Origin: Candidatus Micrarchaeota archaeon
Lineage (GTDB): Archaea; Micrarchaeota; Micrarchaeia; Micrarchaeales; CABMGC01
Length of the DNA: 58,292 nucleotides
Assembly: GCA_046536675.1 (NCBI GenBank)
Contig: JAWDMK010000002.1
Coordinates: forward strand, 1-58,292
Direction of reading: 5' to 3'
Shown: one piece after another, positions 1 through 58,292 of the stretch
Layout of the letters: each line of letters begins with the position of its first letter
Numbering within the stretch: position 1 is the stretch's first letter
Made by a program: the position numbers and the translations under genes
The notes under the pieces: generated by a model
What the model was told of the DNA's origin: nothing
Seen by the model: only the letters and a program-made list of their open reading frames with translations
Database searches by the model: none

Positions 1-74
1 AAATCCACACCAAGGTCTGCACTAGCTACAATGTTCTCGACCTTAAAATCTGGCTTTAGCAATTTCTTAGCCAT
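1..74 (-). CDS. tbp: TATA-box binding protein, first 24 codons only (gene runs off the left edge)
   Basis: Reverse complement of 1-74 reads ATG then MAKKLLKPDFKVENIVASADLGVD. This matches the start of the first TBP repeat (ENIVAS..L..DL). It is absent from the ORF track because the window edge truncates it. Confidence 0.5.
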   Translation of the reverse strand, partial: MAKKLLKPDFKVENIVASADLGVD

Positions 75-86
75 CCAACCACTTTT

Positions 87-100
87 CTTATAAAAATAGG
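87..100 (-). promoter_or_regulatory. candidate TATA box for tbp
   Basis: The minus strand reads CCTATTTTTATAAG about 15-25 nt upstream of the ATG at 72-74. This fits a short-leader or leaderless archaeal promoter. Confidence 0.3.
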
Positions 101-353
101 TAAAGATATTTATTTATATTTGATTGATAGCTTAGCCTGTTGAGATTATATCTATTATGTATGCCATGCCCAACGACTTAATACTCGTCATAAGCTTCTT
201 GCCCTATACAATAAACTATTAACAAAATAGGCGTTTAAATAGCTATGCAAGTAGGCAACTCATTTATCTGAAGCCTTAGCTAAACAAAGGCTATAAAGTA
301 AAAAAACATGCTTCGCATCTAAGATAAATGAAGAAATAAAGACAAAATAAAAA

Positions 354-1685
354 TCACTTTACTCCTACTATTATTGTTGCTAACTTTGTCATATGCTTAG
401 AACCATTAGTATTATAGCTTGCCCATATAGTTCCAGATATTGTACCTCCTGGTGTAACCGGAAAAGTTACGTTATCTGCACTGCTAAATGAAACATTGCT
501 AGATTCGCCAGAGTATACTCTACCTACAAGTGTACTGGACGGAAAATTACTACATGAAGATGGTGAAACAGTGCTATTAGGTACAAAACAGTAAGTTACA
601 TTACTCCAAGTTTCCCCAGTGGCCTGTCCAAGTGTTACCTTCAATGTTCCATTATTCAGCTCAGGATTGATGCATAAGAAGCCTGAACTTGGAATGCAAA
701 TATTGCCAAAAAATGATGGATTGCTTAATATAGGTCCAGGCAGTGAAGCAATTTCTGGATTAGTATTGTTATTAATGTATGTTGCATTCATGCTGAGTAA
801 AATCTTAAACTGTATAGAAGAATTTATTTCAGCAATCGATCCAGAAACGTTTATAGGTATACCATATTGTGTAGATACACAGCTTGTAAGGTTATATGTA
901 AAATTGGCACCTTTTGATTTTATCACGCCAACAAAAGCATTTGAATTTGTGTTATTCAATGGTATATTGAGTTTACCACTACCCTGCATAAGATAACATG
1001 TTATCTTATTATTGCTTATTTCCTTTACACCATGAACAGTAATATTTAACTCTTTAGTGGTGTTTGTAATATTTGATATTCCTGGAGTTTGAATTTGGGA
1101 TATTGTGGTGTTCAAATTTTTTGTGCAGGTGTAGTTTGAAGTGCCCATAAGAAGGCCTGAAAATGAAGTTTTTGAGCATGTATATAATGTAGAGCCATTC
1201 TTAATAATTACTGAGCTCATATTTCCTACAAGCGGCACATCACTTATTCCAAAACTTATTCTTGAAATATTATAGTATTTTTCGTAGCTAAATTCAATAG
1301 GGGCCGAAGTGCTTAGAGAGCCTGTCAAAAAGCTATTAATATGTAATTCTACAGTACCTGTATATGAAACATTAAGCTTATTCGTTGCGTTTACTGTATT
1401 AATCATTGCATTTACAACAGCAACCATGCTCACAGGTTTACCCGTAGAAAGTAGTGCTATAACAGGATTGCTGTACGCCGGCTTGGTAAAAGAATAAGCA
1501 AGATAAGCCACAATAACAATTATTATAAGTGCTGCAATAGCTTTTATAAGCATTCCATTATTACTTTTTTGTTTTACAGATCCTTGCATACTGGAAGAGG
1601 TGTTGGAAGGCGTATTTGCATTATTTTGTAAATTAGTGGGATCAAAGTTGGTCTGGTTATCACCACCACTATTTGGTCCGATCAT
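354..1685 (-). CDS. N-terminally anchored surface protein, probably heavily N-glycosylated
   Basis: 443 aa ORF with a polar low-complexity N-terminus and a single TM (LIKAIAALIIIVIVAYLAYSF). The roughly 370 aa ectodomain has more than 20 N-x-S/T sequons by my count. I recognise no family. Confidence 0.6.
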   Translation of the reverse strand: MIGPNSGGDNQTNFDPTNLQNNANTPSNTSSSMQGSVKQKSNNGMLIKAIAALIIIVIVAYLAYSFTKPAYSNPVIALLSTGKPVSMVAVVNAMINTVNATNKLNVSYTGTVELHINSFLTGSLSTSAPIEFSYEKYYNISRISFGISDVPLVGNMSSVIIKNGSTLYTCSKTSFSGLLMGTSNYTCTKNLNTTISQIQTPGISNITNTTKELNITVHGVKEISNNKITCYLMQGSGKLNIPLNNTNSNAFVGVIKSKGANFTYNLTSCVSTQYGIPINVSGSIAEINSSIQFKILLSMNATYINNNTNPEIASLPGPILSNPSFFGNICIPSSGFLCINPELNNGTLKVTLGQATGETWSNVTYCFVPNSTVSPSSCSNFPSSTLVGRVYSGESSNVSFSSADNVTFPVTPGGTISGTIWASYNTNGSKHMTKLATIIVGVK

Positions 1686-2035
1686 GTTTATACCCCAAAT
1701 ATTTATATTTCATGCAAAATGGAACCGGTATACTTTAAACTTATATTATTAAATATTTTTGCATTCGTTGGTTTAAGGGTTGTTGGAATTTATACTGTTA
1801 CTATTTAGGGCCATTGAACCATTGCTTTACTTTTACAGATAGATCTATTCTTGCCAAGCTAAACACCTGAAGAACTCTGTTATGCTGTTTGCTGGTGCAA
1901 TAGCTACTGCAACATGCAAGAAACGAAGGTTTTTAAAGTTTCAAAGCACTATTAGTTTGAAGAGATACCAAAGAAGGAAAGATAAAAAGAATAAATACTT
2001 TTCCGCTAAATATCAAGTTACAAATTAGTGATTTA

Positions 2036-2323
2036 ATGACTGAAAGATCTCATGGTATGTTTGTAGGAAGGACAAGGCACTTGGCCAGGCACCATAAGCC
2101 TTCTAAGCTTGGTATAACTAAGCTCATTAAAAAATTCAACATAGGTGATAAGGTAGTAATAGTGCCAAAGGGGAACTTCAGAAATATACCACACCCAAGG
2201 TACAGAGGCAAGGTTGGTACAGTTGTTGAGAAGCGCGGCTTGGCTTATGTTGTAGAAATACCAGTTTCAAGCTCAACAAAAAGGAAGCTCATTGTGCCAC
2301 AGATGCATCTAGAAAAAGCCTAA
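2036..2323 (+). CDS. rpl21e: 50S ribosomal protein L21e
   Basis: 95 aa. GMFVGRTRH...FNIGDKVVIVPKGNFRNIPHPRYRGKVGTVVEKRG is the typical L21e signature. Confidence 0.9.
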   Translation: MTERSHGMFVGRTRHLARHHKPSKLGITKLIKKFNIGDKVVIVPKGNFRNIPHPRYRGKVGTVVEKRGLAYVVEIPVSSSTKRKLIVPQMHLEKA

Positions 2324-2892
2324 CCTCTTTTTTGTGGATAAGGCCTTGTCAGAAGGTAAAACCTGCTTTCTCCTTTTAATTCTATAAGCACACGCTCAAC
2401 TATTAGCTTTATTGGATCCTGGAGAAGCTTTACCCTGTTTGTAAGGTCCTCAAAGCTCTCAAAAGGCTTTTCCTCCCTTGCTGAGAGAATGGCGTTAAGA
2501 TGCCTCTTGCCTATGCCAGGGAAGAGTTCAAGCTTATGCTCCCTGATGTTGAGAGGACCTGCTGTATTGAATATTTCTACAAACCTCTTCTCATTAGATT
2601 TTATTATATTGGCTATAGCGTTTGGAAGCTCGTTCTTAGCACCTTCTGTAAGCTCATCGTATGTGAGCCTAGCCTTTATAAGGGCTATCTTATCGCGCTC
2701 GCCCTTGCCTATATAGACACGCTCGCCAACATGAAGCATAACACCAGGCTTTGGCACAGCCTCAAGCAAAGTAAATTTGTTCTCACCAAGCAACTGAACT
2801 ATAGGCTCTGGGTTTGCAGAAAAAGACTTTCCAGTAGGCAAGAAATCAATGACCACTGCATATTCCTCAAGTTCCTCCTTTTTTTCATCCAT
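2320..2892 (-). CDS. DUF655/COG1491-type predicted RNA-binding protein with C-terminal helix-hairpin-helix
   Basis: 190 aa. N-terminal YAVVIDFLPTGKS OB-like start and C-terminal HhH (FPGIGKRHLNAILSAREEKPFESFEDL). It lies directly downstream of rpo4, as in the conserved archaeal rpoF-DUF655 neighbourhood. Confidence 0.7.
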   Translation of the reverse strand: MDEKKEELEEYAVVIDFLPTGKSFSANPEPIVQLLGENKFTLLEAVPKPGVMLHVGERVYIGKGERDKIALIKARLTYDELTEGAKNELPNAIANIIKSNEKRFVEIFNTAGPLNIREHKLELFPGIGKRHLNAILSAREEKPFESFEDLTNRVKLLQDPIKLIVERVLIELKGESRFYLLTRPYPQKRG

Positions 2893-2919
2893 ATAGTCTC
2901 ACCTACTGGCATAAGAACA

Positions 2920-3255
2920 CTACTTCCTATAGTTGTTGATCTTTTCAATAATGCTTGCTATAACACTATCATCAAAGCTCCTTTTCTCGAATATGAGAAC
3001 CTGCTTAAGCTGCAGATCATTAATAGGCATTATATCAATAATTTTCTTTGCGAGCCTTTTTCCAAGGCCAAGCTCAATGAGCTCCTTCTCAAGCTTCTCT
3101 GCCTTTTCCTTGCTAAGCTTTGCAAACTTCTTTGCATGTTCATAAGCAAGCTGTTGTTCGTAGCCGAGCTCACCCTCTTTCTTCCTTTCCTCAAGTATCT
3201 CAAGTGCCTCTACAACTGAGACAGGCTCTGGCTCACTCTGCTCTTTTCCTATCAT
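2920..3255 (-). CDS. rpo4: DNA-directed RNA polymerase subunit Rpo4 (RpoF)
   Basis: 111 aa. VSVVEALEILEERKKEGELGYEQQLAYEHAKKF...LIELGL..AKKIIDIMP is characteristic of Rpo4/F. Confidence 0.8.
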   Translation of the reverse strand: MIGKEQSEPEPVSVVEALEILEERKKEGELGYEQQLAYEHAKKFAKLSKEKAEKLEKELIELGLGKRLAKKIIDIMPINDLQLKQVLIFEKRSFDDSVIASIIEKINNYRK

Positions 3256-3437
3256 CGCATTACCTCCACGCTAAATATTTTGAATTTATCTTTATAAACC
3301 TTTTGTATAATGGCTTGCGCTCAAAAGCCTTATTACTTTATTCACAGGAAATACGTTGGTATGTGCCCTTAATTATTCAACGACCGGTATGCAAAGATAT
3401 TTATGATTTATTTGCTTATTAGTATAGAGGTGCTGGT

Positions 3438-4349
3438 TTGGACGCCCATACCGCTTATTTAAAGGTAATGGAGGAGATGAGCAAGCATATTGCAGGAAAG
3501 AAGGAAACGCTCGAGCTTCTTTTTCTTTCAATTATAGCAAATGGGCATGCACTACTAGAGGGTGTTCCTGGAGTTGCAAAAACTACGATGACAAAGGCAC
3601 TTGCTTCTATTATAGACGCAGATTTCAAGAGAATACAAGGCACGCCAGACCTTGAGCCTAAGGATATAATAGGCTATACTTATATTGATTCAGACAACAG
3701 CATTAAGGTTAAGAAAGGACCTATCTTCACAAACATACTCCTTATTGATGAGCTTAACAGAGCACCACCAAAGACGATGAGTGCCTTTCTTGAAGCGCTT
3801 GAGGAAAGGCAGGTCAGCTTGGGCGGCACTGATATACCTTTGCCAAAGCCATTCACAGCATTTGCAACCCAAAACCCGCTTAGGATAGAAGGAACTGAGC
3901 CATTGCCAAAGGTGATGGCAGATAGGTTTATTATGAGAATAGAAGTAGATTACCCTAGCATGGAGGAAGAGGGTGAGATGCTTAGGATAAAGGAAAGGGA
4001 AGAAAAGATAGCAGTGAACAAAATCCTTACAATAAATGATATATTAGATATGCAGGAGCAGGCAAAAAATATATTGCTACCTGATGATGTTGTCAAATAT
4101 ATAACAGCAATAGTAGATGCAACAAGAAAGGATATACATGTTGTAATGGGTGCAAGCCCAAGAGCAGATATTGCCTTTATGGCTTGTGGCAAGGCGAAGG
4201 CGCTTGTAGAGGGAAGAAAAGAGGTAACAATAGATGATATAAGGTTTTTGGCAAAGCCTGTGCTTAGCCATAGAATTGCTGTAAGAGCCACAGGAGGCAT
4301 AGGAGTAAACGGAATAATAGATGGTATTTTAGCTTCAATAAAAATTTGA
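3438..4349 (+). CDS. MoxR-family AAA+ ATPase
   Basis: 303 aa with a TTG start. Walker A is GVPGVAKTT and Walker B/sensor is LLIDELNRAPPKTMSAFLEALEERQV, followed by a typical MoxR C-terminal lid. No VWA/DUF58 partner is adjacent. Confidence 0.85.
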   Translation: MDAHTAYLKVMEEMSKHIAGKKETLELLFLSIIANGHALLEGVPGVAKTTMTKALASIIDADFKRIQGTPDLEPKDIIGYTYIDSDNSIKVKKGPIFTNILLIDELNRAPPKTMSAFLEALEERQVSLGGTDIPLPKPFTAFATQNPLRIEGTEPLPKVMADRFIMRIEVDYPSMEEEGEMLRIKEREEKIAVNKILTINDILDMQEQAKNILLPDDVVKYITAIVDATRKDIHVVMGASPRADIAFMACGKAKALVEGRKEVTIDDIRFLAKPVLSHRIAVRATGGIGVNGIIDGILASIKI

Positions 4350-4423
4350 TTATGTGCTTTTTATTTAGACATACTAAGAAAGATATTTAAATTCTTCTTT
4401 CTCATAAATATTGAAAATTATAG

Positions 4424-4798
4424 GTGCTTTGCATGAATGCAAATATTTGGAAGGTAATGTACTACCTCTTCTTTGCAACAACATTAATTGGTGCAAACTT
4501 TGCAGCGACTACATCACCTACAGGCATTACTGCGATAAGTTCAGCTTTCTGCGCATTAGTCGGTACAGTTAGAAGCATAATTGCACTTTTTGCTGTAGTC
4601 ATGTTCTTAATAGGTGGCGTACTCTATGCTATCGCACACTTCTTACCAACAACTGGCCAGCTTAAAGGCAGTTTGCAGGGATGGGCTCTTGGTATGATTC
4701 TAGGAGGAATAGTTGGTGTAATACTAGTGATAATAGCACAGCCTATTGTAAATATGGTTGCTGGCTTCGGAAAGAGTATCTCAGCTGTAAGCTGCTGA
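4424..4798 (+). CDS. small secreted two-helix membrane protein, VirB2/TrbC-like pilin candidate
   Basis: The likely true start is the ATG at 4433 (MNANIW). It has a signal-peptide-like segment (YYLFFATTLIGANFAA/TTSP), then two long hydrophobic helices separated by the polar loop PTTGQLKGSLQGW. It is the first gene of the cluster. Confidence 0.45.
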   Translation: MLCMNANIWKVMYYLFFATTLIGANFAATTSPTGITAISSAFCALVGTVRSIIALFAVVMFLIGGVLYAIAHFLPTTGQLKGSLQGWALGMILGGIVGVILVIIAQPIVNMVAGFGKSISAVSC

Positions 4799-4827
4799 TT
4801 TAAATATTTTTCCTCTTTCTTTAATTT

Positions 4828-6648
4828 ATGCTTGGCATTATTGGCAGAAACGATAGGATTTTGCTTATTTTTGCTTCACTTATAATATTATTTAACATAA
4901 TCATTCTACCACCACTTTACCTCTTTGTACCTATTGTAAATTTTCTTACCTTATTAAACTTCACACTCTTTGTCCTTTACACTTTTTTACTTTTCTTTAG
5001 CAAAAGCAGGCTCAAGAACTTAATCTTAATAATTATAGTTGCATTACTTATAATTCAGGCATTAAGCCTACCATATTCGGTTATACTTAAAAAAGCTTTT
5101 GCTACACTACAGAAATTCCTACTATGGTTCTTCTTTTATATACCTATAATTTTTCTTGTCTTCTTTGGAATGTATCTATTTAAGATGAAGCCATTCAGGC
5201 ATGCTAGATTAATATCAGTATTATTCTTTCTAATAGCTGCCGCCCTTCTTTTCTACTACAATTTTGTAGTCATAATCTCTTGGCAAATGGACGACGAGAT
5301 GTTCATTCAGCTTCTATCCGCAAAGGAGATTTTAAATCTACAAAACCCTTACGAAAGCAATTATTCTAGCTTACTCTTTGAAAATTTGTCGAATTTCGGA
5401 ATAACAATGACAACAGAAAATAAGTTTATAGGCGTGCTTGATTATCCGGCGCTTTTCCCTATTGCAGATATACCTTTCATTATTTTACCTATCAAAATAG
5501 GGCTTATACTAAAGCTCCAGGTATTCATCTTCCTTTACCTATTGTTTCTCACAATAGGCTACCTCGCTAAGAAAGAAGAAACCATTAAGCCGAGCTTTCT
5601 CATTCTTACAGGAATATTGGTAAGCTTATTTGTGCTCAGCTCATCTACGCAAGCATTAATGCTTTTGCTTAGCCTTATTGCCTATTCAAAATCTGGCACT
5701 AGATATGGGTGGCTCTTTCTCGGGCTTGCAGCTTCTATTCAGGAGATGCTCTGGCTTCCTGTTCTCTTGCTGATCTTATACACTTTTTCCAGCTTTGGAC
5801 TTAAGGAAGGCGTTAAGGAGCTCTCGCTTACTTTACTTGTCTTCCTTATAATAAATGGACCTTTTATATTGCTTAGCCCATACAAATTTTTGCATAATGT
5901 AATACTCCCAGCAACCTCATACGTAATACCTAACAGCTACGGTTTGGCAGGCTACCTCATAACAGCATTTTATCCAACAGGACTTCATGCATATTCGCTT
6001 GTACCTATTGCATTCATCATTTTTTCTATGCTTCTTATGCTTTACCTAAACGATAAAAGGCTTGTATTTATAATAAGCGTTATTCCGTTCTTACTCTTGG
6101 CACACGGCATAGCCACATACTATTTATTCTTCATAGGCGCGTTTCTGATAAGCCTAGGCCTAGAGTATAAAGCTGGTAGGGATAGAATAAGCAGTTACAA
6201 AAAGCTTATACTATATGCACTTGTTATTATAGTAATCGCAACCGCTGCATATGTATTCTTTGCACACAGTGCCTATGAAAGCAGTTTTTATATCAAGGCA
6301 CTAAACCAAAGCTATGCAATAGTAAATAATACGCTTTTGTATAACCTTACATTATCATATAAGGCAAACATACCAACATTAACAACGGTATTGTCGGTTT
6401 ACAATGGTAGCGTATTACTATATGGAATAAATGAAAGTATAATTCAAGGCGCGAATGAAACGCCTGACGTAGAAATGATAGACACAAACTTCATACATTT
6501 AAACAAAAGAGGTATAGCAAGTATCGAATACAAAATTGCACTTCCACAAGGAATTGGCACATTCTATGCTGATCCTGCAATATTCAATGGGAGCTATGTA
6601 TATTACCCACCGCCGATAATAGTTTTAGCACCAGAGAATAAAGTATAA
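4828..6648 (+). CDS. polytopic membrane protein, possible GT-C-fold glycosyltransferase (DUF2029/PMT_2-like)
   Basis: 606 aa with 12 or more predicted TMs. The first large loop carries WQMDDEMF...LQNPY...LDYPALFP, resembling the D..vY...G.nPY...f.YPPl pattern of GT-C enzymes. The C-terminal ectodomain has sequons. No WWDxG motif is present, so it is not AglB. Confidence 0.35.
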   Translation: MLGIIGRNDRILLIFASLIILFNIIILPPLYLFVPIVNFLTLLNFTLFVLYTFLLFFSKSRLKNLILIIIVALLIIQALSLPYSVILKKAFATLQKFLLWFFFYIPIIFLVFFGMYLFKMKPFRHARLISVLFFLIAAALLFYYNFVVIISWQMDDEMFIQLLSAKEILNLQNPYESNYSSLLFENLSNFGITMTTENKFIGVLDYPALFPIADIPFIILPIKIGLILKLQVFIFLYLLFLTIGYLAKKEETIKPSFLILTGILVSLFVLSSSTQALMLLLSLIAYSKSGTRYGWLFLGLAASIQEMLWLPVLLLILYTFSSFGLKEGVKELSLTLLVFLIINGPFILLSPYKFLHNVILPATSYVIPNSYGLAGYLITAFYPTGLHAYSLVPIAFIIFSMLLMLYLNDKRLVFIISVIPFLLLAHGIATYYLFFIGAFLISLGLEYKAGRDRISSYKKLILYALVIIVIATAAYVFFAHSAYESSFYIKALNQSYAIVNNTLLYNLTLSYKANIPTLTTVLSVYNGSVLLYGINESIIQGANETPDVEMIDTNFIHLNKRGIASIEYKIALPQGIGTFYADPAIFNGSYVYYPPPIIVLAPENKV

Positions 6649-6707
6649 AATAAGATAGTATTTAAATTTTACAATAGTGATATATACTAAGATACTAAGG
6701 TGCATGC

Positions 6708-7439
6708 ATGCCAAATATAATATATGATGCATTTGAAACTTACGTAGAGAATCTAAAGCTTGTCCTACTCTTCTCCATACCTTTTATAATTGCGTTTACA
6801 ATACCACTACTTGTACCATTGCCAACATATATTACAATGGGTTCAACATTCTTGAGAACTGCAAGCGCTTTTGTAAATATTAATATGTTTGGAATTGCTG
6901 TTATAGTTGTAGCAACATTCTTCTCCCTTCTATTTCTAAGCTTTGCATTTGTTGCAATAGCATATATAGTCAAGACTAAAAGGACATATGGTAAGGTAAC
7001 AAGAGATATGATAAATAGCATAGAGAAGCATACAGGAAAAGTGTTTATTATATTCATACTTTATTCGGCTATTGTTATACTTGTAGACATAATTAGCTAC
7101 CCAACAGGCTATGCAGGTTTAATAACCTCTATTGTTGGTTTTGTATTGTTTTTGTTTATTTTCTATGCCCCTAGCGCAATAGTAATTGACAACAAAAGAA
7201 TGATAAGAGCAATAAAAGATAGTACAAAGCTTCTCTTTAGGGAGCCGCAGTACTTCCTTATTTGGCTCTTCTTAGCAATAGTTGTATTGAGCTTTTTTGA
7301 TGAGCTGTTTATACTTCTTTTTGGCACGTTTTATTCAAGGTATGCTATGCTCATATTCAGCTCTCTTTTTATACTGCCTTACTTTGTGATCTTCCAGGCA
7401 GAAGCTTATATGAAAAGATTCCCAATACTTAAGCACTAA
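6708..7439 (+). CDS. integral membrane protein, unknown function (about 6 TM)
   Basis: 243 aa hydrophobic ORF, co-directional with the cluster. I recognise no motifs. Confidence 0.6.
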   Translation: MPNIIYDAFETYVENLKLVLLFSIPFIIAFTIPLLVPLPTYITMGSTFLRTASAFVNINMFGIAVIVVATFFSLLFLSFAFVAIAYIVKTKRTYGKVTRDMINSIEKHTGKVFIIFILYSAIVILVDIISYPTGYAGLITSIVGFVLFLFIFYAPSAIVIDNKRMIRAIKDSTKLLFREPQYFLIWLFLAIVVLSFFDELFILLFGTFYSRYAMLIFSSLFILPYFVIFQAEAYMKRFPILKH

Positions 7440-7493
7440 AAACGAGATAAGCATTAGGTATTTAATTTATTATTTTTCAATATAATTGATATC

Positions 7494-8687
7494 ATGGGCG
7501 CCAGTAGGGTATTAATTATATCTTTATTGCTGCTTGTCCTTTACTCTGGAATATCATTTGCAGACTCTTGCTCGCTTCCGTCTATTGCATTGAATCTTAG
7601 TCCAAGCCCACTCTTTTCTGTGCTTGCACTTGCTTTTATGCTTTCCTTTCTTGTCATAGCTATAGGCGTTATGATAAATAAAGCTGTTCCTGGAACAAAG
7701 CTTGGTGAGTGGCTTAAAAATGAGTATTGGGAGATGGCGAAATCTGCTATACTTATTGCTGGTGCCATAAGCATTCTTGTATTTGCTGGAAATATATCAC
7801 TTCTCTTAATAGGCCAACAAGCCACTGGTAGTTACACCATGTCTGGACTTAACCAGATATTAAATACCTTAAGCAGCTCTTCAGGCCAGGCACTTTGCAG
7901 TATTTATGACGACATAAACAATTTTGGAAGCTCAGAGAGCGGTTTTCCAGAGAGTCCTTTAGGTATTGTAACTGGAATAGCTACTTGGAAAACGATTAAT
8001 GTTGGATATTGGCTTCCTATACCTATACCCGGAGTTGGCGCATTTACATTTGGCTCAAAGTTTCAGGTTTATAACAACCCAATGCTTGAATCTATTCCTC
8101 AAACACCGATGGGGCAATTTGAATCTATTGTGAACGATATTATAAACTTTCTCTATTTTCCAGTAAGTTCGCTTGTTGCATTAATGTACATCCTAACGCC
8201 ACTTATAGTATATATAGGTATTATGATCTTTGTGCCGTTAGGAATAATATTCAGAGCTTTCCCATTCCTAAGGCCCATTGGTGGCACATTATTTGCCTTT
8301 GGAGTAGGACTCTCTATAGTATTCCCACTTTTGATAATACTGATAAATATGCCACTTACCAGCATCTTATACAATACATTAAACTATTCCCCAATCCCAA
8401 CAACTGGAAACGAATTACTTGACGGAATAATAAAAGTGCTATTGGCTGCGGCAAATACAATATTGACTGGGATATATCCTGAATATAACTTTTTTTCTGC
8501 CATTCCATTAACCATAAGCATATATCCAGCATTAAATATATACGCCCCATACTTTATGTTTCTTTTTGCCGAATTTGTATTCTTTCTAATAGACTTAATG
8601 ATATGGTATCCTTTGGTTGATTCTATAGCAAAGTCGCTTGGCGGCACAATAAGGCTTGAGTTGGGTGGTAAACTAAGGATTGGATAA
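7494..8687 (+). CDS. cluster paralog 1: polytopic membrane protein with signal peptide
   Basis: 397 aa. Sec-type signal peptide (LLLLVLYSGISFA/DS). Shared core motif GIIFRAFPFLRPIGGTLFAFGVGLSIVFP and shared tail SLGGTIRLELGGKLRIG. Confidence 0.75.
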   Translation: MGASRVLIISLLLLVLYSGISFADSCSLPSIALNLSPSPLFSVLALAFMLSFLVIAIGVMINKAVPGTKLGEWLKNEYWEMAKSAILIAGAISILVFAGNISLLLIGQQATGSYTMSGLNQILNTLSSSSGQALCSIYDDINNFGSSESGFPESPLGIVTGIATWKTINVGYWLPIPIPGVGAFTFGSKFQVYNNPMLESIPQTPMGQFESIVNDIINFLYFPVSSLVALMYILTPLIVYIGIMIFVPLGIIFRAFPFLRPIGGTLFAFGVGLSIVFPLLIILINMPLTSILYNTLNYSPIPTTGNELLDGIIKVLLAAANTILTGIYPEYNFFSAIPLTISIYPALNIYAPYFMFLFAEFVFFLIDLMIWYPLVDSIAKSLGGTIRLELGGKLRIG

Positions 8688-9807
8688 TATGATTTCTTTC
8701 TTGCTTGACCTTAATACATGCGCATTTGCTGGCGGCGGGGTAAATGCAAATAACTGGATAGGAATAAATATGCTTGTTGTACTGCTATTTTTCACTATTG
8801 CTGCTTTGATATACGCGCTTTCTAACCTTCTTCCACCATCGCCTAGAGAAAAACTCAAGACTACTTCAAAATTCGAGATCATGCAAATGGTACTAAGTAT
8901 TTTTATTATTATAATACTTGTTGGAATTGCAAGTCTGTCATGCGACTTTACAAACTCTATAGCCGGTATGGACCCTTTCGGAGCTGCACAGATCTATATT
9001 GGCAAGCTCCTATTTGTAGATGGTATAAATCTAGCAACACATATATACTCAACATCAATAGAATTTATGATAGGTTCAGAAATAGCCAACATTGTAGGTT
9101 CACCCATTTCAATTCCCCTAGTAAAGAGCAGTGTATTAAAGTTAAGTGCTAGCCTCTCACCATCATTTGGCAACATATACAATACATATGGGGATATTGT
9201 AGTTGGTTATAATACACTAGTAATAGTAACTTTTGGCATGCTCTTCTTGAATTTTCTAATGCTTTTCATAGTTAAAGCCATAATGCTAACGGTTGTTTTG
9301 CCTGTTGCGATAGCAATGAGAACTCTTTCCTTTTTAGGACCAAGACTTAGGGAATCAGCAAACTCGTTCCTTGCGTTGGCGGTAGCCTTTTATTTTATTT
9401 ACCCACTTACGTTTGTTATGGATTCTTATATTGTTAATTGGACATATTGCATAGGAGCACAATCCACATGCAACCCATACCATAACAGTTATCCTCTAGC
9501 ATATACAGCAAGCTCAATTCCGACAAGCTCTCTCTTTGCAACATATCCAAACTACAAGCTTTTTGGATTTACTTTTACATTACCATTTGTTAACTTTTAT
9601 TCGAGCGTTCTTAGCGGTATACCTTTTCAAGACATACTTTTAGCTCCTGCATCTATTGGAATTGTAGCCCAGCAAGTCTCTGACTTTGTATTCCAAGGCA
9701 TATTCTTAATGGCACTGAATATATCTATAACGGTTGCATTTGCAATAAGCTTAACCAAGGCCCTGAATGCAGGCTTTGGCTTGAGAAGTGAAAGCATATG
9801 GAGTTGA
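8680..9807 (+). CDS. cluster paralog 2 (most divergent)
   Basis: 375 aa, overlapping the previous gene by 8 nt. The core motif is degenerate (AIAMRTLSFLGPRLRESANSFLALAVAFYFIYP). Tail is ALNAGFGLRSESIWS. Confidence 0.7.
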   Translation: MDNMISFLLDLNTCAFAGGGVNANNWIGINMLVVLLFFTIAALIYALSNLLPPSPREKLKTTSKFEIMQMVLSIFIIIILVGIASLSCDFTNSIAGMDPFGAAQIYIGKLLFVDGINLATHIYSTSIEFMIGSEIANIVGSPISIPLVKSSVLKLSASLSPSFGNIYNTYGDIVVGYNTLVIVTFGMLFLNFLMLFIVKAIMLTVVLPVAIAMRTLSFLGPRLRESANSFLALAVAFYFIYPLTFVMDSYIVNWTYCIGAQSTCNPYHNSYPLAYTASSIPTSSLFATYPNYKLFGFTFTLPFVNFYSSVLSGIPFQDILLAPASIGIVAQQVSDFVFQGIFLMALNISITVAFAISLTKALNAGFGLRSESIWS

Positions 9808-11252
9808 GGCTAGCATTGTTAACTATAGTGCTAATGCTAATTCCTTTAGCCTCAGCTAGCGGTTTAACTATAACAAGCTTTAGCGTACTTGAAAACTGGA
9901 TTTCCATACTTACACTGGCAATACTTATAGGCATATTTATAGTAAGCTTTATCTATTTTGCTGGTAGCCTGCTCAACAGCTCACGTATCAAAGAAACTGC
10001 GATAAATGAGCTTGGCCAACTGATTGGAACTGTTATAATTGCGGTTATTATAATAGCTATAGTTGAATTTTTTGGAAGCGCAAGCGTAACTGCTCTTACT
10101 GCAAATACAATAGGAGGTAATGTAATGCAGATATGCCAGCAACTATCAAATGATCAATTCAATCTTGTGAATAGCAATAGTATTACTAGCCCTACCAACA
10201 CAATATGCGCTGCTACAAATAAAGTATATTCAAATATACAGAATGGTGGTGGCAGCGGTATAGACACAGCATTATTTGCTGATTATGACTTAATGGCAAG
10301 CTATATTATTGTTGCAAACCTAACAAGCCAGATGGCGCAGAATCTAGACGCACTTTACCAGTATGAAAATTATATTGGATTTCTTTCAACACTTACTCCA
10401 AATACTACCTACTGCGAATCTGCTACACCAATACCACCATTGTTTGAAGCGTGGTGTATTGTTCCTATCAATCCTAGGGCACTAAGTGTAAGTGTTTCTT
10501 TTACACCTTATAAAGGATATACCATACTTAAGGAGATATCAAAACCCATAGAGATGCAGGGCTATATGATCTTCGAAATCTATTTGATAGAATTGCTATC
10601 TATAATAACTTTTATCTATGCATGGCCCTACCTGCTCGCTGCTGGCATAATCTTAAAGGCGAGCATGTTTACTAGAAGAGTAGGAGGTATGCTCATAGGA
10701 ATAGTAATAGGAGGACTTATAATATTTCCTATAATATTCCTTATGGAATATGTCTCTTTAAACAATGCAACACTTGGGCCTATAGGGGCAAGTCCAAATA
10801 CAATACCAGTATTTACAATGTACGGTAATACACTTAAAGGAAATCCTGTTGTTTACAATTCAAACACAATAAACTTCTTTGTGTTTCCAAACGCAACAAA
10901 TATAGTAAATTATTATGGCTGTTATCCTTATGGAGGAAATATTTACTTGAGCGAGCTAGGCATATCGGCTTATTTTATGTTTCCTGGCGTGGGGATATAC
11001 AATCTGCTTGCATATGGAATAGGAGGTATGGTAGTAGGGAGCTTGCCTGATATACCACTAACTGTTGTTTCGTGCCAACCTCAAAATGCGCTTACGCTTA
11101 TATTCCATTTTGCAGATCTATACGGAATTATAGGGGTTACAGGCTATATACTACCAATAATAAATATATTGATACTGATCTCCGCAATCAAAGGGATATC
11201 TCAGCTTATGGGTGGTGATACAAATCTGCTTGGATTAGGTAGACTTGTATGA
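9798..11252 (+). CDS. cluster paralog 3 with signal peptide and large extracytoplasmic loop
   Basis: 484 aa, overlapping the previous gene by 10 nt. Signal peptide LMLIPLASA/SG. Core motif GIILKASMFTRRVGGMLIGIVIGGLIIFP. Tail QLMGGDTNLLGLGRLV. Confidence 0.75.
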   Translation: MELRLALLTIVLMLIPLASASGLTITSFSVLENWISILTLAILIGIFIVSFIYFAGSLLNSSRIKETAINELGQLIGTVIIAVIIIAIVEFFGSASVTALTANTIGGNVMQICQQLSNDQFNLVNSNSITSPTNTICAATNKVYSNIQNGGGSGIDTALFADYDLMASYIIVANLTSQMAQNLDALYQYENYIGFLSTLTPNTTYCESATPIPPLFEAWCIVPINPRALSVSVSFTPYKGYTILKEISKPIEMQGYMIFEIYLIELLSIITFIYAWPYLLAAGIILKASMFTRRVGGMLIGIVIGGLIIFPIIFLMEYVSLNNATLGPIGASPNTIPVFTMYGNTLKGNPVVYNSNTINFFVFPNATNIVNYYGCYPYGGNIYLSELGISAYFMFPGVGIYNLLAYGIGGMVVGSLPDIPLTVVSCQPQNALTLIFHFADLYGIIGVTGYILPIINILILISAIKGISQLMGGDTNLLGLGRLV

Positions 11253-12355
11253 ATAAAAGAATAATACTGTTGATTATACTTGCTGCAATTATTCTTGCTA
11301 GAACTTCTTATGCACAAACACCTGATCCTTGCTACTATCTATATAATGGAGAGCTACCAAGCACATTTGGCGCTTTGAGTAATGCTTCAACATACAAAGG
11401 GCTTATAGGCTATTCGATGCTCATAATACTCACAGTGCTTATGATTGTTGCCTTCTTGTATGCGATAGGAATAGCCTTCAAGATAAGCAGCCTCATTTCG
11501 TTTTCTAAAAATGAGATACTCGAAAATGTGCTTAACTTTATCCTAATATTATTTGTAGCTGGCGGAATTGCAGGGGTAGATGGTATTGTTATAGGCATTG
11601 CGCAATTTAGCGCATCTGCGGTGAGCACAACCCAGCCAAGCATTACGAGCACATCTAGCCTATACCACAGTGCCTGTGAATATTACTATGGCGATGCAAT
11701 TGGTGAGATAGCAAACCTAATCCCACTTGCTCTAACAGTTTTTATGTTCAACATTGTTTCTTTGATTCAATTTAACTTTATGCCAAATGGATTTGGCGTT
11801 TCTTTACAGCCATTCGCATGGATTGGCTTGCTTTCTAAAATGGCGAGTTCGTTTAGCTTGCCTATTGTTGCTATAACTGGAATAGAGCTTATTAATGTAT
11901 ACCTGCTAGCGATAATATATTACATTTTCCCTCTTTTCCTTTACCTTGGAATACTTTTCCGCACTTTTCCATGGACTAGGCCAATCGGAGGGGCTCTTCT
12001 AGGATTATTTATCTCATTTTATGTGTTTTATCCTGCACTAATATACGCGATTTCAAGCATCACCGCTTCATCAAGTATGCAGACTCTTGCACAAAGCACT
12101 ATAACAACTCTTGCAAACAAGCTACAAGGAAGCCTTACAAGTGGTCTAACAACATCGATTAATCCTGGCCTAATGGTCTCATCAACATTTGCTTCTTTAA
12201 TAATCACATATGCGGAAATTATCGCTATGGGTGGTATAAATACTATAGGTATATTGATCTCTTTAGTTATATGTTTTGACCTCATAGAAGCGTTTGGAGA
12301 CTTGTTGGGTGCACCATCGCTTGCGCATGGTGGCATTCTTAGGAAGGTGATATGA
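11249..12355 (+). CDS. cluster paralog 4 with signal peptide
   Basis: 368 aa with a 4 nt ATGA-type overlap. Signal peptide AAIILARTSYA/QT. Core motif GILFRTFPWTRPIGGALLGLFISFYVFYP. Tail FGDLLGAPSLAHGGILRKVI. Confidence 0.75.
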   Translation: MNKRIILLIILAAIILARTSYAQTPDPCYYLYNGELPSTFGALSNASTYKGLIGYSMLIILTVLMIVAFLYAIGIAFKISSLISFSKNEILENVLNFILILFVAGGIAGVDGIVIGIAQFSASAVSTTQPSITSTSSLYHSACEYYYGDAIGEIANLIPLALTVFMFNIVSLIQFNFMPNGFGVSLQPFAWIGLLSKMASSFSLPIVAITGIELINVYLLAIIYYIFPLFLYLGILFRTFPWTRPIGGALLGLFISFYVFYPALIYAISSITASSSMQTLAQSTITTLANKLQGSLTSGLTTSINPGLMVSSTFASLIITYAEIIAMGGINTIGILISLVICFDLIEAFGDLLGAPSLAHGGILRKVI

Positions 12356-13402
12356 TTGTTTAGCATTGATTATCTGTTAATGCAAGAATGCTTAAACAGC
12401 ATAAACAGTTTCCTCACCGCGCCATACACAGCATGGTTTCCAATAACTTTGATAGCTGCGACATTAATTATAGTTATACTTGCTGCAATCTATTTATTTG
12501 CCCCACTCATGGGAAGAGAGGATATAAGAAGGAATATAGGCATAATGATTTACCAAACACTATTCGGCATTGTTCTAATAATGGCATTTGGCATATTTGC
12601 AACTTGGCTGTGCTCCTTTAACGCAGAAAGCCTCCTACAAAGTCTAAACCTAATCCTAGTGACTAGCATAGCCCCTCAAAATGCAAACCTATATGAAACC
12701 GCAGTATATGATCTTTACTGGTTTACGAATCATGGGGCTCTTGCAAATGCAAATAATTTCCTGTTCTTGTTATACGCTGGTTTGAATATTGGACCATCGC
12801 TAAGCATTGAAATAAACTTTATACCTGGCATCCAAAATCTGGGAATTTCGGTAAATGCCCCATTCACCGCTAGCAGCGTTCTAGGCTCTTATTTCAGTTA
12901 TATGAGCCAAGCACTCAGCTGGCTCTTCATAATAAATGACTTGCAGTTTATTATAATATCGGCTGCACCAATAATCTTTGCCATATTTGTATCTATAGGA
13001 CTTATTGCTAGGCTTTTTGGCTTCTCGCGCAATTTTGGTGGCTCACTAATAGCACTTGGCGTTGGTATAGGCTTTGTATATCCACTAATGGTAAGCATAA
13101 CATATGGTTTCATAAATGTAGCCTATAGCCAGCTTTATAATAGTATATTTATAAATATAGCTACAAGTACGTTTGGCACAAACATACAGAGCGCGCTTGC
13201 AAGTTTAGCCTCAGGTTCGGCACTGGTTAATCTATTCTTAAGTAGTATTTATGCTATAGTAAACCTAGTAGGCTTTACAGCTACTGCTTCTCTTATTTTA
13301 CCCATGCTCAACTTTGTCGTTGTTAATACTTTTGTAATTGATTTCTCCCAGGCTTTTGGAGAGAGGTTAGATTTTATGAGTTTGCTTACAAATATAATAT
13401 AG
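12356..13402 (+). CDS. cluster paralog 5
   Basis: 348 aa, abutting the previous stop. Core motif GLIARLFGFSRNFGGSLIALGVGIGFVYP. Tail AFGERLDFMSLLTNII. It ends in TAG followed immediately by TGA. Confidence 0.75.
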   Translation: MFSIDYLLMQECLNSINSFLTAPYTAWFPITLIAATLIIVILAAIYLFAPLMGREDIRRNIGIMIYQTLFGIVLIMAFGIFATWLCSFNAESLLQSLNLILVTSIAPQNANLYETAVYDLYWFTNHGALANANNFLFLLYAGLNIGPSLSIEINFIPGIQNLGISVNAPFTASSVLGSYFSYMSQALSWLFIINDLQFIIISAAPIIFAIFVSIGLIARLFGFSRNFGGSLIALGVGIGFVYPLMVSITYGFINVAYSQLYNSIFINIATSTFGTNIQSALASLASGSALVNLFLSSIYAIVNLVGFTATASLILPMLNFVVVNTFVIDFSQAFGERLDFMSLLTNII

Positions 13403-13409
13403 TGATGTT

Positions 13410-14558
13410 ATGAATATTAAAAGGATTAATATTACCATTGCATTCTTTGTTGCATTAATTATTTTATCACAGATTGCAGGTGCGAAAATATCACCTCCAC
13501 CACCTCCAATACCTCCAATAGGTGGTGGAGGTGGTGGGCCTGGAAATAATGTACCGCAGAGCGTGGGCTACTGCCCTAACCAATTTAGCATAAATGCGAT
13601 TGCACCATGGTACTGCAGCCAGATAAATCAGGCGGCTTATAAAGTATTTACAGATTGGGAGCCCCTTCTTATGCTGGCGGTCTTGTTTAGCTTCATGATT
13701 GCTGCAGTAATTTTTGTAGCAGGTATTGCAGCAAGAAACAACAAGCTTAGAAGTTATGGCATAGGTGAATTTTACGAGGCGGGGGCTAGCCTTATCTTTG
13801 TTGTATTCTTTATGCTTCTTGCGGCGCTAATCTTTGGTATAATACCTGGCTTATATATAGGGGAAGACCCATATAACACAAGTCTTACATATATTTACAA
13901 TACAATAGATGCAACCCAGGGCTTACTTACAGCATTATATAATCCGGCTATGCTTGCTTATTTCTACACAAGCATAAGCATAACAGTAAGTACTCTAGCC
14001 ACAGTCTCAACGATATTAGGGTACGCTGCTATACCACTTGAGATACTGTTTATTATACCGGCGACTGCACTCTCTTCCTTGCTTGTAGAAGGTCTTCTGG
14101 TGCTTTACGCTGAATTCTACCTTATACTATTTGCTATGTATGCCTCTATACCTGTGTTCCTTATACCAGGTATATTCCTACGCTCCATAATGCCCACAAG
14201 GAGTGTTGGAGGTCTTCTCATAGGTGCTGCAATTGGTTTTTACTTTATACTCCCGACTCTCTTCTCAATAGCATTCTTCTTTACTTCTAAAGGTACTATG
14301 CAAACATTTATTGCAGCAACAGCACAGCTTAATAGTATATCACAGGGTAGCAACGCTATAACAAATGGGGCATTGCCAAATGGCCAAAATTCCATACCGC
14401 AGGAGATAAAGACAATACAAGAAGGCATGGGCTCTTTCTGGATCTCTGTTATATTCTATCCAGCACTCATACTTGCATTAACATACTTCTCTATAACAAC
14501 GATAGCAGACCTTCTTGGCGGAATGCGTCCAAGTGGGGGATTATTAAGCAGAATATAA
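13410..14558 (+). CDS. cluster paralog 6 with signal peptide and Pro/Gly linker
   Basis: 382 aa. Signal peptide LIILSQIAGA/K, then SPPPPPIPPIGGGGGGPG. Core motif GIFLRSIMPTRSVGGLLIGAAIGFYFILP. Tail LLGGMRPSGGLLSRI. Confidence 0.75.
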   Translation: MNIKRINITIAFFVALIILSQIAGAKISPPPPPIPPIGGGGGGPGNNVPQSVGYCPNQFSINAIAPWYCSQINQAAYKVFTDWEPLLMLAVLFSFMIAAVIFVAGIAARNNKLRSYGIGEFYEAGASLIFVVFFMLLAALIFGIIPGLYIGEDPYNTSLTYIYNTIDATQGLLTALYNPAMLAYFYTSISITVSTLATVSTILGYAAIPLEILFIIPATALSSLLVEGLLVLYAEFYLILFAMYASIPVFLIPGIFLRSIMPTRSVGGLLIGAAIGFYFILPTLFSIAFFFTSKGTMQTFIAATAQLNSISQGSNAITNGALPNGQNSIPQEIKTIQEGMGSFWISVIFYPALILALTYFSITTIADLLGGMRPSGGLLSRI

Positions 14559-14614
14559 GTTTATGAGTTTCTTAGTATAGTTTATAACTTTATTTCTTTA
14601 ATATATTTTTATAA

Positions 14615-15436
14615 GTGACCAATGTGCCCAACTTCCAGATATTAATCTTTGGCATATTTGCAACTGCAGCCTTTGCGTTCGCAATAGTTGCATCTACATT
14701 TCCGGCATCTCTGCTTAAGTTTGTTCTTGGTTTGCTTGCTCTATTCTTTGCTGTATTAGCCTTTTCAATGAGGTACTACTACTATATAGTAATACCATTC
14801 ATTCATGCAAAAGGCAAAACAATTCTGCTTGATGAGAAGGAGCCTTTCATTATTGCGCCAAATGGAAATGCTATAATAGGCAAAGAAGGTGGCTTTACAT
14901 ATGCTACAATGTTCATTAGAATTCCTATCTACTCTTCTTCTACAGAGATGAGCGAAGAGGAGAGGTACGACTTTTCAAATTTATTTAGCAAGCTGGTTTC
15001 GCTAAGCAAGAACCCGATAAAGATAACAACACAGCTCAACATATTAAACAAGGATGACTATATAAACAAAGTAAGAGACAAGCTTAATGATGCTGAAACA
15101 AGATATAATACTACACTTGGCAAGAAGGATGCAAAGCCAGAAGAGGTGGAAAGGGCAAAGGGCGAGGTTACAATGTGGCATAACCTTCTTGACGCGATTT
15201 CAAATGCTAATTCACTCATCGCTATATCTTATGCCTCTGTAACAGCTATGGGTGGGAATGATGAAGAGGCGATTAACCTTGCAATGCAGAGTGCAAATGA
15301 GATTATGGCGGGTATTAACTCAACATACGGAGTTGTTTCAGACATTATATCTACTCCTGAACTTCTAATGCTTATTGAACCAGATTATATGATTCCATTC
15401 TCAACAATAAACCAACAGATAAAGGGTATGGGATAA
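14615..15436 (+). CDS. TM-hairpin plus cytoplasmic domain protein, paralog A (VirB3/VirB4-N-like hypothesis)
   Basis: 273 aa with a GTG start. Two N-terminal TMs precede a roughly 200 aa soluble domain that begins ILLDEKEPFIIAPNGNAIIGKEGGFTYATMFIRIP. It lies upstream of the ATPase. Confidence 0.6.
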   Translation: MTNVPNFQILIFGIFATAAFAFAIVASTFPASLLKFVLGLLALFFAVLAFSMRYYYYIVIPFIHAKGKTILLDEKEPFIIAPNGNAIIGKEGGFTYATMFIRIPIYSSSTEMSEEERYDFSNLFSKLVSLSKNPIKITTQLNILNKDDYINKVRDKLNDAETRYNTTLGKKDAKPEEVERAKGEVTMWHNLLDAISNANSLIAISYASVTAMGGNDEEAINLAMQSANEIMAGINSTYGVVSDIISTPELLMLIEPDYMIPFSTINQQIKGMG

Positions 15437-16260
15437 TGGATGAAACCACGCTTATCTATATTGCAGTTTCTGCGATGGCGATACTGCTTGTGCTAGTAGA
15501 AGCTACAACCTATGGAATTTTTGCTATACCAATAGCTGTGTTTGCAATAATCGCCATACTTACCCTTCTGCTTATAAATTATGCTGATTTCATTATATTC
15601 CCGCTTATAACAAGAATATTAAAAATGAGGATAATACCTGCTAAGAATTACTATATCCCAAAGGAGCAGGATTGTGTTATAAAGAGTGCAAATGGGGTAT
15701 ATTATGCAACAGGTTATCTTACCGCAAACCTATATAATTATGTATTTACAAGCGAGGAAAGCGAAGAAGATGAAACCCTGCTTATTGATGCACCAACAAG
15801 ATGGGAAAGGGCGATGATGAGCATCAAGTTTCCATTTAAGTATAATCTAATAGTTGCAGCACAGGATGTGCAGAGCTACAGAGAGGAGCTTGAAGGTAAG
15901 CTAAGTCTATTAAATTTCAAGCTTTCGAGGGAGATGAGCAGTGGCAACCCGAGCCAAATGGCGATAGATGATCTTCAGAGGCAGATAAGAATAGTGCAAG
16001 CCAGGATTGATAGACTTTCTAGCGGTGAAAAACCTATTCAGAGCTTAATGTACATTGAAAGTACAGCGGTAGGGGTAAGCGAAAAGGCAGCGATGGATGC
16101 ACTTTCTAACCAGCTAAGGCAGATTCAGACAGTAATGAGTGGATTTGACTTAAACATTACAAGAATAACCGGAAGAGAACTTTATTATCTTTTTAAGTTT
16201 AATTATTTTATTCCAATAAGTATGAGAGATTTGATGAGTTTATTTGCATACCAGAAATAG
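15436..16260 (+). CDS. TM-hairpin plus cytoplasmic domain protein, paralog B
   Basis: 274 aa. Its start overlaps the previous stop by 1 nt. It has the same architecture, with the soluble domain beginning PKEQDCVIKSANGVYYATGYLTANL, then a coiled segment. Confidence 0.6.
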   Translation: MDETTLIYIAVSAMAILLVLVEATTYGIFAIPIAVFAIIAILTLLLINYADFIIFPLITRILKMRIIPAKNYYIPKEQDCVIKSANGVYYATGYLTANLYNYVFTSEESEEDETLLIDAPTRWERAMMSIKFPFKYNLIVAAQDVQSYREELEGKLSLLNFKLSREMSSGNPSQMAIDDLQRQIRIVQARIDRLSSGEKPIQSLMYIESTAVGVSEKAAMDALSNQLRQIQTVMSGFDLNITRITGRELYYLFKFNYFIPISMRDLMSLFAYQK

Positions 16261-17767
16261 TGTTGCTATGAGCCTAATAAAAATTCAAAACATAATGAGC
16301 AACGAACTCGCAAAGAGAGTATTCATAAGCAAACCTCCAGAGCCGCCAGCCAATTATCTGCTAAACGATCCAACAAATGCGATATTTCTCGGTCTTACAA
16401 AGATATTTAATGTTCCGTTTACCTGGACATTTGCAAATCTTACCAACCCACATATCGCTGTTGTAGGTATAACAGGAGCAGGAAAGAGCTTCCTTGTTAA
16501 AACGTTCCTTATAAGGGCCAGCTATGTATGGAATGCGAATGCGATAATAATAGACTGGGCTGGAGAATATAAAGCCTGGGTAAAGCAGAGTGGAGGCACT
16601 GTTGTATCTCTAGGAAAAGGAGATTACCTTAATATAATGGATTTAATAGGGATAAAACCTTTAGACAGGGTAAAGCAAATTATGAACTCATTTGAGATAC
16701 TTACAGATATTGGAGATTACCCAGAGCAAAGAAGACTCACACAAGAGGCGATAGAACAGGCTTATGTGAATGCAGGTTTCAATCTAGCAGAGATTCCAGA
16801 CTCTAGCAAAGAGCCACCAACCTTAACAAATGTTATAGCACTTCTACAGGAGAAGCTGCAAGAAGGAACATACGAGTATCCTGCAGAACTTGAAAATGCG
16901 ATTTATAGGCTTAGACAATTCGTAAGGGAAGGCGAAGACTATTTTGCAAAAAAGAGCACATTAGATCTAGGCAAGCTTGCCTCATCAGGTCTTGTAGATA
17001 TTGATTTATCAGGCTTACCTGACGAAACGTTCAGGGCGCTTGCTGCTTTGTTCATATTGCAATCATTAAAAGAAAGAATGAGGATAGAAGGATGGAGCGC
17101 CTCTAAAGGGATTAAGGCGATAGTTGTTCTTGACGAGGCTTGGAAAATAGCTGGCGATGAGAGAAGTGATGCTGTAACTATAGTGAGGGAAGGCAGGAAG
17201 TACCAATTTGCACTAATAGTTGCTTCCCAAAACCCTACAGACATTAACGAAGCTATATTCTCAAACGTTGGCACAAATATTATATTAAGGGTAAAATTCG
17301 AGAGGTTTATGGATTACTTGCAAGACTCACTAAACTTCTCTTCATTTATAAGGGGAGAAATAGGCAAATTTGGCGTTGGACAAGCTGCTGTTGACATGTC
17401 GTTCCAAACATCTGTAAAGTTTCCAGAAACATTCTTGCTTGAGAGGATTATAGGCGAAGTACCGCTTGATGTATATACACTCCTTATTAAAGATATACTT
17501 ACCAATGATGAGCTTAAGAATCCAAATATATCAAGCGAGTATTACTTCGAAAAGATAAGCTTAAAGAGCAGGCTTATTGATGTTAATGTGCCAAATGAAG
17601 CGATTGATAAGCTTTTTGAAATACTCGATTCGCAAGACAAGATTATAGACTCAAGGAGTTTTGCAAAACTCCTTCTAAGCTATGGAGTTGACAAAGAAAG
17701 CATTATTTCATTCTTTAGATATCTTGGCGTAGAGGATGCACTTATAACCAGGATCTTTGCAGGCTGA
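16244..17767 (+). CDS. FtsK-HerA superfamily P-loop ATPase of VirB4/TrbE/HerA(DUF87)-like type
   Basis: Walker A is HIAVVGITGAGKSF and Walker B is AIVVLDEAWK. REGRKYQFALIVASQNPTDI...NIILRV resembles the arginine-finger/sensor block of VirB4 and HerA-like ATPases. The likely true start is the ATG at 16268 (MSLIKIQ). At about 500 aa it is short for VirB4. Confidence 0.75.
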   Translation: MHTRNSVAMSLIKIQNIMSNELAKRVFISKPPEPPANYLLNDPTNAIFLGLTKIFNVPFTWTFANLTNPHIAVVGITGAGKSFLVKTFLIRASYVWNANAIIIDWAGEYKAWVKQSGGTVVSLGKGDYLNIMDLIGIKPLDRVKQIMNSFEILTDIGDYPEQRRLTQEAIEQAYVNAGFNLAEIPDSSKEPPTLTNVIALLQEKLQEGTYEYPAELENAIYRLRQFVREGEDYFAKKSTLDLGKLASSGLVDIDLSGLPDETFRALAALFILQSLKERMRIEGWSASKGIKAIVVLDEAWKIAGDERSDAVTIVREGRKYQFALIVASQNPTDINEAIFSNVGTNIILRVKFERFMDYLQDSLNFSSFIRGEIGKFGVGQAAVDMSFQTSVKFPETFLLERIIGEVPLDVYTLLIKDILTNDELKNPNISSEYYFEKISLKSRLIDVNVPNEAIDKLFEILDSQDKIIDSRSFAKLLLSYGVDKESIISFFRYLGVEDALITRIFAG

Positions 17768-18071
17768 TCAAATGGGAGAGACATTTATTGTAAACAGAAT
17801 TGAATTAAGGCGAAACCTTACCATTCTGGGAGTAAGCGAGCTTAATATAGATAAGCTTGAGGCAGAGCTTGATAAAAGGCATAGGCATGTAAATGCTGTT
17901 GCATTTGCAGAACTCTTACAAAAAGCAGGCCTAAGAAGGGAAGAGATAATAAATATATTTAGAAGGATAGGGGTTGATGATGTAAAAATAACAGATATAA
18001 TGAATACACTTGATGAAGAAAAGATAAATGAAGCTTATGGCAGAGTAGTTGAACTTGATGTAGGTGATTAG
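17757..18071 (+). CDS. small helical protein homologous to the C-terminal tail of the preceding ATPase
   Basis: 104 aa. LGVSELNIDKLEAELDKRHRHVNAVAFAELLQKAGLRREEIINIFRRIGVDDVKITDIM aligns by eye with the ATPase C-terminus VNVPNEAIDKLFEILDSQDKIIDSRSFAKLLLSYGVDKESIISFFRYLGVEDALITRIF. Confidence 0.6.
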   Translation: MQADQMGETFIVNRIELRRNLTILGVSELNIDKLEAELDKRHRHVNAVAFAELLQKAGLRREEIINIFRRIGVDDVKITDIMNTLDEEKINEAYGRVVELDVGD

Positions 18072-18446
18072 ATAAGGGGCTATTGCATAATCTGTGGCAA
18101 GGAAAGGCAGGGTAGAGAGATAGAAGAAGATTATATTATAAAGGCAATAAGATGGTTCAAGAGGAACATAACAAAGAATGAACAGGGTAACAAGCTAATT
18201 GTTTGTAAAGAATGTTATCCTAAATACTTAAAATATAGGAGTAGATTTGTAAGAAGGCAGATACTTTACCTTGTGCTGGGCTTCCTCTTTTTAGTGTTTG
18301 GCCTTATAGTCTCACCAAGGCTAAGCACACTGCTTATCGGCATTCTGCTTATTCTCTTTCTTTACCTCCTCTCGCTTCTAAACTATATGCCAAAAGTTAA
18401 GGAAACTAGCAAGGATAAACAAATTTATACCTTAACAAAGAAATAA
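18072..18446 (+). CDS. start-less ORF: zinc-ribbon (CxxC...CxxC) plus two TM helices, in frame directly after the TAG of the previous gene
   Basis: 124 sense codons follow the TAG at 18069-18071 with no ATG/GTG/TTG before codon 70 or so. Translation: IRGYCIICGKERQGREIEEDYIIKAIRWFKRNITKNEQGNKLIVCKECYPKYLKYRSRFVRRQILYLVLGFLFLVFGLIVSPRLSTLLIGILLILFLYLLSLLNYMPKVKETSKDKQIYTLTKK. It looks protein-like. It is missing from the ORF track. Confidence 0.4.
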   Translation: MRGYCIICGKERQGREIEEDYIIKAIRWFKRNITKNEQGNKLIVCKECYPKYLKYRSRFVRRQILYLVLGFLFLVFGLIVSPRLSTLLIGILLILFLYLLSLLNYMPKVKETSKDKQIYTLTKK

Positions 18447-18459
18447 GAGTAGTGGTTAA

Positions 18460-19182
18460 GTGCCTGAAGAAGCAATAACTCCAAAAGTAGAGGAGGTTGT
18501 ATTTGCAGGAACAATTAATGGAAAGATAGATGATCTGCTACCACTAGTTTCACAGCTCCCCGCTTATACAGCGAAGATAGAAGAAAACAAGCTTGTAATA
18601 GCAAGAGTTGAAAGTAGAGATATACATAAGAAACCTTTCCTCTTCTTTGTGTTCAAGATAAGCGAATCAGGGGTAGAGGTTATATACTCGATAGCACCAG
18701 ATACAAGCGTAAGGATGAGGAGGCTGTTTGTACTTAAGAATTTACTCTCTGTGCTTTCCATAATTTCTGATTACTTCAAGATAGATGAAAAGAAGTTCTA
18801 CCAATATCTTGACTCTTCTATAGATGATGTATTAAACAGTCTTTCAGAAAACTATAGCACGATATTTAACAGATACGACGCATTGCTAACAGAATATAGG
18901 GAACTAAAAAGACTTAACCTTGAGCTCTCTGCAGCGAATAGAAATCTTACAATACAAACCTCACAGCTCAACGAAGAGAACAAGCAGCTTAAGGCGCAAC
19001 TTGAGGCATTGCAAACATACTCTGATGAATCACTTATGGCTATGATACAGGACTGGATAGAATCCCACAATAACTCCATAGATATAGACGAGTTTGCAAA
19101 GATATACAAGGTACCTTCGCCAAGGGTGGAGCAGATACTTAACAAGATGGTCTCTCTGGGCTACATCGAGCTTAAGGGATAA
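18460..19182 (+). CDS. cytoplasmic protein: N-domain, coiled coil and C-terminal winged-HTH-like domain
   Basis: 240 aa with a GTG start. Heptad-rich centre (EYRELKRLNLELSAANRNLTIQTSQLNEENKQLKAQLEALQ). The C-terminus IDEFAKIYKVPSPRVEQILNKMVSLGYIE is wHTH-like. Confidence 0.55.
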   Translation: MPEEAITPKVEEVVFAGTINGKIDDLLPLVSQLPAYTAKIEENKLVIARVESRDIHKKPFLFFVFKISESGVEVIYSIAPDTSVRMRRLFVLKNLLSVLSIISDYFKIDEKKFYQYLDSSIDDVLNSLSENYSTIFNRYDALLTEYRELKRLNLELSAANRNLTIQTSQLNEENKQLKAQLEALQTYSDESLMAMIQDWIESHNNSIDIDEFAKIYKVPSPRVEQILNKMVSLGYIELKG

Positions 19183-19184
19183 GC

Positions 19185-19340
19185 ATGAAATACTATGTAA
19201 GCATTAACAAAAGAGTCAGGAATGTAAGAATATATAGGATTGTTAAAAAAGTAAATGAAAATACAAATAGTATATCTAGATTTGTTGCAAAGCTTGTGGA
19301 TAAATACATTGCTAAAAGGAAAGGGCAAACAGAGATATAG
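19185..19340 (+). CDS. small basic protein (51 aa), possible ribbon-helix-helix DNA binder
   Basis: ATG lies 2 nt after the previous stop. Sequence: MKYYVSINKRVRNVRIYRIVKKVNENTNSISRFVAKLVDKYIAKRKGQTEI. A beta-strand-like start followed by two helices is consistent with RHH. It is below the ORF-track length cut-off. Confidence 0.35.
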   Translation: MKYYVSINKRVRNVRIYRIVKKVNENTNSISRFVAKLVDKYIAKRKGQTEI

Positions 19341-19365
19341 TAGCTAGTATTATGGAAAGGATGTT

Positions 19366-21699
19366 ATGAAAGCTTCAAGGATCTTAATTATTAGTATTGC
19401 AATCATATTAATAATAGCAGCTTTTTTATTTGAACTCTCAGCATATGTACACTCACAGCTCAAAATCTCCACGCCAGCATATATAAGCTATGGTAAGCCT
19501 TATTTCAACTTCAGCATATATACAGAAGGTGTTTTGGGCTATGAAAATAACCAATATGCTGTTCCTTTTGTTGTTTTAAATTATACCGCATCTAATGTGA
19601 TAAACGCCACAATCTCTGTTAATTTTTATACCAGCAATCCAGTTAGGAATATTTATTATGTAAGCAGCCCAGCTATGTGCATAGGCTGCTTTAATGACCA
19701 AGAGGTTACAACAGCATTAAGATATTACCTACAGAGATATGCATTACTTAATGATGCAACATTCAATGTGGTAAACATTGGTGCGATAGGCTCAATACCC
19801 CCAAATTCTACTGTTATCTTGGCAACAGGCCTGCTTCCAATTACCCTTATGCCAAATAGCGGTTATAATGGAAATACAACGCTTCTAACCCTTCTTTCAA
19901 AGGGCGACACAGTAGTTTATGTAGGTGAAAATTTTTCAAGAAGCATTGGAACAGGCTCTATAATATTCAAGACAAGCCCTCAGAGTATACAAGCGCTCAA
20001 CCAGTATGGGCTAAACTGGAGTGTGCCCTCAACAAGCTCTAATTTATTTTATTTTAGTAACCCAACATTTTCACTTGCAAACAGGTATGGTAATATAAGC
20101 TATGTAAATGTGCTAAATGGAACACTTATAGCATTTTCAAACCAGCCAACAAGTGCATGGCCTAATGCTAGTTACATGGCCAGTGATATAGCATTTGCGC
20201 TTTATAGCAGGTTCTGGATACCAGAGATAGCATATGGCAACTATACACTTAGTAATCCAACAAGCGGCTCGCTTGGCATATTTGCGCTCCAGAAGTTCAT
20301 GAATTATAGCAATATTGGTAGAATAAACTATACCTACCCTTTGATAAATGTAGTCTTCAGCAATTCAACAAATTACTCTATAACATATAAGAGGTTCAAT
20401 ATACACGCTGAGCTTAATGGAAGCCTTAGCATACCTTCACCTATAGCAGAAACCCAAACAGTACCTATTGTAATAGGTATGAACATAAACTCACCAACAA
20501 AAAAACTCGTTATACCACATATTGATCTTTATACGGGCAACATGAGCTATGTTACCTCTATACCTATTGGCTTCTTTAATACCTCTACAGGAATCAACAT
20601 AATCAAATATGAGTCATTTGGCATGCGGAGTGGCTATTATATAGCAATACTTAGAGACTTCAACAATAAGCCTTATGCAGCTTCATTATTTGAGCTTGCA
20701 GGAATAGAGATAAACCCAATAGATTTGAATTTCAAGAATGGAACATTTGTGTTTAGTTTATCGAGCCTTGGCATGCCGATAGCAGATTCGACATACTCGA
20801 TAAGCCTAGACAACAGCTACCTTACAAGCGGGGTAACAAATAATAGCAAGATAGTATACAAGCTACCAAAGGGTAGTGTTATAGGCTATGGCACGCAAAC
20901 ATTTGAGATCAACATATTTAATAGCAAGTATACATACGTAACACAGTACACAAAAGAGATATTTCATATTCCTGTCTATTACATAGAGTTTGCTATTGTA
21001 ATAGCAATAGTCATTGTTTTGAATCTTGTCCTCAAAGCACCAAATAGAGATGAATATTATATAGACATACCTGAAATTCCACATTCTAAGAAGACACGCG
21101 TTGTAGTGCCAAAGAAGGAGATATTGGACCTTTTTGATAAAATAAACATGCATTACCATTGGAAGTACATGCCACTCTTGCCAGAGGAGATAAAGAGTGG
21201 TATAACATCAAACTTAAGGTATAACAACATGCCCATATCTATAACGCTTCAGAATGTCAATATAATATTAACAAAGCTTGTCAATTCAGGCGATCTTGTA
21301 AATATAAAAGATTATTTCGCACCAAAAAGATGGATTGATGAATCTGGCTATAGCATAGAGTATTTGGCAACGTTTAGGAGGCTTAGAGATTATTTTGTAA
21401 CGGCGGGCATATCATTTACGCCAGATCTAGGCGCAGCACAGGATGCAGATATAGATATAACAAAGAGTGGTGTTGAGGCACAGATATTTATATACGCCGA
21501 AACAGGTAAAAGGAGCAAGATATGGATTGGTGGCGATACAAAGAAATTTATTGTGTTCTTCGACGAAGAAAGAAGGCTCAAGTTTATTGAAACACTCTAT
21601 AGCTCTTTCGGAGATGAAAGTGAAGCCCTTAAGGTAGCTATAGCAAATGGGCTGATAAAGTTAATAGATACAGAGCATCTTGACCAGCTTATAATATAA
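19366..21699 (+). CDS. large bitopic surface glycoprotein with cytoplasmic C-terminal domain
   Basis: 777 aa. N-terminal signal/anchor, a sequon-rich ectodomain of about 520 aa, a second TM (YYIEFAIVIAIVIVLNLVL), then a cytoplasmic domain of about 210 aa. I recognise no family. Confidence 0.6.
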   Translation: MKASRILIISIAIILIIAAFLFELSAYVHSQLKISTPAYISYGKPYFNFSIYTEGVLGYENNQYAVPFVVLNYTASNVINATISVNFYTSNPVRNIYYVSSPAMCIGCFNDQEVTTALRYYLQRYALLNDATFNVVNIGAIGSIPPNSTVILATGLLPITLMPNSGYNGNTTLLTLLSKGDTVVYVGENFSRSIGTGSIIFKTSPQSIQALNQYGLNWSVPSTSSNLFYFSNPTFSLANRYGNISYVNVLNGTLIAFSNQPTSAWPNASYMASDIAFALYSRFWIPEIAYGNYTLSNPTSGSLGIFALQKFMNYSNIGRINYTYPLINVVFSNSTNYSITYKRFNIHAELNGSLSIPSPIAETQTVPIVIGMNINSPTKKLVIPHIDLYTGNMSYVTSIPIGFFNTSTGINIIKYESFGMRSGYYIAILRDFNNKPYAASLFELAGIEINPIDLNFKNGTFVFSLSSLGMPIADSTYSISLDNSYLTSGVTNNSKIVYKLPKGSVIGYGTQTFEINIFNSKYTYVTQYTKEIFHIPVYYIEFAIVIAIVIVLNLVLKAPNRDEYYIDIPEIPHSKKTRVVVPKKEILDLFDKINMHYHWKYMPLLPEEIKSGITSNLRYNNMPISITLQNVNIILTKLVNSGDLVNIKDYFAPKRWIDESGYSIEYLATFRRLRDYFVTAGISFTPDLGAAQDADIDITKSGVEAQIFIYAETGKRSKIWIGGDTKKFIVFFDEERRLKFIETLYSSFGDESEALKVAIANGLIKLIDTEHLDQLII

Positions 21700-23328
21700 T
21701 TAGCTTTCCTCTTTGCTTTCATCCCCGCTCGCTTCTTGCTCTTCATCTTTTGTGCTGGTAGATTGTTCATCTGTTTCGAAAAGCTTTTTGTACTTTGTAT
21801 CAACAAGCTTCTTAAGTTTCTCCTCTAAAATTTCTTGCTTATGCCCGGTAAGCTCAGAAAGGTCACCTGAAAGCTGCGTTATATAACGCATTATGGTTTT
21901 GTATTTTGATTCTGCAAGGCTTCTGCTCCTTACATTGCTTATGTAGCGCTGAATATTTCTCGCGGCATCCATTACCGCTAGCTTTATCTCATCTATAATT
22001 GTATCTTCTTGTGCTATCGCCTGCTTGCCAACGCCAGAATAAGGAACAAAAACTGAAGAAACGTTTACAAGAACACTTACAGGTTCTTGTTCAAAGTCTT
22101 TAATACCATATCTCTTCCAGTCTATGCTCCTAACAGCATATGTTATAGCACATGTTGAGCTATCAAACAGTAAAGGTACCTTATTTGCAAACCTTATAAT
22201 ATTGCCGCCAGCTTCTTCACCTTCGCCATTCTTTCTTCCAGCACCGCCTCCATATGCAATAGCTGCTTCGACTACAAAAGGAATACCTCCTCTAAATACC
22301 TTTGGCTTTCTTTCCACAACAGAGATAAACTCAGGATTTATGATATTTTTCATAGCAGGCTCCAGGTATTTTTCACCTATCGGCGATACAGAATCAAACT
22401 CTGGCGCAACCCATTTCATAGACTTAAATGCCTTTATCAGCTCCTCTGCTTCCTGCCATGTGAGCTCTTTTGGGTTTTTTGAGAGATCAAAGTTTACAAG
22501 CTGCTTTAATTCATTTATCTTTGTATCAGATACCCTTGAGAAGGTATCAATAAGAAAAGATGATATACGCCTGCTTTCGCTTCTGTGTGCAAACTCGACA
22601 AGATCACCAGGCTCAAGACCGAGAGGGTGAGGCTTTACCACCTTTGGCTTTTTGGGCATTGTGTTTACTGAGCGCAGGAATGTATATTCTTTTCCTGTTG
22701 GATCAAGAAGAGAGATGCTTGCATGCGGATTAGCAAGCGCTGTCCTTTTTATATATTCAAAAACACCATGCTCGCTATTTTCATATTTTACATCCGCAAA
22801 TTCACCATATACCTCTAAGCCCCTAAATTCAAGGCTTACATCTTTCATATTTGAAACTACTGGCTTATTACTCTTTATGTCGATAGAGATATCACATTCA
22901 TACGACTCCCTTCCTGTCGAAGACCTTACATGCACCGGCTTGCCTGTTGTTATCTGGGCAAAAAGAGTGCAGCCAGATGCACCTATGCCCTGCTGGCCTC
23001 TCTGCTGCATATATCTATGGAACTTTGTTCCGGCAAGTATTGAAGCGAGAGCCTTACCCACGATATTTTTTGGTATGCCAGGACCATTATCCCTTACAAG
23101 AACACTATATTTATCTTCTCCTATCTCCTTTACTTCCACCCTTATTTCAGGAAGTATGTGTGCTTCTTCAGCAGCATCGAGCGAGTTAGTAACATACTCA
23201 TGAACTATTGTTGTTAGTGATCTAACCTTACCCGCATAGCCCAGCATCTGCCTATTTTTCCTGAAGAATTCTGCTATCGAATTTTCCTTAAACTCCTTAA
23301 AAAGCTCATCGGCTATGCTCTCCATCAA
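21700..23328 (-). CDS. top6B: DNA topoisomerase VI subunit B
   Basis: 542 aa. GHKL/Bergerat fold motifs are present (VHEYVTNSLDAAEE, VRDNGPGIP, GQQGIGASG), with a transducer domain and an acidic C-terminal tail. Confidence 0.9.
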   Translation of the reverse strand: MMESIADELFKEFKENSIAEFFRKNRQMLGYAGKVRSLTTIVHEYVTNSLDAAEEAHILPEIRVEVKEIGEDKYSVLVRDNGPGIPKNIVGKALASILAGTKFHRYMQQRGQQGIGASGCTLFAQITTGKPVHVRSSTGRESYECDISIDIKSNKPVVSNMKDVSLEFRGLEVYGEFADVKYENSEHGVFEYIKRTALANPHASISLLDPTGKEYTFLRSVNTMPKKPKVVKPHPLGLEPGDLVEFAHRSESRRISSFLIDTFSRVSDTKINELKQLVNFDLSKNPKELTWQEAEELIKAFKSMKWVAPEFDSVSPIGEKYLEPAMKNIINPEFISVVERKPKVFRGGIPFVVEAAIAYGGGAGRKNGEGEEAGGNIIRFANKVPLLFDSSTCAITYAVRSIDWKRYGIKDFEQEPVSVLVNVSSVFVPYSGVGKQAIAQEDTIIDEIKLAVMDAARNIQRYISNVRSRSLAESKYKTIMRYITQLSGDLSELTGHKQEILEEKLKKLVDTKYKKLFETDEQSTSTKDEEQEASGDESKEES

Positions 23329-23828
23329 TAAACACCAAGCCTCTTTCTAGTAGCTTCCATAACCCTATACGCCTTTTTATGCGTGCCGCCATCTATTAGC
23401 ACATTTATTGCAGATTCTGCTATTGCAATTTCTTCGTTTGTTCCTATTATGCTTATCGTTCCGCCGAATATGCTCAGCTGTGCACCGCTTACCTCTTCTA
23501 TATATTTTTTGCTCTTTCCCTCTTTTCCTATTACCCTACCTTCTATCATTATTATCCTATCTTTACTCTTAAAGATTTCTTTTAGATTTATTGACTTAAA
23601 GAAATAATTTTCTGAGAGAAGCTTATATGCATTATTGAGATCAAAGCCCCTGCCAAATGCTGTGATCACATTTCTAGCATTGTATTCATCGTACGGCTCG
23701 CCATCTATAATTATCTCATTCTCATCTTCTATTCTTATCTTGCACTTTAGTCTTTTGCTAAGCTCGGCTAAATGAGCCTTGAGCTGCTCAGCCCTCTTCC
23801 TCGGTATAAGAAGCTGCTGCATATGCAA
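23325..23828 (-). CDS. KH-domain RNA-binding protein (archaeal Dim2/Pno1-like, COG1094)
   Basis: 167 aa with two KH-like modules (VIGKEGKSKKYIEEVSGAQLSI). It overlaps top6B by 4 nt. Confidence 0.7.
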   Translation of the reverse strand: MHMQQLLIPRKRAEQLKAHLAELSKRLKCKIRIEDENEIIIDGEPYDEYNARNVITAFGRGFDLNNAYKLLSENYFFKSINLKEIFKSKDRIIMIEGRVIGKEGKSKKYIEEVSGAQLSIFGGTISIIGTNEEIAIAESAINVLIDGGTHKKAYRVMEATRKRLGVY

Positions 23829-23981
23829 TCCTTAATATATTTTTCGTACAAATATATAAAGATTTGAGAAGCAAGTCAGATACGCTAAGCAATTAATTTT
23901 ATTCTCTTTTTGTTAAGTGGAAGTTATATAAAGTAGCAAAATATTTAAATATCTTAATCATTACAAGTATATGTGATTCTA

Positions 23982-24031
23982 TCATGATTCTTTCATGCAT
24001 GGTTTGTGCATGCATCATAGAAGGATCATGA
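23982..24031. promoter_or_regulatory. cluster of self-palindromic motifs between TATA-like box and the wHTH gene start
   Basis: (A)TCATGA lies at 23981-23987 and 24025-24031. These flank CATGCATG (23994-24001) and TGCATGCA (24007-24014). An AAATATTTAAATAT TATA-like element sits about 30-40 nt upstream. Confidence 0.35.
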
Positions 24032-24037
24032 AAAGGT

Positions 24038-24514
24038 GTGGCTGTGGATAAAAAAGAAATCGAGGAGGAGCTTGAAAGACTTAAGAAAGAGATAAGCAGG
24101 CTTAACAGCAGCGATAATGCTTATCCTGATGATGCTCAAGAACTTATCAAATATATGGTGGCTGAGAGGGAGAGAACAAATAAGATCCTTGCCAGTATCA
24201 CAGAGAAGATAAAGGAGCTTAGTGAAAGGTTAGATGAGCTTGATGAAGGACCAGCAAAACTAGAAAAGCCTAAAGAGGTGCCATTATCTGATACAGACGC
24301 TAAAATAATTGAATTTGTACAAACAAAGGGTATGGCCTGCGCAGATGAGGTAAAAGAGTTTATGCATTATAAAGGAAGAAATGCAGCCTGCGCGAGGCTT
24401 AATAGACTTCATATGCTGGGCCTTCTGGATAGATACCAGCTAGGCCACAAGGTTTATTATAAATATGATGCTGGCAAGGCGATCAATACGCTAATTGTAT
24501 CACCTCCACAGTAA
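24038..24514 (+). CDS. coiled-coil plus C-terminal winged-HTH (MarR/TrmB-like) putative transcription regulator
   Basis: 158 aa with a GTG start after a GGTG SD-like element. LSDTDAKIIEFVQTKGMACADEVKEFMHYKGRNAACARLNRLHMLGLLDR is a typical wHTH. Confidence 0.6.
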   Translation: MAVDKKEIEEELERLKKEISRLNSSDNAYPDDAQELIKYMVAERERTNKILASITEKIKELSERLDELDEGPAKLEKPKEVPLSDTDAKIIEFVQTKGMACADEVKEFMHYKGRNAACARLNRLHMLGLLDRYQLGHKVYYKYDAGKAINTLIVSPPQ

Positions 24515-24593
24515 ACTACCTAGGCCTGCTTCCCCCCAAAGCAGGCCTTTTCCCCACTAAACCAAACACTAGCCTTTTATTTTTATTTTTTAT

Positions 24594-25808
24594 TTAGACA
24601 GGAACAGCATATCCTGTAAGCCTCCAACGCTGTGAGATATTTCTAAGGATTGGTATCTTTATATTTTTATCAACGCATGCTGGATGCTTCAGCAAAACAT
24701 AAATCTTATTCTTCTTAACAGATTTTATGAAACCTATTGCTGTTGCTGTGCCTATACCCAATATTATTGGTTCGTTCTCCTTTAAAGCTTGCTTTGGAAC
24801 ATCATCTCTTTCTATCAGGTGATATTCTAAGTTAAGCTCATTTGTCTGTGGGGGGAGCTTATTTACTAATCCAACAACATTTCCAACTAGGTTATCTGCC
24901 TTTGTAAACGATGGATCAATCCCTGTGCCAAGTGCTATTAAGCCACCTGGCAGAGCCTCTTCTATCTCGCCCATGCTCGTTGAAATCGACCTTATTGTTG
25001 TTATTATAGGCTTATACTCTTCTTTCTTTTTGTCCTTGCTTATGTTTATTCCCGGTCTTATCTCTATCTTGTCTCCTTTCTTAAACTTACCTCTTATAAG
25101 AGACCCACCAACCACACCGCCAAGTAATGCATTTATATCAGTACCGGGCTTATTAACATCAAAAGATCTTGCAACATACATTAGCGGATCAGCATTAAGA
25201 TCTCTCTCAGGTATCTTTATCTCGCTTATAGCCTTTAGAAGCACATCTATGTTAATATTCTTGCTTGCTATTACAGGTATTATCGGCGCATTCTCTGCTA
25301 TCGTTCCTTTCACAAACTTTTTTATCTCCTTGTAATGCTCTTTTGCACGCTCTTTTCCAACAATATCAACCTTTGTCTGAACTATTATTATATTCTTAAT
25401 GCCTAGCATGTTTATAATCATAAGGTGCTCCTTTGTCTGAGGCATAGGGCATGGCTCTGTTGCAGCAATAACAAATAAAACAGCATCTATTATGCTTGAG
25501 CCTGCAATCGCTGTGGCCATGAGCATTTCGTGTCCAGGTGCATCGAGTATAGAGATTCTTCTTATAGGCTTTGCTTCGCCGCCGCAATTAGCACATTTTT
25601 CGCTGGTGGTATAAGCCTCTGGGCCATCACAATTTTCACACTTCCTTATCACAGCATCAGCATAGCCCAGCTTTATTGTCATGCTTCTTTTTATACTCTC
25701 GCTATGCCTATCTGTGAAAACACCTGTTATTGCCTTGGTTAGTGTAGTTTTGCCATGGTCTACATGACCTAGCGTTCCTATATTAAGCTCACTTTGCAAA
25801 AGCTCCAA
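24594..25808 (-). CDS. eif2g: translation initiation factor aIF2 gamma subunit
   Basis: 404 aa. G1 motif GHVDHGKTT, zinc-knuckle CENCDG...CANCGG, DAPGH, and QTKVD (NKxD-type G4 motif). Confidence 0.95.
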   Translation of the reverse strand: MELLQSELNIGTLGHVDHGKTTLTKAITGVFTDRHSESIKRSMTIKLGYADAVIRKCENCDGPEAYTTSEKCANCGGEAKPIRRISILDAPGHEMLMATAIAGSSIIDAVLFVIAATEPCPMPQTKEHLMIINMLGIKNIIIVQTKVDIVGKERAKEHYKEIKKFVKGTIAENAPIIPVIASKNINIDVLLKAISEIKIPERDLNADPLMYVARSFDVNKPGTDINALLGGVVGGSLIRGKFKKGDKIEIRPGINISKDKKKEEYKPIITTIRSISTSMGEIEEALPGGLIALGTGIDPSFTKADNLVGNVVGLVNKLPPQTNELNLEYHLIERDDVPKQALKENEPIILGIGTATAIGFIKSVKKNKIYVLLKHPACVDKNIKIPILRNISQRWRLTGYAVPV

Positions 25809-26225
25809 CTATTCACCTTCCTTCTTAGCCGATTTGAAGATCTCTTCAACAGGCGTAGAGCCATATTCCACAATAACGGTGTTTATCTGCACAGTATCTG
25901 GGGCTATTGTATTGCCTCTTACCATCCTTTTTCTTCGCTCACCTTTTTTAGGCTTTCTTATTCCAGGACCAGAGCTAAGGAGAGGCCACGCCTTTCTTGT
26001 ACCTTCTATCTCTATCCTAGAAGGAGCCCCTGTTTGATCGCTAAGACCAGTTATTTCAAGCTTATAGCCGTCTAATCCTATTATCGAGCCGTCTATCTGC
26101 TCTTTCATCTTTTTACCTATCAAAAGTGCCTCCTTCTCCTTTGGCACATCGCGCTGTGCTGTTTTTCCAGTTTTCCTATCAGAATAAACAATCTTCAAAA
26201 AATCACCCATCTTATCATTAAGCAT
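25809..26225 (-). CDS. rps6e: 30S ribosomal protein S6e
   Basis: 138 aa. GYKLEITGLSDQTGAPSR...GERRKRMVRGNTI is present. It abuts eif2g, a conserved archaeal gene pair. Confidence 0.9.
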   Translation of the reverse strand: MLNDKMGDFLKIVYSDRKTGKTAQRDVPKEKEALLIGKKMKEQIDGSIIGLDGYKLEITGLSDQTGAPSRIEIEGTRKAWPLLSSGPGIRKPKKGERRKRMVRGNTIAPDTVQINTVIVEYGSTPVEEIFKSAKKEGE

Positions 26226-26252
26226 TGCTAATTCTATTGCAAAGCCTGATGC

Positions 26253-28442
26253 TTACCTATACATGCTTGTTGGCTCTTCCTTGAACCTCTTTATCCTCTC
26301 TGTCACCTCCTTTGGTATTGTAGGCTTAACCTCCTGCAAAGCCTTCTGAAAGTCCTCTCTGGTTACATAATCCCTGTTAGCTCTTATTGCATTCATTCCC
26401 GCTTCTCTGCAAATGTTCTCGATCTCAGCACCTGTATAGCCATCTGTCTGATTTGCAAGCTCTTCAAGATTAACGCTCTTGTCAAGAGGCATGTTTTTTG
26501 TATGAACCTTGAATATTGCTAGCCTTGTTTCGGCATCAGGCATAGGTATCTCAATTATTCTGTCAAATCTTCCTGGCCTAAGAAGTGCAGGATCTATAGC
26601 TTCTGGCCTGTTTGTTGCTGCAAGCACAACAACATTCTTAAGACCAGCGAGCCCATCCATCTCTGTAAGAAGCGTGTCTACAACACGTCTAGAAACACCA
26701 GAATCAAATTCGTCTTCACTTCCCCTTGCACTTGCTATCGAGTCAATTTCATCTATGAATATAATGCAAGGCGCTGCAAGCCTCGCCTTCCTAAAGATCT
26801 CTCTTACTGTTTTTTCGCTCTCTCCCACATACTTGCTTAAAACTTCTGGCCCTTTTATCGATATGAAGTTTGACTCTCTCTCTGTTGCAACAGCTTTTGC
26901 AAGGAGTGTTTTGCCAACTCCTGGTGGTCCTACAAGAAGAACACCTTTTACGGGCCTTATACCCATCTTCTCAAAAGCTTCAGGCTTCTTTAACGGCAAT
27001 TCCACCGCTTCTTTAAGCTCCTCCTTTACCTTATCTAAGCCACCTATATCACTCCAGCGCACATTCGGCCTTTCTACAAACACTTCTCTCAAAGCACTAG
27101 GCTGTATATTCCTTAGCGCTTCCATGAAGTGCTCCTTTGTTACCTGGAGCTCATTCAAAATTTCAGCAGGTATATGCTGCTTGTCTATTATCTTTGGAAG
27201 TATAGACCTTAGTGTTGCCATTGCTGCCTCTCTAACAAGGGCGCTGAGATCTGCACCGGTGTAGCCGTGCGTTATATTTGCAAGCTCATCTAAGTCAACG
27301 TCCTTTGCTAGAGGCATGTTCCTTGTGTGAATCTGCAAAATTTCCTTTCTTGCGTTTCTGTCAGGAACACCTATCTCTATCTCTCTATCAAATCTGCCAG
27401 GTCTTCTCAATGCAGGATCTATAGCTTCTGGCCTGTTTGTTGCTGCAAGCACAATTACCTGCCCTCTCTTTGAGATACCATCCATTAGTGTAAGAAGCTG
27501 TGAAACCATTCTTCTCTCTACCTCGTTTGTTGCTTCCTCTCTTTTAGGCGCTATCGCATCGATCTCATCCATGAAGATTATGCTAGGCGCTTTCTCATTA
27601 GCTTCCTTAAAGATCATCCTAAGCTTTTCCTCGCTCTCACCGACAAACTTACTTACAAGCTCTGGTCCTGAGATAGATATGAAATTAGCATCGCTCTCAT
27701 TTGCAACTGCTTTTGCAAGAAGTGTTTTGCCTGTGCCTGGCGGTCCATAGAGAAGAACGCCCTTAGGTGGCTCTATGCCTAGCCTTTCAAAAAGTTCAGG
27801 ATACCTTATTGGCAGTTCTACCATCTCTCTTATCTTTTGTATCTCGTTCTTAAGTCCACCAATATCTTCATAGTGGACCTCGCCTATTCTTACGAGCGAC
27901 TCAGAGACAGGCTCCTCCTTAACAATTAGATCGGTTTCTTTTGTTACCCTTACTATTCCATGTGGAACTACTTGCACAACAAGGAAATTGAATACAATAC
28001 CAAACATAGGTATTGGGACTACATCCCCTTTTGACATAGGCTTGCCTTCCCACTTTCTTTTAGCATATTCCGCAAAATCAGGCGATAACGGCATCTTCTG
28101 CCCTGGCGGTGGCGCTAAAACAATGCGCTCTGCATCTTTAACATCTGCCTTTGATACAAAGACTTTATCACCAATACCAACACCAACATTCTGCCTTATA
28201 TAACCATCGATTCTTATAAAGCCAAGACCTTCATCGCTAGGATGTGCTTGCCAGACAACAGCCGCTGTAGATTTTATCTTTCCTTTTATCTCTATTATAT
28301 CGCCAGAAACAACATCAAGAAGCTTCCTAGATTTAGAGTCTATTCTAGCTATACCTCTGCCTGAATCTGTTACTAGCGCATCTGCAACAGTAAGCTCTAT
28401 ACCATTAGCCATACCACCACAGCAATCTAATAATATTAGCAA
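26253..28442 (-). CDS. cdc48: CDC48/VCP-type AAA+ ATPase (two AAA domains)
   Basis: Two Walker A motifs ([16 protein letters not shown]) follow a double-psi-barrel N-domain (GRGIARID...). The probable true start is the internal Met at 28412 (MANGIELTV). Confidence 0.95.
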
Positions 28443-28462
28443 GCAAATTTATATATATTCTT

Positions 28463-29209
28463 TTAAAATATGCCGCGATAAAAGGTTGAGAAGATATAAG
28501 CTATTAGCAGCATGAAGAAAAGCCATATTATAAAAGAAATTATTGGAATAACAAGTAGGAAGAAGATGAATGTTGCTAGGAGCGTTGTAAAGTAGATAGG
28601 CTTGCTCCACCTCAAAATCTTGCTGCCATCTAATGGAAAGATAGGGAGCATGTTAAAGAATGCAACCACAATGCTTATGAAAAGAATCATGTTCAACATG
28701 TTTTGCACGAATGATAGTTTATATACAGTATTTGTGGAAAATGTGAGCAGTACATTCGACAAGAAGTGTGGAAAGAAGATAACACCTATTATTAGAGAAA
28801 AAATAAATATTGTGAAGTTTGTCAGCGGCCCTGCAAGAGAAACAATTCCATCTTCTCTACGTGTAAATGAATTTGTATATATCATTGTTGCACCTGGTAT
28901 GCCGAAAAGAAACCCGAAAAAGCTTGTAAGAAGAGTTATTGCAAGCCCGTAAGGTGAAGTCCTAAAGCCAGCTATAGCGCCGTATTTCTCTGCAGTGAAT
29001 TTATGCATCATCTCATGAAGTATAAAGGATAGAGATACAGCAATAAAGGAGATAGGAAAGAAATAAAGGAAAACACCAAAGGAATATGCCAAGCCGCCTA
29101 TGCCACCTACCATAACGAGCGAAAATGCCAATGTTAGCACTAGATCAGCTATAATTAGCTCTTTTATCTCCTGCTTGAATACAATATTTGTCCTAATGTA
29201 GTAGTGCAT
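28463..29209 (-). CDS. site-2 protease family (M50) intramembrane zinc metalloprotease
   Basis: 248 aa, polytopic. HEMMH sits in a TM helix and NMLPIFPLDGSKI is the downstream metal-ligand motif. Confidence 0.8.
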   Translation of the reverse strand: MHYYIRTNIVFKQEIKELIIADLVLTLAFSLVMVGGIGGLAYSFGVFLYFFPISFIAVSLSFILHEMMHKFTAEKYGAIAGFRTSPYGLAITLLTSFFGFLFGIPGATMIYTNSFTRREDGIVSLAGPLTNFTIFIFSLIIGVIFFPHFLSNVLLTFSTNTVYKLSFVQNMLNMILFISIVVAFFNMLPIFPLDGSKILRWSKPIYFTTLLATFIFFLLVIPIISFIIWLFFMLLIAYIFSTFYRGIF

Positions 29210-29322
29210 AAAACCGCTTTTAATAATTGAATAAACTTATATTTTGCCCTTCAATGAAAAGGTGAATTAAAAATTAAAAAGCTATTAAAGTTTAAATATA
29301 TAGATATTTATAGATATTTGTT

Positions 29323-29395
29323 AGCTCCATCGTCTAGCGGTCAAGGATAACGGGCTCTGGACCCGTTGACGCCAGTTCGAATCTGGCTGGAGCTA
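29323..29395 (+). tRNA. tRNA-Gln (anticodon CTG)
   Basis: Cloverleaf folded by hand. Acceptor AGCTCCA/TGGAGCT, anticodon stem ACGGG/CCCGT with loop CTCTGGA, T-arm GCCAG-TTCGAAT-CTGGC. No CCA is encoded. An AT-rich TATA-like region lies upstream. Confidence 0.85.
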
Positions 29396-29406
29396 TTAGT
29401 GATTTT

Positions 29407-29826
29407 ATGGAAGGGTACAAAGAGCATGTAATTGTGTGTGGTTATGGTATTGTTGGAGAGCGCATAGTCGATATTCTATTAGAGCACAAAGTGAATGTTG
29501 TAGTTATAGAGATAGACCATAAGAAGGCAGAGCTTCTCAGAGATAGGGGCATACCTGTAGTTGAGGGCGACGCAACAACATCAAAGGCTTTGAAGGAAGC
29601 CGGTATAGCTGATGCAAAAGCTATAGCTATAGCAATGGATGACGATGCTAAAAATCTGTTTGCCACAATCACAGCAAAGAGCCTAAATGAAAACATTATA
29701 ATTGCAACAAGAGCGAATGACGACCTCTTTGAAACCAAGCTTACCGATGCTGGTGCAAACTTTGTAGCAACGCCAAACAAATCAGCGAGTGACGAGCTCT
29801 TCAATGAGATAATAAAGGGGCTTTAG
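29407..29826 (+). CDS. soluble TrkA-N/RCK NAD-binding domain protein
   Basis: 139 aa. Rossmann start HVIVCGYGIVGERIV, then VVVIE...GDATTSKALKEAGIADAKAIAIA. Confidence 0.8.
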   Translation: MEGYKEHVIVCGYGIVGERIVDILLEHKVNVVVIEIDHKKAELLRDRGIPVVEGDATTSKALKEAGIADAKAIAIAMDDDAKNLFATITAKSLNENIIIATRANDDLFETKLTDAGANFVATPNKSASDELFNEIIKGL

Positions 29827-29836
29827 AGGGCTTTAG

Positions 29837-30616
29837 ATGGCCGAGCTAACCGAAAAATCAGGCAATGTAATAATTTCAGCTACGATAATTTCACTAATCA
29901 TAATAATTTTTTCTCTTATTGCTCTTCTTTACATAACCCATAACATATATCTTGATGCATATTATATTATAGATACTTTCTTTGATGCATCTAATAGCGC
30001 ATCGACATGGGATCTTGCACAACTTTCACTCTTATTACCTCCTCAAAAACTTGCTATAATTTTGAGCATAGTAATTATTGATAATATAGGCAAGTTACTT
30101 ATAATAAGCTTCGTAATAGCGGCGGTAATTGATATAATTTCATATGCAAATCTTGAGAAATACATAAGTGCGGCACATGCAAGAAGGATGAGGGATCATA
30201 TTATAATATGTGGTTATAATCCACTCGCAGAAAGGCTTATAAGAAAGTTAAATACTCTTAAGAAAAAACACAAGATCGTTGTGATAGATAATAATGAAGA
30301 AATTGTTGTTGAGCTTCACAAAAGGCATATACCTATTGTGGAAGGGAGTTTTACTAATCCGAAGATCCTAAAGCTTGCATCTGCAGACAAAGCAAAGATC
30401 ATTGTATTTGTAGAGCAGGATGATGCAAAGAATCTGATAGGGATTGTAGAAGCAAAAAGACTTAATAAGGAAATAAAAGCACTTGTGCGAAGCACAAAAG
30501 AAGAAAATATGACTAAAATGTATAGAGTTGGGGCTGACATGTGTGTCTTGCCAGAATATATTGCGGGAATAAGCATTGGTGAATTTTTACTAAAGCACAT
30601 AGGGGTGCATAAATGA
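29837..30616 (+). CDS. two-TM membrane protein fused to an RCK domain (channel-like, no canonical K+ filter)
   Basis: 259 aa. The membrane part has two long TMs, and I saw no T-V-G-Y-G sequence. The RCK part is HIIICGYNPLAERLI...VEGSFTNPKILKLASADKAKIIVF. Confidence 0.6.
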   Translation: MAELTEKSGNVIISATIISLIIIIFSLIALLYITHNIYLDAYYIIDTFFDASNSASTWDLAQLSLLLPPQKLAIILSIVIIDNIGKLLIISFVIAAVIDIISYANLEKYISAAHARRMRDHIIICGYNPLAERLIRKLNTLKKKHKIVVIDNNEEIVVELHKRHIPIVEGSFTNPKILKLASADKAKIIVFVEQDDAKNLIGIVEAKRLNKEIKALVRSTKEENMTKMYRVGADMCVLPEYIAGISIGEFLLKHIGVHK

Positions 30617-31341
30617 GGATTAGAACTGTTCATAAGGTGCTTATGCTTGCATTATTTATATTATACATAATATCAGTCTTAATAGTTTGGGGTATCGGCT
30701 ATAGTTTGTGGGTTGCTCTCTTGTGGAATCTGCTAACGTTTATAGGTGCAGACTTTCCTATCGATTTCTCTCTGGCTGATAAACCGAATGCGCTTGCATT
30801 TTTGAGCAATGTTTTTGGTGTAATAGGGAGCCTTATCCTTACCATTTTACTTACATCTTTCTTTTACCAGATGCTGAGCAAAATAAATATAAGGGAAAAG
30901 GTCGTAATGAGCAGAGTTAAAAGGCTTAAAGGCCACTTTATAATAACCCCAGCTAACAAAATAGCAAGCTATTTGGTTGATGAATTTAAAAAGAATAAAC
31001 TAGGTTTTGTTGTTTTAGATCCATCGCAGAAAAATATTGAAATGCTTATTAAAGAAGGGGTGCTTGCTGTAAAGGGGGACCCATTGAATATAGAAGCGCT
31101 TGAGAATGCAAATATTAAAAGTGCTGCTGCATTGCTTTTGCTAAATGATGATATAGTGAAGAATACGCTTGCGGCTTTAACTGCAAAAAGAATAAACAAT
31201 AAGATAAGGATAGCTTCAAGGATAAAAAGAGTCGATGAGCTGGCAAAGATGAAAAGGGTTGGAATAAATTATATTGTTATGCCCGAGGTTGCGATAGGCG
31301 ATGAATTGGGTAACTTCTTACTCAGGCATATGAAAAAGTGA
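30613..31341 (+). CDS. two-TM channel-like protein fused to an RCK domain, degenerate selectivity filter
   Basis: 242 aa, overlapping the previous gene by 4 nt. A pore-helix-like LWVALLWNLLTFIGADFP stands where K+ channels have W..VT..TVGYGD..P. The RCK domain is HFIITPANKIASYLV...VKGDPLNIEALENANIKSAAALLL. Confidence 0.6.
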   Translation: MRIRTVHKVLMLALFILYIISVLIVWGIGYSLWVALLWNLLTFIGADFPIDFSLADKPNALAFLSNVFGVIGSLILTILLTSFFYQMLSKINIREKVVMSRVKRLKGHFIITPANKIASYLVDEFKKNKLGFVVLDPSQKNIEMLIKEGVLAVKGDPLNIEALENANIKSAAALLLLNDDIVKNTLAALTAKRINNKIRIASRIKRVDELAKMKRVGINYIVMPEVAIGDELGNFLLRHMKK

Positions 31342-31388
31342 AAAAGGTTAATAATATTAAATTTAATTGCTAAAATGATAGTGTTTAT

Positions 31389-32588
31389 ATGGCTGAGGAG
31401 ATAACAAAAACCAGTATAGATGCCCTGGTAGAGTACCTAAAGGCTCATGGTGAGACAGAGGCTTCTGTATTGGCTAAAGCTCTGGGTGTGAGCGAAACCC
31501 TTATAGAAGAGTGGTGCAACATACTGGAAAAATCAAACATTGTTAAGATAAGCTATAGAGCAGGAAAGATGTATGTAGCACCTCTTGCGATAACAAAAGA
31601 GGGCCTGACTGAGGTTCAGCACAAGATAGAGATCAAGAAGGAAAATATAATAAACGAGGCAACAGCAAAGCTAACAATGCTAAACCAGCTAAACGAAAAA
31701 GTTGAGAGTCTAAGTAAGTTTGTATCAGCAGGGAATGAGCTGCTTAAAAAGAAGATAGGACCGATGAAAGAAAGCCTGGATGAGCTATATAAGATAGCAA
31801 ATATTGCTGAAAAGAAATACAATGAAGTTAAAGAGAGGAAAAAAGAAATTGATAATATAGCTGAAAGGCTAAACAAAGAGATCAATGGGCTTAGAGAAAG
31901 GGCCCAAGCAATAGAGCATTTTCAACTGAATACAGCAAATGCTGAAAGGCTTATAGAAGACATGCATAGCAAGATGGAGCTGATGCGCAAGCTGCTTGAA
32001 GAAGAAGAAGCTAACAGGAAAAAGGCACTACAGCAACTTGAGGAAAGCGAAAAGAAGCTTGCAGAAGGGATAAGAGCTGAGATAAATGCAATAGATGATA
32101 TGATTTCTGCAAACGAAAAAGAATTAAACGAGAGTAAAATGAAGAGCAATGAGTATAAGAGAAGCGCACTTAAACTCGGAAAAGAGCTTGAGGAGCTAGG
32201 AAAGAAGGCTACAGATCAAGTCTCTAAGGACAGAGAAGAGATAGAGAGATATGTAAATATTATAGAAAAAAGCTATACTGATTTAAAATACAAGATAGAA
32301 GAGCTGAAAAAAGATATTGGAGATATTACTAAGATAGATGAACTTCTTAGAAACGCACAAAACACTATAGAAGAGGTAAACAAGGCAAAAGGTCCATTAA
32401 CAGAGGAGCTCAATAAAATAATAGAAGAGGCTAAGGCGATAGAGGCGCTTTCAAAAGAAGACATAGTTACAAGTACCAAGAAAACAGAAGAGCTTGATGA
32501 AAGAACGGAAAAAGTGAGCAAAGAGATAGATCAATTAGATAATAAGCTTTCAAAGGCTGATGAAGATATAGGAAATGCTATAAAGTGA
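31389..32588 (+). CDS. N-terminal wHTH plus ~300 aa coiled-coil protein, first gene of the pilus ATPase operon
   Basis: 399 aa. SIDALVEYLKAHGETEASVLAKALGVSETLIEEWCNILEKSNIVKI is wHTH-like. The remainder is Glu/Lys-rich with heptad repeats. Confidence 0.55.
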   Translation: MAEEITKTSIDALVEYLKAHGETEASVLAKALGVSETLIEEWCNILEKSNIVKISYRAGKMYVAPLAITKEGLTEVQHKIEIKKENIINEATAKLTMLNQLNEKVESLSKFVSAGNELLKKKIGPMKESLDELYKIANIAEKKYNEVKERKKEIDNIAERLNKEINGLRERAQAIEHFQLNTANAERLIEDMHSKMELMRKLLEEEEANRKKALQQLEESEKKLAEGIRAEINAIDDMISANEKELNESKMKSNEYKRSALKLGKELEELGKKATDQVSKDREEIERYVNIIEKSYTDLKYKIEELKKDIGDITKIDELLRNAQNTIEEVNKAKGPLTEELNKIIEEAKAIEALSKEDIVTSTKKTEELDERTEKVSKEIDQLDNKLSKADEDIGNAIK

Positions 32589-32592
32589 GCGT

Positions 32593-34095
32593 ATGGCTGA
32601 GGATGAGAAAGTTTATGATGCATATGAACTTGATGCACATGGGTTGAAGGTAAATGTAAGGATAGTTGATAAAGGAGACTTTGTACCAATTTATGAGGTG
32701 ACAATGCCGGGAATAGGCGAGGCTACAAAAATACTTCTTATCTCAGAAAGGCAAGAGCTTCTTTCGCTAGTACCAATAGATCCGACAAGAATAGAAGACA
32801 AAGAATACCTCGCTGAGCTAACAAATAAGTATATCGAAGCTTCTGATGTTATAATAGATAAATACCTGCCTGGTACAAGTAGCGAGGTAAAGAAGGCACT
32901 CACCGCTTATATAATCAATATTATGCTTGGACTCGGGGATTTAGAAGCACCACTCGCAGACGATAACCTAGAAGAAATTGCAGTAAACACATCAAAAGAG
33001 CCGGTCTGGGTATTTCATAAAAAGTATGGCTGGTGCAAAACAAATCTAATGCTACCTAATGAAGAAACAATCTATGACGATGCAGAGCAGATAGGAAGAA
33101 GGGTAGGCAGGCAGATAACAAACTTATCTCCACTTATGGATGCTGAACTCCCTGACGGTTCAAGAGTCAATGCAACACTTTATCCTATATCACAGAAGGG
33201 CAATACAATAACAATAAGAAAATTCGGAAAGAACCCTTGGACAATGCCTGCTCTTATTGCAAATGGCACTGTTTCTAGCTACCTAGCTGCGCTAACATGG
33301 CTTGGCATACAGAATGAGGTAAGCATGCTAATTTCTGGAGGAACAGCTAGCGGAAAGACAAGCTTTTTGAACGCAATGAGTATTTTTATGCCACCAAACA
33401 GAAGAATTGTATCTGTAGAAGAGACAAGAGAGCTTACCTTGCCTGAATTCTTACACTGGGTACCAATGGTTACAAGGCAGCCCAATCCAGAAGGTAAAGG
33501 AGAAGTAAAGCTATACGATTTGATGATAAATGCGCTAAGACAAAGACCAGATATAATGCTTGTTGGAGAAATTAGAACGAAGAGTGATGCTGAAACCCTT
33601 TTCGAGGCAATACACACAGGCCATGCTGTATATGGTACAGTACATGCTGATGATACACAAGACACTATAGTTAGAATGACCAACCCACCTATTGACATAC
33701 CAAAGCTTATGATTAATGCAATCGGAGGCATAGTAACCCTTTTCAGACACAGAAGGCTTGGCATAAGAAGAGTACTCGAATTTGCAGAGATAAACAGAAC
33801 AGGAGACGCAACAGTGCTGTGGAGATGGAATTCAAGACAAGATACTTTTGTGCAGATAGGAGAAATGGCAAGGCTTGCAGACACTATAATGCTTTATGGC
33901 GGCTACACAAGGAATGAAATGCTAGAAGAGATAGAAGAGAAGCGCAAGATATTAGAGTGGATGGTCAAAAACAGGGTTTTTGATGTAGATGCAACGGGCT
34001 ACATAATAGCAAACTATTACAAAGATAAGAGCAACATACTTGATATAGTGAACAAGGATATGCCTTACTCAAGTGAGATGTTTAAAAAGGTGTAA
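32593..34095 (+). CDS. type IV pilus/archaellum-family secretion ATPase (FlaI/ArlI / PilB / TadA-like)
   Basis: 500 aa. Walker A ISGGTASGKTSFLNA, Asp box VSVEETRE, Walker B RQRPDIMLVGEIR, His box HTGHAVYGTVHA. Confidence 0.9.
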   Translation: MAEDEKVYDAYELDAHGLKVNVRIVDKGDFVPIYEVTMPGIGEATKILLISERQELLSLVPIDPTRIEDKEYLAELTNKYIEASDVIIDKYLPGTSSEVKKALTAYIINIMLGLGDLEAPLADDNLEEIAVNTSKEPVWVFHKKYGWCKTNLMLPNEETIYDDAEQIGRRVGRQITNLSPLMDAELPDGSRVNATLYPISQKGNTITIRKFGKNPWTMPALIANGTVSSYLAALTWLGIQNEVSMLISGGTASGKTSFLNAMSIFMPPNRRIVSVEETRELTLPEFLHWVPMVTRQPNPEGKGEVKLYDLMINALRQRPDIMLVGEIRTKSDAETLFEAIHTGHAVYGTVHADDTQDTIVRMTNPPIDIPKLMINAIGGIVTLFRHRRLGIRRVLEFAEINRTGDATVLWRWNSRQDTFVQIGEMARLADTIMLYGGYTRNEMLEEIEEKRKILEWMVKNRVFDVDATGYIIANYYKDKSNILDIVNKDMPYSSEMFKKV

Positions 34096-34666
34096 GGATT
34101 TGGAATACTTAGAAGTAGATGATCCAAAGATTATAGAAGAAGTTGATAAATTGGGAAAAAATAATAGCGTTGTTGAGCTTGATTTAGATAAAGTTATTGC
34201 AAACAGGATTGAAATTAGGCAGTATAACTACGGCGAGGCTATTCAGAGTCTTGTTGGTGTAGAGGCAAAGGAGGAAAAGATAAAAGAACCCATAGAGAAA
34301 GAGGTAACAGCGCCCCAAGAAGGTATAGCGGTAGAAAAGGCAGCAAGTGAGATAAAGAATGTAATTGGATCAATCGGCAAGGAGTTCGAGAAAAATATAA
34401 AGAGGGAGACAGAGAGGATAAAGGGTGAAAAGCTGGTGCTACCTACTTTATCTTTGCAGGACCAGATAAGTGAGCTAGAAAAAATAAGTGAGGGCTTAGA
34501 CGAGCAGGTCTTTAGCGATGAACAGCTAAAGATAATAAAAGATGAGGTCTATGGATTAAGAGATAAGGTAAAGAGTGAAAAGATAAGCATAGCAGATGAA
34601 TTTCAGAAGTCTTTAATAGATCTGAGGAACCAAAAGATAAATGAGGTAATTAAAAAATTGAAGTAG
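34073..34666 (+). CDS. acidic coiled-coil protein, unknown function
   Basis: 197 aa, overlapping the ATPase 3' end. It is E/K-rich with no TM. The start is uncertain. Confidence 0.45.
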   Translation: MRCLKRCKDLEYLEVDDPKIIEEVDKLGKNNSVVELDLDKVIANRIEIRQYNYGEAIQSLVGVEAKEEKIKEPIEKEVTAPQEGIAVEKAASEIKNVIGSIGKEFEKNIKRETERIKGEKLVLPTLSLQDQISELEKISEGLDEQVFSDEQLKIIKDEVYGLRDKVKSEKISIADEFQKSLIDLRNQKINEVIKKLK

Positions 34667-34673
34667 CGGTTAT

Positions 34674-35654
34674 ATGTTCGGAAAGAAAAAGGATAATATA
34701 ACGGCGCAGCAACCTATCGGGTTTACTAAGCAAAAGAGGTTCTTGTTCTTTAAAATAAGGTCAAAGCCCATATATCAGACTCAGCCACAAACACAGCAAA
34801 CACAGCAGCAAGCAAAAATTTCAAAATTTCAAATGTACATTGCTAGCGTAGCTGCTAAGCATAAAGGACTTGACCTGGCATTGAGAGAAGCAGGCATAAG
34901 GGAAAGCACTTATGACTTTATCAAAAAGATGCTCATAAATTCAATAATTGTTAGTGCGATGCTCGTTGTGGCTATCTTCGTTTTGCTTATCCATTATTAT
35001 ATGAGCTATGCAACTAGTGCAATTTTATCTTTAGCACTTGGCATAGCAATATTTGAAGTCTTTTTCAATAAGTTCGTAAATTATCCTATAGACAAAAGCA
35101 GAAATGAGGGCAAAGAGATAGAGAAGAGTATACTTTTTGCAGCTAGAGACCTAGTTATAGGAATGAGATCAGGCATGCCTCTGTTTAATGCCTTGACAAC
35201 TGTGAGCACAGGTTATGGCGCGGCAAGCAGGGAGTTTGCAAAGATTGTAGAGCTGGTACAGCTTGGCATGCCGATAGAACAGGCAATCGATGAGGTAAGC
35301 AGTAAAAGCCAGTCAAAAACATTCAAGAACCTTATGCTGCAGGCATCTGTAAGTATTAAAGCTGGTGCAGATATAGTAGGAGCACTGCAAGGTGTAATCG
35401 ATGAAGTTATGCAAGAAAGAACAATAGAGCTTAGAAGATACGGGCAGAGGCTTAATGCACTTGCTATGTTTTACATGCTCTTTGGAGTCATATTCCCTAG
35501 TATGGGCATAGCGGTAGCAGCTATTCTAACAACGTTCATAAGTTTATTTACAATAGACGAATCAACGCTAATATTTACACTTGTGGGAATATTCTTTCTG
35601 CAGCTTATATTCCTCAATATTATGAGGTCTTCAAGACCAACATTTGCAATGTGA
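34674..35654 (+). CDS. pilus platform membrane protein, single T2SSF domain (TadB / FlaJ N-half like)
   Basis: 326 aa. It has a Q-rich N-terminal region. A T2SSF-like block (ARDLVIGMRSGMPLFNALTTVS...MPIEQAIDEV...ASVSIKAGADIVGAL) is flanked by TMs. Confidence 0.75.
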   Translation: MFGKKKDNITAQQPIGFTKQKRFLFFKIRSKPIYQTQPQTQQTQQQAKISKFQMYIASVAAKHKGLDLALREAGIRESTYDFIKKMLINSIIVSAMLVVAIFVLLIHYYMSYATSAILSLALGIAIFEVFFNKFVNYPIDKSRNEGKEIEKSILFAARDLVIGMRSGMPLFNALTTVSTGYGAASREFAKIVELVQLGMPIEQAIDEVSSKSQSKTFKNLMLQASVSIKAGADIVGALQGVIDEVMQERTIELRRYGQRLNALAMFYMLFGVIFPSMGIAVAAILTTFISLFTIDESTLIFTLVGIFFLQLIFLNIMRSSRPTFAM

Positions 35655-36645
35655 TCATATGATATCATTTGAGAAGCTTGTGGCAAGGAATGTTGTCGTA
35701 TTTATTTCTAGAGAGCTTGACCTTGCCGGGCTCAAGATGACTGTAAACAAATTCCTAGGAATTGCAATAGTTGGCGGCTTCCTTATTCTTATACTATTAT
35801 CTTACTCTCTCTTTTTCCTTAAGTTTAATGTAGGCATTGCAGCGCTTGGCGGCATTGGAGGTGCTGTGCTCTTTGAGGTAATGCTTTATATGCTCCTTGA
35901 ATTTAGCATAGAGAAAAGAAAGACATTCGTTGAATCAATACTTCCAGACTATTTGCAGATAGTCGCAGCAAACGTAAGAAGTGGAATATCACTCGATAAG
36001 GCCATGGTTCTTGCAGCAAGACCAGAGTTTAAATATTTCAGTGATGATGTTAAGCTTGTAAACAAGGCTCTCTATGCTGGATCAACATTACAAAGCACCC
36101 TCCTTGCACTTGCAGAAAAATATAGATCAATTCAATTAAAGCACACTGTAAGAATGCTTGTCGAAGCAATACAATACGGAGGCGGAATGACAGATTTGCT
36201 CAACCAAGTAGCAAAGGATATAAGAAATCAACAGATGATCCAGAAAGAGGTATCAGGCCAATTATTTATGTATACTATCTTTATTGCTTTTGCGGCTATA
36301 ATAGGTGCACCAACTCTTTATGCCCTTACCACAAAGATGATGACAGTAACAGATACAGTCTGGGCAGGCATATTAGCACAGAACCCTGGCGGCTTGCCAA
36401 CTGCAGGAGTATCTTTCTTAAGGCCTAGCCCACCTAAGATAACAATTGGCATGTATGAGAGCTTTGCGCTCACCGCTGTTATAATAATAACAGGTTTTGG
36501 TTCATTTATAGTATCCGCAATTTCTACAGGCTCTATAATAAGAGGGCTAAGATATCTGCCTATATTTATATTAGTTGGACTCGGCGTTTTCTATGTTGTT
36601 GGCGCAGTAATAGGAACAATGTTTGCGAGCATAAGCGGCATTTAG
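35644..36645 (+). CDS. pilus platform membrane protein, single T2SSF domain (TadC / FlaJ C-half like)
   Basis: 333 aa. LPDYLQIVAANVRSGISLDKAMVLAA...LVEAIQYGGGMTDLLNQVAKDIRNQQ is followed by TMs. It overlaps the previous gene by 11 nt. Confidence 0.75.
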   Translation: MQCDHMISFEKLVARNVVVFISRELDLAGLKMTVNKFLGIAIVGGFLILILLSYSLFFLKFNVGIAALGGIGGAVLFEVMLYMLLEFSIEKRKTFVESILPDYLQIVAANVRSGISLDKAMVLAARPEFKYFSDDVKLVNKALYAGSTLQSTLLALAEKYRSIQLKHTVRMLVEAIQYGGGMTDLLNQVAKDIRNQQMIQKEVSGQLFMYTIFIAFAAIIGAPTLYALTTKMMTVTDTVWAGILAQNPGGLPTAGVSFLRPSPPKITIGMYESFALTAVIIITGFGSFIVSAISTGSIIRGLRYLPIFILVGLGVFYVVGAVIGTMFASISGI

Positions 36646-39323
36646 CCAACAAGATTAAAAGCTTCCCTTTCATTTATTATACCTGTAATTGTAGACAAGC
36701 CATTATTAGGATAAGAACCATAGAAAGGAGTGTAGTAAACGTTATAAGCTGTGCCATTATTGCCTAAGCCACTATAGTCATTTGCATTGCCGTTTAATGG
36801 CCACCATGCAACAAGATTTGCAGTATATGGCAAGCCTGATACGCCTTCCTGATAAAGCTGCTGTATCTGGCTCGGCGAAAGAGCTGCATTATAGAGTTGG
36901 ACATTTGCTATCGAGCCGTTAAAGGCATTACTATCGCACTGCGCGAATTGAGTTCCTATTGTAGCCCCAGGCGAGCTAGTATATGTATTTCCATTTGTAT
37001 TCGCAGAGCTTACTCCATCTAGATACCAATAGTAATTAGGTGGATTTACGGAAACTGCTATGAAGTGCCATTTGTTATTAAATATAGAATAAGGTAGTAG
37101 TGCACCGCTGCTTGCATCTGCACTGGTACATCTATGCAACACAAGACAAGTATTTGGCAAACAGCTGTTTTGTATCCCGAATGCCTGATAGCTCTTTAAT
37201 GAAAAAGTTGCAGTAGTCCATGAGTGGCTAAAATCTTGAATGGAACTAGGCTTAATCCACATAGCCATTGTAAAGATAACATTTGTACCAGCAATCGGCT
37301 CTGAAGGAGCAAATATAACGCTGTTAGAGTTATATGGCCCACTAGACCACTGACCGTTAAACTGTGCTGTATAAAAGTTTGGGCCAACTTCAAGCGGCAA
37401 CCTGCTTATATATAGCGCAGAGTTGCAATTCTTGCCACTTATGCACGACAATGTGCCAGGAATAGGCAATGTATTAGGCGTAGGCACAATGTATATAGAA
37501 TCTCTTGTATAGTTTATTAAATTATTAAATTTCACATTAGTTGCAACGCCGTTGTTGCCATTACCACTGTAGTCATTTGCATTACTATTTAGAGGCCACC
37601 AGCCTACAAGACCCGCATTTGGCAATGGCAGACCTTCGATGCCTTCTTGATAAAGCTGCTGAATCTGACTCGGCGAAAGAGATTTATTATAAATTTGAAC
37701 GTTTGCTATAGAACCGTCAAAAAGGCAACTTGGGCTAGGCCAAGCACCTATCCATGAGGTAATAGGAGTTTGGATGGATATTTGTTTGTTACCGGACAAA
37801 GAACCTGTTGCACTATTATTGTTTTCATATACTGTCACTGTTGTTGCACCACTTGTATAAACAGCCGCAATGAACGTCCATGTATTGCGCGTTACTTGGA
37901 ATGGCGAAACGTAATCATTACCGCAGCTTGCGAAAGAAACATATCCATTTCCATTAAGTCCTAAACCAACGCCGTTTGCATTACAACCAGACGAGAAGTT
38001 ACCATATCCAAAAGTCATCTCCTGTCCGCAACCACTAGCCGTGTAGATCGGCACATTTACCCATGCAGTTATCGAAACAGTAGGAGAGCCAGTAGGTATG
38101 TTGTTCGTGCCTGTCTTGATGTAGCTGTTCTGCCCGTTGAACTGCGCTGCATAGCGGTTTGAACCTGAAAAAGTGAATATACCATTAGGTGAACTTCTTA
38201 GAAAGTTTGCGCTTGCCCTATCAATATAGGATGGCAAAAAAGGTGATGCAAAATATGAGCCATTCTGTATAGCGTTTCTAAGACCTTCTATATTTAGCAA
38301 GTCCATTCCAGGCCCGTAGAGAAGAACTTTTGTTCCGTTTGGAATGTAATTAAGTATATTTGTAGAACTAGAATACTGAAGCCAAGGAATGTTTGGTGGT
38401 GAGCTTATACTATTTATAGAATATGTAACTAAGCCGCCAAACTTATTTGCAATTGTGCAGGTTGCATTTGTAATTAAGTTTGCGTTTGGAGTAGCTAATA
38501 TAATTGATTTATTAAGCGGCGCTGTATTTGCCCAGGATGGAACATTACTTGATAAGCTTGTACATGTAACACCACTAGGTACATGTAATACAATACCATA
38601 TATGAAAGCATTGCTACTAGAATTGCCATATGTTGCATAAGCACCTCCTACAACACTTGTGAGATTATTTATTGAAGAAAACCTTATTGGTCTTTGCACG
38701 CCCTGTTGAGCATAGAAAAGATCATAAGTTCCATTAAGAGGTATAGAAGCAGATACTGGAATAGAGTAGTTTTGTATGCCAGATGGAGTTGCTATTGAAA
38801 CATTCTCTACATATGAAACAGAGAGATTATATGGGCTTGTTTGATATATTATTGGCTTAGACTCGCTTATCTTTACAGCTAGTGGAGAAGGCTTGATATT
38901 GTTGATTATAGAAGCATTATAAGCCTTAAATGTTGCATTACCCATCCACATTGCCAATGCATTTGCAGCTAATGAGTTTGGCGCTACATTCGGAAGCGTT
39001 CCGTTAACAATAAGGTAAGAAAGGTATTGGCTTAGATTGCCCACAAAATTTCCTTTCCTCATACTTGCATTATATTCATAGCTGGTTAGAGCAGATAAAG
39101 CTTTTGAAAGTGAAGCAGCTGCAAAGGCTTGCGAGGAAGAAATAAGTGAAGATGCATAATTTACAGATGATGAGACAAGCAATGAGCTCTGCTGTATTTT
39201 GTTATAGCTTATGTTTAGAAGAGTAAAAATAAGCAGTTCAGCGATCATGAGAGTAAAAAGAACCACTACCAATACTGTCATCAAGAATCCTTTCCTGCTT
39301 CTTTTTTTATTCATCATTGCCAT
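36642..39323 (-). CDS. giant prepilin-like adhesin with two Laminin_G_3 (LamG) domains and a truncated third
   Basis: 893 aa. The N-terminus is basic followed by Gly and a hydrophobic helix (KKRSRKG/FLMTVLVVVLFTLMIAELLIF). Two LamG ends read GSIANVQ(I/L)YN..LSPSQIQQLYQEG. The protein stops shortly after a third WWPLNGNANDYSGLGNNG domain start. Confidence 0.7.
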   Translation of the reverse strand: MAMMNKKRSRKGFLMTVLVVVLFTLMIAELLIFTLLNISYNKIQQSSLLVSSSVNYASSLISSSQAFAAASLSKALSALTSYEYNASMRKGNFVGNLSQYLSYLIVNGTLPNVAPNSLAANALAMWMGNATFKAYNASIINNIKPSPLAVKISESKPIIYQTSPYNLSVSYVENVSIATPSGIQNYSIPVSASIPLNGTYDLFYAQQGVQRPIRFSSINNLTSVVGGAYATYGNSSSNAFIYGIVLHVPSGVTCTSLSSNVPSWANTAPLNKSIILATPNANLITNATCTIANKFGGLVTYSINSISSPPNIPWLQYSSSTNILNYIPNGTKVLLYGPGMDLLNIEGLRNAIQNGSYFASPFLPSYIDRASANFLRSSPNGIFTFSGSNRYAAQFNGQNSYIKTGTNNIPTGSPTVSITAWVNVPIYTASGCGQEMTFGYGNFSSGCNANGVGLGLNGNGYVSFASCGNDYVSPFQVTRNTWTFIAAVYTSGATTVTVYENNNSATGSLSGNKQISIQTPITSWIGAWPSPSCLFDGSIANVQIYNKSLSPSQIQQLYQEGIEGLPLPNAGLVGWWPLNSNANDYSGNGNNGVATNVKFNNLINYTRDSIYIVPTPNTLPIPGTLSCISGKNCNSALYISRLPLEVGPNFYTAQFNGQWSSGPYNSNSVIFAPSEPIAGTNVIFTMAMWIKPSSIQDFSHSWTTATFSLKSYQAFGIQNSCLPNTCLVLHRCTSADASSGALLPYSIFNNKWHFIAVSVNPPNYYWYLDGVSSANTNGNTYTSSPGATIGTQFAQCDSNAFNGSIANVQLYNAALSPSQIQQLYQEGVSGLPYTANLVAWWPLNGNANDYSGLGNNGTAYNVYYTPFYGSYPNNGLSTITGIINEREAFNLVG
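36752..36918 (-). repeat. LamG linker DNA module, copy 5 (3' end of the 893 aa gene)
   Basis: Encodes GSIANVQLYNAALSPSQIQQLYQEGVSGLPYTANLVAWWPLNGNANDYSGLGNNGT. Confidence 0.8.
37546..37715 (-). repeat. LamG linker DNA module, copy 4 (in the 893 aa gene)
   Basis: Encodes GSIANVQIYNKSLSPSQIQQLYQEGIEGLPLPNAGLVGWWPLNSNANDYSGNGNNGV. Confidence 0.8.
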
Positions 39324-41470
39324 GAAATAACACTCACATTATATATATAAGATGAATTTAGGAACCAATTATAAATCTGCATCGGCACACTTATCTTGCT
39401 AGCCACATGCGCATTGTAGAATTTTGGTGGAAGCGGAGCGCTTCTAAGAAGTGATTGGCATGAGGCTCCGATGTAGCCAGTATTGTTTAGCGCATAAACA
39501 TCGTATGCGCAGCCTTCTGGATACCACGCAATTAAGCCATTAAGTATGGGAGAGCCGCTAGGACCACTTAGATATAATAAGCCAACCTGCTGAGGGCTTA
39601 GAACAGTATTATAGATCTGCACGTTTGAAATGAGCCCATTGAATGTGGAACTACCAAAAGGAAGATAACCTATATAGAACGGACTAACCCCATGTGCTAT
39701 TGGCGCAGCCTCCTTCTTTGAACCAACCAATGTGCCATTAACGTAAAGGTAAAGTGTATTTGATGGCTGGCTATATTCTGCAACAATATGATACCATCTA
39801 TTTAAGTTAATTGTAGTGCCAACTCTTGAGTTTTGGGCACTAACATTATTGGTAAAAATGAGGACTTGACTTGAAGAAATGTTTGAGGATTGGTAAATAT
39901 AAGGAAAGCCATTACCCAAACTATTCTGGCCTATTATGCCGTTGTTTGGAGACCAAGAATATGGATAAATCCAGAAAGACCATGAATAAGAAGGAGTATC
40001 TAGGCTCGGATTTCGTATATATGCATAGGTATTGCCATAATATGTAGCACTTAAAACACTGCTTGTATTCATGCCCTTTCCAGAAACCATGATAGTATAG
40101 TTGTACATTGGATAAATAGAGCTTGCAAGCTCTTCTGCACAACCCGTTTGGCGATTTACATATAGAGAAGCAATAGTGTAAAGAATAGAAGAGTTTGCAT
40201 TTGCATTTTGTATGTTGCAAGAGCCAAATGCAATAACCTTGTTGCCAGTTATTGCAAAGAGTTTGCCATATGCTATAGCTAGATAAGGTGAAAAAGTAAG
40301 TGGGGGAGGAAGCTGATAATACCAGATTATGCTTCCGTTCTTTAAGCTTTGAGCTGTTAGATTGCCAGCCCAAACAGCATATACCATGCCACCACCAACA
40401 ACAGGCGAGGCATTTATCGGAGCAGGGCCATAAGACATTGGCCAGCTCCAAAGCTGCGTACCGCTTGGAGTTGTTGCTAGAATTGATTTTGTGCCTTGAT
40501 AAATAACAATATTATTATATACATCAACGCCGGTTACTTGTGAACCAGCTGATGTGCTGAAAAGCTGTGTACCATTTAGGTAGCTTGCACCTGCATTGCT
40601 TGAAGAACCATAATAAAATATATTACCCAAAGAAGCGATTGGACTTACGCTCGCTGAAGCTTTTAGAGGATAGAGAAGCTGTGCTGCATTGCCTGAGAAT
40701 ACAATTGTACCTATATAGTTTGATGATGTCTTAAAGGTTAATGAACCAGATGTAGAGGCAAAGGAGGTCGGTGATTGACCTATGTTTACAGACCATGCAC
40801 TAGAGCCGTTGCTTAGATATAAGGCATAAGTGTAAAAATTGCTAGCACCAAAAATAAGCTTATTATCATTAATAATAAAAGGCGATGTTATTTGAACCTG
40901 TGAACCAGCTATTGCAACTATATTTGCACTCCATATTAAGTTTCCGTTCACTGGGTTAAGTGCTGTTATATTTGTTGCATTAGCATATACTAGCATATTA
41001 TAATAAATTACCGGTGTTGATTGAACGTTTGTTTGCACATTCTTAGACCACGCTTTAAGCCCTGTTGTTGCGTTTACAGCAAATAGAGAAGAGCCTGAAC
41101 CAAAATAAATATTGCCATAGCCAGCAACAATGCCTGTCTGTATATTGCTTGGAGCTGTAAAAATAAATGATACAAAAGGATAAGCAGGTCCAAAATTTGC
41201 ACCGGCATTGTTTGCATTGTTGGAATGCAGCATTGGCCAAGAAGCTGCCTGGGTATTTGATAGCGCAAGCATCTGGTTTGCAAGCCTATTACTTTGTGCA
41301 AGGTAAGCCAGATTTGTGCTTTCCAACTGGCTTAATATAGAAGCAGCTTCGCCATATCTGAATGAATAAGAGACTTGTGGTGTGTAGAAAAAGTAAAGCA
41401 TAATAGAGATACTAGCTATTGCCACTATCAAGGCAAAGAGCGCATCAAGTGTGAATATAACACCCTTCAT
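39314..41470 (-). CDS. prepilin-like protein with PQQ/BamB-like beta-propeller repeats and a C-terminal LamG domain
   Basis: 718 aa. Class III-like N-terminus MKG/VIFTLDALFALIVAIASISIML. Repeated motifs of the type G.IYFGS....L.A.N..TG...WS. C-terminal LamG end GLISNVQIYNTVLSPQQVGLLY. Confidence 0.65.
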   Translation of the reverse strand: MKGVIFTLDALFALIVAIASISIMLYFFYTPQVSYSFRYGEAASILSQLESTNLAYLAQSNRLANQMLALSNTQAASWPMLHSNNANNAGANFGPAYPFVSFIFTAPSNIQTGIVAGYGNIYFGSGSSLFAVNATTGLKAWSKNVQTNVQSTPVIYYNMLVYANATNITALNPVNGNLIWSANIVAIAGSQVQITSPFIINDNKLIFGASNFYTYALYLSNGSSAWSVNIGQSPTSFASTSGSLTFKTSSNYIGTIVFSGNAAQLLYPLKASASVSPIASLGNIFYYGSSSNAGASYLNGTQLFSTSAGSQVTGVDVYNNIVIYQGTKSILATTPSGTQLWSWPMSYGPAPINASPVVGGGMVYAVWAGNLTAQSLKNGSIIWYYQLPPPLTFSPYLAIAYGKLFAITGNKVIAFGSCNIQNANANSSILYTIASLYVNRQTGCAEELASSIYPMYNYTIMVSGKGMNTSSVLSATYYGNTYAYIRNPSLDTPSYSWSFWIYPYSWSPNNGIIGQNSLGNGFPYIYQSSNISSSQVLIFTNNVSAQNSRVGTTINLNRWYHIVAEYSQPSNTLYLYVNGTLVGSKKEAAPIAHGVSPFYIGYLPFGSSTFNGLISNVQIYNTVLSPQQVGLLYLSGPSGSPILNGLIAWYPEGCAYDVYALNNTGYIGASCQSLLRSAPLPPKFYNAHVASKISVPMQIYNWFLNSSYIYNVSVISWQ

Positions 41471-41997
41471 TACTCAACACCAAATGATGTGTTAGTCCAA
41501 ACCATAACCTGCATCGTTGCTGGCATGCCGTTTATTATTATAGGCTTATTTACAACATAAATACTCATAGCATGTGCTGCATATGGACTTAGCCCAATTC
41601 CAAAATTTATTTTCTGATAATTTATCACAATATAGTAATCATAGCCAACACCAACAGCTTGCTTTGTTGCTTGATAATTTAAGTTTGCCATACTCTGCAA
41701 TGTAGCGACCTTCTCGAGCGAAACTTCACCATTGCTTCCTAGTAGACCAATAGATATATTTGACCAAGTGCTTGGATTGCTAGGGTTTACAATCGAGCTC
41801 CATGAACTTGGTGATCCCGGCGATAACAACCTATTGGCAAGGGCTTGGGCCTGCATTTGCATAGAGCCAACACCATAACCATATGAAAGTGCGAACTGAT
41901 TGTTTATACTATACCATACAAATGCAAGTATGGTTATTGCAAATCCAAATATTACCATTGCAAATATAATGTCAAATGACCAAAACTGTAGCCTCAT
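41470..41997 (-). CDS. minor prepilin-like protein
   Basis: 175 aa. N-terminus MRLQFWSFDIIFAMVIFGFAITILAF follows the Q-x-S-x-(E/D)-hydrophobic pattern. It has a 4 nt overlap with the upstream gene and a 1 nt overlap with the downstream gene. Confidence 0.6.
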   Translation of the reverse strand: MRLQFWSFDIIFAMVIFGFAITILAFVWYSINNQFALSYGYGVGSMQMQAQALANRLLSPGSPSSWSSIVNPSNPSTWSNISIGLLGSNGEVSLEKVATLQSMANLNYQATKQAVGVGYDYYIVINYQKINFGIGLSPYAAHAMSIYVVNKPIIINGMPATMQVMVWTNTSFGVE

Positions 41998-44900
41998 GGC
42001 AAAACACCCATACTAACTTCTGTACTTGCATATGCTGGATATATGTTATTATACAGTTCATTTATCTGCTGTGGCGTAAGCGCTTTATTATAAATTTGAA
42101 GGTTCGCTATAGAGCCATTTAAGCCTTGGAAAGCTTGGCCACCAAGATAGCCGACATTAAAACCTATTCCGAGATAATGAGCAGCAGAACAATTTTCTTC
42201 TTGAAAACTAAGAGATTGGTTCTGAGTTCCAACATAAAACGTGGCGGTTCCTGTGTTTATGCCACCATTTTTAAGAGTAAGTGCAACAAATGTCCATTTT
42301 CTTAGGGGAACAACCAGGTTTGAGGCTGTGTAGACCCAATTGTTTGTGGTTTTAGCATTCCATGCGGCAGCAAATAGATTTCCACCAGTAGTTACACCAA
42401 ATTGAAAGTCAACTAGAGGATTACCCTCGGTGTAAATGAATGGGGAGCCTGCATATGAATTCAAATAGACCATAGCAACAATTGTATAGTTGGGCTGAAG
42501 GTTAAGTGGTGCATATGATGCATTGTAGATATAGCTATTTCCATTGAAGTTAATTCCATAGCTTCCGAAAGAATAAAGATAAGATGGCTTTACTATCTGT
42601 TGCTGTGTATATATAACGTTTGCCGGCACGCCATTGTTGCCATTGCCACTATAGTCGTTTGCATTGCCATCAAGTGGATACCATGCAACTAAGCCTGTAG
42701 AATTTGGTAAGCCCGTAACACCGGCATTATAAAGCTGCGTAATTTGAGATAAAGACAATGCCCTTGAATAAACCTGAACATTTGCTATCTTACCAAAAAA
42801 TTGATTTCCGCCTATAGGGTAAGCAGTCGTTAGACCTATTTGAAGATTGCCTGGCGTAGCATGCCCTAAAAGCGTACCCACATTCTTTGACCAAACAAGC
42901 TTTCCATTCAGATATACATTATAAGCAGAGCCATTGTATGTTGCACCGACAAAGTTCCATGTATTAAGTGGAAAATATGAATTTATGCCGAGCCACCCAC
43001 CCGTGTTATAGCCGTTTATCATTATCTGCGTAGACCCGCCAGTTGCAACCTCTATTGCGCCGGAATCTCCAGCACTCGTAGCAATAACCCTGCTATAACT
43101 CTCAGCAGATGTAGGATATATCCAAGCAAAATAGGAAAAGCTTGTGTAATTTATAGGATTTATTGTAGGCACATTGATGTAGGCTGCAGAACTTGTAGAA
43201 CCCGTAGGATTGAAAGTTGCAAATGTTACATTTGAATAATTTCCGCTCTCCGTGATTGGATTATTTTTAAGAAAATTAAGATTACCATATAATGCCCCGT
43301 TGTTGCCATTGCCGCTATAGTCGTTTGCATCACCATCAAGAGGATACCATGCAACAAGACCTGCATTAGGAATTGGCAAGCCTGCAATGCCTTCTTGGTA
43401 AAGCTGCCTTACTTGGCCAACATTAAGTGAATTTGAATAAAGCTGTACGTTGGCAATAGAGCCGTTAAAATATGCTATGTTGTTACTCCACGTACCAGCA
43501 CCTATGCTCCAGTTTGAAGGTGTGCATGTTTGCGGTGTCAGAGAGGCTGTTGCAATCATTACACCATCTAGAAAGAGGGTTTGCTGTGATGTTGTTTGAT
43601 TTATAACTACAAAATGCCATTTGTTATCTGCGACAAAGTAATTTGTTGAAAATGCAAGGGAGCCTGTAGAAGAAGAATCACCACCAGCAAGATAACCCTG
43701 AGGCGTTACATAAATTACTGGTGAATAGCAGCTGGCTATGCTTGGCGGCAGTTTGTTGCCGTTCCATAATACAACGCCGCCACTTGCAGTCTTAAACCAA
43801 GCTGCAACACTCAATATAGAATTAGCGCTAGGCGATGCTTGAGGTAGATTAATATAAGAGGAATTTGTGTTGAATGTTGCATAGTAGCTAGGCATATCCC
43901 AGAAGGAATTTTTCATGAAGCCATTTATGTTTGAGTTTGAGCTATATGCTATACCACCAACGCCAAGGTTTAGAGGCCACCATGCAATAATGCTATTTGC
44001 TACAGTATAATTGCCGTTGTATGCTGTAGCCTTTACAAAAGCTTTTCCAGGCACGTTGTTAAAATTAAGAAAAGATGTAGCGACACCATTTTTGTTTGTG
44101 AAGTTTGATTGAGGAACCATAGGACCGTAGGAAGATGCAAAGCTTACCAGTGTGTTTGAAAGCGGCTTGCCGTTTCCATTAAGCACTTTTGCAAAGAACT
44201 GAGATACACTAGTAAACAAAATTGGGCCATTTGTTACACCGTTGTTGCCATTGCCGCTATAATCGTTTGCATTGCCGTTTAATGGCCACCAGCCGACAAG
44301 GCCTGCATTAGGAATTGGCAAGCCGGCTATGCCTTCTTGGTAAAGCTGCTGAATCTGATTTGCTGAAAGAGATGAATTATAAAGTTGTGCATTAGCAACT
44401 TTTCCATTGAAGTAACTGCCAGTATTTGATCTGCTCGCTATATATGCATAGTTTCCATTTCCCTGAAGCGCAAGATTGCCACTTACTCCAGTACTTGCTA
44501 CTTGTACGCCGTTTATCCACAAACTAAGCGAAGAGCCATTATATCTGCTTACTAAAAAGTACCATTTGCCAGGAGTAATAGAATTTGCCTGACTTTTTGC
44601 CTCTGGCCAACAGCTGCTTGTTGTGCAGACCCATGTTTCAGCTTCATTTGTACCACTATCATTAAATGCTATTATAGGGTTTATTTCGTATCCTGGAGCC
44701 GAATCTGCGCCTAAAATTTCTTGTCTGCTCCCGCAGCAACTTCCAACAATGTGCTGACCTGAATTCCAATACGCCCAAACAGCCATTGTTGCTTGAGTGC
44801 CAGTAAGCAACGGATGTGATGACTTGATAGTGACATTTGCACCTGCGCCATTGAACTGCGCTGCATAAACGTTCTGGCTTGAAAGTGATATATACTCTGC

Positions 44901-45368
44901 TTGATTGCTCTGCGTAGCACATTGATAATCTATGCAAACCTTGCCGAATGAGTTCTGCAAATATATTGTGCCGTTTGCAACTGGTATTAGATACTGGTTT
45001 GAAGTGCCACTTACCAAATAGCTTGGATTTGAAACGACATTTTTTGCCATGCTGTATGCTATAGCTTTGATAATCTGCTTTCCCACCTTAGCCTGTAATA
45101 TTACCATTCCATTCTTTGTTATCGTTACATTGTATGGTATTAAGCCTATGAGGTTTGTAACAGCTAAACTGCCAGTATAGCCGTTACCAGCTTGCAAAGC
45201 AGAATCCATTGCACTTGCTATGCTCTGTGCTTGGAGCTGAAGCTGGGTAAATGTCTGGTCGCTTAGCCCAAGGCTTCTTTCGCTAGAGATCAATGCAAAC
45301 ATGAAGATAAAGACAAGTAGCACAAAAGAGAATACAATAAGAAATTCAAGCGAAAGCTGAAGCTTCAT
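41994..45368 (-). CDS. giant prepilin-like adhesin with four Laminin_G_3 (LamG) domains and an Ig-like spacer
   Basis: 1124 aa. Class III signal MKLQLSLEFLIVFSFVLLVF (QxSxEF type). There are four domain ends of the form G(S/K)(I/V)AN(V/A/L)Q(L/V/I)Y...L...Q(I/V)..LY. Three are followed by GL(V)(A/G)W(W/Y)PL(N/D)G(N/D)ANDYSGNGNNG starts. Confidence 0.75.
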   Translation of the reverse strand: MKLQLSLEFLIVFSFVLLVFIFMFALISSERSLGLSDQTFTQLQLQAQSIASAMDSALQAGNGYTGSLAVTNLIGLIPYNVTITKNGMVILQAKVGKQIIKAIAYSMAKNVVSNPSYLVSGTSNQYLIPVANGTIYLQNSFGKVCIDYQCATQSNQAEYISLSSQNVYAAQFNGAGANVTIKSSHPLLTGTQATMAVWAYWNSGQHIVGSCCGSRQEILGADSAPGYEINPIIAFNDSGTNEAETWVCTTSSCWPEAKSQANSITPGKWYFLVSRYNGSSLSLWINGVQVASTGVSGNLALQGNGNYAYIASRSNTGSYFNGKVANAQLYNSSLSANQIQQLYQEGIAGLPIPNAGLVGWWPLNGNANDYSGNGNNGVTNGPILFTSVSQFFAKVLNGNGKPLSNTLVSFASSYGPMVPQSNFTNKNGVATSFLNFNNVPGKAFVKATAYNGNYTVANSIIAWWPLNLGVGGIAYSSNSNINGFMKNSFWDMPSYYATFNTNSSYINLPQASPSANSILSVAAWFKTASGGVVLWNGNKLPPSIASCYSPVIYVTPQGYLAGGDSSSTGSLAFSTNYFVADNKWHFVVINQTTSQQTLFLDGVMIATASLTPQTCTPSNWSIGAGTWSNNIAYFNGSIANVQLYSNSLNVGQVRQLYQEGIAGLPIPNAGLVAWYPLDGDANDYSGNGNNGALYGNLNFLKNNPITESGNYSNVTFATFNPTGSTSSAAYINVPTINPINYTSFSYFAWIYPTSAESYSRVIATSAGDSGAIEVATGGSTQIMINGYNTGGWLGINSYFPLNTWNFVGATYNGSAYNVYLNGKLVWSKNVGTLLGHATPGNLQIGLTTAYPIGGNQFFGKIANVQVYSRALSLSQITQLYNAGVTGLPNSTGLVAWYPLDGNANDYSGNGNNGVPANVIYTQQQIVKPSYLYSFGSYGINFNGNSYIYNASYAPLNLQPNYTIVAMVYLNSYAGSPFIYTEGNPLVDFQFGVTTGGNLFAAAWNAKTTNNWVYTASNLVVPLRKWTFVALTLKNGGINTGTATFYVGTQNQSLSFQEENCSAAHYLGIGFNVGYLGGQAFQGLNGSIANLQIYNKALTPQQINELYNNIYPAYASTEVSMGVLP
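42627..42795 (-). repeat. LamG linker DNA module, copy 3
   Basis: Encodes GKIANVQVYSRALSLSQITQLYNAGVTGLPNSTGLVAWYPLDGNANDYSGNGNNGV. Confidence 0.8.
43294..43466 (-). repeat. LamG linker DNA module, copy 2
   Basis: Encodes GSIANVQLYSNSLNVGQVRQLYQEGIAGLPIPNAGLVAWYPLDGDANDYSGNGNNGA. Confidence 0.8.
44236..44406 (-). repeat. LamG-end/linker/LamG-start DNA module, copy 1
   Basis: Encodes GKVANAQLYNSSLSANQIQQLYQEGIAGLPIPNAGLVGWWPLNGNANDYSGNGNNGV. It shares long identical DNA runs with the other copies, for example GCCTTCTTGGTAAAGCTGC. Confidence 0.8.
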
Positions 45369-45385
45369 TCAAACACTTAACATAA

Positions 45386-45841
45386 TCATGTTAATGGTGT
45401 TATATAAACGCAAGGCATATTAGGTGATGTGGGGCATGAGCCCAAAGCTGTTATATTTACAAGGTATGTACCTGTAGCACTTATACCACCAAGGTTGCCG
45501 CTCACATTTACAGGCGTATATGCGGTTACAGAACTATAGCCAGTGGATGATCTCACCATGAATATAATCAGATGACCTGGTGCACCGCTCTGTGAGCCAA
45601 CATAAATGTATTGAACTCCTGGTGGCACCTGGATTTGTATAACTTGTTTTGCTGGCGGGCCTTCACTTCCAACAAATGATGCAACACTTGCAATTTTAGA
45701 AGCGGCTTGCTGTGACTCTATTGCTGAGAGCGATGAGCTTGAGCTTGCTATCTGCATAAACGCTATGACAACTATTGGGAGCAAAACAGCTAAGCCAAAC
45801 GAAAGGGTTATTAGGAGCTCAAAGCTTGATTGCGCTTTCAT
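45386..45841 (-). CDS. small prepilin (candidate major pilin), class III signal peptide
   Basis: 151 aa. MKAQSSFELLITLSFGLAVLLPIVVIAF matches the archaeal K/R-(G/A)-Q-x-S-x-E-(F/L) prepilin pattern. It is the first pilin of the operon. Confidence 0.7.
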   Translation of the reverse strand: MKAQSSFELLITLSFGLAVLLPIVVIAFMQIASSSSSLSAIESQQAASKIASVASFVGSEGPPAKQVIQIQVPPGVQYIYVGSQSGAPGHLIIFMVRSSTGYSSVTAYTPVNVSGNLGGISATGTYLVNITALGSCPTSPNMPCVYITPLT

Positions 45842-46971
45842 GTGATCACTATATTGTTACCTTTGAACTTGGTAACAACAAGCTCCTTCTTCTCCTTTAC
45901 TTCATTGTATAGTTTTTCAACCAGATCTTTTAATACACTGCTTAATGAATAACCTGTGGAAAGTGCCGCGACAGAGCCACCTTTCTTTAATACAACTTTG
46001 CCATGAATCTCATAATTTCTTAGCTTCGATCTTTTTACATTCACTGTGACATAATCTACTTTTATCTTGCTAAACCTGTTTATCTTATTTACCATATCAT
46101 TAAGCTCTGCCTTGATGTCTTCCTCATACTCCTTTGTATAATCATCTAAGCCAGAGATTATTATCTTGTTTTCTTCTTCAGTTGTAGTAGATGCTATAAG
46201 CCCAAAAATATCCCTTACCGTTATAATGCCTACAGGCTTATCAGATTTAGTAACAATAAGTGATGATATGTTTCGCTCAACAAACTCCCTTATCACTTCC
46301 TCTAGTGGGCTATCTTGCTCTATTGCAAGTATACTCTTTTGGCATACGCTGCCCACCGGAGTATTACTCAATGTATAGAAATAGTCTCTTCTTTGTGGAG
46401 ATCTCTCGGTAGCTTTTGCAAACATTTCTACTATGTCTTTAAATGATATAATACCATATAGAGAGCCATTCTTCATCACAACAAGCCTATTTACCTTGTT
46501 TTTCTCCATCGCCGCTTTAGCCTGCGCTATGTTTGCATCAGCATCTATGCCTATAACTGGTGAGGTCATCGCATTCTCAACACTATATTTTGAGAGAAGA
46601 TGCAGCGAGAGAATAGCCTTAAGTATCTCATTCCTCTTAACTATACCTATAATCTTATTTCCCTCTGTGTAAGGAAGTGCCTTCACCCCTTCATAGTAAA
46701 AGTATAGTATAGCCTTTTCTATTGTTGTAGATCTGTCAAGAAGGGGCACTTTCTTTGCAAACTTACCTATCGACTGCTTTTTATGAAGCTTAAGTCCACC
46801 CTTCCTTACAATGGTTCTGTCATCTACTATACCATAATAATCATTATTTTTATTAACGATGACAGCTGTATACTCTTTGACCTTACTTATCGCCTGTGTT
46901 ATAGGGTCCTTGTAATCATAGAATACAGTTTGAGAAACAAACTCACTTGGTATAGGTTCTATCGCCCTCAT
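45838..46971 (-). CDS. four CBS domains fused to a C-terminal HPF/RaiA (ribosome-associated inhibitor, S30AE)-like domain
   Basis: 377 aa. Four CBS-like units are visible by eye. The C-terminal ~95 aa (IIISGLDDYTKEYEEDIKAELNDMVNKINRFSKIKVDYVTVNVKRSK..YEIHGKVVLKKGGSVAALSTGYSLSSVLKDLVEKLYNEVKEKK) follows the beta-alpha-beta-beta-beta-alpha pattern of YfiA/HPF. Its stop overlaps the pilin ATG (ATGA). Confidence 0.55.
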   Translation of the reverse strand: MRAIEPIPSEFVSQTVFYDYKDPITQAISKVKEYTAVIVNKNNDYYGIVDDRTIVRKGGLKLHKKQSIGKFAKKVPLLDRSTTIEKAILYFYYEGVKALPYTEGNKIIGIVKRNEILKAILSLHLLSKYSVENAMTSPVIGIDADANIAQAKAAMEKNKVNRLVVMKNGSLYGIISFKDIVEMFAKATERSPQRRDYFYTLSNTPVGSVCQKSILAIEQDSPLEEVIREFVERNISSLIVTKSDKPVGIITVRDIFGLIASTTTEEENKIIISGLDDYTKEYEEDIKAELNDMVNKINRFSKIKVDYVTVNVKRSKLRNYEIHGKVVLKKGGSVAALSTGYSLSSVLKDLVEKLYNEVKEKKELVVTKFKGNNIVIT

Positions 46972-47064
46972 TTAAATCACATTTATATTTAAAAATTGAA
47001 AAGTTAAATACCTTCCTTACATATATAAGAAATAAAAAGCTATTTAAAGAAAAGTAATTGCTTT

Positions 47065-47135
47065 GCCAGGATGGCAGATCGGCTATGCGGCCGCCTGCAG
47101 AGCGGCAAAGGGGGGTTCGACTCCCTCTCCTGGCT
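47065..47135 (+). tRNA. tRNA-Cys (anticodon GCA)
   Basis: Acceptor GCCAGGA/TCCTGGC, anticodon stem GCCGC/GCGGC with loop CTGCAGA, T-arm GGGGG-TTCGACT-CCCTC. The D-stem is short. Confidence 0.8.
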
Positions 47136-47208
47136 TGATCACAGCGAAAGCCAATTTCTGAAGCAATATTTATAAATAATTATAAGTAGAAAGTAAAATA
47201 GGGATACA

Positions 47209-47985
47209 TTGACCATCATCTTGGCGATAAAGGCGAAGGATGGAATAGTTTTAAGTGCAGACAAGCGACTTCTGTATATTATTGAAGATGGTGAAGAATT
47301 TAGTTTCAAAAACGAAAAGATAGTACAAATAGGAAAAAACACAATTGTGGGTTTTTCGGGAGACTCGAAAAATATGGGGCAGCTTGTTATGTTGCTAAAG
47401 GAGAATTCTGAAGCTTTGGACAATGATATGTTTAGTGCATTGAATGGCTTAAAAAAGAAAATAAGAGCTATTGACCTTGAATGTGAGTGTCTGCTAGCAG
47501 GCAAGGTAAATGATAATCTTGCAGTTGTCAGGTTAACTGCAGATAAGGGAGATAGAGTACTTAAAATCGAAATTACACAACCGCAGGTAGAAATGGCTGG
47601 AGACATGACTTCTATGTTTAGCTCTTTAAATTTAATAACACACCAATACATAGATTATTTGGATAAAATAGGAAAAAGCTTAACTGTAGTTGAGGCTGAA
47701 TTTCTTGCTTATGCAACTATAATGGAAATATCAAGATCTGGCTCGCAAACTATAGGTAATGGAGTAAGTATTTGGCGCTTGGTAAAAAACGGTAAAAACA
47801 TTAATATGGAGAAAACACCTGAGTGGAGGTTGAATGACCTATTCCCAACAGCATATGCATATTATGTTAAGAAAAAAGTAGGTGCGATTTCTGAGGCAAT
47901 GGATAGAATAAAAACACTAGACGGAGAAGGTATAGGACAGTTACTTAGGAAGGAAGAAAAAGAAAAAAACAAGGCTAATCATTGA
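47209..47985 (+). CDS. proteasome beta-subunit-like Ntn hydrolase without propeptide
   Basis: 258 aa with a TTG start. M-TIILAIKAKDGIVLSADKR resembles the mature N-terminus of proteasome beta/HslV (Thr1, Asp17). A GFSGDS block stands where beta subunits have G.aG..aD. It has a long divergent C-terminal half. Confidence 0.55.
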   Translation: MTIILAIKAKDGIVLSADKRLLYIIEDGEEFSFKNEKIVQIGKNTIVGFSGDSKNMGQLVMLLKENSEALDNDMFSALNGLKKKIRAIDLECECLLAGKVNDNLAVVRLTADKGDRVLKIEITQPQVEMAGDMTSMFSSLNLITHQYIDYLDKIGKSLTVVEAEFLAYATIMEISRSGSQTIGNGVSIWRLVKNGKNINMEKTPEWRLNDLFPTAYAYYVKKKVGAISEAMDRIKTLDGEGIGQLLRKEEKEKNKANH

Positions 47986-48191
47986 GGTGAATAATTCTAC
48001 ACAAACTTAACTTATTTGAATCAAAAGATAAGCAGTTTATTGTAGATATTTACTTTACCATTAGTTTGTTAAATCTCTTTAATCTCTCTTTTTGATATGC
48101 AATATTTTACGTTTTCCATGGTTCAGTTAGATTTATATATATAGGATTGCAATTTAGTTTGTCCTGTGAAGAATAGAGTAACTGCTGAAAG

Positions 48192-49712
48192 GTGATGAAG
48201 CCTATATCGACTGAGGACGATAGTATGGAAAAAATCTATATTGTTGTATTTGTTCTCTCTGTTATAATAATGCTTGCAAACTCATTCTTTGCTACGCCAA
48301 ACAGCATACTTGATACGGATCCATCAACTTACATAATAGTGCCTATTGTTATGCTGCCTTTGTTTTCCGTTTTTATTTTTAAAAATAAGATTAAGCCGAA
48401 AGTAAAGAAATTAGACTTGTTGGTAGGGTTTATTCTGTTTATTTTATTCTTATTTACCATTACATATTTGCGCTATACCTTCTCATTTTTGTTTATGAGC
48501 TATAGGCTAGATATGCTCATTTTTCCTCTTGCTATAGCAAGCATAGCAATAACTACTTTTGGATTTGAGAATTTAAACAAATTTAAGGCTCTAATGATCT
48601 TCGCGCTTTTTGCATCTCCGATACTTTTAACACCTATATTCTTTACCAATCAAAACTTTGCTGAGATAAATGCATATATAGTATATTTTGTAATGCATGC
48701 TTTTGACAAAAGCGTTGCATTTACGCCACCAATAAGCATAAGTGGTAACGGTTATGTTATTGGGATAGGAGAGAGCTGTGCAGGCATAGGAGCACTTATA
48801 GGAATTATTATGTTTCTTATACCAATTGCATATTGGCTAGATGGCAAATTACGCGCTAAAGTGTTATGGGTTTTATCAGGCTTTATCTTACTGCTTATCC
48901 TCAATTTTATAAGGATGGCTACTATTGGATTTACATGGCTATGGCTAGGACCAAATCAAAGCACATCATTTGCACATAGCTTTGCTGGCGTGCTTATATT
49001 CTACATAACAATTATAGCAATAATTTTAGCCGCACCGCTCTTCAAGCTAAAGGTCCCAAAATCTTCTAAAAAAAGAATAGATAGAAGAAAGACTAGACTT
49101 GCCTTATTGCCACTAATACTTCCAATAATATATGCACTTTTGTACTTCTTATTAACAACTGATTATGCAAATTCAATCTATGTTTCACCAGCACTAATGC
49201 ACGCAAATGCTGCATTGAATGGAAGTGCTTTTGAAAATTTTATATCAAGTAATGTAAATACGACAGGCTTTGCTACTGCTTCTTATCTATTTTCAAATAC
49301 ATCTGATATACTGCTATTTGTTAACCAGACTTTTAATAAGACAAACCCAATAGCGGTGCTTATAACAGCACCAAATATAAAAGCAGAGGAAGAGCTGCTT
49401 TCAAATATGAGCATATTAGGAAGCGCTACGTTTATGAATAAAAATGGTATAAACGTTTACTTATATCAGGTTTATTCGAACAGCACTATATATTATATGG
49501 GTTTTGAAGAATTACCATATGTATTTGATGGTGAATATTACATAGAAAGTGAATACTTTATAATGCCAGAAGCGGCTGGATCGCTTAACCTAAAATGCGG
49601 CTATTCAAAGTTTACTTACCTATACAACATTCTTAATCCAAACTTCTATAATACAACTAAAATGAACGAATTAGAAAGTGCATATTGTATAAATGAGAAA
49701 GTATTTAGGTAG
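48192..49712 (+). CDS. archaeosortase/exosortase-family membrane protein with extra C-terminal ectodomain
   Basis: 506 aa, polytopic. Candidate catalytic motifs appear in the family order: IGESCAGIGAL (Cys), LNFIRMATI (Arg), FAHSFAGVLIF (His). A sequon-rich extension of about 190 aa follows. Confidence 0.6.
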   Translation: MMKPISTEDDSMEKIYIVVFVLSVIIMLANSFFATPNSILDTDPSTYIIVPIVMLPLFSVFIFKNKIKPKVKKLDLLVGFILFILFLFTITYLRYTFSFLFMSYRLDMLIFPLAIASIAITTFGFENLNKFKALMIFALFASPILLTPIFFTNQNFAEINAYIVYFVMHAFDKSVAFTPPISISGNGYVIGIGESCAGIGALIGIIMFLIPIAYWLDGKLRAKVLWVLSGFILLLILNFIRMATIGFTWLWLGPNQSTSFAHSFAGVLIFYITIIAIILAAPLFKLKVPKSSKKRIDRRKTRLALLPLILPIIYALLYFLLTTDYANSIYVSPALMHANAALNGSAFENFISSNVNTTGFATASYLFSNTSDILLFVNQTFNKTNPIAVLITAPNIKAEEELLSNMSILGSATFMNKNGINVYLYQVYSNSTIYYMGFEELPYVFDGEYYIESEYFIMPEAAGSLNLKCGYSKFTYLYNILNPNFYNTTKMNELESAYCINEKVFR

Positions 49713-49717
49713 TTTTT

Positions 49718-50680
49718 ATGAGGTTTGAGTTTTCAGCGGGGGCAATTATATATAAAATAGAAAGAGGTAATGTAAAATTCCTCTTTTTGATTTCTCCAAA
49801 GGGAGACTTAGATATACCAAAAGGGCATATAGAAAAGGATGAGGATAGCTATAGTGCTGCAAAGCGTGAGATAAAAGAAGAGTCTGGGCTAGATGTAAAC
49901 TTTATTCCTTATTTTAAGTATGTGAACAAATACTTTTTCTACGAAAACAAAGAAAAAATCCTTAAAACAGTTACAATATTTATAGCAAAAGTTGGTGAAA
50001 ATAGTAAGGTAAAAATTTCATGGGAGCATAAGGGCTATAAATGGCTTACATTTGAAGAGGCAATTAAAGAGGTTAACTACAAAGATATGAAAGTTCTCCT
50101 CTCTGCAGTAAATGATTATATACAACGCTACGAAGCAATGGAACAATTGAATAAAGAGTATAGAAAGCTCAGCGATCTGAAGGGCTGGAACTTAAGCAAA
50201 AGGTTTGTACCAGGAGAAGGACCACTTAACGCGAAGATTATGCTAATAGGGCAAGCACCAGGCAATGAAGAGGACAAGCAACAAAGACCTTTTGTGGGAA
50301 GAAGTGGAAAGCTACTTGATGAGATCCTAAAGAAAAGCAAGATCAAAAGAAGTGAGATTTATATAACAAGCGCTGTGCAGTTCTTTCCACCAGCTAATAG
50401 AGTTCCGACAGCTAAGGAGATAGAGCTTTGCAAGCCTTTTCTTGAAAAGCAAATCAAGATCATAAAGCCAAAGTTTATTATACTGCTTGGAAGCGTAGCT
50501 TCAAAAGCAACCTTAGGGGTTGAGAATGTTGATGAAAACCATGGAAAAACTGTGAAAAAAGAAGGTATTACTTACTTTATAACATACCACCCAGCAGCAG
50601 CACTTAGATTTCCAGAAATAAAAAAGAGTATGTATGAGGATTTTGAAAAATTTAAAAAGATGATAGAAGCACGTAGTTGA
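49718..50680 (+). CDS. Nudix hydrolase fused to a family-4-like uracil-DNA glycosylase domain
   Basis: 320 aa. It has a perfect Nudix box, GHIEKDEDSYSAAKREIKEESGL. The C-terminal half has UDG motif A-like GQAPGNEEDKQQRPFVGRSGKLL and motif B-like HPAAALR. The Fe-S cysteines appear absent. Confidence 0.7.
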   Translation: MRFEFSAGAIIYKIERGNVKFLFLISPKGDLDIPKGHIEKDEDSYSAAKREIKEESGLDVNFIPYFKYVNKYFFYENKEKILKTVTIFIAKVGENSKVKISWEHKGYKWLTFEEAIKEVNYKDMKVLLSAVNDYIQRYEAMEQLNKEYRKLSDLKGWNLSKRFVPGEGPLNAKIMLIGQAPGNEEDKQQRPFVGRSGKLLDEILKKSKIKRSEIYITSAVQFFPPANRVPTAKEIELCKPFLEKQIKIIKPKFIILLGSVASKATLGVENVDENHGKTVKKEGITYFITYHPAAALRFPEIKKSMYEDFEKFKKMIEARS

Positions 50681-50738
50681 TAAAATTATAAAAATCTAGA
50701 GAAATAATATAAAAATAAGCTTGTAAATAATTTAAGCA

Positions 50739-50824
50739 GGGCTCGTAGCTTAGCCTGGTTGGAGCGCCCGACTGATAGAAGCTTGGCAATCGGGAGGTCC
50801 GGAGTTCAAATCTCCGCGGGCCCA
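50739..50824 (+). tRNA. tRNA-Ile (anticodon GAT) with an 11 nt intron at 37/38
   Basis: Acceptor GGGCTCG/CGGGCCC, D-arm GCTT..GAGC, anticodon stem CCCGA/TCGGG, T-arm CGGAG-TTCAAAT-CTCCG. An 18 nt stretch lies between the anticodon stem halves: CTGATA | GAAGCTTGGCA | A. Intron TTGG can pair with C32-A35, leaving a 3 nt bulge (CA|A) at the 3' splice site. This is a relaxed bulge-helix-loop. A T5 run follows. Confidence 0.65.
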
Positions 50825-50887
50825 TTTTTAACTCTGCTCGCGAGAAGTCCCCTTTCGTAAGAAGAAGCTTCATCGTAAGGGGGTAGT

Positions 50888-51319
50888 TCACACATCAACT
50901 AGAACATGTATGCGCCACTTCTCTGCTTTTTCTACCTTAAGGTCGTGTGGAGTTATTGCCTTAACCTCCAAAAGAGAGTAATCCTTATCCACATTCTTAA
51001 AGAAAAGCTTGCCTGAAAGCTTAAGCTTAGCTTTGTCTAGATTCGTTATTTTAAAATCAAATGCCTTTAGGCCTTTTTCATCAACTTTGGAGAGTATATC
51101 CTGAAGTGTATACCATACTAAGTCTTCTTTTGTTCTTGCAGATTCCTTTATAATTATACTTCCAACTTTGCTATTTTCTCTGCTTATTCTTTTTGTGTCT
51201 AACATTATGTTGAGCAGAGCACGCACTGCGTTTTCAAAAGCTTCTTTAAAAGTGTTGCCATATGAAACAAACCTTATATCTGCGGTATGTGGAAGATACC
51301 TAAACCTTATTTTTGACAT
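50888..51319 (-). CDS. archease
   Basis: 143 aa. FRYLPHTADIRFVSYGNTFKEAFENAVRALLNIM matches the archease N-terminal signature (.HTADi....G.t.eE.FenAa.al). Confidence 0.8.
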   Translation of the reverse strand: MSKIRFRYLPHTADIRFVSYGNTFKEAFENAVRALLNIMLDTKRISRENSKVGSIIIKESARTKEDLVWYTLQDILSKVDEKGLKAFDFKITNLDKAKLKLSGKLFFKNVDKDYSLLEVKAITPHDLKVEKAEKWRIHVLVDV

Positions 51320-51328
51320 TTAATCATC

Positions 51329-52108
51329 TCATACCTTTATGCTAAAGCTTCCAGAAGGTATATGCTGAAGTATATAGTCAATATCATCAAACTCTAGAAG
51401 CTTTGCAAGCTTTTTTGCTGTGTCTGATTTCTTTGTATTTCCTGGTCTGAGCTCAACAGCCTTTTCTGGTTTTATCTTATCATAGGTTAGGCTAGGTACT
51501 ATTTCAAACTTTTTTGAATCATCTTTTATCTCTGTAAAGGCATAAAGTATGAGGGGCATCGCCTTAAACCACTCCCTCTCGCCACTCATCGCAAAGCTTC
51601 CTGTAGCCAAGTAGCCTTTATTTGTTGATTTGCTAACCTGCTCTCTCTTCAATGAATAAACATCAGCATAAGTCATACCAGAGCTCCATGCCCTTGAGAA
51701 TGATGCAGCAAATTGTGCCACCTCCTCTTTTATCTCCCTGCTTGCCTCTATACCGTTCTTTAGCACAACTACAGATGCACCAAATATGTCAGCGTGGAAG
51801 AAGAGATCTTTTTCATCGAAGTACTTCGAATTTATTAGCTCATTTTGCATCGCATCCCTTCCGCCTATCGCTAGCATCTTGTTGCTTGTAAAGAACCAGT
51901 AAAACTTCTCAAACCACTCCTTCTTGCTTATCTTTAATATTTTCCTTTCTTTTCTTTCCCCGCCTTCGCTCTTTAGCTTGTTTTCAAGCTCTTTTATAGC
52001 CTGCTCCGCTCCAGCCTTTTTCTTCCTCGCCTGCTTCGAAGCTTCAAAGTACTCGCTTGCATTCTCCTGTGCGCTCTTTGTAAAATCAAGCTCAAACTCT
52101 TCCTGCAT
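51329..52108 (-). CDS. short NFACT-R (DUF814) domain protein, NEMF/Rqc2/FbpA-family C-terminal part only
   Basis: 259 aa. A coiled-coil stretch precedes WFEKFYWFFTSNKMLAIGGRDAMQNELINSKYFDEKDLFFHADIFGASVVVLK, which is the DUF814 core. No NFACT-N domain is present. Confidence 0.65.
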   Translation of the reverse strand: MQEEFELDFTKSAQENASEYFEASKQARKKKAGAEQAIKELENKLKSEGGERKERKILKISKKEWFEKFYWFFTSNKMLAIGGRDAMQNELINSKYFDEKDLFFHADIFGASVVVLKNGIEASREIKEEVAQFAASFSRAWSSGMTYADVYSLKREQVSKSTNKGYLATGSFAMSGEREWFKAMPLILYAFTEIKDDSKKFEIVPSLTYDKIKPEKAVELRPGNTKKSDTAKKLAKLLEFDDIDYILQHIPSGSFSIKV

Positions 52109-52120
52109 AGACTCAAAGCC

Positions 52121-52318
52121 TTAGATTATTAAACTAACAATAAGTGAGATAATATAGCCCAATATTCCTATAGCTAGAGTGCCATATAAAACTATCTTGG
52201 CTGTTTTTTTGAAATCGCTCATGCTAGGTTTGTAGCTTATGCTTATTACATGCCTTGAATTTTCATAAAAATTCTTAAGCCTACTCAGCATTGATGGCTT
52301 GCTAACCTGATATTCCAT
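52121..52318 (-). CDS. secE: preprotein translocase subunit SecE (Sec61 gamma)
   Basis: 65 aa. An amphipathic N-terminus precedes a single C-terminal TM (KPSMSDFKKTAKIVLYGTLAIGILGYIISLIV). It lies downstream of ftsZ, as in many archaea. Confidence 0.75.
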   Translation of the reverse strand: MEYQVSKPSMLSRLKNFYENSRHVISISYKPSMSDFKKTAKIVLYGTLAIGILGYIISLIVSLII

Positions 52319-52356
52319 AAAATCTATTATTATTGCCCTATATTTATTTTTATACT

Positions 52357-53451
52357 TTACTTACCCTTCCTTTCCTCCTTGCTATCAAAGATCTCGTCTA
52401 AGTCGATCTCCTCCTCTTGTTCAGCTATCCTTTTCTTTATTCCCACTTCAGAATAATCTGCAAACTCCACACCGCCTAGAACAACCATTACCTTTATCGC
52501 ACTTTTTTGCATCGTTGGTTCTATCCTCGCACCCCACTTGAGCATTGCTTCATCACTTATCCTGCTCGCAACCTCTTGGAATATTGTCTCTGCTTCTCTC
52601 AAGGTAAGGTCTTCTCCGCCTATAATATTTACAAGGGCCCTCTTTGCTGTTGAAAGATCTACGTCGAGTAGCGGGCTTCTCAGTGTATTCTCTATTGCTA
52701 TTATTGCCCTGTCCTTCGATTGGGCTGCTGAGGCTTCACCAACGCCTATAACAGCATAGCCTGAATCCTTAAGAACGCTCCTTAGATCAGCAAAATCAAG
52801 GTTTACCATTCCAGGCTTTGTAACCATTTCTACAATTCCTTTTGTAGCATTAGCAAGAATTTCATCACTTACCCTAAAAGCCATATTTAATGGCAAATCA
52901 GGAGCGACTGTAAGAAGCTTGTCATTTGGTATTACTATTGTTGTGTCTGTAACCTTTTTAAGTTTTGAAAGACCCTCTAGCGCATTTCTCATCCTGAGCC
53001 TGCCCTCGCTAGAAAAAGGCAAAGTTACTATTGCGATGCTTAGTGCGCCCATTTCCTTTACCTCATGAGCAATCACAGGAGCAGCACCAGTCCCTGTTCC
53101 TCCGCCAAGGCCACAGGTTATAAAGACAAGCTGGCCGTCGCTCAAAACATGCCTTATTTCATCTTTACTTTCTTGCGCTGCCTCTTCGCCAAGCTTTGGA
53201 TCGCTTCCTGCACCGAGCCCTCTTGTTGTCTTCTTTCCAAGCAAAATTTTTCTTGTTGCTTTGGTTCTTGCAAGGTGAGGTGCATCTGTATTAGCAGCAA
53301 CAAGGGTTGCACCCTCTATATTTAGTTCAGCCATCCTTGTTATGGTGTTAGAGCCACTTCCTCCTGCACCGACAACGTATATCTTTGGCCTAGCTGATTC
53401 AATAAATTTAAGAAGCTCCTCATCATCAGGGGAAACATTGGTAAGATCCAT
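52357..53451 (-). CDS. ftsZ: cell division GTPase FtsZ
   Basis: 364 aa. GAGGSGSNT and the tubulin signature GLGGGTGTGAAPV are present, with an acidic C-terminal tail. Confidence 0.95.
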   Translation of the reverse strand: MDLTNVSPDDEELLKFIESARPKIYVVGAGGSGSNTITRMAELNIEGATLVAANTDAPHLARTKATRKILLGKKTTRGLGAGSDPKLGEEAAQESKDEIRHVLSDGQLVFITCGLGGGTGTGAAPVIAHEVKEMGALSIAIVTLPFSSEGRLRMRNALEGLSKLKKVTDTTIVIPNDKLLTVAPDLPLNMAFRVSDEILANATKGIVEMVTKPGMVNLDFADLRSVLKDSGYAVIGVGEASAAQSKDRAIIAIENTLRSPLLDVDLSTAKRALVNIIGGEDLTLREAETIFQEVASRISDEAMLKWGARIEPTMQKSAIKVMVVLGGVEFADYSEVGIKKRIAEQEEEIDLDEIFDSKEERKGK

Positions 53452-53610
53452 ACTAGTCGCCTTTATAATATTACTTATACAAAAAGAGATATAAAGCTAA
53501 TTCCTAGCCAGTGGACTGCCCTACCCTTATGGATGGGGTTTCTATATGAGCCACACCCGCTGCATTCGTAAAAGGAATGATATTTATTATTTTATTCAAT
53601 AATCTTATAA

Positions 53611-54564
53611 GTGGTTTTTATGGAAAAGAAAGATTTGCTAAGGGAAAGTGTAAAGGATATTAGACTTAAAAAAGATATGAAAGTTAAGGAGCTTGTAGAT
53701 AGTATGGATCATATAGGAGGCTTCTCCGCACAGCATATGGTAAATGGTATAAGAATACTAAAAGATATGATAAATGACAAAGATTCGTTTAACTTCCTTT
53801 CGTTTCCTGCAGATATAATTGCTACTGGTTTAAGGGGCATGATCGCTGATGCGGTTAAGTATTTTGACGCTATAGTTACTACCGGCGGTACTCTTGACCA
53901 CGACCTTGCAAAGGCTTATGGCGGTAAATATAGCCTAGGCAGCTTTGATGTAGATGATGCCTGGCTTCACAAGCTAAATATATACAGGCTTGGAAATATA
54001 TTCATAGAAAGAGACCAGTATGGGCTTGCTGTCGAGAACTACTTTACAGAGATAATGAATGATATCTACAATTCAAAGGATTATAAGGAAGAATATAGTG
54101 CTAGCGAGCTTATCTATGAATTTGGCAAGAGGATAAAGGATGAGCACTCCATAATAAGGCAGGCATATCTCAATAATGTCAAGATTTATTGCCCTGGTAT
54201 ATTGGATGGCGCATTTGGTACACAGCTAACACTCTTTGCTCAGGACCACAAGTTTAAGCTTAACCTAATAAAAGACGAGCTTGAGCTAAGTAATATATCA
54301 TTTGACAATAAGACAACAGGAGCGCTTATGATAGGCGGTGGCATAAGCAAACACCACGTAATATGGTGGAACCAATTTAAGGGCGGGCTTGATTATGCTG
54401 TTTATATAACAACAGCAACACAATATGATGGCAGTCTTTCTGGTGCAAGGCTCACAGAAGCAGTTTCTTGGGGCAAGGTGAAGGAAAGGGCAAAGTATGT
54501 AACCATAGATGGCGATGCAACAATAATACTGCCTATTATGTTCTCTTACCTTAACCTCTTTTAG
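53611..54564 (+). CDS. dys: deoxyhypusine synthase
   Basis: 317 aa. Motifs are typical of DHS: FLSFPADIIATGLRG...DAIVTTGGTLDHDL...GGGISKHH...AVSWGK. The ATG at 53620 is the more likely start. Confidence 0.85.
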   Translation: MVFMEKKDLLRESVKDIRLKKDMKVKELVDSMDHIGGFSAQHMVNGIRILKDMINDKDSFNFLSFPADIIATGLRGMIADAVKYFDAIVTTGGTLDHDLAKAYGGKYSLGSFDVDDAWLHKLNIYRLGNIFIERDQYGLAVENYFTEIMNDIYNSKDYKEEYSASELIYEFGKRIKDEHSIIRQAYLNNVKIYCPGILDGAFGTQLTLFAQDHKFKLNLIKDELELSNISFDNKTTGALMIGGGISKHHVIWWNQFKGGLDYAVYITTATQYDGSLSGARLTEAVSWGKVKERAKYVTIDGDATIILPIMFSYLNLF

Positions 54565-54654
54565 CCAAAGAACCTTAAAATTAGGTTTAATTTTTATTTT
54601 TATTCTTATATTTAAATAATTTGTTTGCTAAGAAGCATTTTATCTAGTGGTTAA

Positions 54655-56091
54655 GTGGATGAAAGGCCAAATATAATTTTTATAATTCTTGATACCCTCC
54701 GCGCAGATATGCTAAGTGCATATGGGGGCAGAGTTAGGCTAAGCAATATAGACAGGTGGGCAAGAGAAGGAGTATTTTATGAGCATGCTATTGCTCCTGG
54801 CACATATACAGTGCCAACCCATGTATCGCTCTTTCTAAACAAGAGAGTAAGAGATATAAAAACACTTACAAAAGATCCATTAAAGTATAGTGATGAAAAC
54901 ACAGACCCATTTCTAAAAAGATCAGTCTACATAAAGGAAAATGAGCTTACGCTTGCAAAACATCTTTCAATCCTAGGCTATAGCACCGCGCTCTTCTCAA
55001 ACAATCCGTTCCTCTCAAGAAGCACTGGGCTTGGTGCAGGCTTTGAGCATGTAGAAAACCTTTGGTTTAGAGATAAGATAGATAAAAATAGACCTTCTGT
55101 AAAATTTGCATTGAAAATAGTAGAAAATAAAAAGGCAAAAAGAGGATTTGTTGACCTTGCATATTTGATTTCGAAGCTTATTCCAAAAGAAAAAATTGAT
55201 GATATATATCTTAACCTAAGGGTAAAGCTTAACAAGCACTTTGCAAAGGAGTATGGTTTCTACGAACTTGACAAAGGAATAAGCAAGACAATAAAAAGTG
55301 TAGAAAGCTACAGCGAAAAAAGTGATAATAGACCAAAGTTCCTCTTTGTAAATCTCATGGAAGCGCATGAAGGCTATCCAACAAACCTTATAGTAAAGGA
55401 TTATGTGGAACAGGATAAGTGGCTTTACCTTAGCAATATAATAGACCACAGCGACGGTTCTATAGAAATCATAAAGAAGGCTTATGAAGCAAGAATAAAA
55501 TATATGGATTCGAAGCTGGGCAAACTTGTTGAGATGCTTAAAAAGAAAGGCTTGCTAGAGAATGCTGTTATTGTATTTGCAAGCGATCACGGGCAGGCAT
55601 TCATGGAACATGGAATCATGTACCATAATATGTTCCCATACGAAGAGGTTTCTAAGGTGCCACTTATAACACTTAGGTTTAAAAATGGAAAAATTTTAAG
55701 GTACAGGGAAAGAGTAGAAAATAGTGTAAGTCTTACGCAGCTACACAATTCGATACTTGAGATTGCATACGGCAAGTCAGACTTTATAAATGGCTCGTTA
55801 AGGCAAGACTCTTTTGTCTTTTCAGATCATGTTGGTATAACCGAAGTATGGGATAAATGCCTTCTAGAAAAACTAAAAAACAGGTCATCATATGCAAGTA
55901 TGATATATAAGACAAAGAGATACCATAATATACCTGCAACAGCAATATATTACAAAAATTATAAGCTTATACACTTCTTTGGAAATGGGCCAAAAGATAT
56001 ACTTTTCGACTTATCTGAAGGCGAAGAAAACAATATTATTGAGAAAGAGAGGGGGCTAGCACATATTATGCTAAGCAAGTCAAATGTATAA
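54655..56091 (+). CDS. alkaline-phosphatase-superfamily (sulfatase-like) hydrolase/transferase with Thr in the nucleophile position
   Basis: 478 aa. PNIIFIILDTLRAD is the metal site. YTVPTHVSLF stands where sulfatases have C/S-x-P-x-R. SDHGQAF lies downstream. Confidence 0.6.
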   Translation: MDERPNIIFIILDTLRADMLSAYGGRVRLSNIDRWAREGVFYEHAIAPGTYTVPTHVSLFLNKRVRDIKTLTKDPLKYSDENTDPFLKRSVYIKENELTLAKHLSILGYSTALFSNNPFLSRSTGLGAGFEHVENLWFRDKIDKNRPSVKFALKIVENKKAKRGFVDLAYLISKLIPKEKIDDIYLNLRVKLNKHFAKEYGFYELDKGISKTIKSVESYSEKSDNRPKFLFVNLMEAHEGYPTNLIVKDYVEQDKWLYLSNIIDHSDGSIEIIKKAYEARIKYMDSKLGKLVEMLKKKGLLENAVIVFASDHGQAFMEHGIMYHNMFPYEEVSKVPLITLRFKNGKILRYRERVENSVSLTQLHNSILEIAYGKSDFINGSLRQDSFVFSDHVGITEVWDKCLLEKLKNRSSYASMIYKTKRYHNIPATAIYYKNYKLIHFFGNGPKDILFDLSEGEENNIIEKERGLAHIMLSKSNV

Positions 56092-56092
56092 A

Positions 56093-56683
56093 TTAGATCT
56101 TTGAAGCCTTGAACAGGTCATATATTGTAACTATCCCAACAGCCTTATCTTTCCTCTTCACTATCGCAGCACCCCAGCTTTCAAGAACTGACTTTATCAT
56201 CCCTACTTTTGCATTCTCATCTATTTCAGGTAATGGCAACCCCATCACTTCCTTAACCTTTATGTTTGCTTTTGTGGGATTGCTAGCAAAACCGATAAGG
56301 TCCTTTTGGTAAACCGTACCTAGAACTTTCCCGTTTTCCATTACAGGTATTTGTGAATAATCATTCTCCTTCATTATCATTATTGCTTTTTTAATGCTAT
56401 CAGTTGGCTTAACAAAGATAAGCCGATCATGCATAAGGTCTTTAACCTCGACCTGATCAATTGTCTGTTCACCAGAACTAATTCTATTCAGTGCATTAAC
56501 TATACTATAAACCATTGAATAGCTAGGGTTAAGCTTTCTACACTCTTTCTCAAGCCGCGCTATTGTGCTTTGACTTACATTAGCTTCTTTTGCAAGCCTA
56601 GCCTGGCTTATGCCAAGCATCATCCTAACTGACCTTATCTTCGAAGAAATAGTATCAATATCATCTAAGCTAATAATTACCAT
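56093..56683 (-). CDS. XRE-type HTH plus CBS-pair transcriptional regulator
   Basis: 196 aa. VRMMLGISQARLAKEANVSQSTIARLEKE is the HTH_3 domain, followed by two CBS units. It is divergent from the SAM synthetase gene. Confidence 0.7.
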   Translation of the reverse strand: MVIISLDDIDTISSKIRSVRMMLGISQARLAKEANVSQSTIARLEKECRKLNPSYSMVYSIVNALNRISSGEQTIDQVEVKDLMHDRLIFVKPTDSIKKAIMIMKENDYSQIPVMENGKVLGTVYQKDLIGFASNPTKANIKVKEVMGLPLPEIDENAKVGMIKSVLESWGAAIVKRKDKAVGIVTIYDLFKASKI

Positions 56684-56710
56684 TAATAATAATTAGTAAA
56701 CTAATAATTA
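56671..56710. promoter_or_regulatory. three direct copies of TAATAATTA in the regulator/mat divergent promoter region
   Basis: Exact 9-mers lie at 56671-56679, 56687-56695 and 56702-56710, spaced 16 and 15 nt apart. A TTATAAATATTTTT TATA-like element follows, upstream of mat. Confidence 0.3.
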
Positions 56711-56739
56711 TAAATATTTTTGCTTATAATTTAGTTTTA

Positions 56740-57948
56740 GTGAATTCTATGAGGCAGATATCCGTTGAAGAGGTTAGTGGAGATACTATAGAAAACAAAG
56801 ACGTTGAATTTGTAGAAAGAAAGGGGATAGGACATCCAGACTCTCTTATTGATGGAATAGTAGATAGAGTAAGTGTTGAGCTCAGCAAGGAGTACATGAA
56901 AGAAGCGGGCATTATCCTTCACCATAACGTGGACAAAGGGCTTATAATAGGTGGCTCATCTAATGTAACCTTTGGGCATGGCGAGATAACAAAGAAGATA
57001 GAAGTAATTGTTACAGGAAGAGCAACTGAATATTTTAACGGTAAGAGGATAAATGTAAATGATATAGCGAAGGAGACTGCTGCAAAATACTTGAAGGAGC
57101 ATACACGATTCCTCGATGTGGAAAATGAAGTTGCAATAGACTCTAAGATTGTAAGAGGCAGCGTAGATTTGACAGGCTTGTTCATGCGTGGAAATGGCAT
57201 GCCACTTGCCAATGATACCTCTTTTGGCGTAGGATTCGCCCCATTCAGCGAAACCGAAAGGCTAGTATTAGAAACTGAAAAATACCTAAACAGTAAGGAT
57301 TACAAGCAGAAGATGCCAGCTGTTGGAGAAGACATAAAGGTGATGGGGCTCCGATATAAAAATAAGATCTCGCTAACAGTTGCGATTGCATTTATAGCTG
57401 AGAAGGTAAGCAACCTTGATGAATACTTGAAATATAAAGATGAAGTATCTAGAGATATTATTCAATTTGCGAAGAAGATAACCGATAAGGAGGTAAGTGT
57501 AAGAATAAACACGGGTGATTCACCAGAGAGGAAAGAAGTATATATAACAAAGTCTGGCCTAAGCTGTGAATCAGGTGATGATGGACAAGTTGGCAGAGGC
57601 AACAGGGTTAACGGACTTATAACGCCATTTAGGCACATGAGTCTTGAAGCCGCTGCAGGAAAGAACCCTGTAAACCATGTGGGCAAGATCTACAATATAA
57701 TGGCAACAGAGATTGCAAAAGATATTGTGAAGAACTATCCACAGGTAAGAGAATGCAATGTTGCAATACTTTCGGAGATAGGACGCCGCATAGATGAGCC
57801 ATCACACACAAGTATAAGTGTAATTGTTGAAAACAAATCCGAATTTGAGAACATAAAAAGCAAGGTGCATTATATTGCAGACTCATGGCTTGAGAGAATA
57901 GGTGAGGTAACATCTGATATTTCGCTTGGCAAGTATAGTGTATTCTAG
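56740..57948 (+). CDS. mat: archaeal-type S-adenosylmethionine synthetase (MAT, COG1812)
   Basis: VEFVERKGIGHPDSLIDGI, together with the overall length, is typical of archaeal MAT. The probable start is the ATG at 56749 (MRQISVEEV). Confidence 0.9.
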   Translation: MNSMRQISVEEVSGDTIENKDVEFVERKGIGHPDSLIDGIVDRVSVELSKEYMKEAGIILHHNVDKGLIIGGSSNVTFGHGEITKKIEVIVTGRATEYFNGKRINVNDIAKETAAKYLKEHTRFLDVENEVAIDSKIVRGSVDLTGLFMRGNGMPLANDTSFGVGFAPFSETERLVLETEKYLNSKDYKQKMPAVGEDIKVMGLRYKNKISLTVAIAFIAEKVSNLDEYLKYKDEVSRDIIQFAKKITDKEVSVRINTGDSPERKEVYITKSGLSCESGDDGQVGRGNRVNGLITPFRHMSLEAAAGKNPVNHVGKIYNIMATEIAKDIVKNYPQVRECNVAILSEIGRRIDEPSHTSISVIVENKSEFENIKSKVHYIADSWLERIGEVTSDISLGKYSVF

Positions 57949-57957
57949 TGACATCCT

Positions 57958-58004
57958 CCACACGACTAAAAGTCGTGGGCTTCCCCTGCAACGAAAGGTT
58001 GCAG
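57958..58004 (-). mobile_element. two perfect hairpins at the tnpB 3' end (candidate IS right-end / omega-RNA structures)
   Basis: CACGACT-AAA-AGTCGTG lies at 57961-57977 and CTGCAAC-GAAAG-GTTGCAG at 57986-58004. They straddle the tnpB stop (57966-57968) and begin 10 nt after the mat stop. Confidence 0.5.
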
Positions 58005-58292
58005 AGTATGTTCCTGGTTCATCGACGCAACTTGCGACGCTCTTTGCATCGTAGAGGCCACATCTCCCAAGGCGTTACTTCCCCCTTGTCCAGGGGTAGC
58101 TCTTTTGAGCATCTCCATTCGCTTCTTTATTACCAGCGCAGAATTTATATCTCTATCTATAGTTAGCCCGCAGACATTGCAGAGATACACACGTTCTGAC
58201 AAGCTTAATCTTTCATCGCCTGTCTTTACGTGCCCACATCTGCTGCATTCCTGCGTTGTATCTTTTGCATCTACCACAAACACCCTCAAACC
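57966..58292 (-). CDS. tnpB: IS200/IS605-family TnpB (OrfB) C-terminal part, truncated by the right window edge
   Basis: VFVVDAKDTTQECSRCGHV....CNVCGLTIDRDINSALVI is the TnpB RuvC-III/zinc-ribbon region. The frame stays open to position 58292. The tail ..GSNALGDVAST....QEHTLQPFVAGEAHDF resembles archaeal TnpB C-terminal ends. Confidence 0.75.
   Translation of the reverse strand, partial: GLRVFVVDAKDTTQECSRCGHVKTGDERLSLSERVYLCNVCGLTIDRDINSALVIKKRMEMLKRATPGQGGSNALGDVASTMQRASQVASMNQEHTLQPFVAGEAHDF

Follow-up and report, generated by a model that had tools for sequence, protein, structure and literature searches.

The window analyzed here, a 58,292-nt stretch of DNA from a Candidatus Micrarchaeota archaeon, contains six consecutive ORFs on the same strand (7494-14558) that encode tandem paralogs of 348-484 aa, referred to as P1 to P6 (Table 1). 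The ORFs lie exactly where the sequence-only reading had placed an array of six genes, and every core and tail string that it quoted was located in the P1-P6 sequences. Its statement that all six proteins end in a related tail held in part: P1, P3, P4, and P6 carry a clear LGG...GG.LR tail, whereas P2 and P5 have only a degenerate version, a pattern repeated in relatives. The four Sec-type signal peptides that it reported are supported by hydropathy, the sole basis for the assignment, and are better described as predicted, signal-like segments. P2 probably starts at the ATG at 8689 rather than at the codon at 8680, judging from a database protein of 372 aa that shows 99.7% identity across 372 aa.

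Table 1 Genes of the six-paralog array and of the cluster around it
Feature	Position	Strand	Description
PIL	4424..4798	+	VirB2/TrbC-type T4SS pilin candidate, 124 aa; signal-like N-terminus and two hydrophobic helices
U1	4828..6648	+	606 aa; polytopic, many hydrophobic segments; C-terminal outer domain
U2	6708..7439	+	243 aa; polytopic, ~6 hydrophobic segments; directly upstream of P1
P1	7494..8687	+	397 aa; signal-like N-terminus; full core motif GIIFRAFPFLRPIGG; LGG...GG.LR tail
P2	8680..9807	+	375 aa; no signal-like segment; core and tail degenerate; most pilin-like N-terminal hairpin
P3	9798..11252	+	484 aa; core GIILKASMFTRRVGG; largest outer region of the six
P4	11249..12355	+	368 aa; core GILFRTFPWTRPIGG; tail LLGAPSLAHGGILRKVI
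P5	12356..13402	+	348 aa; no signal-like segment; core GLIARLFGFSRNFGG; tail divergent
P6	13410..14558	+	382 aa; signal-like N-terminus; Pro/Gly-rich linker; core GIFLRSIMPTRSVGG; tail LLGGMRPSGGLLSRI
D1	14615..15436	+	273 aa; two N-terminal TM helices and ~210-aa soluble domain; paralog of D2
D2	15436..16260	+	274 aa; paralog of D1; start overlaps D1 stop codon
D3	16244..17767	+	507 aa; VirB4/TraC/CedB-like ATPase, HerA-FtsK superfamily; ATPase domain only
D4	17757..18071	+	104 aa; homologous to C-terminal ~80 aa of D3
D5	18460..19182	+	240 aa; coiled-coil and winged-helix protein
D6	19366..21699	+	777 aa; bitopic; N-terminal hydrophobic segment; TM at 531-561

Identity among P1-P6 is only 15-25%. 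In a leave-one-out HMM comparison, each protein scored 28-50 bits against a profile of the other five, compared to no more than -3.4 bits for locally shuffled copies, so the similarity is not merely compositional, and P1-P6 are true paralogs of one family, as had been proposed. This family comprises 2,731 clusters at 50% identity for E<=1e-3 and 1,749 for E<=1e-10; its named carriers are all Micrarchaeota (DPANN) archaea, and all member proteins are labeled 'hypothetical protein'. Searches of Pfam, NCBIfam, and PHROGs with the family returned no match to any characterized family such as a permease, and Pfam likewise returned none for 98 diverse members, in keeping with the earlier impression that the motif belongs to no named family.

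The composition of the array is conserved among relatives. Exactly six strong matches, in the order P1-P6, were found in 70 related loci, and in the loci without six the array runs off a contig end or is disrupted by frameshifts. The gene at each position is the ortholog of the corresponding paralog in 69-70 of the 70 loci (P1 at position 1 and P6 at position 6 in all 70, P3 at position 3 in 69), giving 1:1 orthologs throughout the phylum, and even the most divergent lineages found (25-35% identity) keep P1-P6 in order. P6 is the best conserved paralog, with a median identity of 40.9% to its orthologs across the 70 loci. Paralog-specific features are retained as well: the strict core motif is missing at P2 in 70 of 71 loci, bearing out the degenerate copy previously described there, and the tail is mostly missing from P2 and P5, an LGG-type tail being present at P5 in only 17 of 71 loci. 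The P3 ortholog of one related locus (L081) is 662 aa long and has faint Ig/SprB matches. Median intergenic gaps within the array range from -1 to 7 nt in related loci, and such abutting or overlapping genes would fit co-translation in equal amounts.

Because ~70 genomes from across the phylum agree in the six-fold number, the gene order, and the peculiarities of each paralog, the interpretation of P1-P6 as six non-redundant subunits, already favored in the sequence-only reading, is strongly supported, and recent or variable amplification is disfavored. The fixed copy number and order, low mutual identity, 1:1 orthologs, and conserved motif loss together form a signature of ancient subfunctionalization, and the history of the array is best read as such, unlike a variable amplification. 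From the same conservation, a hetero-oligomeric ring or channel composed of P1-P6 would follow naturally. Amplification of VirB6 is known in host-associated bacteria, with five VirB6-like proteins in Rickettsia (PMC2653234) and several TrwI paralogs per Bartonella genome, and the pilin gene of the present cluster itself varies in copy number from 1 to 4. By this token, rather than being obligate partners in one complex, P1-P6 could be variants that are interchangeable or used as alternatives, with amplification serving dosage or surface variation, as has been suggested for trwI/trwJ/trwL of the Bartonella Trw system. However, the copy number of the array is constant and its order fixed, each paralog has 1:1 orthologs across the phylum despite the divergence among the six, and the paralog-specific loss of motifs is itself conserved, making such interchangeability very improbable.

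A VirB2/TrbC-type pilin gene and a single VirB4-type ATPase gene belong to the same conserved cluster as P1-P6. The conserved order is pilin, U2, P1-P6, two paralogous 2-TM proteins, the VirB4/TraC/CedB-like ATPase, and three further genes. Among 49 PIL orthologs, 19 match PF04956 TrbC/VirB2 (best 9.7e-8) and 15 match PF18895 T4SS_pilin, the ortholog in L081 scoring 29.2 bits, above the T4SS_pilin gathering score of 26.6; the window's own copy reaches no Pfam pilin model. The pilin gene lies upstream of the array in 54 loci, and U2, for which neither the window copy nor ~25 orthologs have a Pfam match, was found in 60 loci, each time immediately before the array. Membership of U1 in the machine is doubtful, as this protein, also lacking a Pfam match, is encoded near the cluster in only 32 loci and sometimes elsewhere or inverted. 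D1 lies directly 3' of P6 in 65 loci and has no match in Pfam or among PDB sequences; D1 and D2 orthologs match one another with a probability of 97.1% (hhalign, E 7.6e-11). D4 follows D3 in 56 loci, and its residues 1-82 are 32% identical to residues 424-505 of D3 (BLASTP, E 7e-10). D5 is kept in 50 loci, and the window copy as well as many of its orthologs show weak Pfam matches to ZapB, PCI, EAP30, and HTH_Cmi2_C. D6 closes the cluster in 50 loci, has no Pfam match, and combines an outer region of ~500 aa, in which N-x-S/T sequons are abundant, with a cytoplasmic domain of ~215 aa; it is possible that it serves as an adhesin or receptor of the system.

D3 is present in one copy per locus and has neither a TM segment nor the VirB4 N-terminal domain. 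It contains a Walker A motif (GITGAGKS, residue 75) and a Walker B motif (AIVVLDE, residue 292), and matches DUF87 (5e-17), AAA_10 (8e-13), and TraG P-loop (3e-9) in Pfam. In NCBIfam it matches CedD (8e-19), CedB (2e-17), CD1110 VirB4-like (2e-16), and TraC (3e-16), each match falling far short of the equivalog cut-off (68 vs 600 bits for CedB, 63 vs 700 for CedD). By tblastn, D3 matched 2,916 plasmids, of which 2,617 are conjugative; TraC gave the best plasmid match, with 24% identity across 77% of D3. A VirB4-type ATPase and a VirB2-type pilin are hallmark conjugation genes, and the cluster could accordingly be a self-transferring integrated conjugative element, like archaeal conjugative plasmids or ICEs. 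This is extremely unlikely, given that the same housekeeping genes flank the cluster in distant genomes (DUF655, Rpb4-like, and MoxR upstream, Topo VI B downstream), that its GC content is the same as that of its flanks, that no second, coupling-protein-like ATPase was found near the array, and that an IMG/VR search found no relatives. The position of the nearest tRNA gene (tRNA-Gln, 29322-29396), ~7.6 kb past the cluster, likewise speaks against such an element.

A further connection to the pilin was found within P1-P6. Judging from profile comparisons, the N-terminal hairpin of the family (TM1-TM2) is homologous to the cognate pilin, therefore tying the family to it. The pilin profile matched this hairpin in the whole family with a probability of 66% (E 5e-5) and in P2 orthologs with 85.7% (hhalign, E 5.4e-6; pilin residues 44-107 on P2 residues 28-94), the same grade as the published VirB2-VirB6 comparison (66.6%, E 0.001; PMC9905601 supplement). 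An HMM built solely from pilins matched nine P2 orthologs, and in a set of 5,299 ORFs it picked up no other class of membrane protein. Larger proteins bearing a C-terminal pilin domain are also encoded in relatives.

Hydropathy and AF2 models of P1 (pLDDT 85.6, pTM 0.80) and P4 (pLDDT 84.9, pTM 0.79) indicate a predicted topology for P1-P6 of N-out, five TM helices, a large outer loop between TM2 and TM3, and C-in. The outer loop would form a helical domain with a beta-hairpin, the near-invariant R-x5-R-x2-GG motif is predicted to lie on a tight cytoplasmic turn between TM3 and TM4, and the tail of four of the six paralogs likewise appears to be cytoplasmic, which would place the most conserved elements of the family, turn and tail alike, on the cytoplasmic side. 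The topology reportedly established for VirB6 by Jakubowski et al. in 2004 agrees with this arrangement. CedE also has five TM helices (PMC9905601, PMC11868833).

Fold comparison of the P4 model returned as its top PDB match TrwI/VirB6 (Foldseek, 8rt9_F; probability 0.97, E 0.095, TM 0.35/0.42), with four more TrwI chains within the top 27, and for P1 TrwI ranked only 13th yet had the best TM-score and rmsd of the list, every Foldseek match of the family having E>0.05 and TM<0.45. TrwI is the sole VirB6 present in the PDB, and a TrbL-annotated protein ranked sixth in a BFVD fold search. Homology of P1-P6 to VirB6 is unproven, because the family as a whole and every paralog group, when compared by profile with TrwI-type VirB6, gave probabilities below 1% (the VirB6 profile being narrow, with members >=50% identical to TrwI); nor did P1-P6 or the 98 diverse members match Pfam TrbL/VirB6, even at E<=1. 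P1-P6 resemble VirB6/TrbL (PF04610; TrwI of R388, PDB 7O3V, 8RT9) as polytopic inner-membrane proteins whose genes adjoin those of VirB2 and VirB4 and, as predicted, in their N-out, ~5-TM, large-outer-loop, C-in topology; a pilin-like N-terminal hairpin is described for VirB6 too (PMC9905601). They differ in the absence of sequence or profile similarity, with TM-scores of only 0.24-0.42, in their hallmark R-x5-R-x2-GG turn and LGG tail, which are not VirB6 motifs, and in lacking an invariant counterpart of the essential VirB6 Trp. The TrwI of R388 is said to be a homo-pentamer, as opposed to the six distinct genes of the array. The earlier description of VirB6/TrbL/CedA as only a topological analogy was therefore apt with regard to profile homology but understated the link, since the array lies between pilin and VirB4-type ATPase genes, its hairpin is homologous to the pilin, and the top fold match of P4 is TrwI.

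The undetectable homology to VirB6, the insignificant fold matches, and the likewise unassigned functions of the flanking polytopic U1 and U2 would also be consistent with P1-P6 forming a separate membrane machine (a transporter, envelope-biogenesis, or lipid-scavenging complex) merely co-located and co-transcribed with T4SS-like genes. This is quite improbable considering that the array is preceded by the pilin and U2 and followed by D1, D2, and the ATPase, with minimal gaps, in the ~55-65 loci whose flanks reach these genes, that the hairpin links the family to the pilin, and that no transporter family was matched at any threshold in the Pfam and NCBIfam searches. Alternatively, P1-P6 might be structural subunits of the pilus rather than a channel (minor pilins, or parts of a base, tip, or adhesin) that enter or cap a VirB2-type filament via their hairpin and display variable outer domains. 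In addition to the hairpin, the strong length variation of ortholog outer regions (P3 orthologs of 327-694 aa, P6 orthologs of up to 1,237 aa), the Ig/SprB matches in L081, and the larger pilin-domain proteins of relatives are in line with this proposal. We consider it unlikely, as each of P1-P6 has three additional TM helices, the cluster contains no other VirB6-like candidate, except perhaps U2, and extraction into a filament fits poorly because the most conserved elements are predicted to be cytoplasmic.

Based on these data, P1-P6 are most likely the membrane channel of a conjugation-type pilus machine in these tiny symbiotic Micrarchaeota, a machine of a sort previously undescribed in this lineage. 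More specifically, with a probability of roughly 0.6, we propose that they are ancient, non-redundant paralogs that provide the VirB6/CedA-equivalent membrane core for a T4SS/conjugation-derived machine, fixed in the chromosome and conserved across Micrarchaeota; the cluster is best read as encoding a hetero-oligomeric platform of this kind in a domesticated type IV secretion-like system. One copy each of P1-P6 would assemble into a hetero-oligomeric ring whose pilin-like hairpins may template or seed polymerization of the VirB2-like pilin at the outer face, while the arginine loop and tails would dock a cytoplasmic motor consisting of a hexameric D3 ATPase and the 2-TM adaptors D1 and D2. ATP hydrolysis could then drive both extraction of pilin and extension of the pilus, and passage of substrate through ring and pilus, the likeliest substrate, by analogy with Ced and Ted, being single-stranded DNA taken from host or sister cells.

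The closest known systems include the Ced and Ted systems of Crenarchaeota, in which CedA/CedE or TedA is VirB6-like, CedA1 or TedC is the VirB2-like pilin, and CedB/CedD or TedB is VirB4-like (PMC9905601, PMC11868833). These are likewise chromosomal, 'domesticated' T4SS-derived sets of a pilin, a polytopic protein, and a VirB4-like ATPase without a coupling protein nearby, and in both cases the N-terminus of the polytopic protein is homologous to the cognate pilin. Saccharolobus has similarly gained paralogs, with functional differentiation of CedA from CedE and CedB from CedD, and the best NCBIfam scores of D3 are to the CedD and CedB models, albeit far below their cut-offs. In contrast, Ced and Ted have one or two polytopic paralogs rather than six (CedA and TedA being compared by description, not sequence), the Micrarchaeota belong to a different phylum (DPANN) with a symbiotic lifestyle, D3 lacks the TM segment and N-terminal domain and has the separate D1, D2, and mini-protein D4 beside it, and DNA import by the Micrarchaeota machine is a proposal.

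Two bacterial systems offer further parallels. The rvh T4SS of Rickettsiales has five VirB6-like paralogs, with VirB6-1 to VirB6-4 in Anaplasma (PMC2653234, PMC7648143), and, like the present array, it retains multiple divergent VirB6-type genes side by side in an obligately host-associated organism with a reduced genome, their flanking or outer regions being variable; a hetero-oligomeric arrangement is unproven for it, as for P1-P6. It differs in being a bacterial, diderm, effector-secreting T4SS whose much larger members have recognizable PF04610 domains. Patescibacteria/CPR, an ultra-small episymbiont lineage, carry a chromosome-fixed T4SS without a relaxase (PMC12102498) that shares VirB4, VirB6-like, and VirB2-like components with the Micrarchaeota cluster; unlike the latter, this bacterial system is of the MPF-FATA class, and in place of a six-fold paralog array it has single homologs of VirB6 that standard profiles detect. 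Components of this T4SS are reported to be essential for epibiotic growth (PMC12102498).

Six consecutive plus-strand open reading frames were found at exactly the coordinates at which the sequence-only reading had placed a tandem set of paralogous polytopic membrane proteins (P1-P6), and a MAFFT alignment of the six recovered the core block that it had drawn by eye, G-h-h-x-[RK]-x5-R-x2-GG ... P. The similarity is more than compositional: in a leave-one-out test, P1-P6 scored 27.9-50.5 bits against an HMM of the other five, compared with at most -3.4 bits for local shuffles that kept local hydrophobicity (n = 200) and at most 1.4 bits for reversed sequences and the neighboring proteins U1 and U2 (polytopic, upstream of P1) and D1 and D2 (downstream of P6). 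An LGG-type C-terminal tail had been claimed for all six proteins; the alignment reproduced this tail, but the claim holds only in part, as P2 and P5 have degenerate tails. The core of P2 had also been called degenerate, in keeping with the absence of the strict core motif at this position in 70 of 71 loci. Hydropathy indicated one plan common to all six, in which an optional signal-like segment (in the window, in P1, P3, P4, and P6) is followed by TM1, TM2, a less hydrophobic region of 100-170 residues, TM3, a turn carrying the core motif, TM4, a variable region, TM5, and a short tail. For P2, translation probably begins downstream of the listed TTG (8680), at the ATG at 8689, given a 372-aa database protein with 99.7% identity over 372 aa.

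Positions of the paralog array, other genes of the cluster, and additional features of the window
Feature	Position	Strand	Length (aa)	Description
PIL	4424-4798		124	VirB2/TrbC-type pilin candidate; signal-like N-terminus, two hydrophobic helices
P1	7494-8687	+	397	Paralog 1
P2	8680-9807	+	375	Paralog 2
P3	9798-11252	+	484	Paralog 3
P4	11249-12355	+	368	Paralog 4
P5	12356-13402	+	348	Paralog 5
P6	13410-14558	+	382	Paralog 6
D3	16244-17767	+		VirB4/TraC/CedB/CedD-like; ATPase domain and C-terminal extension only
D4	17757-18071	+	104	Separate copy of the last ~80 residues of D3
tRNA-Gln	29322-29396			Nearest tRNA gene to the cluster
TrkA_N (RCK) genes	29407-31341	+		Three consecutive genes after tRNA-Gln
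T4P/archaellum-type module	31389-36645	+		Separate filament module
T2SSE/PilB-like ATPase	32593-34095	+		Within the T4P/archaellum-type module
T2SSF platform gene	34674-35654	+		Within the T4P/archaellum-type module
T2SSF platform gene	35644-36645	+		Within the T4P/archaellum-type module
Lectin-domain proteins	36642-45368	-	893; 718; 1,124	Three large predicted surface proteins with Laminin_G_3/ConA-like domains
Exosortase/archaeosortase	48192-49712	+	506	EpsH-like membrane protein

A genome scan with P4-specific motifs, covering one genome per species, returned 80 loci, a taxonomic range that is a lower bound because of the P4-specific motifs. Nearly all of these loci are labelled Micrarchaeota, and they include one from Ca. 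Micrarchaeum sp. A_DKE, a cultivated strain with a complete genome. Several contigs (L042, L071, L026, L053, and L077-L079) are labelled Saccharimonadales bacterium, Methanothrix, 'bacterium', or Marsarchaeota, yet hold a complete Micrarchaeota-type cluster, and are probably mis-binned or mislabelled. Copy number, which the sequence-only reading had proposed comparing between relatives, showed no true variation: the family HMM gave exactly six strong tandem matches in 70 loci, and all departures from six were arrays cut at a contig end or broken by frameshifts. The gene at each position was the ortholog of the window paralog at that position in 69-70 of the 70 loci, with a median identity of 32-41% to the ortholog and 15-25% between paralogs, and even the most divergent lineages found (25-35% identity) had P1-P6 in the same order. 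Adjoining paralog genes touch or overlap one another, the median gap ranging from -1 to 7 nt. Paralog-specific traits also recur: the LGG tail is mostly missing in P2 and P5 across 71 loci, and a signal-like N-terminus is mostly present in P1, P4, and P6, mostly absent in P2 and P5, and found in P3 in 41 of 71 loci. The one-to-one orthology, fixed order, and retention of six copies imply that the sixfold duplication predates the radiation of the phylum, and this early duplication, together with the retention of all six copies as distinct genes, is the signature of obligate partners. The suggestion that the expansion is not redundancy is thus borne out in that the number six, the order, and the paralog-specific traits are fixed across loci, with no variable amplification. 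Outsized orthologs were also observed, including a P3 of 662 aa with faint Ig/SprB matches (L081:10001-11989), an ORF of 1,237 aa at the P6 position (L075:12062-15775), and one of 816 aa at the P2 position (L024:6193-8643); such large lineage-specific insertions in single paralogs all appear to fall in predicted outer regions.

P1-P6 matched no model in Pfam, NCBIfam, or PHROGs, 98 diverse relatives matched none in Pfam (E ≤ 0.01), NCBIfam, or PHROGs, and PDB sequence searches with the family profiles returned nothing meaningful. Membership in a known transporter or permease family found no support, no curated transporter model being matched in Pfam, NCBIfam, or PHROGs and no sequence in the PDB. 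When 1.84 billion cluster representatives were searched exhaustively with the family profile, 2,731 clusters were recovered at E ≤ 1e-3, of which 1,749 reached E ≤ 1e-10. All named matches carry the label 'hypothetical protein' and come from Candidatus Micrarchaeota or Micrarchaeia, while look-ups of divergent cluster representatives gave no names. The analysis defines a large protein family, with more than 2,700 clusters at 50% identity, that is without annotation in Pfam, NCBIfam, and PHROGs. Near-invariance across 98-121 diverse members was seen at two arginines, both residues of the GG pair, the proline that follows, and a tail glycine (R254, R260, G263, G264, P278, and G383 in P1).

The array is embedded in a conserved gene cluster with the order PIL (1-4 copies) - U1 (variable) - U2 - P1 to P6 - D1 - D2 - D3 - D4 - D5 - D6, and the order pilin - U2 - P1 to P6 - D1 - D2 - VirB4-like ATPase is kept in some 55-65 loci. 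Among 49 PIL orthologs, 19 matched TrbC/VirB2 (best E-value 9.7e-8) and 15 matched T4SS_pilin, one of them above the gathering score of the latter; the PIL copy of the window itself had no Pfam match. In some Micrarchaeota the pilin domain is also present in full as the C-terminal ~90 residues of fusion proteins of 366-687 aa with large N-terminal extensions (L049:1270-3333, L066:728-2146, L066:2162-4195, and L017:940-2040). D3 matched DUF87, AAA_10, and the TraG P-loop in Pfam and the NCBIfam models of CedD, CedB, VirB4, and TraC with E-values of 1e-16 to 1e-19, and tblastn with D3 matched 2,916 plasmids, 2,617 of them conjugative, with TraC as the best match. Its scores are about ten times below the CedB and CedD cut-offs, and D3 was therefore rejected as an equivalog of either. 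D4, which lies beside D3 in 56 loci, is 32% identical to the D3 C-terminus (E 7e-10). D1 and D2, which both carry two TM helices at the N-terminus, are paralogous, and no relatives of the pair were found by hhalign against VirB2, B3, B4, B5, B6, B8, B11, and D4 of R388, in Pfam, or among PDB sequences; the two may conceivably be detached VirB3 or VirB4 N-terminal segments. Orthologs of U2, D4, and D6 likewise had no Pfam matches. A sigma-70 promoter scan, uninformative for an archaeon, gave counts equal to those of shuffled sequence.

Several lines of evidence point to a VirB6-like role for P1-P6. Like VirB6 genes, they sit between genes for a pilin and a VirB4-type ATPase, and the cluster holds no other convincing VirB6 candidate. 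Hydropathy and AF2 secondary structure agreed in predicting for all six an outer N-terminus, five TM helices, a large outer loop after TM2, and a cytoplasmic C-terminus, the positive residues falling in the tail and in the loops that join TM1 to TM2 and TM3 to TM4. VirB6 itself reportedly has an outer N-terminus, about five TM helices, a large outer loop, and a cytoplasmic C-terminus, as Jakubowski et al. are said to have found in 2004. CedE also has five TM helices (PMC9905601, PMC11868833). In hhalign comparisons, the pilin profile matched the TM1-TM2 hairpin of the family with a probability of 66% (E 5e-5) and the P2 orthologs with 85.7% (E 5e-6), falling to 15-17% for the P1, P4, and P5 orthologs and to non-significance for P3 and P6, and a pilin-only HMM run on 5,299 ORFs matched only pilins, four pilin-fusion proteins, and nine P2 orthologs. 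Beltran et al. described the same pilin-hairpin relation for CedA/CedA1 and VirB6/VirB2, the published VirB2-VirB6 comparison giving 66.6% and E 0.001 (PMC9905601).

At the level of fold, AF2 models of P1 and P4 (pLDDT 85, pTM 0.8) were compared by Foldseek. Among 350,542 PDB chains, the P4 model retrieved TrwI, the VirB6 of R388 (7O3V, 8RT9, 8RTD) and the only VirB6 in the PDB, at rank 1 (probability 0.97, E 0.095, TM 0.35/0.42), with four further TrwI chains within the top 27. The P1 model did not reproduce VirB6 as its top match; TrwI stood at rank 13 (E 1.6, probability 0.18), although no other entry listed had a better TM-score or rmsd. In BFVD a TrbL-annotated protein was found at rank 6, all matches being insignificant, and neither model had a fold match with E ≤ 0.001. 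Profile comparisons also gave no match: PF04610 (VirB6/TrbL) was not matched by the six proteins at E ≤ 1 or by 98 members at E ≤ 0.01, the family alignments reached a probability of only 0.1% by hhalign against a narrow profile of TrwI and 34 relatives (Neff 3.2), and the ortholog profile of each paralog stayed below 1% against the TrwI-type VirB6 profile. A control comparison of TrwL with the TrwI profile also found nothing, showing this hhalign set-up to be insensitive. Weighing position, topology, pilin hairpin, and fold against the missing profile, PF04610, and significant fold matches, we regard P1-P6 with moderate confidence as VirB6/CedA-equivalent in working, their homology to VirB6 being unproven.

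A VirB4-type ATPase and pilin could also belong to a self-transmissible conjugative element of the MPF-FATA type. This is very unlikely on several grounds: each locus has one HerA/VirB4-type ATPase, and no second, coupling-protein-like ATPase was found in the 10-kb flanks; the cluster lies between the same core and housekeeping genes in distant genomes; GC content is uniform across the cluster and its flanks; and the nearest tRNA gene is ~7.6 kb past the cluster. The window is chromosomal, and genes for Topo VI B, aIF2-gamma, ribosomal protein S6e, CDC48, and MoxR are among those nearby. The cluster was not found in IMG/VR, where a scan returned no relatives. It is most probably a domesticated T4SS-type module rather than a mobile element.

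Based on these data, we propose that the six genes, probably translated in equal amounts, would contribute one copy each to a ring. The pilin-like hairpins and helical outer domains would form, on the outer face, a seat for polymerization of the VirB2-type pilin. Facing the cytoplasm, the conserved arginine-rich TM3-TM4 turn would bind the motor together with the LGG...GG.LR tails; this motor would be the D3 ATPase, presumably a hexamer, which D1 and D2 would tether. Contact may be mediated by D6, a predicted glycosylated bitopic protein. By analogy with the Ced and Ted systems of Crenarchaeota, single-stranded DNA would be the substrate. Micrarchaeota live as obligate partners of Thermoplasmatales, and given this partnership and the presence of the cluster in nearly every locus examined with the same chromosomal neighbors, it may plausibly serve acquisition from the host. 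In its full form, to which we assign roughly one chance in four, the proposal is that Micrarchaeota, and perhaps other DPANN, possess a core-genome T4SS-derived conduit in which six ancient VirB6-like paralogs form a true hetero-hexamer, symmetry-matched to a hexameric VirB4-type motor, that uses a VirB2-type pilus to take DNA or other macromolecules out of the Thermoplasmatales host for symbiosis. If so, it would be the first hetero-oligomeric T4SS channel and an archaeal counterpart of the Patescibacteria T4SS needed for epibiotic growth.

VirB6-type platforms are usually homo-oligomeric. For the T4SS field, the cluster may serve as a natural experiment in which such a platform is replaced by six fixed, differentiated subunits. 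It also presents a VirB4 motor that is apparently split into an ATPase core and separate membrane adaptors, and both features bear on the matching of pilus, channel, and motor symmetry. DPANN archaea with tiny genomes obtain nucleotides, lipids, and genes from their hosts, and to our knowledge no machine dedicated to transfer has been described in Micrarchaeota. The cluster, of which our searches of the literature on the phylum turned up no account, offers a concrete, phylum-wide candidate. Its presence in the cultivated Ca. Micrarchaeum A_DKE opens it to proteomics, cryo-ET, and pilus purification. The closest known systems are Ced and Ted, which have a gene kit in common with the cluster (PMC9905601), and the closest ecological parallel is the chromosomal T4SS of Patescibacteria (PMC12102498); the cluster is probably a domesticated T4SS-type module like these. 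Differentiated VirB6-like paralogs already number two in Saccharolobus (PMC9905601, PMC11868833), and the rvh system of Rickettsia has five VirB6-like paralogs (PMC2653234). In contrast with known systems, the cluster described here has six subunits fixed across a phylum, a DPANN host, and an apparently split motor. In the TrwI search, more than one distinct TrwI/VirB6 protein also came from the same Bartonella genome (P0278/P0314, P0296/P0336, and P0317/P0319/P0322), which shows that VirB6 amplification occurs in host-associated bacteria too.

Several other features of the window were observed. A separate T4P/archaellum-type module is present, so that two unrelated filament machines are encoded within 20 kb. 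Of the three lectin-domain proteins, which are candidate host-adhesion proteins, the one of 718 aa also has a PQQ beta-propeller and the one of 1,124 aa has four LamG_3 domains and a Big_1 domain. An exosortase/archaeosortase gene and a run of TrkA_N genes are also present.

Follow-up and report, generated by a model that had tools for sequence, protein, structure and literature searches.

The window analysed here is a stretch of 58,292 nucleotides from a Candidatus Micrarchaeota contig, and its source organism is a Micrarchaeon (DPANN). Positions 31389–46971 hold a convergent locus, with pilus machinery on the plus strand and a CBS gene plus five pilin-type genes on the minus strand (Table 1). 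The locus probably (at roughly 0.7) represents an Epd-like type IV pilus system, i.e. clade 1 of Makarova or 'system 1', with exchangeable LamG tip adhesins. This kind of system is already known, and the locus matches the clade 1/'system 1' Epd-like archaeal pili; one new result is the replacement of LamG modules between close strains. Re-reading of the open reading frames and translations bore out all positions and N-termini of an earlier note on this DNA, as well as its view of a convergent type IV pilus locus, in that one T2SSE and two single-T2SSF domains are encoded opposite the five pilin-type genes. The reading frames it listed are correct, but it missed the 377-aa CBS protein in the same interval.

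Table 1. Features of the Micrarchaeal pilus locus; a slash marks the putative prepilin cleavage site
Feature	Coordinates	Strand	Description
399-aa cytoplasmic HTH/coiled-coil protein	31389..32588	+	weak N-terminal winged-HTH, long coiled coil
500-aa PilB/FlaI/CpaF-family secretion ATPase, assembly motor	32593..34095	+	PF00437 T2SSE, E 5e-33
197-aa acidic protein, accessory gene between ATPase and platform genes	34073..34666	+	conserved, syntenic
326-aa TadB/TadC-like platform protein	34674..35654	+	single T2SSF, PF00482, E 1e-15, aa 157-281
333-aa second TadC-like platform protein	35644..36645	+	single T2SSF, PF00482, E 1.1e-15, aa 104-228
893-aa modular pilin	36642..39323	-	longer leader ..KKRSRKG/FLMTVL; lineage-specific 350-aa N-domain; two LamG
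718-aa modular pilin	39314..41470	-	MKG/VIFTLD; BamB/PQQ-like beta-propeller aa ~106-395; one LamG
175-aa small minor pilin	41470..41997	-	MRL/QFWSFD...; N-terminus conserved in 43 orthologues
1124-aa modular pilin	41994..45368	-	MKL/QLSLEF; pilin head aa ~60-150, LamG1, Ig-like, LamG2-4
Hypervariable cassette, LamG1 core of 1124-aa pilin, aa ~175-327	44388..44847	-	replaced in closest strains
151-aa pilin, most conserved pilin	45386..45841	-	N-terminus MKA/QSSFELL...
377-aa protein, first gene of pilin operon	45838..46971	-	four CBS, PF00571, E 7e-36

The plus-strand genes are a type IV pilus/type IV filament (TFF) assembly set, consisting of an ATPase and a split platform. Against NCBIfam models the ATPase scores 256 bits for FlaI (cut-off 550) and 173 bits for TadA; its best PDB matches are A. 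fulgidus GspE (2OAP, 1e-67), FlaI (6e-60) and CpaF (6e-46), and it is 64–71% identical across Micrarchaeota. The 333-aa platform protein is 55–71% identical across the phylum, and the stop codons of its gene and of the 893-aa pilin gene overlap convergently. The acidic protein (pI 5.07; 188 aa from a later start, as called on related contigs) has no match in Pfam or NCBIfam and is syntenic in relatives at 31–35% identity. The 399-aa protein appears to have an accessory or regulatory role in this locus. It had been described as a winged-HTH protein with a coiled coil; an SMC-like coiled coil is indeed found, together with a Csa3-HTH match (E 4e-5), but the winged-HTH is indicated by sub-threshold matches only (HTH_11, TrmB, HTH_34 and MarR, residues 12–64). 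A protein with 23–27% identity to it is also encoded upstream of the ATPase in loci L050, L052, L069, L084 and L085.

The minus-strand genes are tightly packed, with operon junctions of -4, +17, -4, -1 and -10 nt. The CBS gene shares 4 nt at its stop with the first pilin gene and so belongs to the pilin operon; it precedes the 151-aa pilin gene in 80 of 80 loci. An AT-rich stretch with TATA-like elements is found just upstream of it, and its product is likely to be a nucleotide-sensing regulator. The 151-aa pilin is a candidate for the major or core subunit. Its 295 homologues are all annotated 'hypothetical' and named Micrarchaeota, and the alignment shows a variable leader of 3–17 aa, then invariant QSS.ELL.T...G.A.L.P.V..AF.Q and two invariant Cys. 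The AF2 model predicts a helix (2–60) and six strands at low confidence (pLDDT 62); Foldseek with this model found no pilin match, which counts against the pilus reading. The 175-aa pilin aligns with the N-terminus of the 718-aa family (hhalign probability 93%, E 2.6e-7).

The gene order CBS, 151-, 1124-, 175-, 718- and 893-aa pilins, two T2SSF genes, acidic protein, ATPase and HTH/coiled-coil protein is kept in most of 80 Micrarchaeota loci, counted as the full order or whatever portion fits on the contig. A short variant among these loci has neither the 718- nor the 893-aa pilin gene. In three genomes (L056, L063 and L067) the CBS and 151-aa pilin genes adjoin a HerA-like ATPase cluster and not the giant pilins, and this also counts against the preferred reading. 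Median identity among orthologues is 68% for the ATPase, 63% for the 151-aa pilin and 33–37% for the giant pilins.

The proposal that the five minus-strand products have class III N-termini is supported by comparative analysis, where all five behave as prepilins. In each family a variable basic leader (3–17 aa) is followed by a conserved site, [KR][GALS] before Q, V or F, and then by a hydrophobic helix of ~22 residues; position +1 is an invariant Q with E at +5 or D at +6, or V/I with D at +6. This combination of variable leader, conserved site and hydrophobic helix is the class III hallmark. Five such N-termini exceed chance, since the genes are consecutive and overlapping and each motif is conserved in 27–81 orthologues. 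The five products are probably cleaved as prepilins.

Model searches count against the preferred reading. PF04021 (Class_IIIsignal) matches none of the five N-termini in the window even at E<=10, and both PF04021 and TIGR02537 stay below threshold on every window sequence. Orthologues of the locus pilins, including those of the 1124-aa pilin, give sub-threshold PF04021 and TadF matches in register, and one orthologue of the 1124-aa pilin (P0234) has the JGI label 'UPF0333 family'. The FlaFind rule, in the form [KRDE][GA][ALIFQMVED][ILMVTAS]x3, is passed by the 893-aa protein and failed by the other four. The -1 residue is a non-canonical Leu in two of the five window pilins, and across the families it is often Leu or Ser, not Gly or Ala, a further point against the preferred reading. 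The low model scores and the FlaFind outcome would suit adhesins exported by Sec or anchored in the membrane at the N-terminus, or proteins associated with the S-layer, i.e. giants with signal anchors encoded beside pilus genes. Sec export of LamG proteins is usually assumed in DPANN papers (PMC9563170), and a peptidase is absent nearby: as had been stated, Peptidase_A24 is absent from the directly scanned ORFs of the window, and it is also absent from the Pfam lists of near-identical contigs, which account for most other larger ORFs. The related Micrarchaeon Mia14 has a single FlaK-like peptidase, MIA14_0570, elsewhere in its genome (PMC5498576). Simple signal anchors are nevertheless very unlikely. 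Conservation in the five families begins exactly after [KR]-x, the preceding leader varies in sequence as well as length, profile-profile comparison relates the families through the N-terminal helix only, and an AxA-type site after the hydrophobic segment is absent. In addition, the five genes show translational coupling and are conserved opposite the type IV pilus machinery phylum-wide.

The three giants were correctly described as proteins of 718–1124 aa with one to four Laminin_G_3 domains: HMM searches find four in the 1124-aa pilin (E 9e-65, with a weak Big_1), two in the 893-aa pilin (E 9e-30) and one in the 718-aa pilin (E 1e-25). A search for PQQ-like repeats finds a PQQ_2/BamB-type propeller in the 718-aa pilin (E 1e-16), where residues 106–395 match BamB and designed propellers in the PDB. 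The N-termini are conserved in 67, 31 (mostly K[GA] before Q) and 35 orthologues of the 1124-, 893- and 718-aa pilins, respectively. AF2 models of the 151- and 1124-aa pilins predict an N-terminal helix of ~60 residues followed by a beta head (helix 2–60, pLDDT 76.7 for the latter), and Foldseek relates the 1124-aa pilin to neurexin and laminin LG arrays. The LamG arrays resemble neurexin, laminin, pentraxin and sialidase-lectin folds. The N-domain of the 893-aa pilin is represented by 184 clusters in 1.84e9 proteins; full-length members have 850–1400 aa, and the domain is N-terminal in ~97% of the matches listed. The composition of the pilin-type products is extracellular and acid-stable: they are rich in S/T/N, charged residues make up 5–7% in the five products vs. 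25–39% in the soluble cytoplasmic proteins of the locus, and the giants have 2–2.5 N-glycosylation sequons per 100 aa. LamG domains are able to bind proteins besides glycans, which counts against a glycan reading. The earlier note called such pilins unusual, but this overstates their novelty, as LamG-like adhesins and lectin pilins have been published (PMC4858521, PMC5498576, PMC9934059).

The closest known system is clade 1/'system 1' (Epd of Methanococcus maripaludis; Makarova, Koonin & Albers, 2016; Sivabalasarma & Albers, 2026, preprint). The clade 1 model has two TadC proteins and large LamG-like DUF2341 adhesins (PMC4858521), and 'system 1' pili occur in DPANN (preprint 10.64898/2026.04.22.720090). 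The Micrarchaeota locus resembles it in having a single secretion ATPase and a platform divided over two TadC-like genes, and in encoding no fewer than five class III proteins. Gln is again found at +1, two pilins start in a QxSxEF-like way, and jelly-rolls of the LamG-like (DUF2341-type) kind occur in large proteins proposed to be tip adhesins. Unlike in clade 1, the pilin moieties of the Micrarchaeota locus are joined directly to Laminin_G_3 arrays of up to four domains and, in one case, to a BamB-like propeller; the locus often has Leu at -1, and has CBS and HTH/coiled-coil proteins as fixed members. It also differs from Epd in lacking an EppA-type peptidase, a FleN/MinD ATPase and a major pilin of ~70 aa devoid of a globular domain; the clade 1 assignment thus depends on the split platform and on the literature on a relative. 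This relative, 'Ca. Mancarchaeum acidiphilum' Mia14, is also a Micrarchaeon; its locus MIA14_0170-0177 (Golyshina et al., 2017) likewise runs from an ATPase gene through one that is not listed to a pair of TadC genes, and this gene order suggests that the two loci are orthologous. LamG-like genes are expanded in Mia14 and linked to type IV pilus loci (PMC5498576); the paper differs in that its table gives a single 'secreted component' for the locus and the term pilin is not applied to the LamG proteins.

Perhaps the locus instead builds a short cell-proximal assembly, a pseudopilus rather than a long pilus, where LamG and propeller proteins form a surface layer for adhesion or for glycan/polysaccharide capture. 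In the Sulfolobus bindosome (Bas), a type IV pilus-like ATPase and platform assemble binding proteins that bear class III signals, and archaeal TFF machineries of this sort are proposed to be widespread (preprint). The BasE model aligns with the full-length ATPase (E 1e-41, aa 5–477), three of the five pilins are bulky, and an Epd-type small major pilin is absent. Yet the BasE score is 143 bits, far below the cut-off of 1000 and exceeded by FlaI and TadA, and the ABC solute-binding domains of Bas substrates are found in none of the proteins. The 151-aa pilin is small and highly conserved, with a typical pilin architecture suited to a filament, and ARMAN cells have been described as linked to Thermoplasmatales by pili-like connections (cited in PMC5498576). 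A bindosome-like display is rather unlikely.

Bacterial systems offer parallels to a pilus with tip adhesins. The Streptococcus sanguinis minor pilins PilB and PilC likewise have a class III signal, a short pilin moiety and grafted modules (Raynaud, 2021; Shahin, 2023), and form a tip-located complex presenting adhesive modules; the ConA-like lectin pilin PilC has been solved and located at the pilus tip (PMC9934059), and its glycan binding is shown. They are bacterial, unrelated in sequence and carry one lectin module per pilin, whereas here three predicted modular pilins have one to four LamG each, and one has a propeller. Cassette-like module replacement is not described in the literature for PilC. 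The PilY1/PilC adhesin of bacterial type IVa pili, to which archaeal DUF2341 proteins have been likened, is also large, tip-associated, equipped with a beta-propeller and presented by minor pilins. It differs in not being a pilin, in having no class III signal and in its propeller, a distinct fold of seven blades; the propeller protein of the Micrarchaeota locus begins with a pilin helix, and its sequence matches BamB/PQQ-type propellers.

In the proposed Epd-like mechanism, a class III signal peptidase, assumed to be encoded elsewhere in the genome, would first process the prepilins. The ATPase and the two TadC-like proteins would then extract them from the membrane and polymerise them, assisted by the HTH/coiled-coil and acidic proteins. 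The operon would supply the CBS regulator, the 151-aa core or major pilin, the small minor pilin and the three modular pilins, whose N-terminal pilin moieties would bear LamG jelly-rolls, an Ig-like domain or a beta-propeller. At 77–120 kDa such modules are too bulky to pack along a filament, and therefore the giants are most likely in a tip-located (priming) complex, by analogy with the S. sanguinis PilABC complex. There they may serve as adhesins that bind a partner's glycosylated surface multivalently; the partner is plausibly the episymbiont's host cell.

In strains 92–97% identical in DNA, whole LamG modules are replaced. The LamG1 cassette of the 1124-aa pilin has 13–33% amino acid identity to its counterparts in L015, L007, L010 and L011, with flanks 93–100% identical; its best matches are at the LamG2 position of 893-type pilins (L046, 69%; L032, 65%). 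In L015 both LamG1 (37602–38125) and LamG2 of the 893-aa pilin are replaced. The same module types occur in other pilin genes and positions in other genomes, and breakpoints fall at conserved boundary repeats, those of the LamG1 cassette coinciding with repeats D5 (44848–44884) and D1-D3 (44231–44411). This suggests recombination: LamG modules may be exchanged as cassettes at conserved module-boundary sequences, which would diversify binding specificity while machinery and pilin moieties stay conserved.

Strain-level replacement is the expectation for a partner-specific recognition surface. It argues against a pilus mainly for DNA uptake, biofilm-matrix binding or twitching, with extracellular polymer or protein as LamG ligands; so do the lectin-type fold matches, which point to carbohydrate- or receptor-binding modules, and none of the pilins shows a DNA-binding domain. 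Pilus-mediated DNA import has been proposed for DPANN (PMC7414124, PMC5498576), LamG ligands are varied, and biofilm growth is important for Micrarchaeota cultivation (PMC8975820), but such a function is scarcely probable. In culture, Micrarchaeota occur as partners of Thermoplasmatales (PMC5498576, PMC8975820). A role of the Epd-like pilus in attachment to a host or partner fits the Micrarchaeon lifestyle and the fast evolution of the LamG pilins, and the swapped lectin-like modules are good candidates for the parts that recognise the host cell.

The locus at 31389–46971 consists of two operons, one for pilus machinery and one for pilins, which converge and whose stop codons overlap at 36642–36645. 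ORF listing and translation reproduce exactly the gene positions and N-termini of the earlier note; its observation of the locus is confirmed and its interpretation supported. The five minus-strand pilin-type proteins are named here by their length in amino acids (p151, p1124, p175, p718 and p893). A 377-aa gene encoding CBS domains was absent from that description. It shares 4 nt with the first pilin gene, and the junctions between successive pilin genes are +17, −4, −1 and −10 nt; the CBS gene and the five pilin genes are therefore regarded as one operon.

Among solved structures, the ATPase is nearest to A. fulgidus GspE, FlaI and CpaF (PDB, 1e-67 to 6e-46). The PilC/TadC-type platform is present as two genes with one PF00482 domain apiece. 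A PDB sequence search for the identity of the HTH/coiled-coil protein was uninformative. Pfam and NCBIfam bear out the LamG (Laminin_G_3 lectin-like) domains claimed for the three giant proteins, i.e. four in p1124, two in p893 and one in p718, and the p718 propeller is also matched by PDB BamB and designed propellers. Directly upstream of the machinery operon are three successive TrkA_N (RCK) genes, two with N-terminal membrane segments, which near-identical contigs carry too. Rfam also detects a third tRNA that ARAGORN does not report; it may have an intron or a long variable arm.

Features of the locus and of other regions of the window mentioned in the text
Feature	Position	Strand	Basis or domain content
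Membrane protein	14615-15436	+	HerA-type cluster
Membrane protein	15436-16260	+	HerA-type cluster
VirB4/CedB-like ATPase	16244-17767	+	HerA/DUF87 and TraG-P-loop
240-aa protein	18460-19182	+	HerA-type cluster
777-aa protein	19366-21699	+	HerA-type cluster; no Pfam hit; class-III-like N-terminus MKA/SRILIISIAIILIIAAF
Three TrkA_N (RCK) genes	29407-31341	+	
HTH/coiled-coil protein, 399 aa	31389-32588	+	ORF translation
PilB/FlaI/CpaF-family secretion ATPase, 500 aa	32593-34095	+	PF00437 T2SSE, E 5e-33
Acidic protein, 197 aa	34073-34666	+	ORF translation
Platform protein (T2SSF-a), 326 aa	34674-35654	+	one T2SSF domain (PF00482), E 1e-15
Platform protein (T2SSF-b), 333 aa	35644-36645	+	one T2SSF domain (PF00482), E 1e-15
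p893, 893 aa, N-terminus ..KKRSRKGFLMTVL	36642-39323	-	Laminin_G_3 x2
p718, 718 aa, MKGVIFTLDAL	39314-41470	-	PQQ_2/BamB-type propeller and one Laminin_G_3
p175, 175 aa, MRLQFWSFDI	41470-41997	-	ORF translation
p1124, 1124 aa, MKLQLSLEFL	41994-45368	-	Laminin_G_3 x4
p151, 151 aa, MKAQSSFELL	45386-45841	-	ORF translation
CBS protein, 377 aa	45838-46971	-	four CBS domains
Archaeosortase/exosortase-like membrane protein, 506 aa	48192-49712	+	PF09721, 7.6e-16
tRNA, 86 nt	50739-50824	+	Rfam, 54.9 bits

A search of the window N-termini with PF04021, proposed in the earlier note, gave no match even at E ≤ 10, and TIGR02537 matched no window sequence at E ≤ 0.01. The class III nature of the N-termini is supported by comparative evidence, as a variable leader is followed by a conserved site in five families. 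The leader in the p151 alignment is basic and varies in sequence and in length (3 to 17 residues); Q4, S5, S6, E8, L9 and L10, together with other positions along the helix, are invariant. With a slash at the presumed cleavage site, orthologues of p1124 (n = 67) show [KR][LAGSIMN]/Q[IL][AS]LE[FY], those of p175 (n = 43) MK[AL]/QFWSFD, those of p718 (n = 35) MK[GA]/[VI].FT[LM]D, and those of p893 (n = 31) a longer leader and then K[GA]/[QF][LF]M[TS]. Unusually, Leu or Ser often occupies position −1, besides Gly or Ala. The N-termini of two p1124 orthologues (L070 and L044, with the initial Met added) score 16.8 and 19.0 bits with PF04021, in register (gathering score 23.7), and one of these also touches the TadF pilin model. 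Another p1124 orthologue carries the JGI label ‘UPF0333 family’, a name used for Methanocaldococcus class III proteins.

Profile–profile comparison of the N-terminal moieties shows a likeness restricted to the first 25–58 residues (alpha1), with probabilities of 93% for p175 vs p718, 63% for p151 vs p1124 and 49% for p1124 vs p175. A likeness limited to the N-terminal helix is the typical relation among pilins. Structure prediction of the N-helix and its attached domains, which had also been suggested, gives AF2 models with a helix at residues 2–60 and a beta-sheet head, both in p151 (pLDDT 62) and over p1124 residues 1–150 (block pLDDT 69–86; whole model 76.7). Foldseek comparison of the weak p151 model (pLDDT 62) with the PDB returned nothing below E 0.03.

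Charged residues make up 5–7% of the five pilins, vs 25–39% of the soluble cytoplasmic proteins of the locus, and the giant pilins contain 2–2.5 N-glycosylation sequons per 100 residues. Such a composition would be in keeping with secretion by an acidophile. Both p151 (C136, C144; 45386–45841) and the p1124 head (C145, C150; 44874–45368, minus strand) have an invariant Cys pair close to where the pilin moiety ends, which recalls the disulphide-bonded loop in type IV pilins of bacteria. No other LamG modules or ‘EYLMTYGWA’-type pilins were found in the window. The 777-aa protein, with its class-III-like start, could be another pilin-like surface protein.

Plain Sec export of the giant proteins is the reading that DPANN genome papers would suggest: LamG proteins are usually treated there as generic Sec-exported ‘adhesion’ proteins, and pilins are often unannotated (PMC9563170). 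Given the conserved site in all five families, it is very improbable here.

As the earlier note stated, no A24 prepilin peptidase was found in the window, where most ORFs of at least 110 aa were scanned directly and most of the remainder were covered by precomputed Pfam lists from near-identical contigs. The cultured Micrarchaeon Mia14 has one A24 prepilin peptidase, MIA14_0570, situated away from its pilus loci (Golyshina et al., PMC5498576). At the level of the lineage, this speaks against the second refuting condition of the earlier note, a genome that encodes no such enzyme. To judge from the N-termini, the implied enzyme would have to accept Leu or Ser at −1.

The locus has a secretion ATPase, a T2SSF platform and subunits with a predicted class III signal, i.e. 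the components by which a type IV filament is recognized. A platform split into two TadC-like genes adjoining the ATPase is a hallmark of clade 1 or system 1 pili (PMC4858521; preprint 10.64898/2026.04.22.720090), and the platform in the window is split in this way. The likeness to clade 1 of Makarova, Koonin and Albers extends to Gln+1/QxSxEF-like starts, at least five class III proteins and large LamG-like proteins. In the clade 1 model, two large DUF2341 proteins sit at the pilus tip, a placement that follows from a comparison with PilY1 (PMC4858521), and an orthologue of the window proteins, P0224, also carries PF10102. The name ‘system 1’ is that of the preprint of Sivabalasarma and Albers (2026), which lists DPANN among the carriers and also reports two platform genes in some DPANN loci of subsystem 4A (10.64898/2026.04.22.720090). 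In Mia14, a locus with an ATPase, one unlisted gene and two TadC genes was assigned by its authors to the Methanococci/Thermococci group, and LamG-like genes are expanded and partly linked to pilus loci (PMC5498576).

Neither EppA, a FleN/MinD ATPase nor a small Epd-type major pilin was found in the 58-kb window. EppA and FleN/MinD are frequent, not universal, in clade 1 loci, and major pilins are usually stand-alone genes (PMC4858521). Because these three are absent and the ATPase is only tentatively assigned to the arCOG01819 branch, by way of the annotation given in Mia14 to a locus whose gene order matches, the system is filed as Epd-like by architecture and not as a proven member.

Other archaeal surface systems were considered and rejected. 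The FlaI score is 255.7 bits vs a cut-off of 550 for the archaellum, and FlaH, FlaF, FlaG and Arch_flagellin give no match above noise. For Tat-fimbriae (TafC), the match is limited to the LamG part, at 23–70 bits vs a cut-off of 410, and the N-termini are class-III-like, not twin-arginine. The system type is already known; its archaeal, phylum-wide, multi-LamG and propeller modular pilins are a new variety.

Homologues of p151 number 295, all ‘hypothetical’, and the named ones are from Candidatus Micrarchaeota, Micrarchaeales or Micrarchaeaceae. When species-representative genomes were scanned, 80 loci were found, nearly all in Micrarchaeota MAGs, the closest being JAWDMB010000001.1. By BLASTP synteny, a recurring order is found phylum-wide: an archaeosortase-like gene on the opposite strand, CBS, p151, a p1124-like gene, p175, p718 and p893, and then, convergently, T2SSF-b, T2SSF-a, the acidic protein, the ATPase and the HTH/coiled-coil protein. 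At seven loci the arrangement is shorter, p718 and p893 being absent. The archaeosortase-like gene is divergent from and adjoins the CBS–pilin operon in about half of the 80 loci; no PGF-CTERM-like tail was found in any of the five pilins.

Median identities to the window proteins, with the six closest loci left out, are 68% for the ATPase, 56–61% for the platform proteins, 63% for p151, 48% for p175 and 43% for the CBS protein; for p893, p1124 and p718 they are 37, 33 and 33%, respectively. These values indicate that the machinery and the small pilin are constrained and the giant proteins fast-evolving. Clusters of distant p893 N-domain relatives carry no protein names.

The small pilin is also linked to a second cluster. 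In L056 (11601–18969), L063 (5171–12401) and L067 (3272–10473), genes homologous to window 14615–21699 directly follow the CBS–p151 pair in the same orientation and stand in place of the giant pilins; the HerA/VirB4-like ATPase there is 72–73% identical to its window homologue. As the HerA-like cluster replaces the giant pilins in three genomes, p151 is linked to two different clusters. In the window, eleven successive plus-strand ORFs without Pfam hit (4424–17767, with 3438–4349), several with N-terminal hydrophobic helices, come after a MoxR AAA_3 ATPase and end with the HerA-type ATPase. From its gene content, the region 3438–17767 may be a second membrane or secretion machine.

The Pfam architecture reveals a modular-pilin layout, in which a pilin moiety and independent grafted modules share one polypeptide. 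The AF2 model of p1124 has, in order, a helix, a beta head, a LamG, an Ig-like domain and three further LamG modules. Foldseek relates this model to neurexin, laminin LG, pentraxin, sialidase lectin domains and botulinum Hc, which at the level of the predicted fold supports the LamG assignment. The best-characterized functional parallel is S. sanguinis PilC, which has a pilin moiety, an Ig-like module and a ConA-like lectin and binds glycans; it is modelled in a tip-located PilABC complex because its bulky modules fit nowhere else (PMC9934059). In the window proteins, lectin activity and tip location are putative.

The most probable reading, at roughly 0.7, is a type IV pilus with a tip or priming complex of p175 and the three modular pilins. 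The candidate core or major subunit would be p151, and through the tip complex a lectin array that is multivalent and differs between strains would be displayed to a partner surface. In culture, Micrarchaeota live on members of the Thermoplasmatales (PMC5498576; PMC8975820), which have no paracrystalline S-layer according to a 2025 paper. Krause et al. (2022), on Ca. Micrarchaeum harzensis, mention neither pili nor LamG. The weak points of the pilus reading are the lack of a prepilin peptidase gene in the window, the non-canonical −1 residue, the candidate status of p151 as major pilin and the occurrence of CBS–p151 with the HerA-like cluster. Its main rival is a bindosome-like display without a long filament. 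A bindosome (Bas) proper was rejected, with a BasE score of 143 bits vs a cut-off of 1000, and Pfam finds no solute-binding-protein domains in the locus proteins; the rival is considered unlikely.

LamG modules are replaced between close strains, and this cassette replacement is a new and well-supported observation. The exact ATPase is on seven contigs and the exact p151 on ten, many of the latter contigs ending inside giant genes. The exact 1124-aa product is not on record in a sequence look-up, because its LamG1 cassette is strain-specific. When the operon is aligned to the 97%-identical contigs L007, L008, L010 and L011 and to the closest genome, L015 (92%), the DNA alignment breaks over window 44388–44847 in every one, and in L015 a second time over 37602–38125. 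Protein identity falls to 13–33% at p1124 residues ~175–327 (LamG1), with flanks at 93–100%, and p893 LamG1 and LamG2 are 6–40% identical to those of L015.

The breakpoints lie on, or within a few bases of, direct-repeat families at the module borders. D5 encodes YAAQFNG at the module start (copies at 44848–44884, 38134–38170 and 37354–37390); D1–D3 encode NGSIANVQLYN..QIQQLYQEGI.GLP at the module end. A recent tandem duplication as source of these intragenic repeats was rejected, the copies being 62–83% identical and matching conserved LamG boundaries. Recombination at the conserved module borders would be the cause of the replacement.

Modules also resemble those of other pilin genes. LamG1 of p1124 matches the second LamG of a p893-type pilin in L046 (69% identity) and L032 (65%); p893 LamG2 shares 72% identity with LamG1 of a p1124-type pilin in L018 and L017; and p893 LamG1 matches the LamG of a p718-type pilin in L032 (51%) and L029 (48%). 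The two modules of p893 in L015 share 88% identity with one another. Across the 80 loci, 339 LamG-profile domain matches (at least 90 aa) form 227 clusters at 50% identity, 181 of them singletons; among the 46 clusters with two or more members, 14 include matches from different genes or positions. The 33 members of the largest cluster are partial matches over the conserved junction/Ig region and not LamG modules. The pilin moieties, Ig-like domain, propeller and p893 N-domain are inherited in place.

Short ORFs of the p1124-LamG1 type are found away from the pilus locus too. The 184-aa protein P0393 is 86% identical to it, is truncated at both module borders and is present on three contigs (L096–L098). 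In the sister genome JAWDMB010000001.1 (L095, 9789–10869), a LamG gene fragmented into three ORFs is 75% identical, and its product starts with MEYLMTYGWAILII, a class-III-like helix. These stand-alone ORFs may be pseudogenes or donor cassettes. Adjoining the L095 fragments (7098–9683, minus strand) is an 861-aa protein in which a ~27-residue unit, ..NTNTPPEVLKQLAEDED.EVR.AVAE.., is repeated about 30 times in tandem; the unit resembles HEAT or LRV-type repeats.

Perhaps, and this is put forward only tentatively, the three modular pilins make up a combinatorial, recombination-varied host-recognition array, whose LamG modules are swapped between pilin genes and with stand-alone ‘silent’ donor ORFs. 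Modules bounded by two conserved DNA repeat families would be exchanged, with the truncated LamG ORFs elsewhere as donors. Such an array would be a functional analogue of Neisseria pilE/pilS variation, but one that swaps whole lectin domains at the pilus tip.

The genomic evidence bears on the means by which DPANN episymbionts locate and attach to their hosts. It recasts the LamG and propeller proteins of Micrarchaeota as predicted subunits of a type IV pilus conserved across the phylum. The concept of modular pilins, drawn from Gram-positive bacteria, would thereby take in archaea as well, where the multi-lectin pilins are much larger. Lectin-like modules that turn over between near-identical strains are candidate host-range determinants, i.e. 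which module meets which host glycan, and cassette replacement thus names testable host-recognition candidates for a DPANN lineage. If the array reading is true, a DPANN symbiont could retarget its pilus to new host surfaces.
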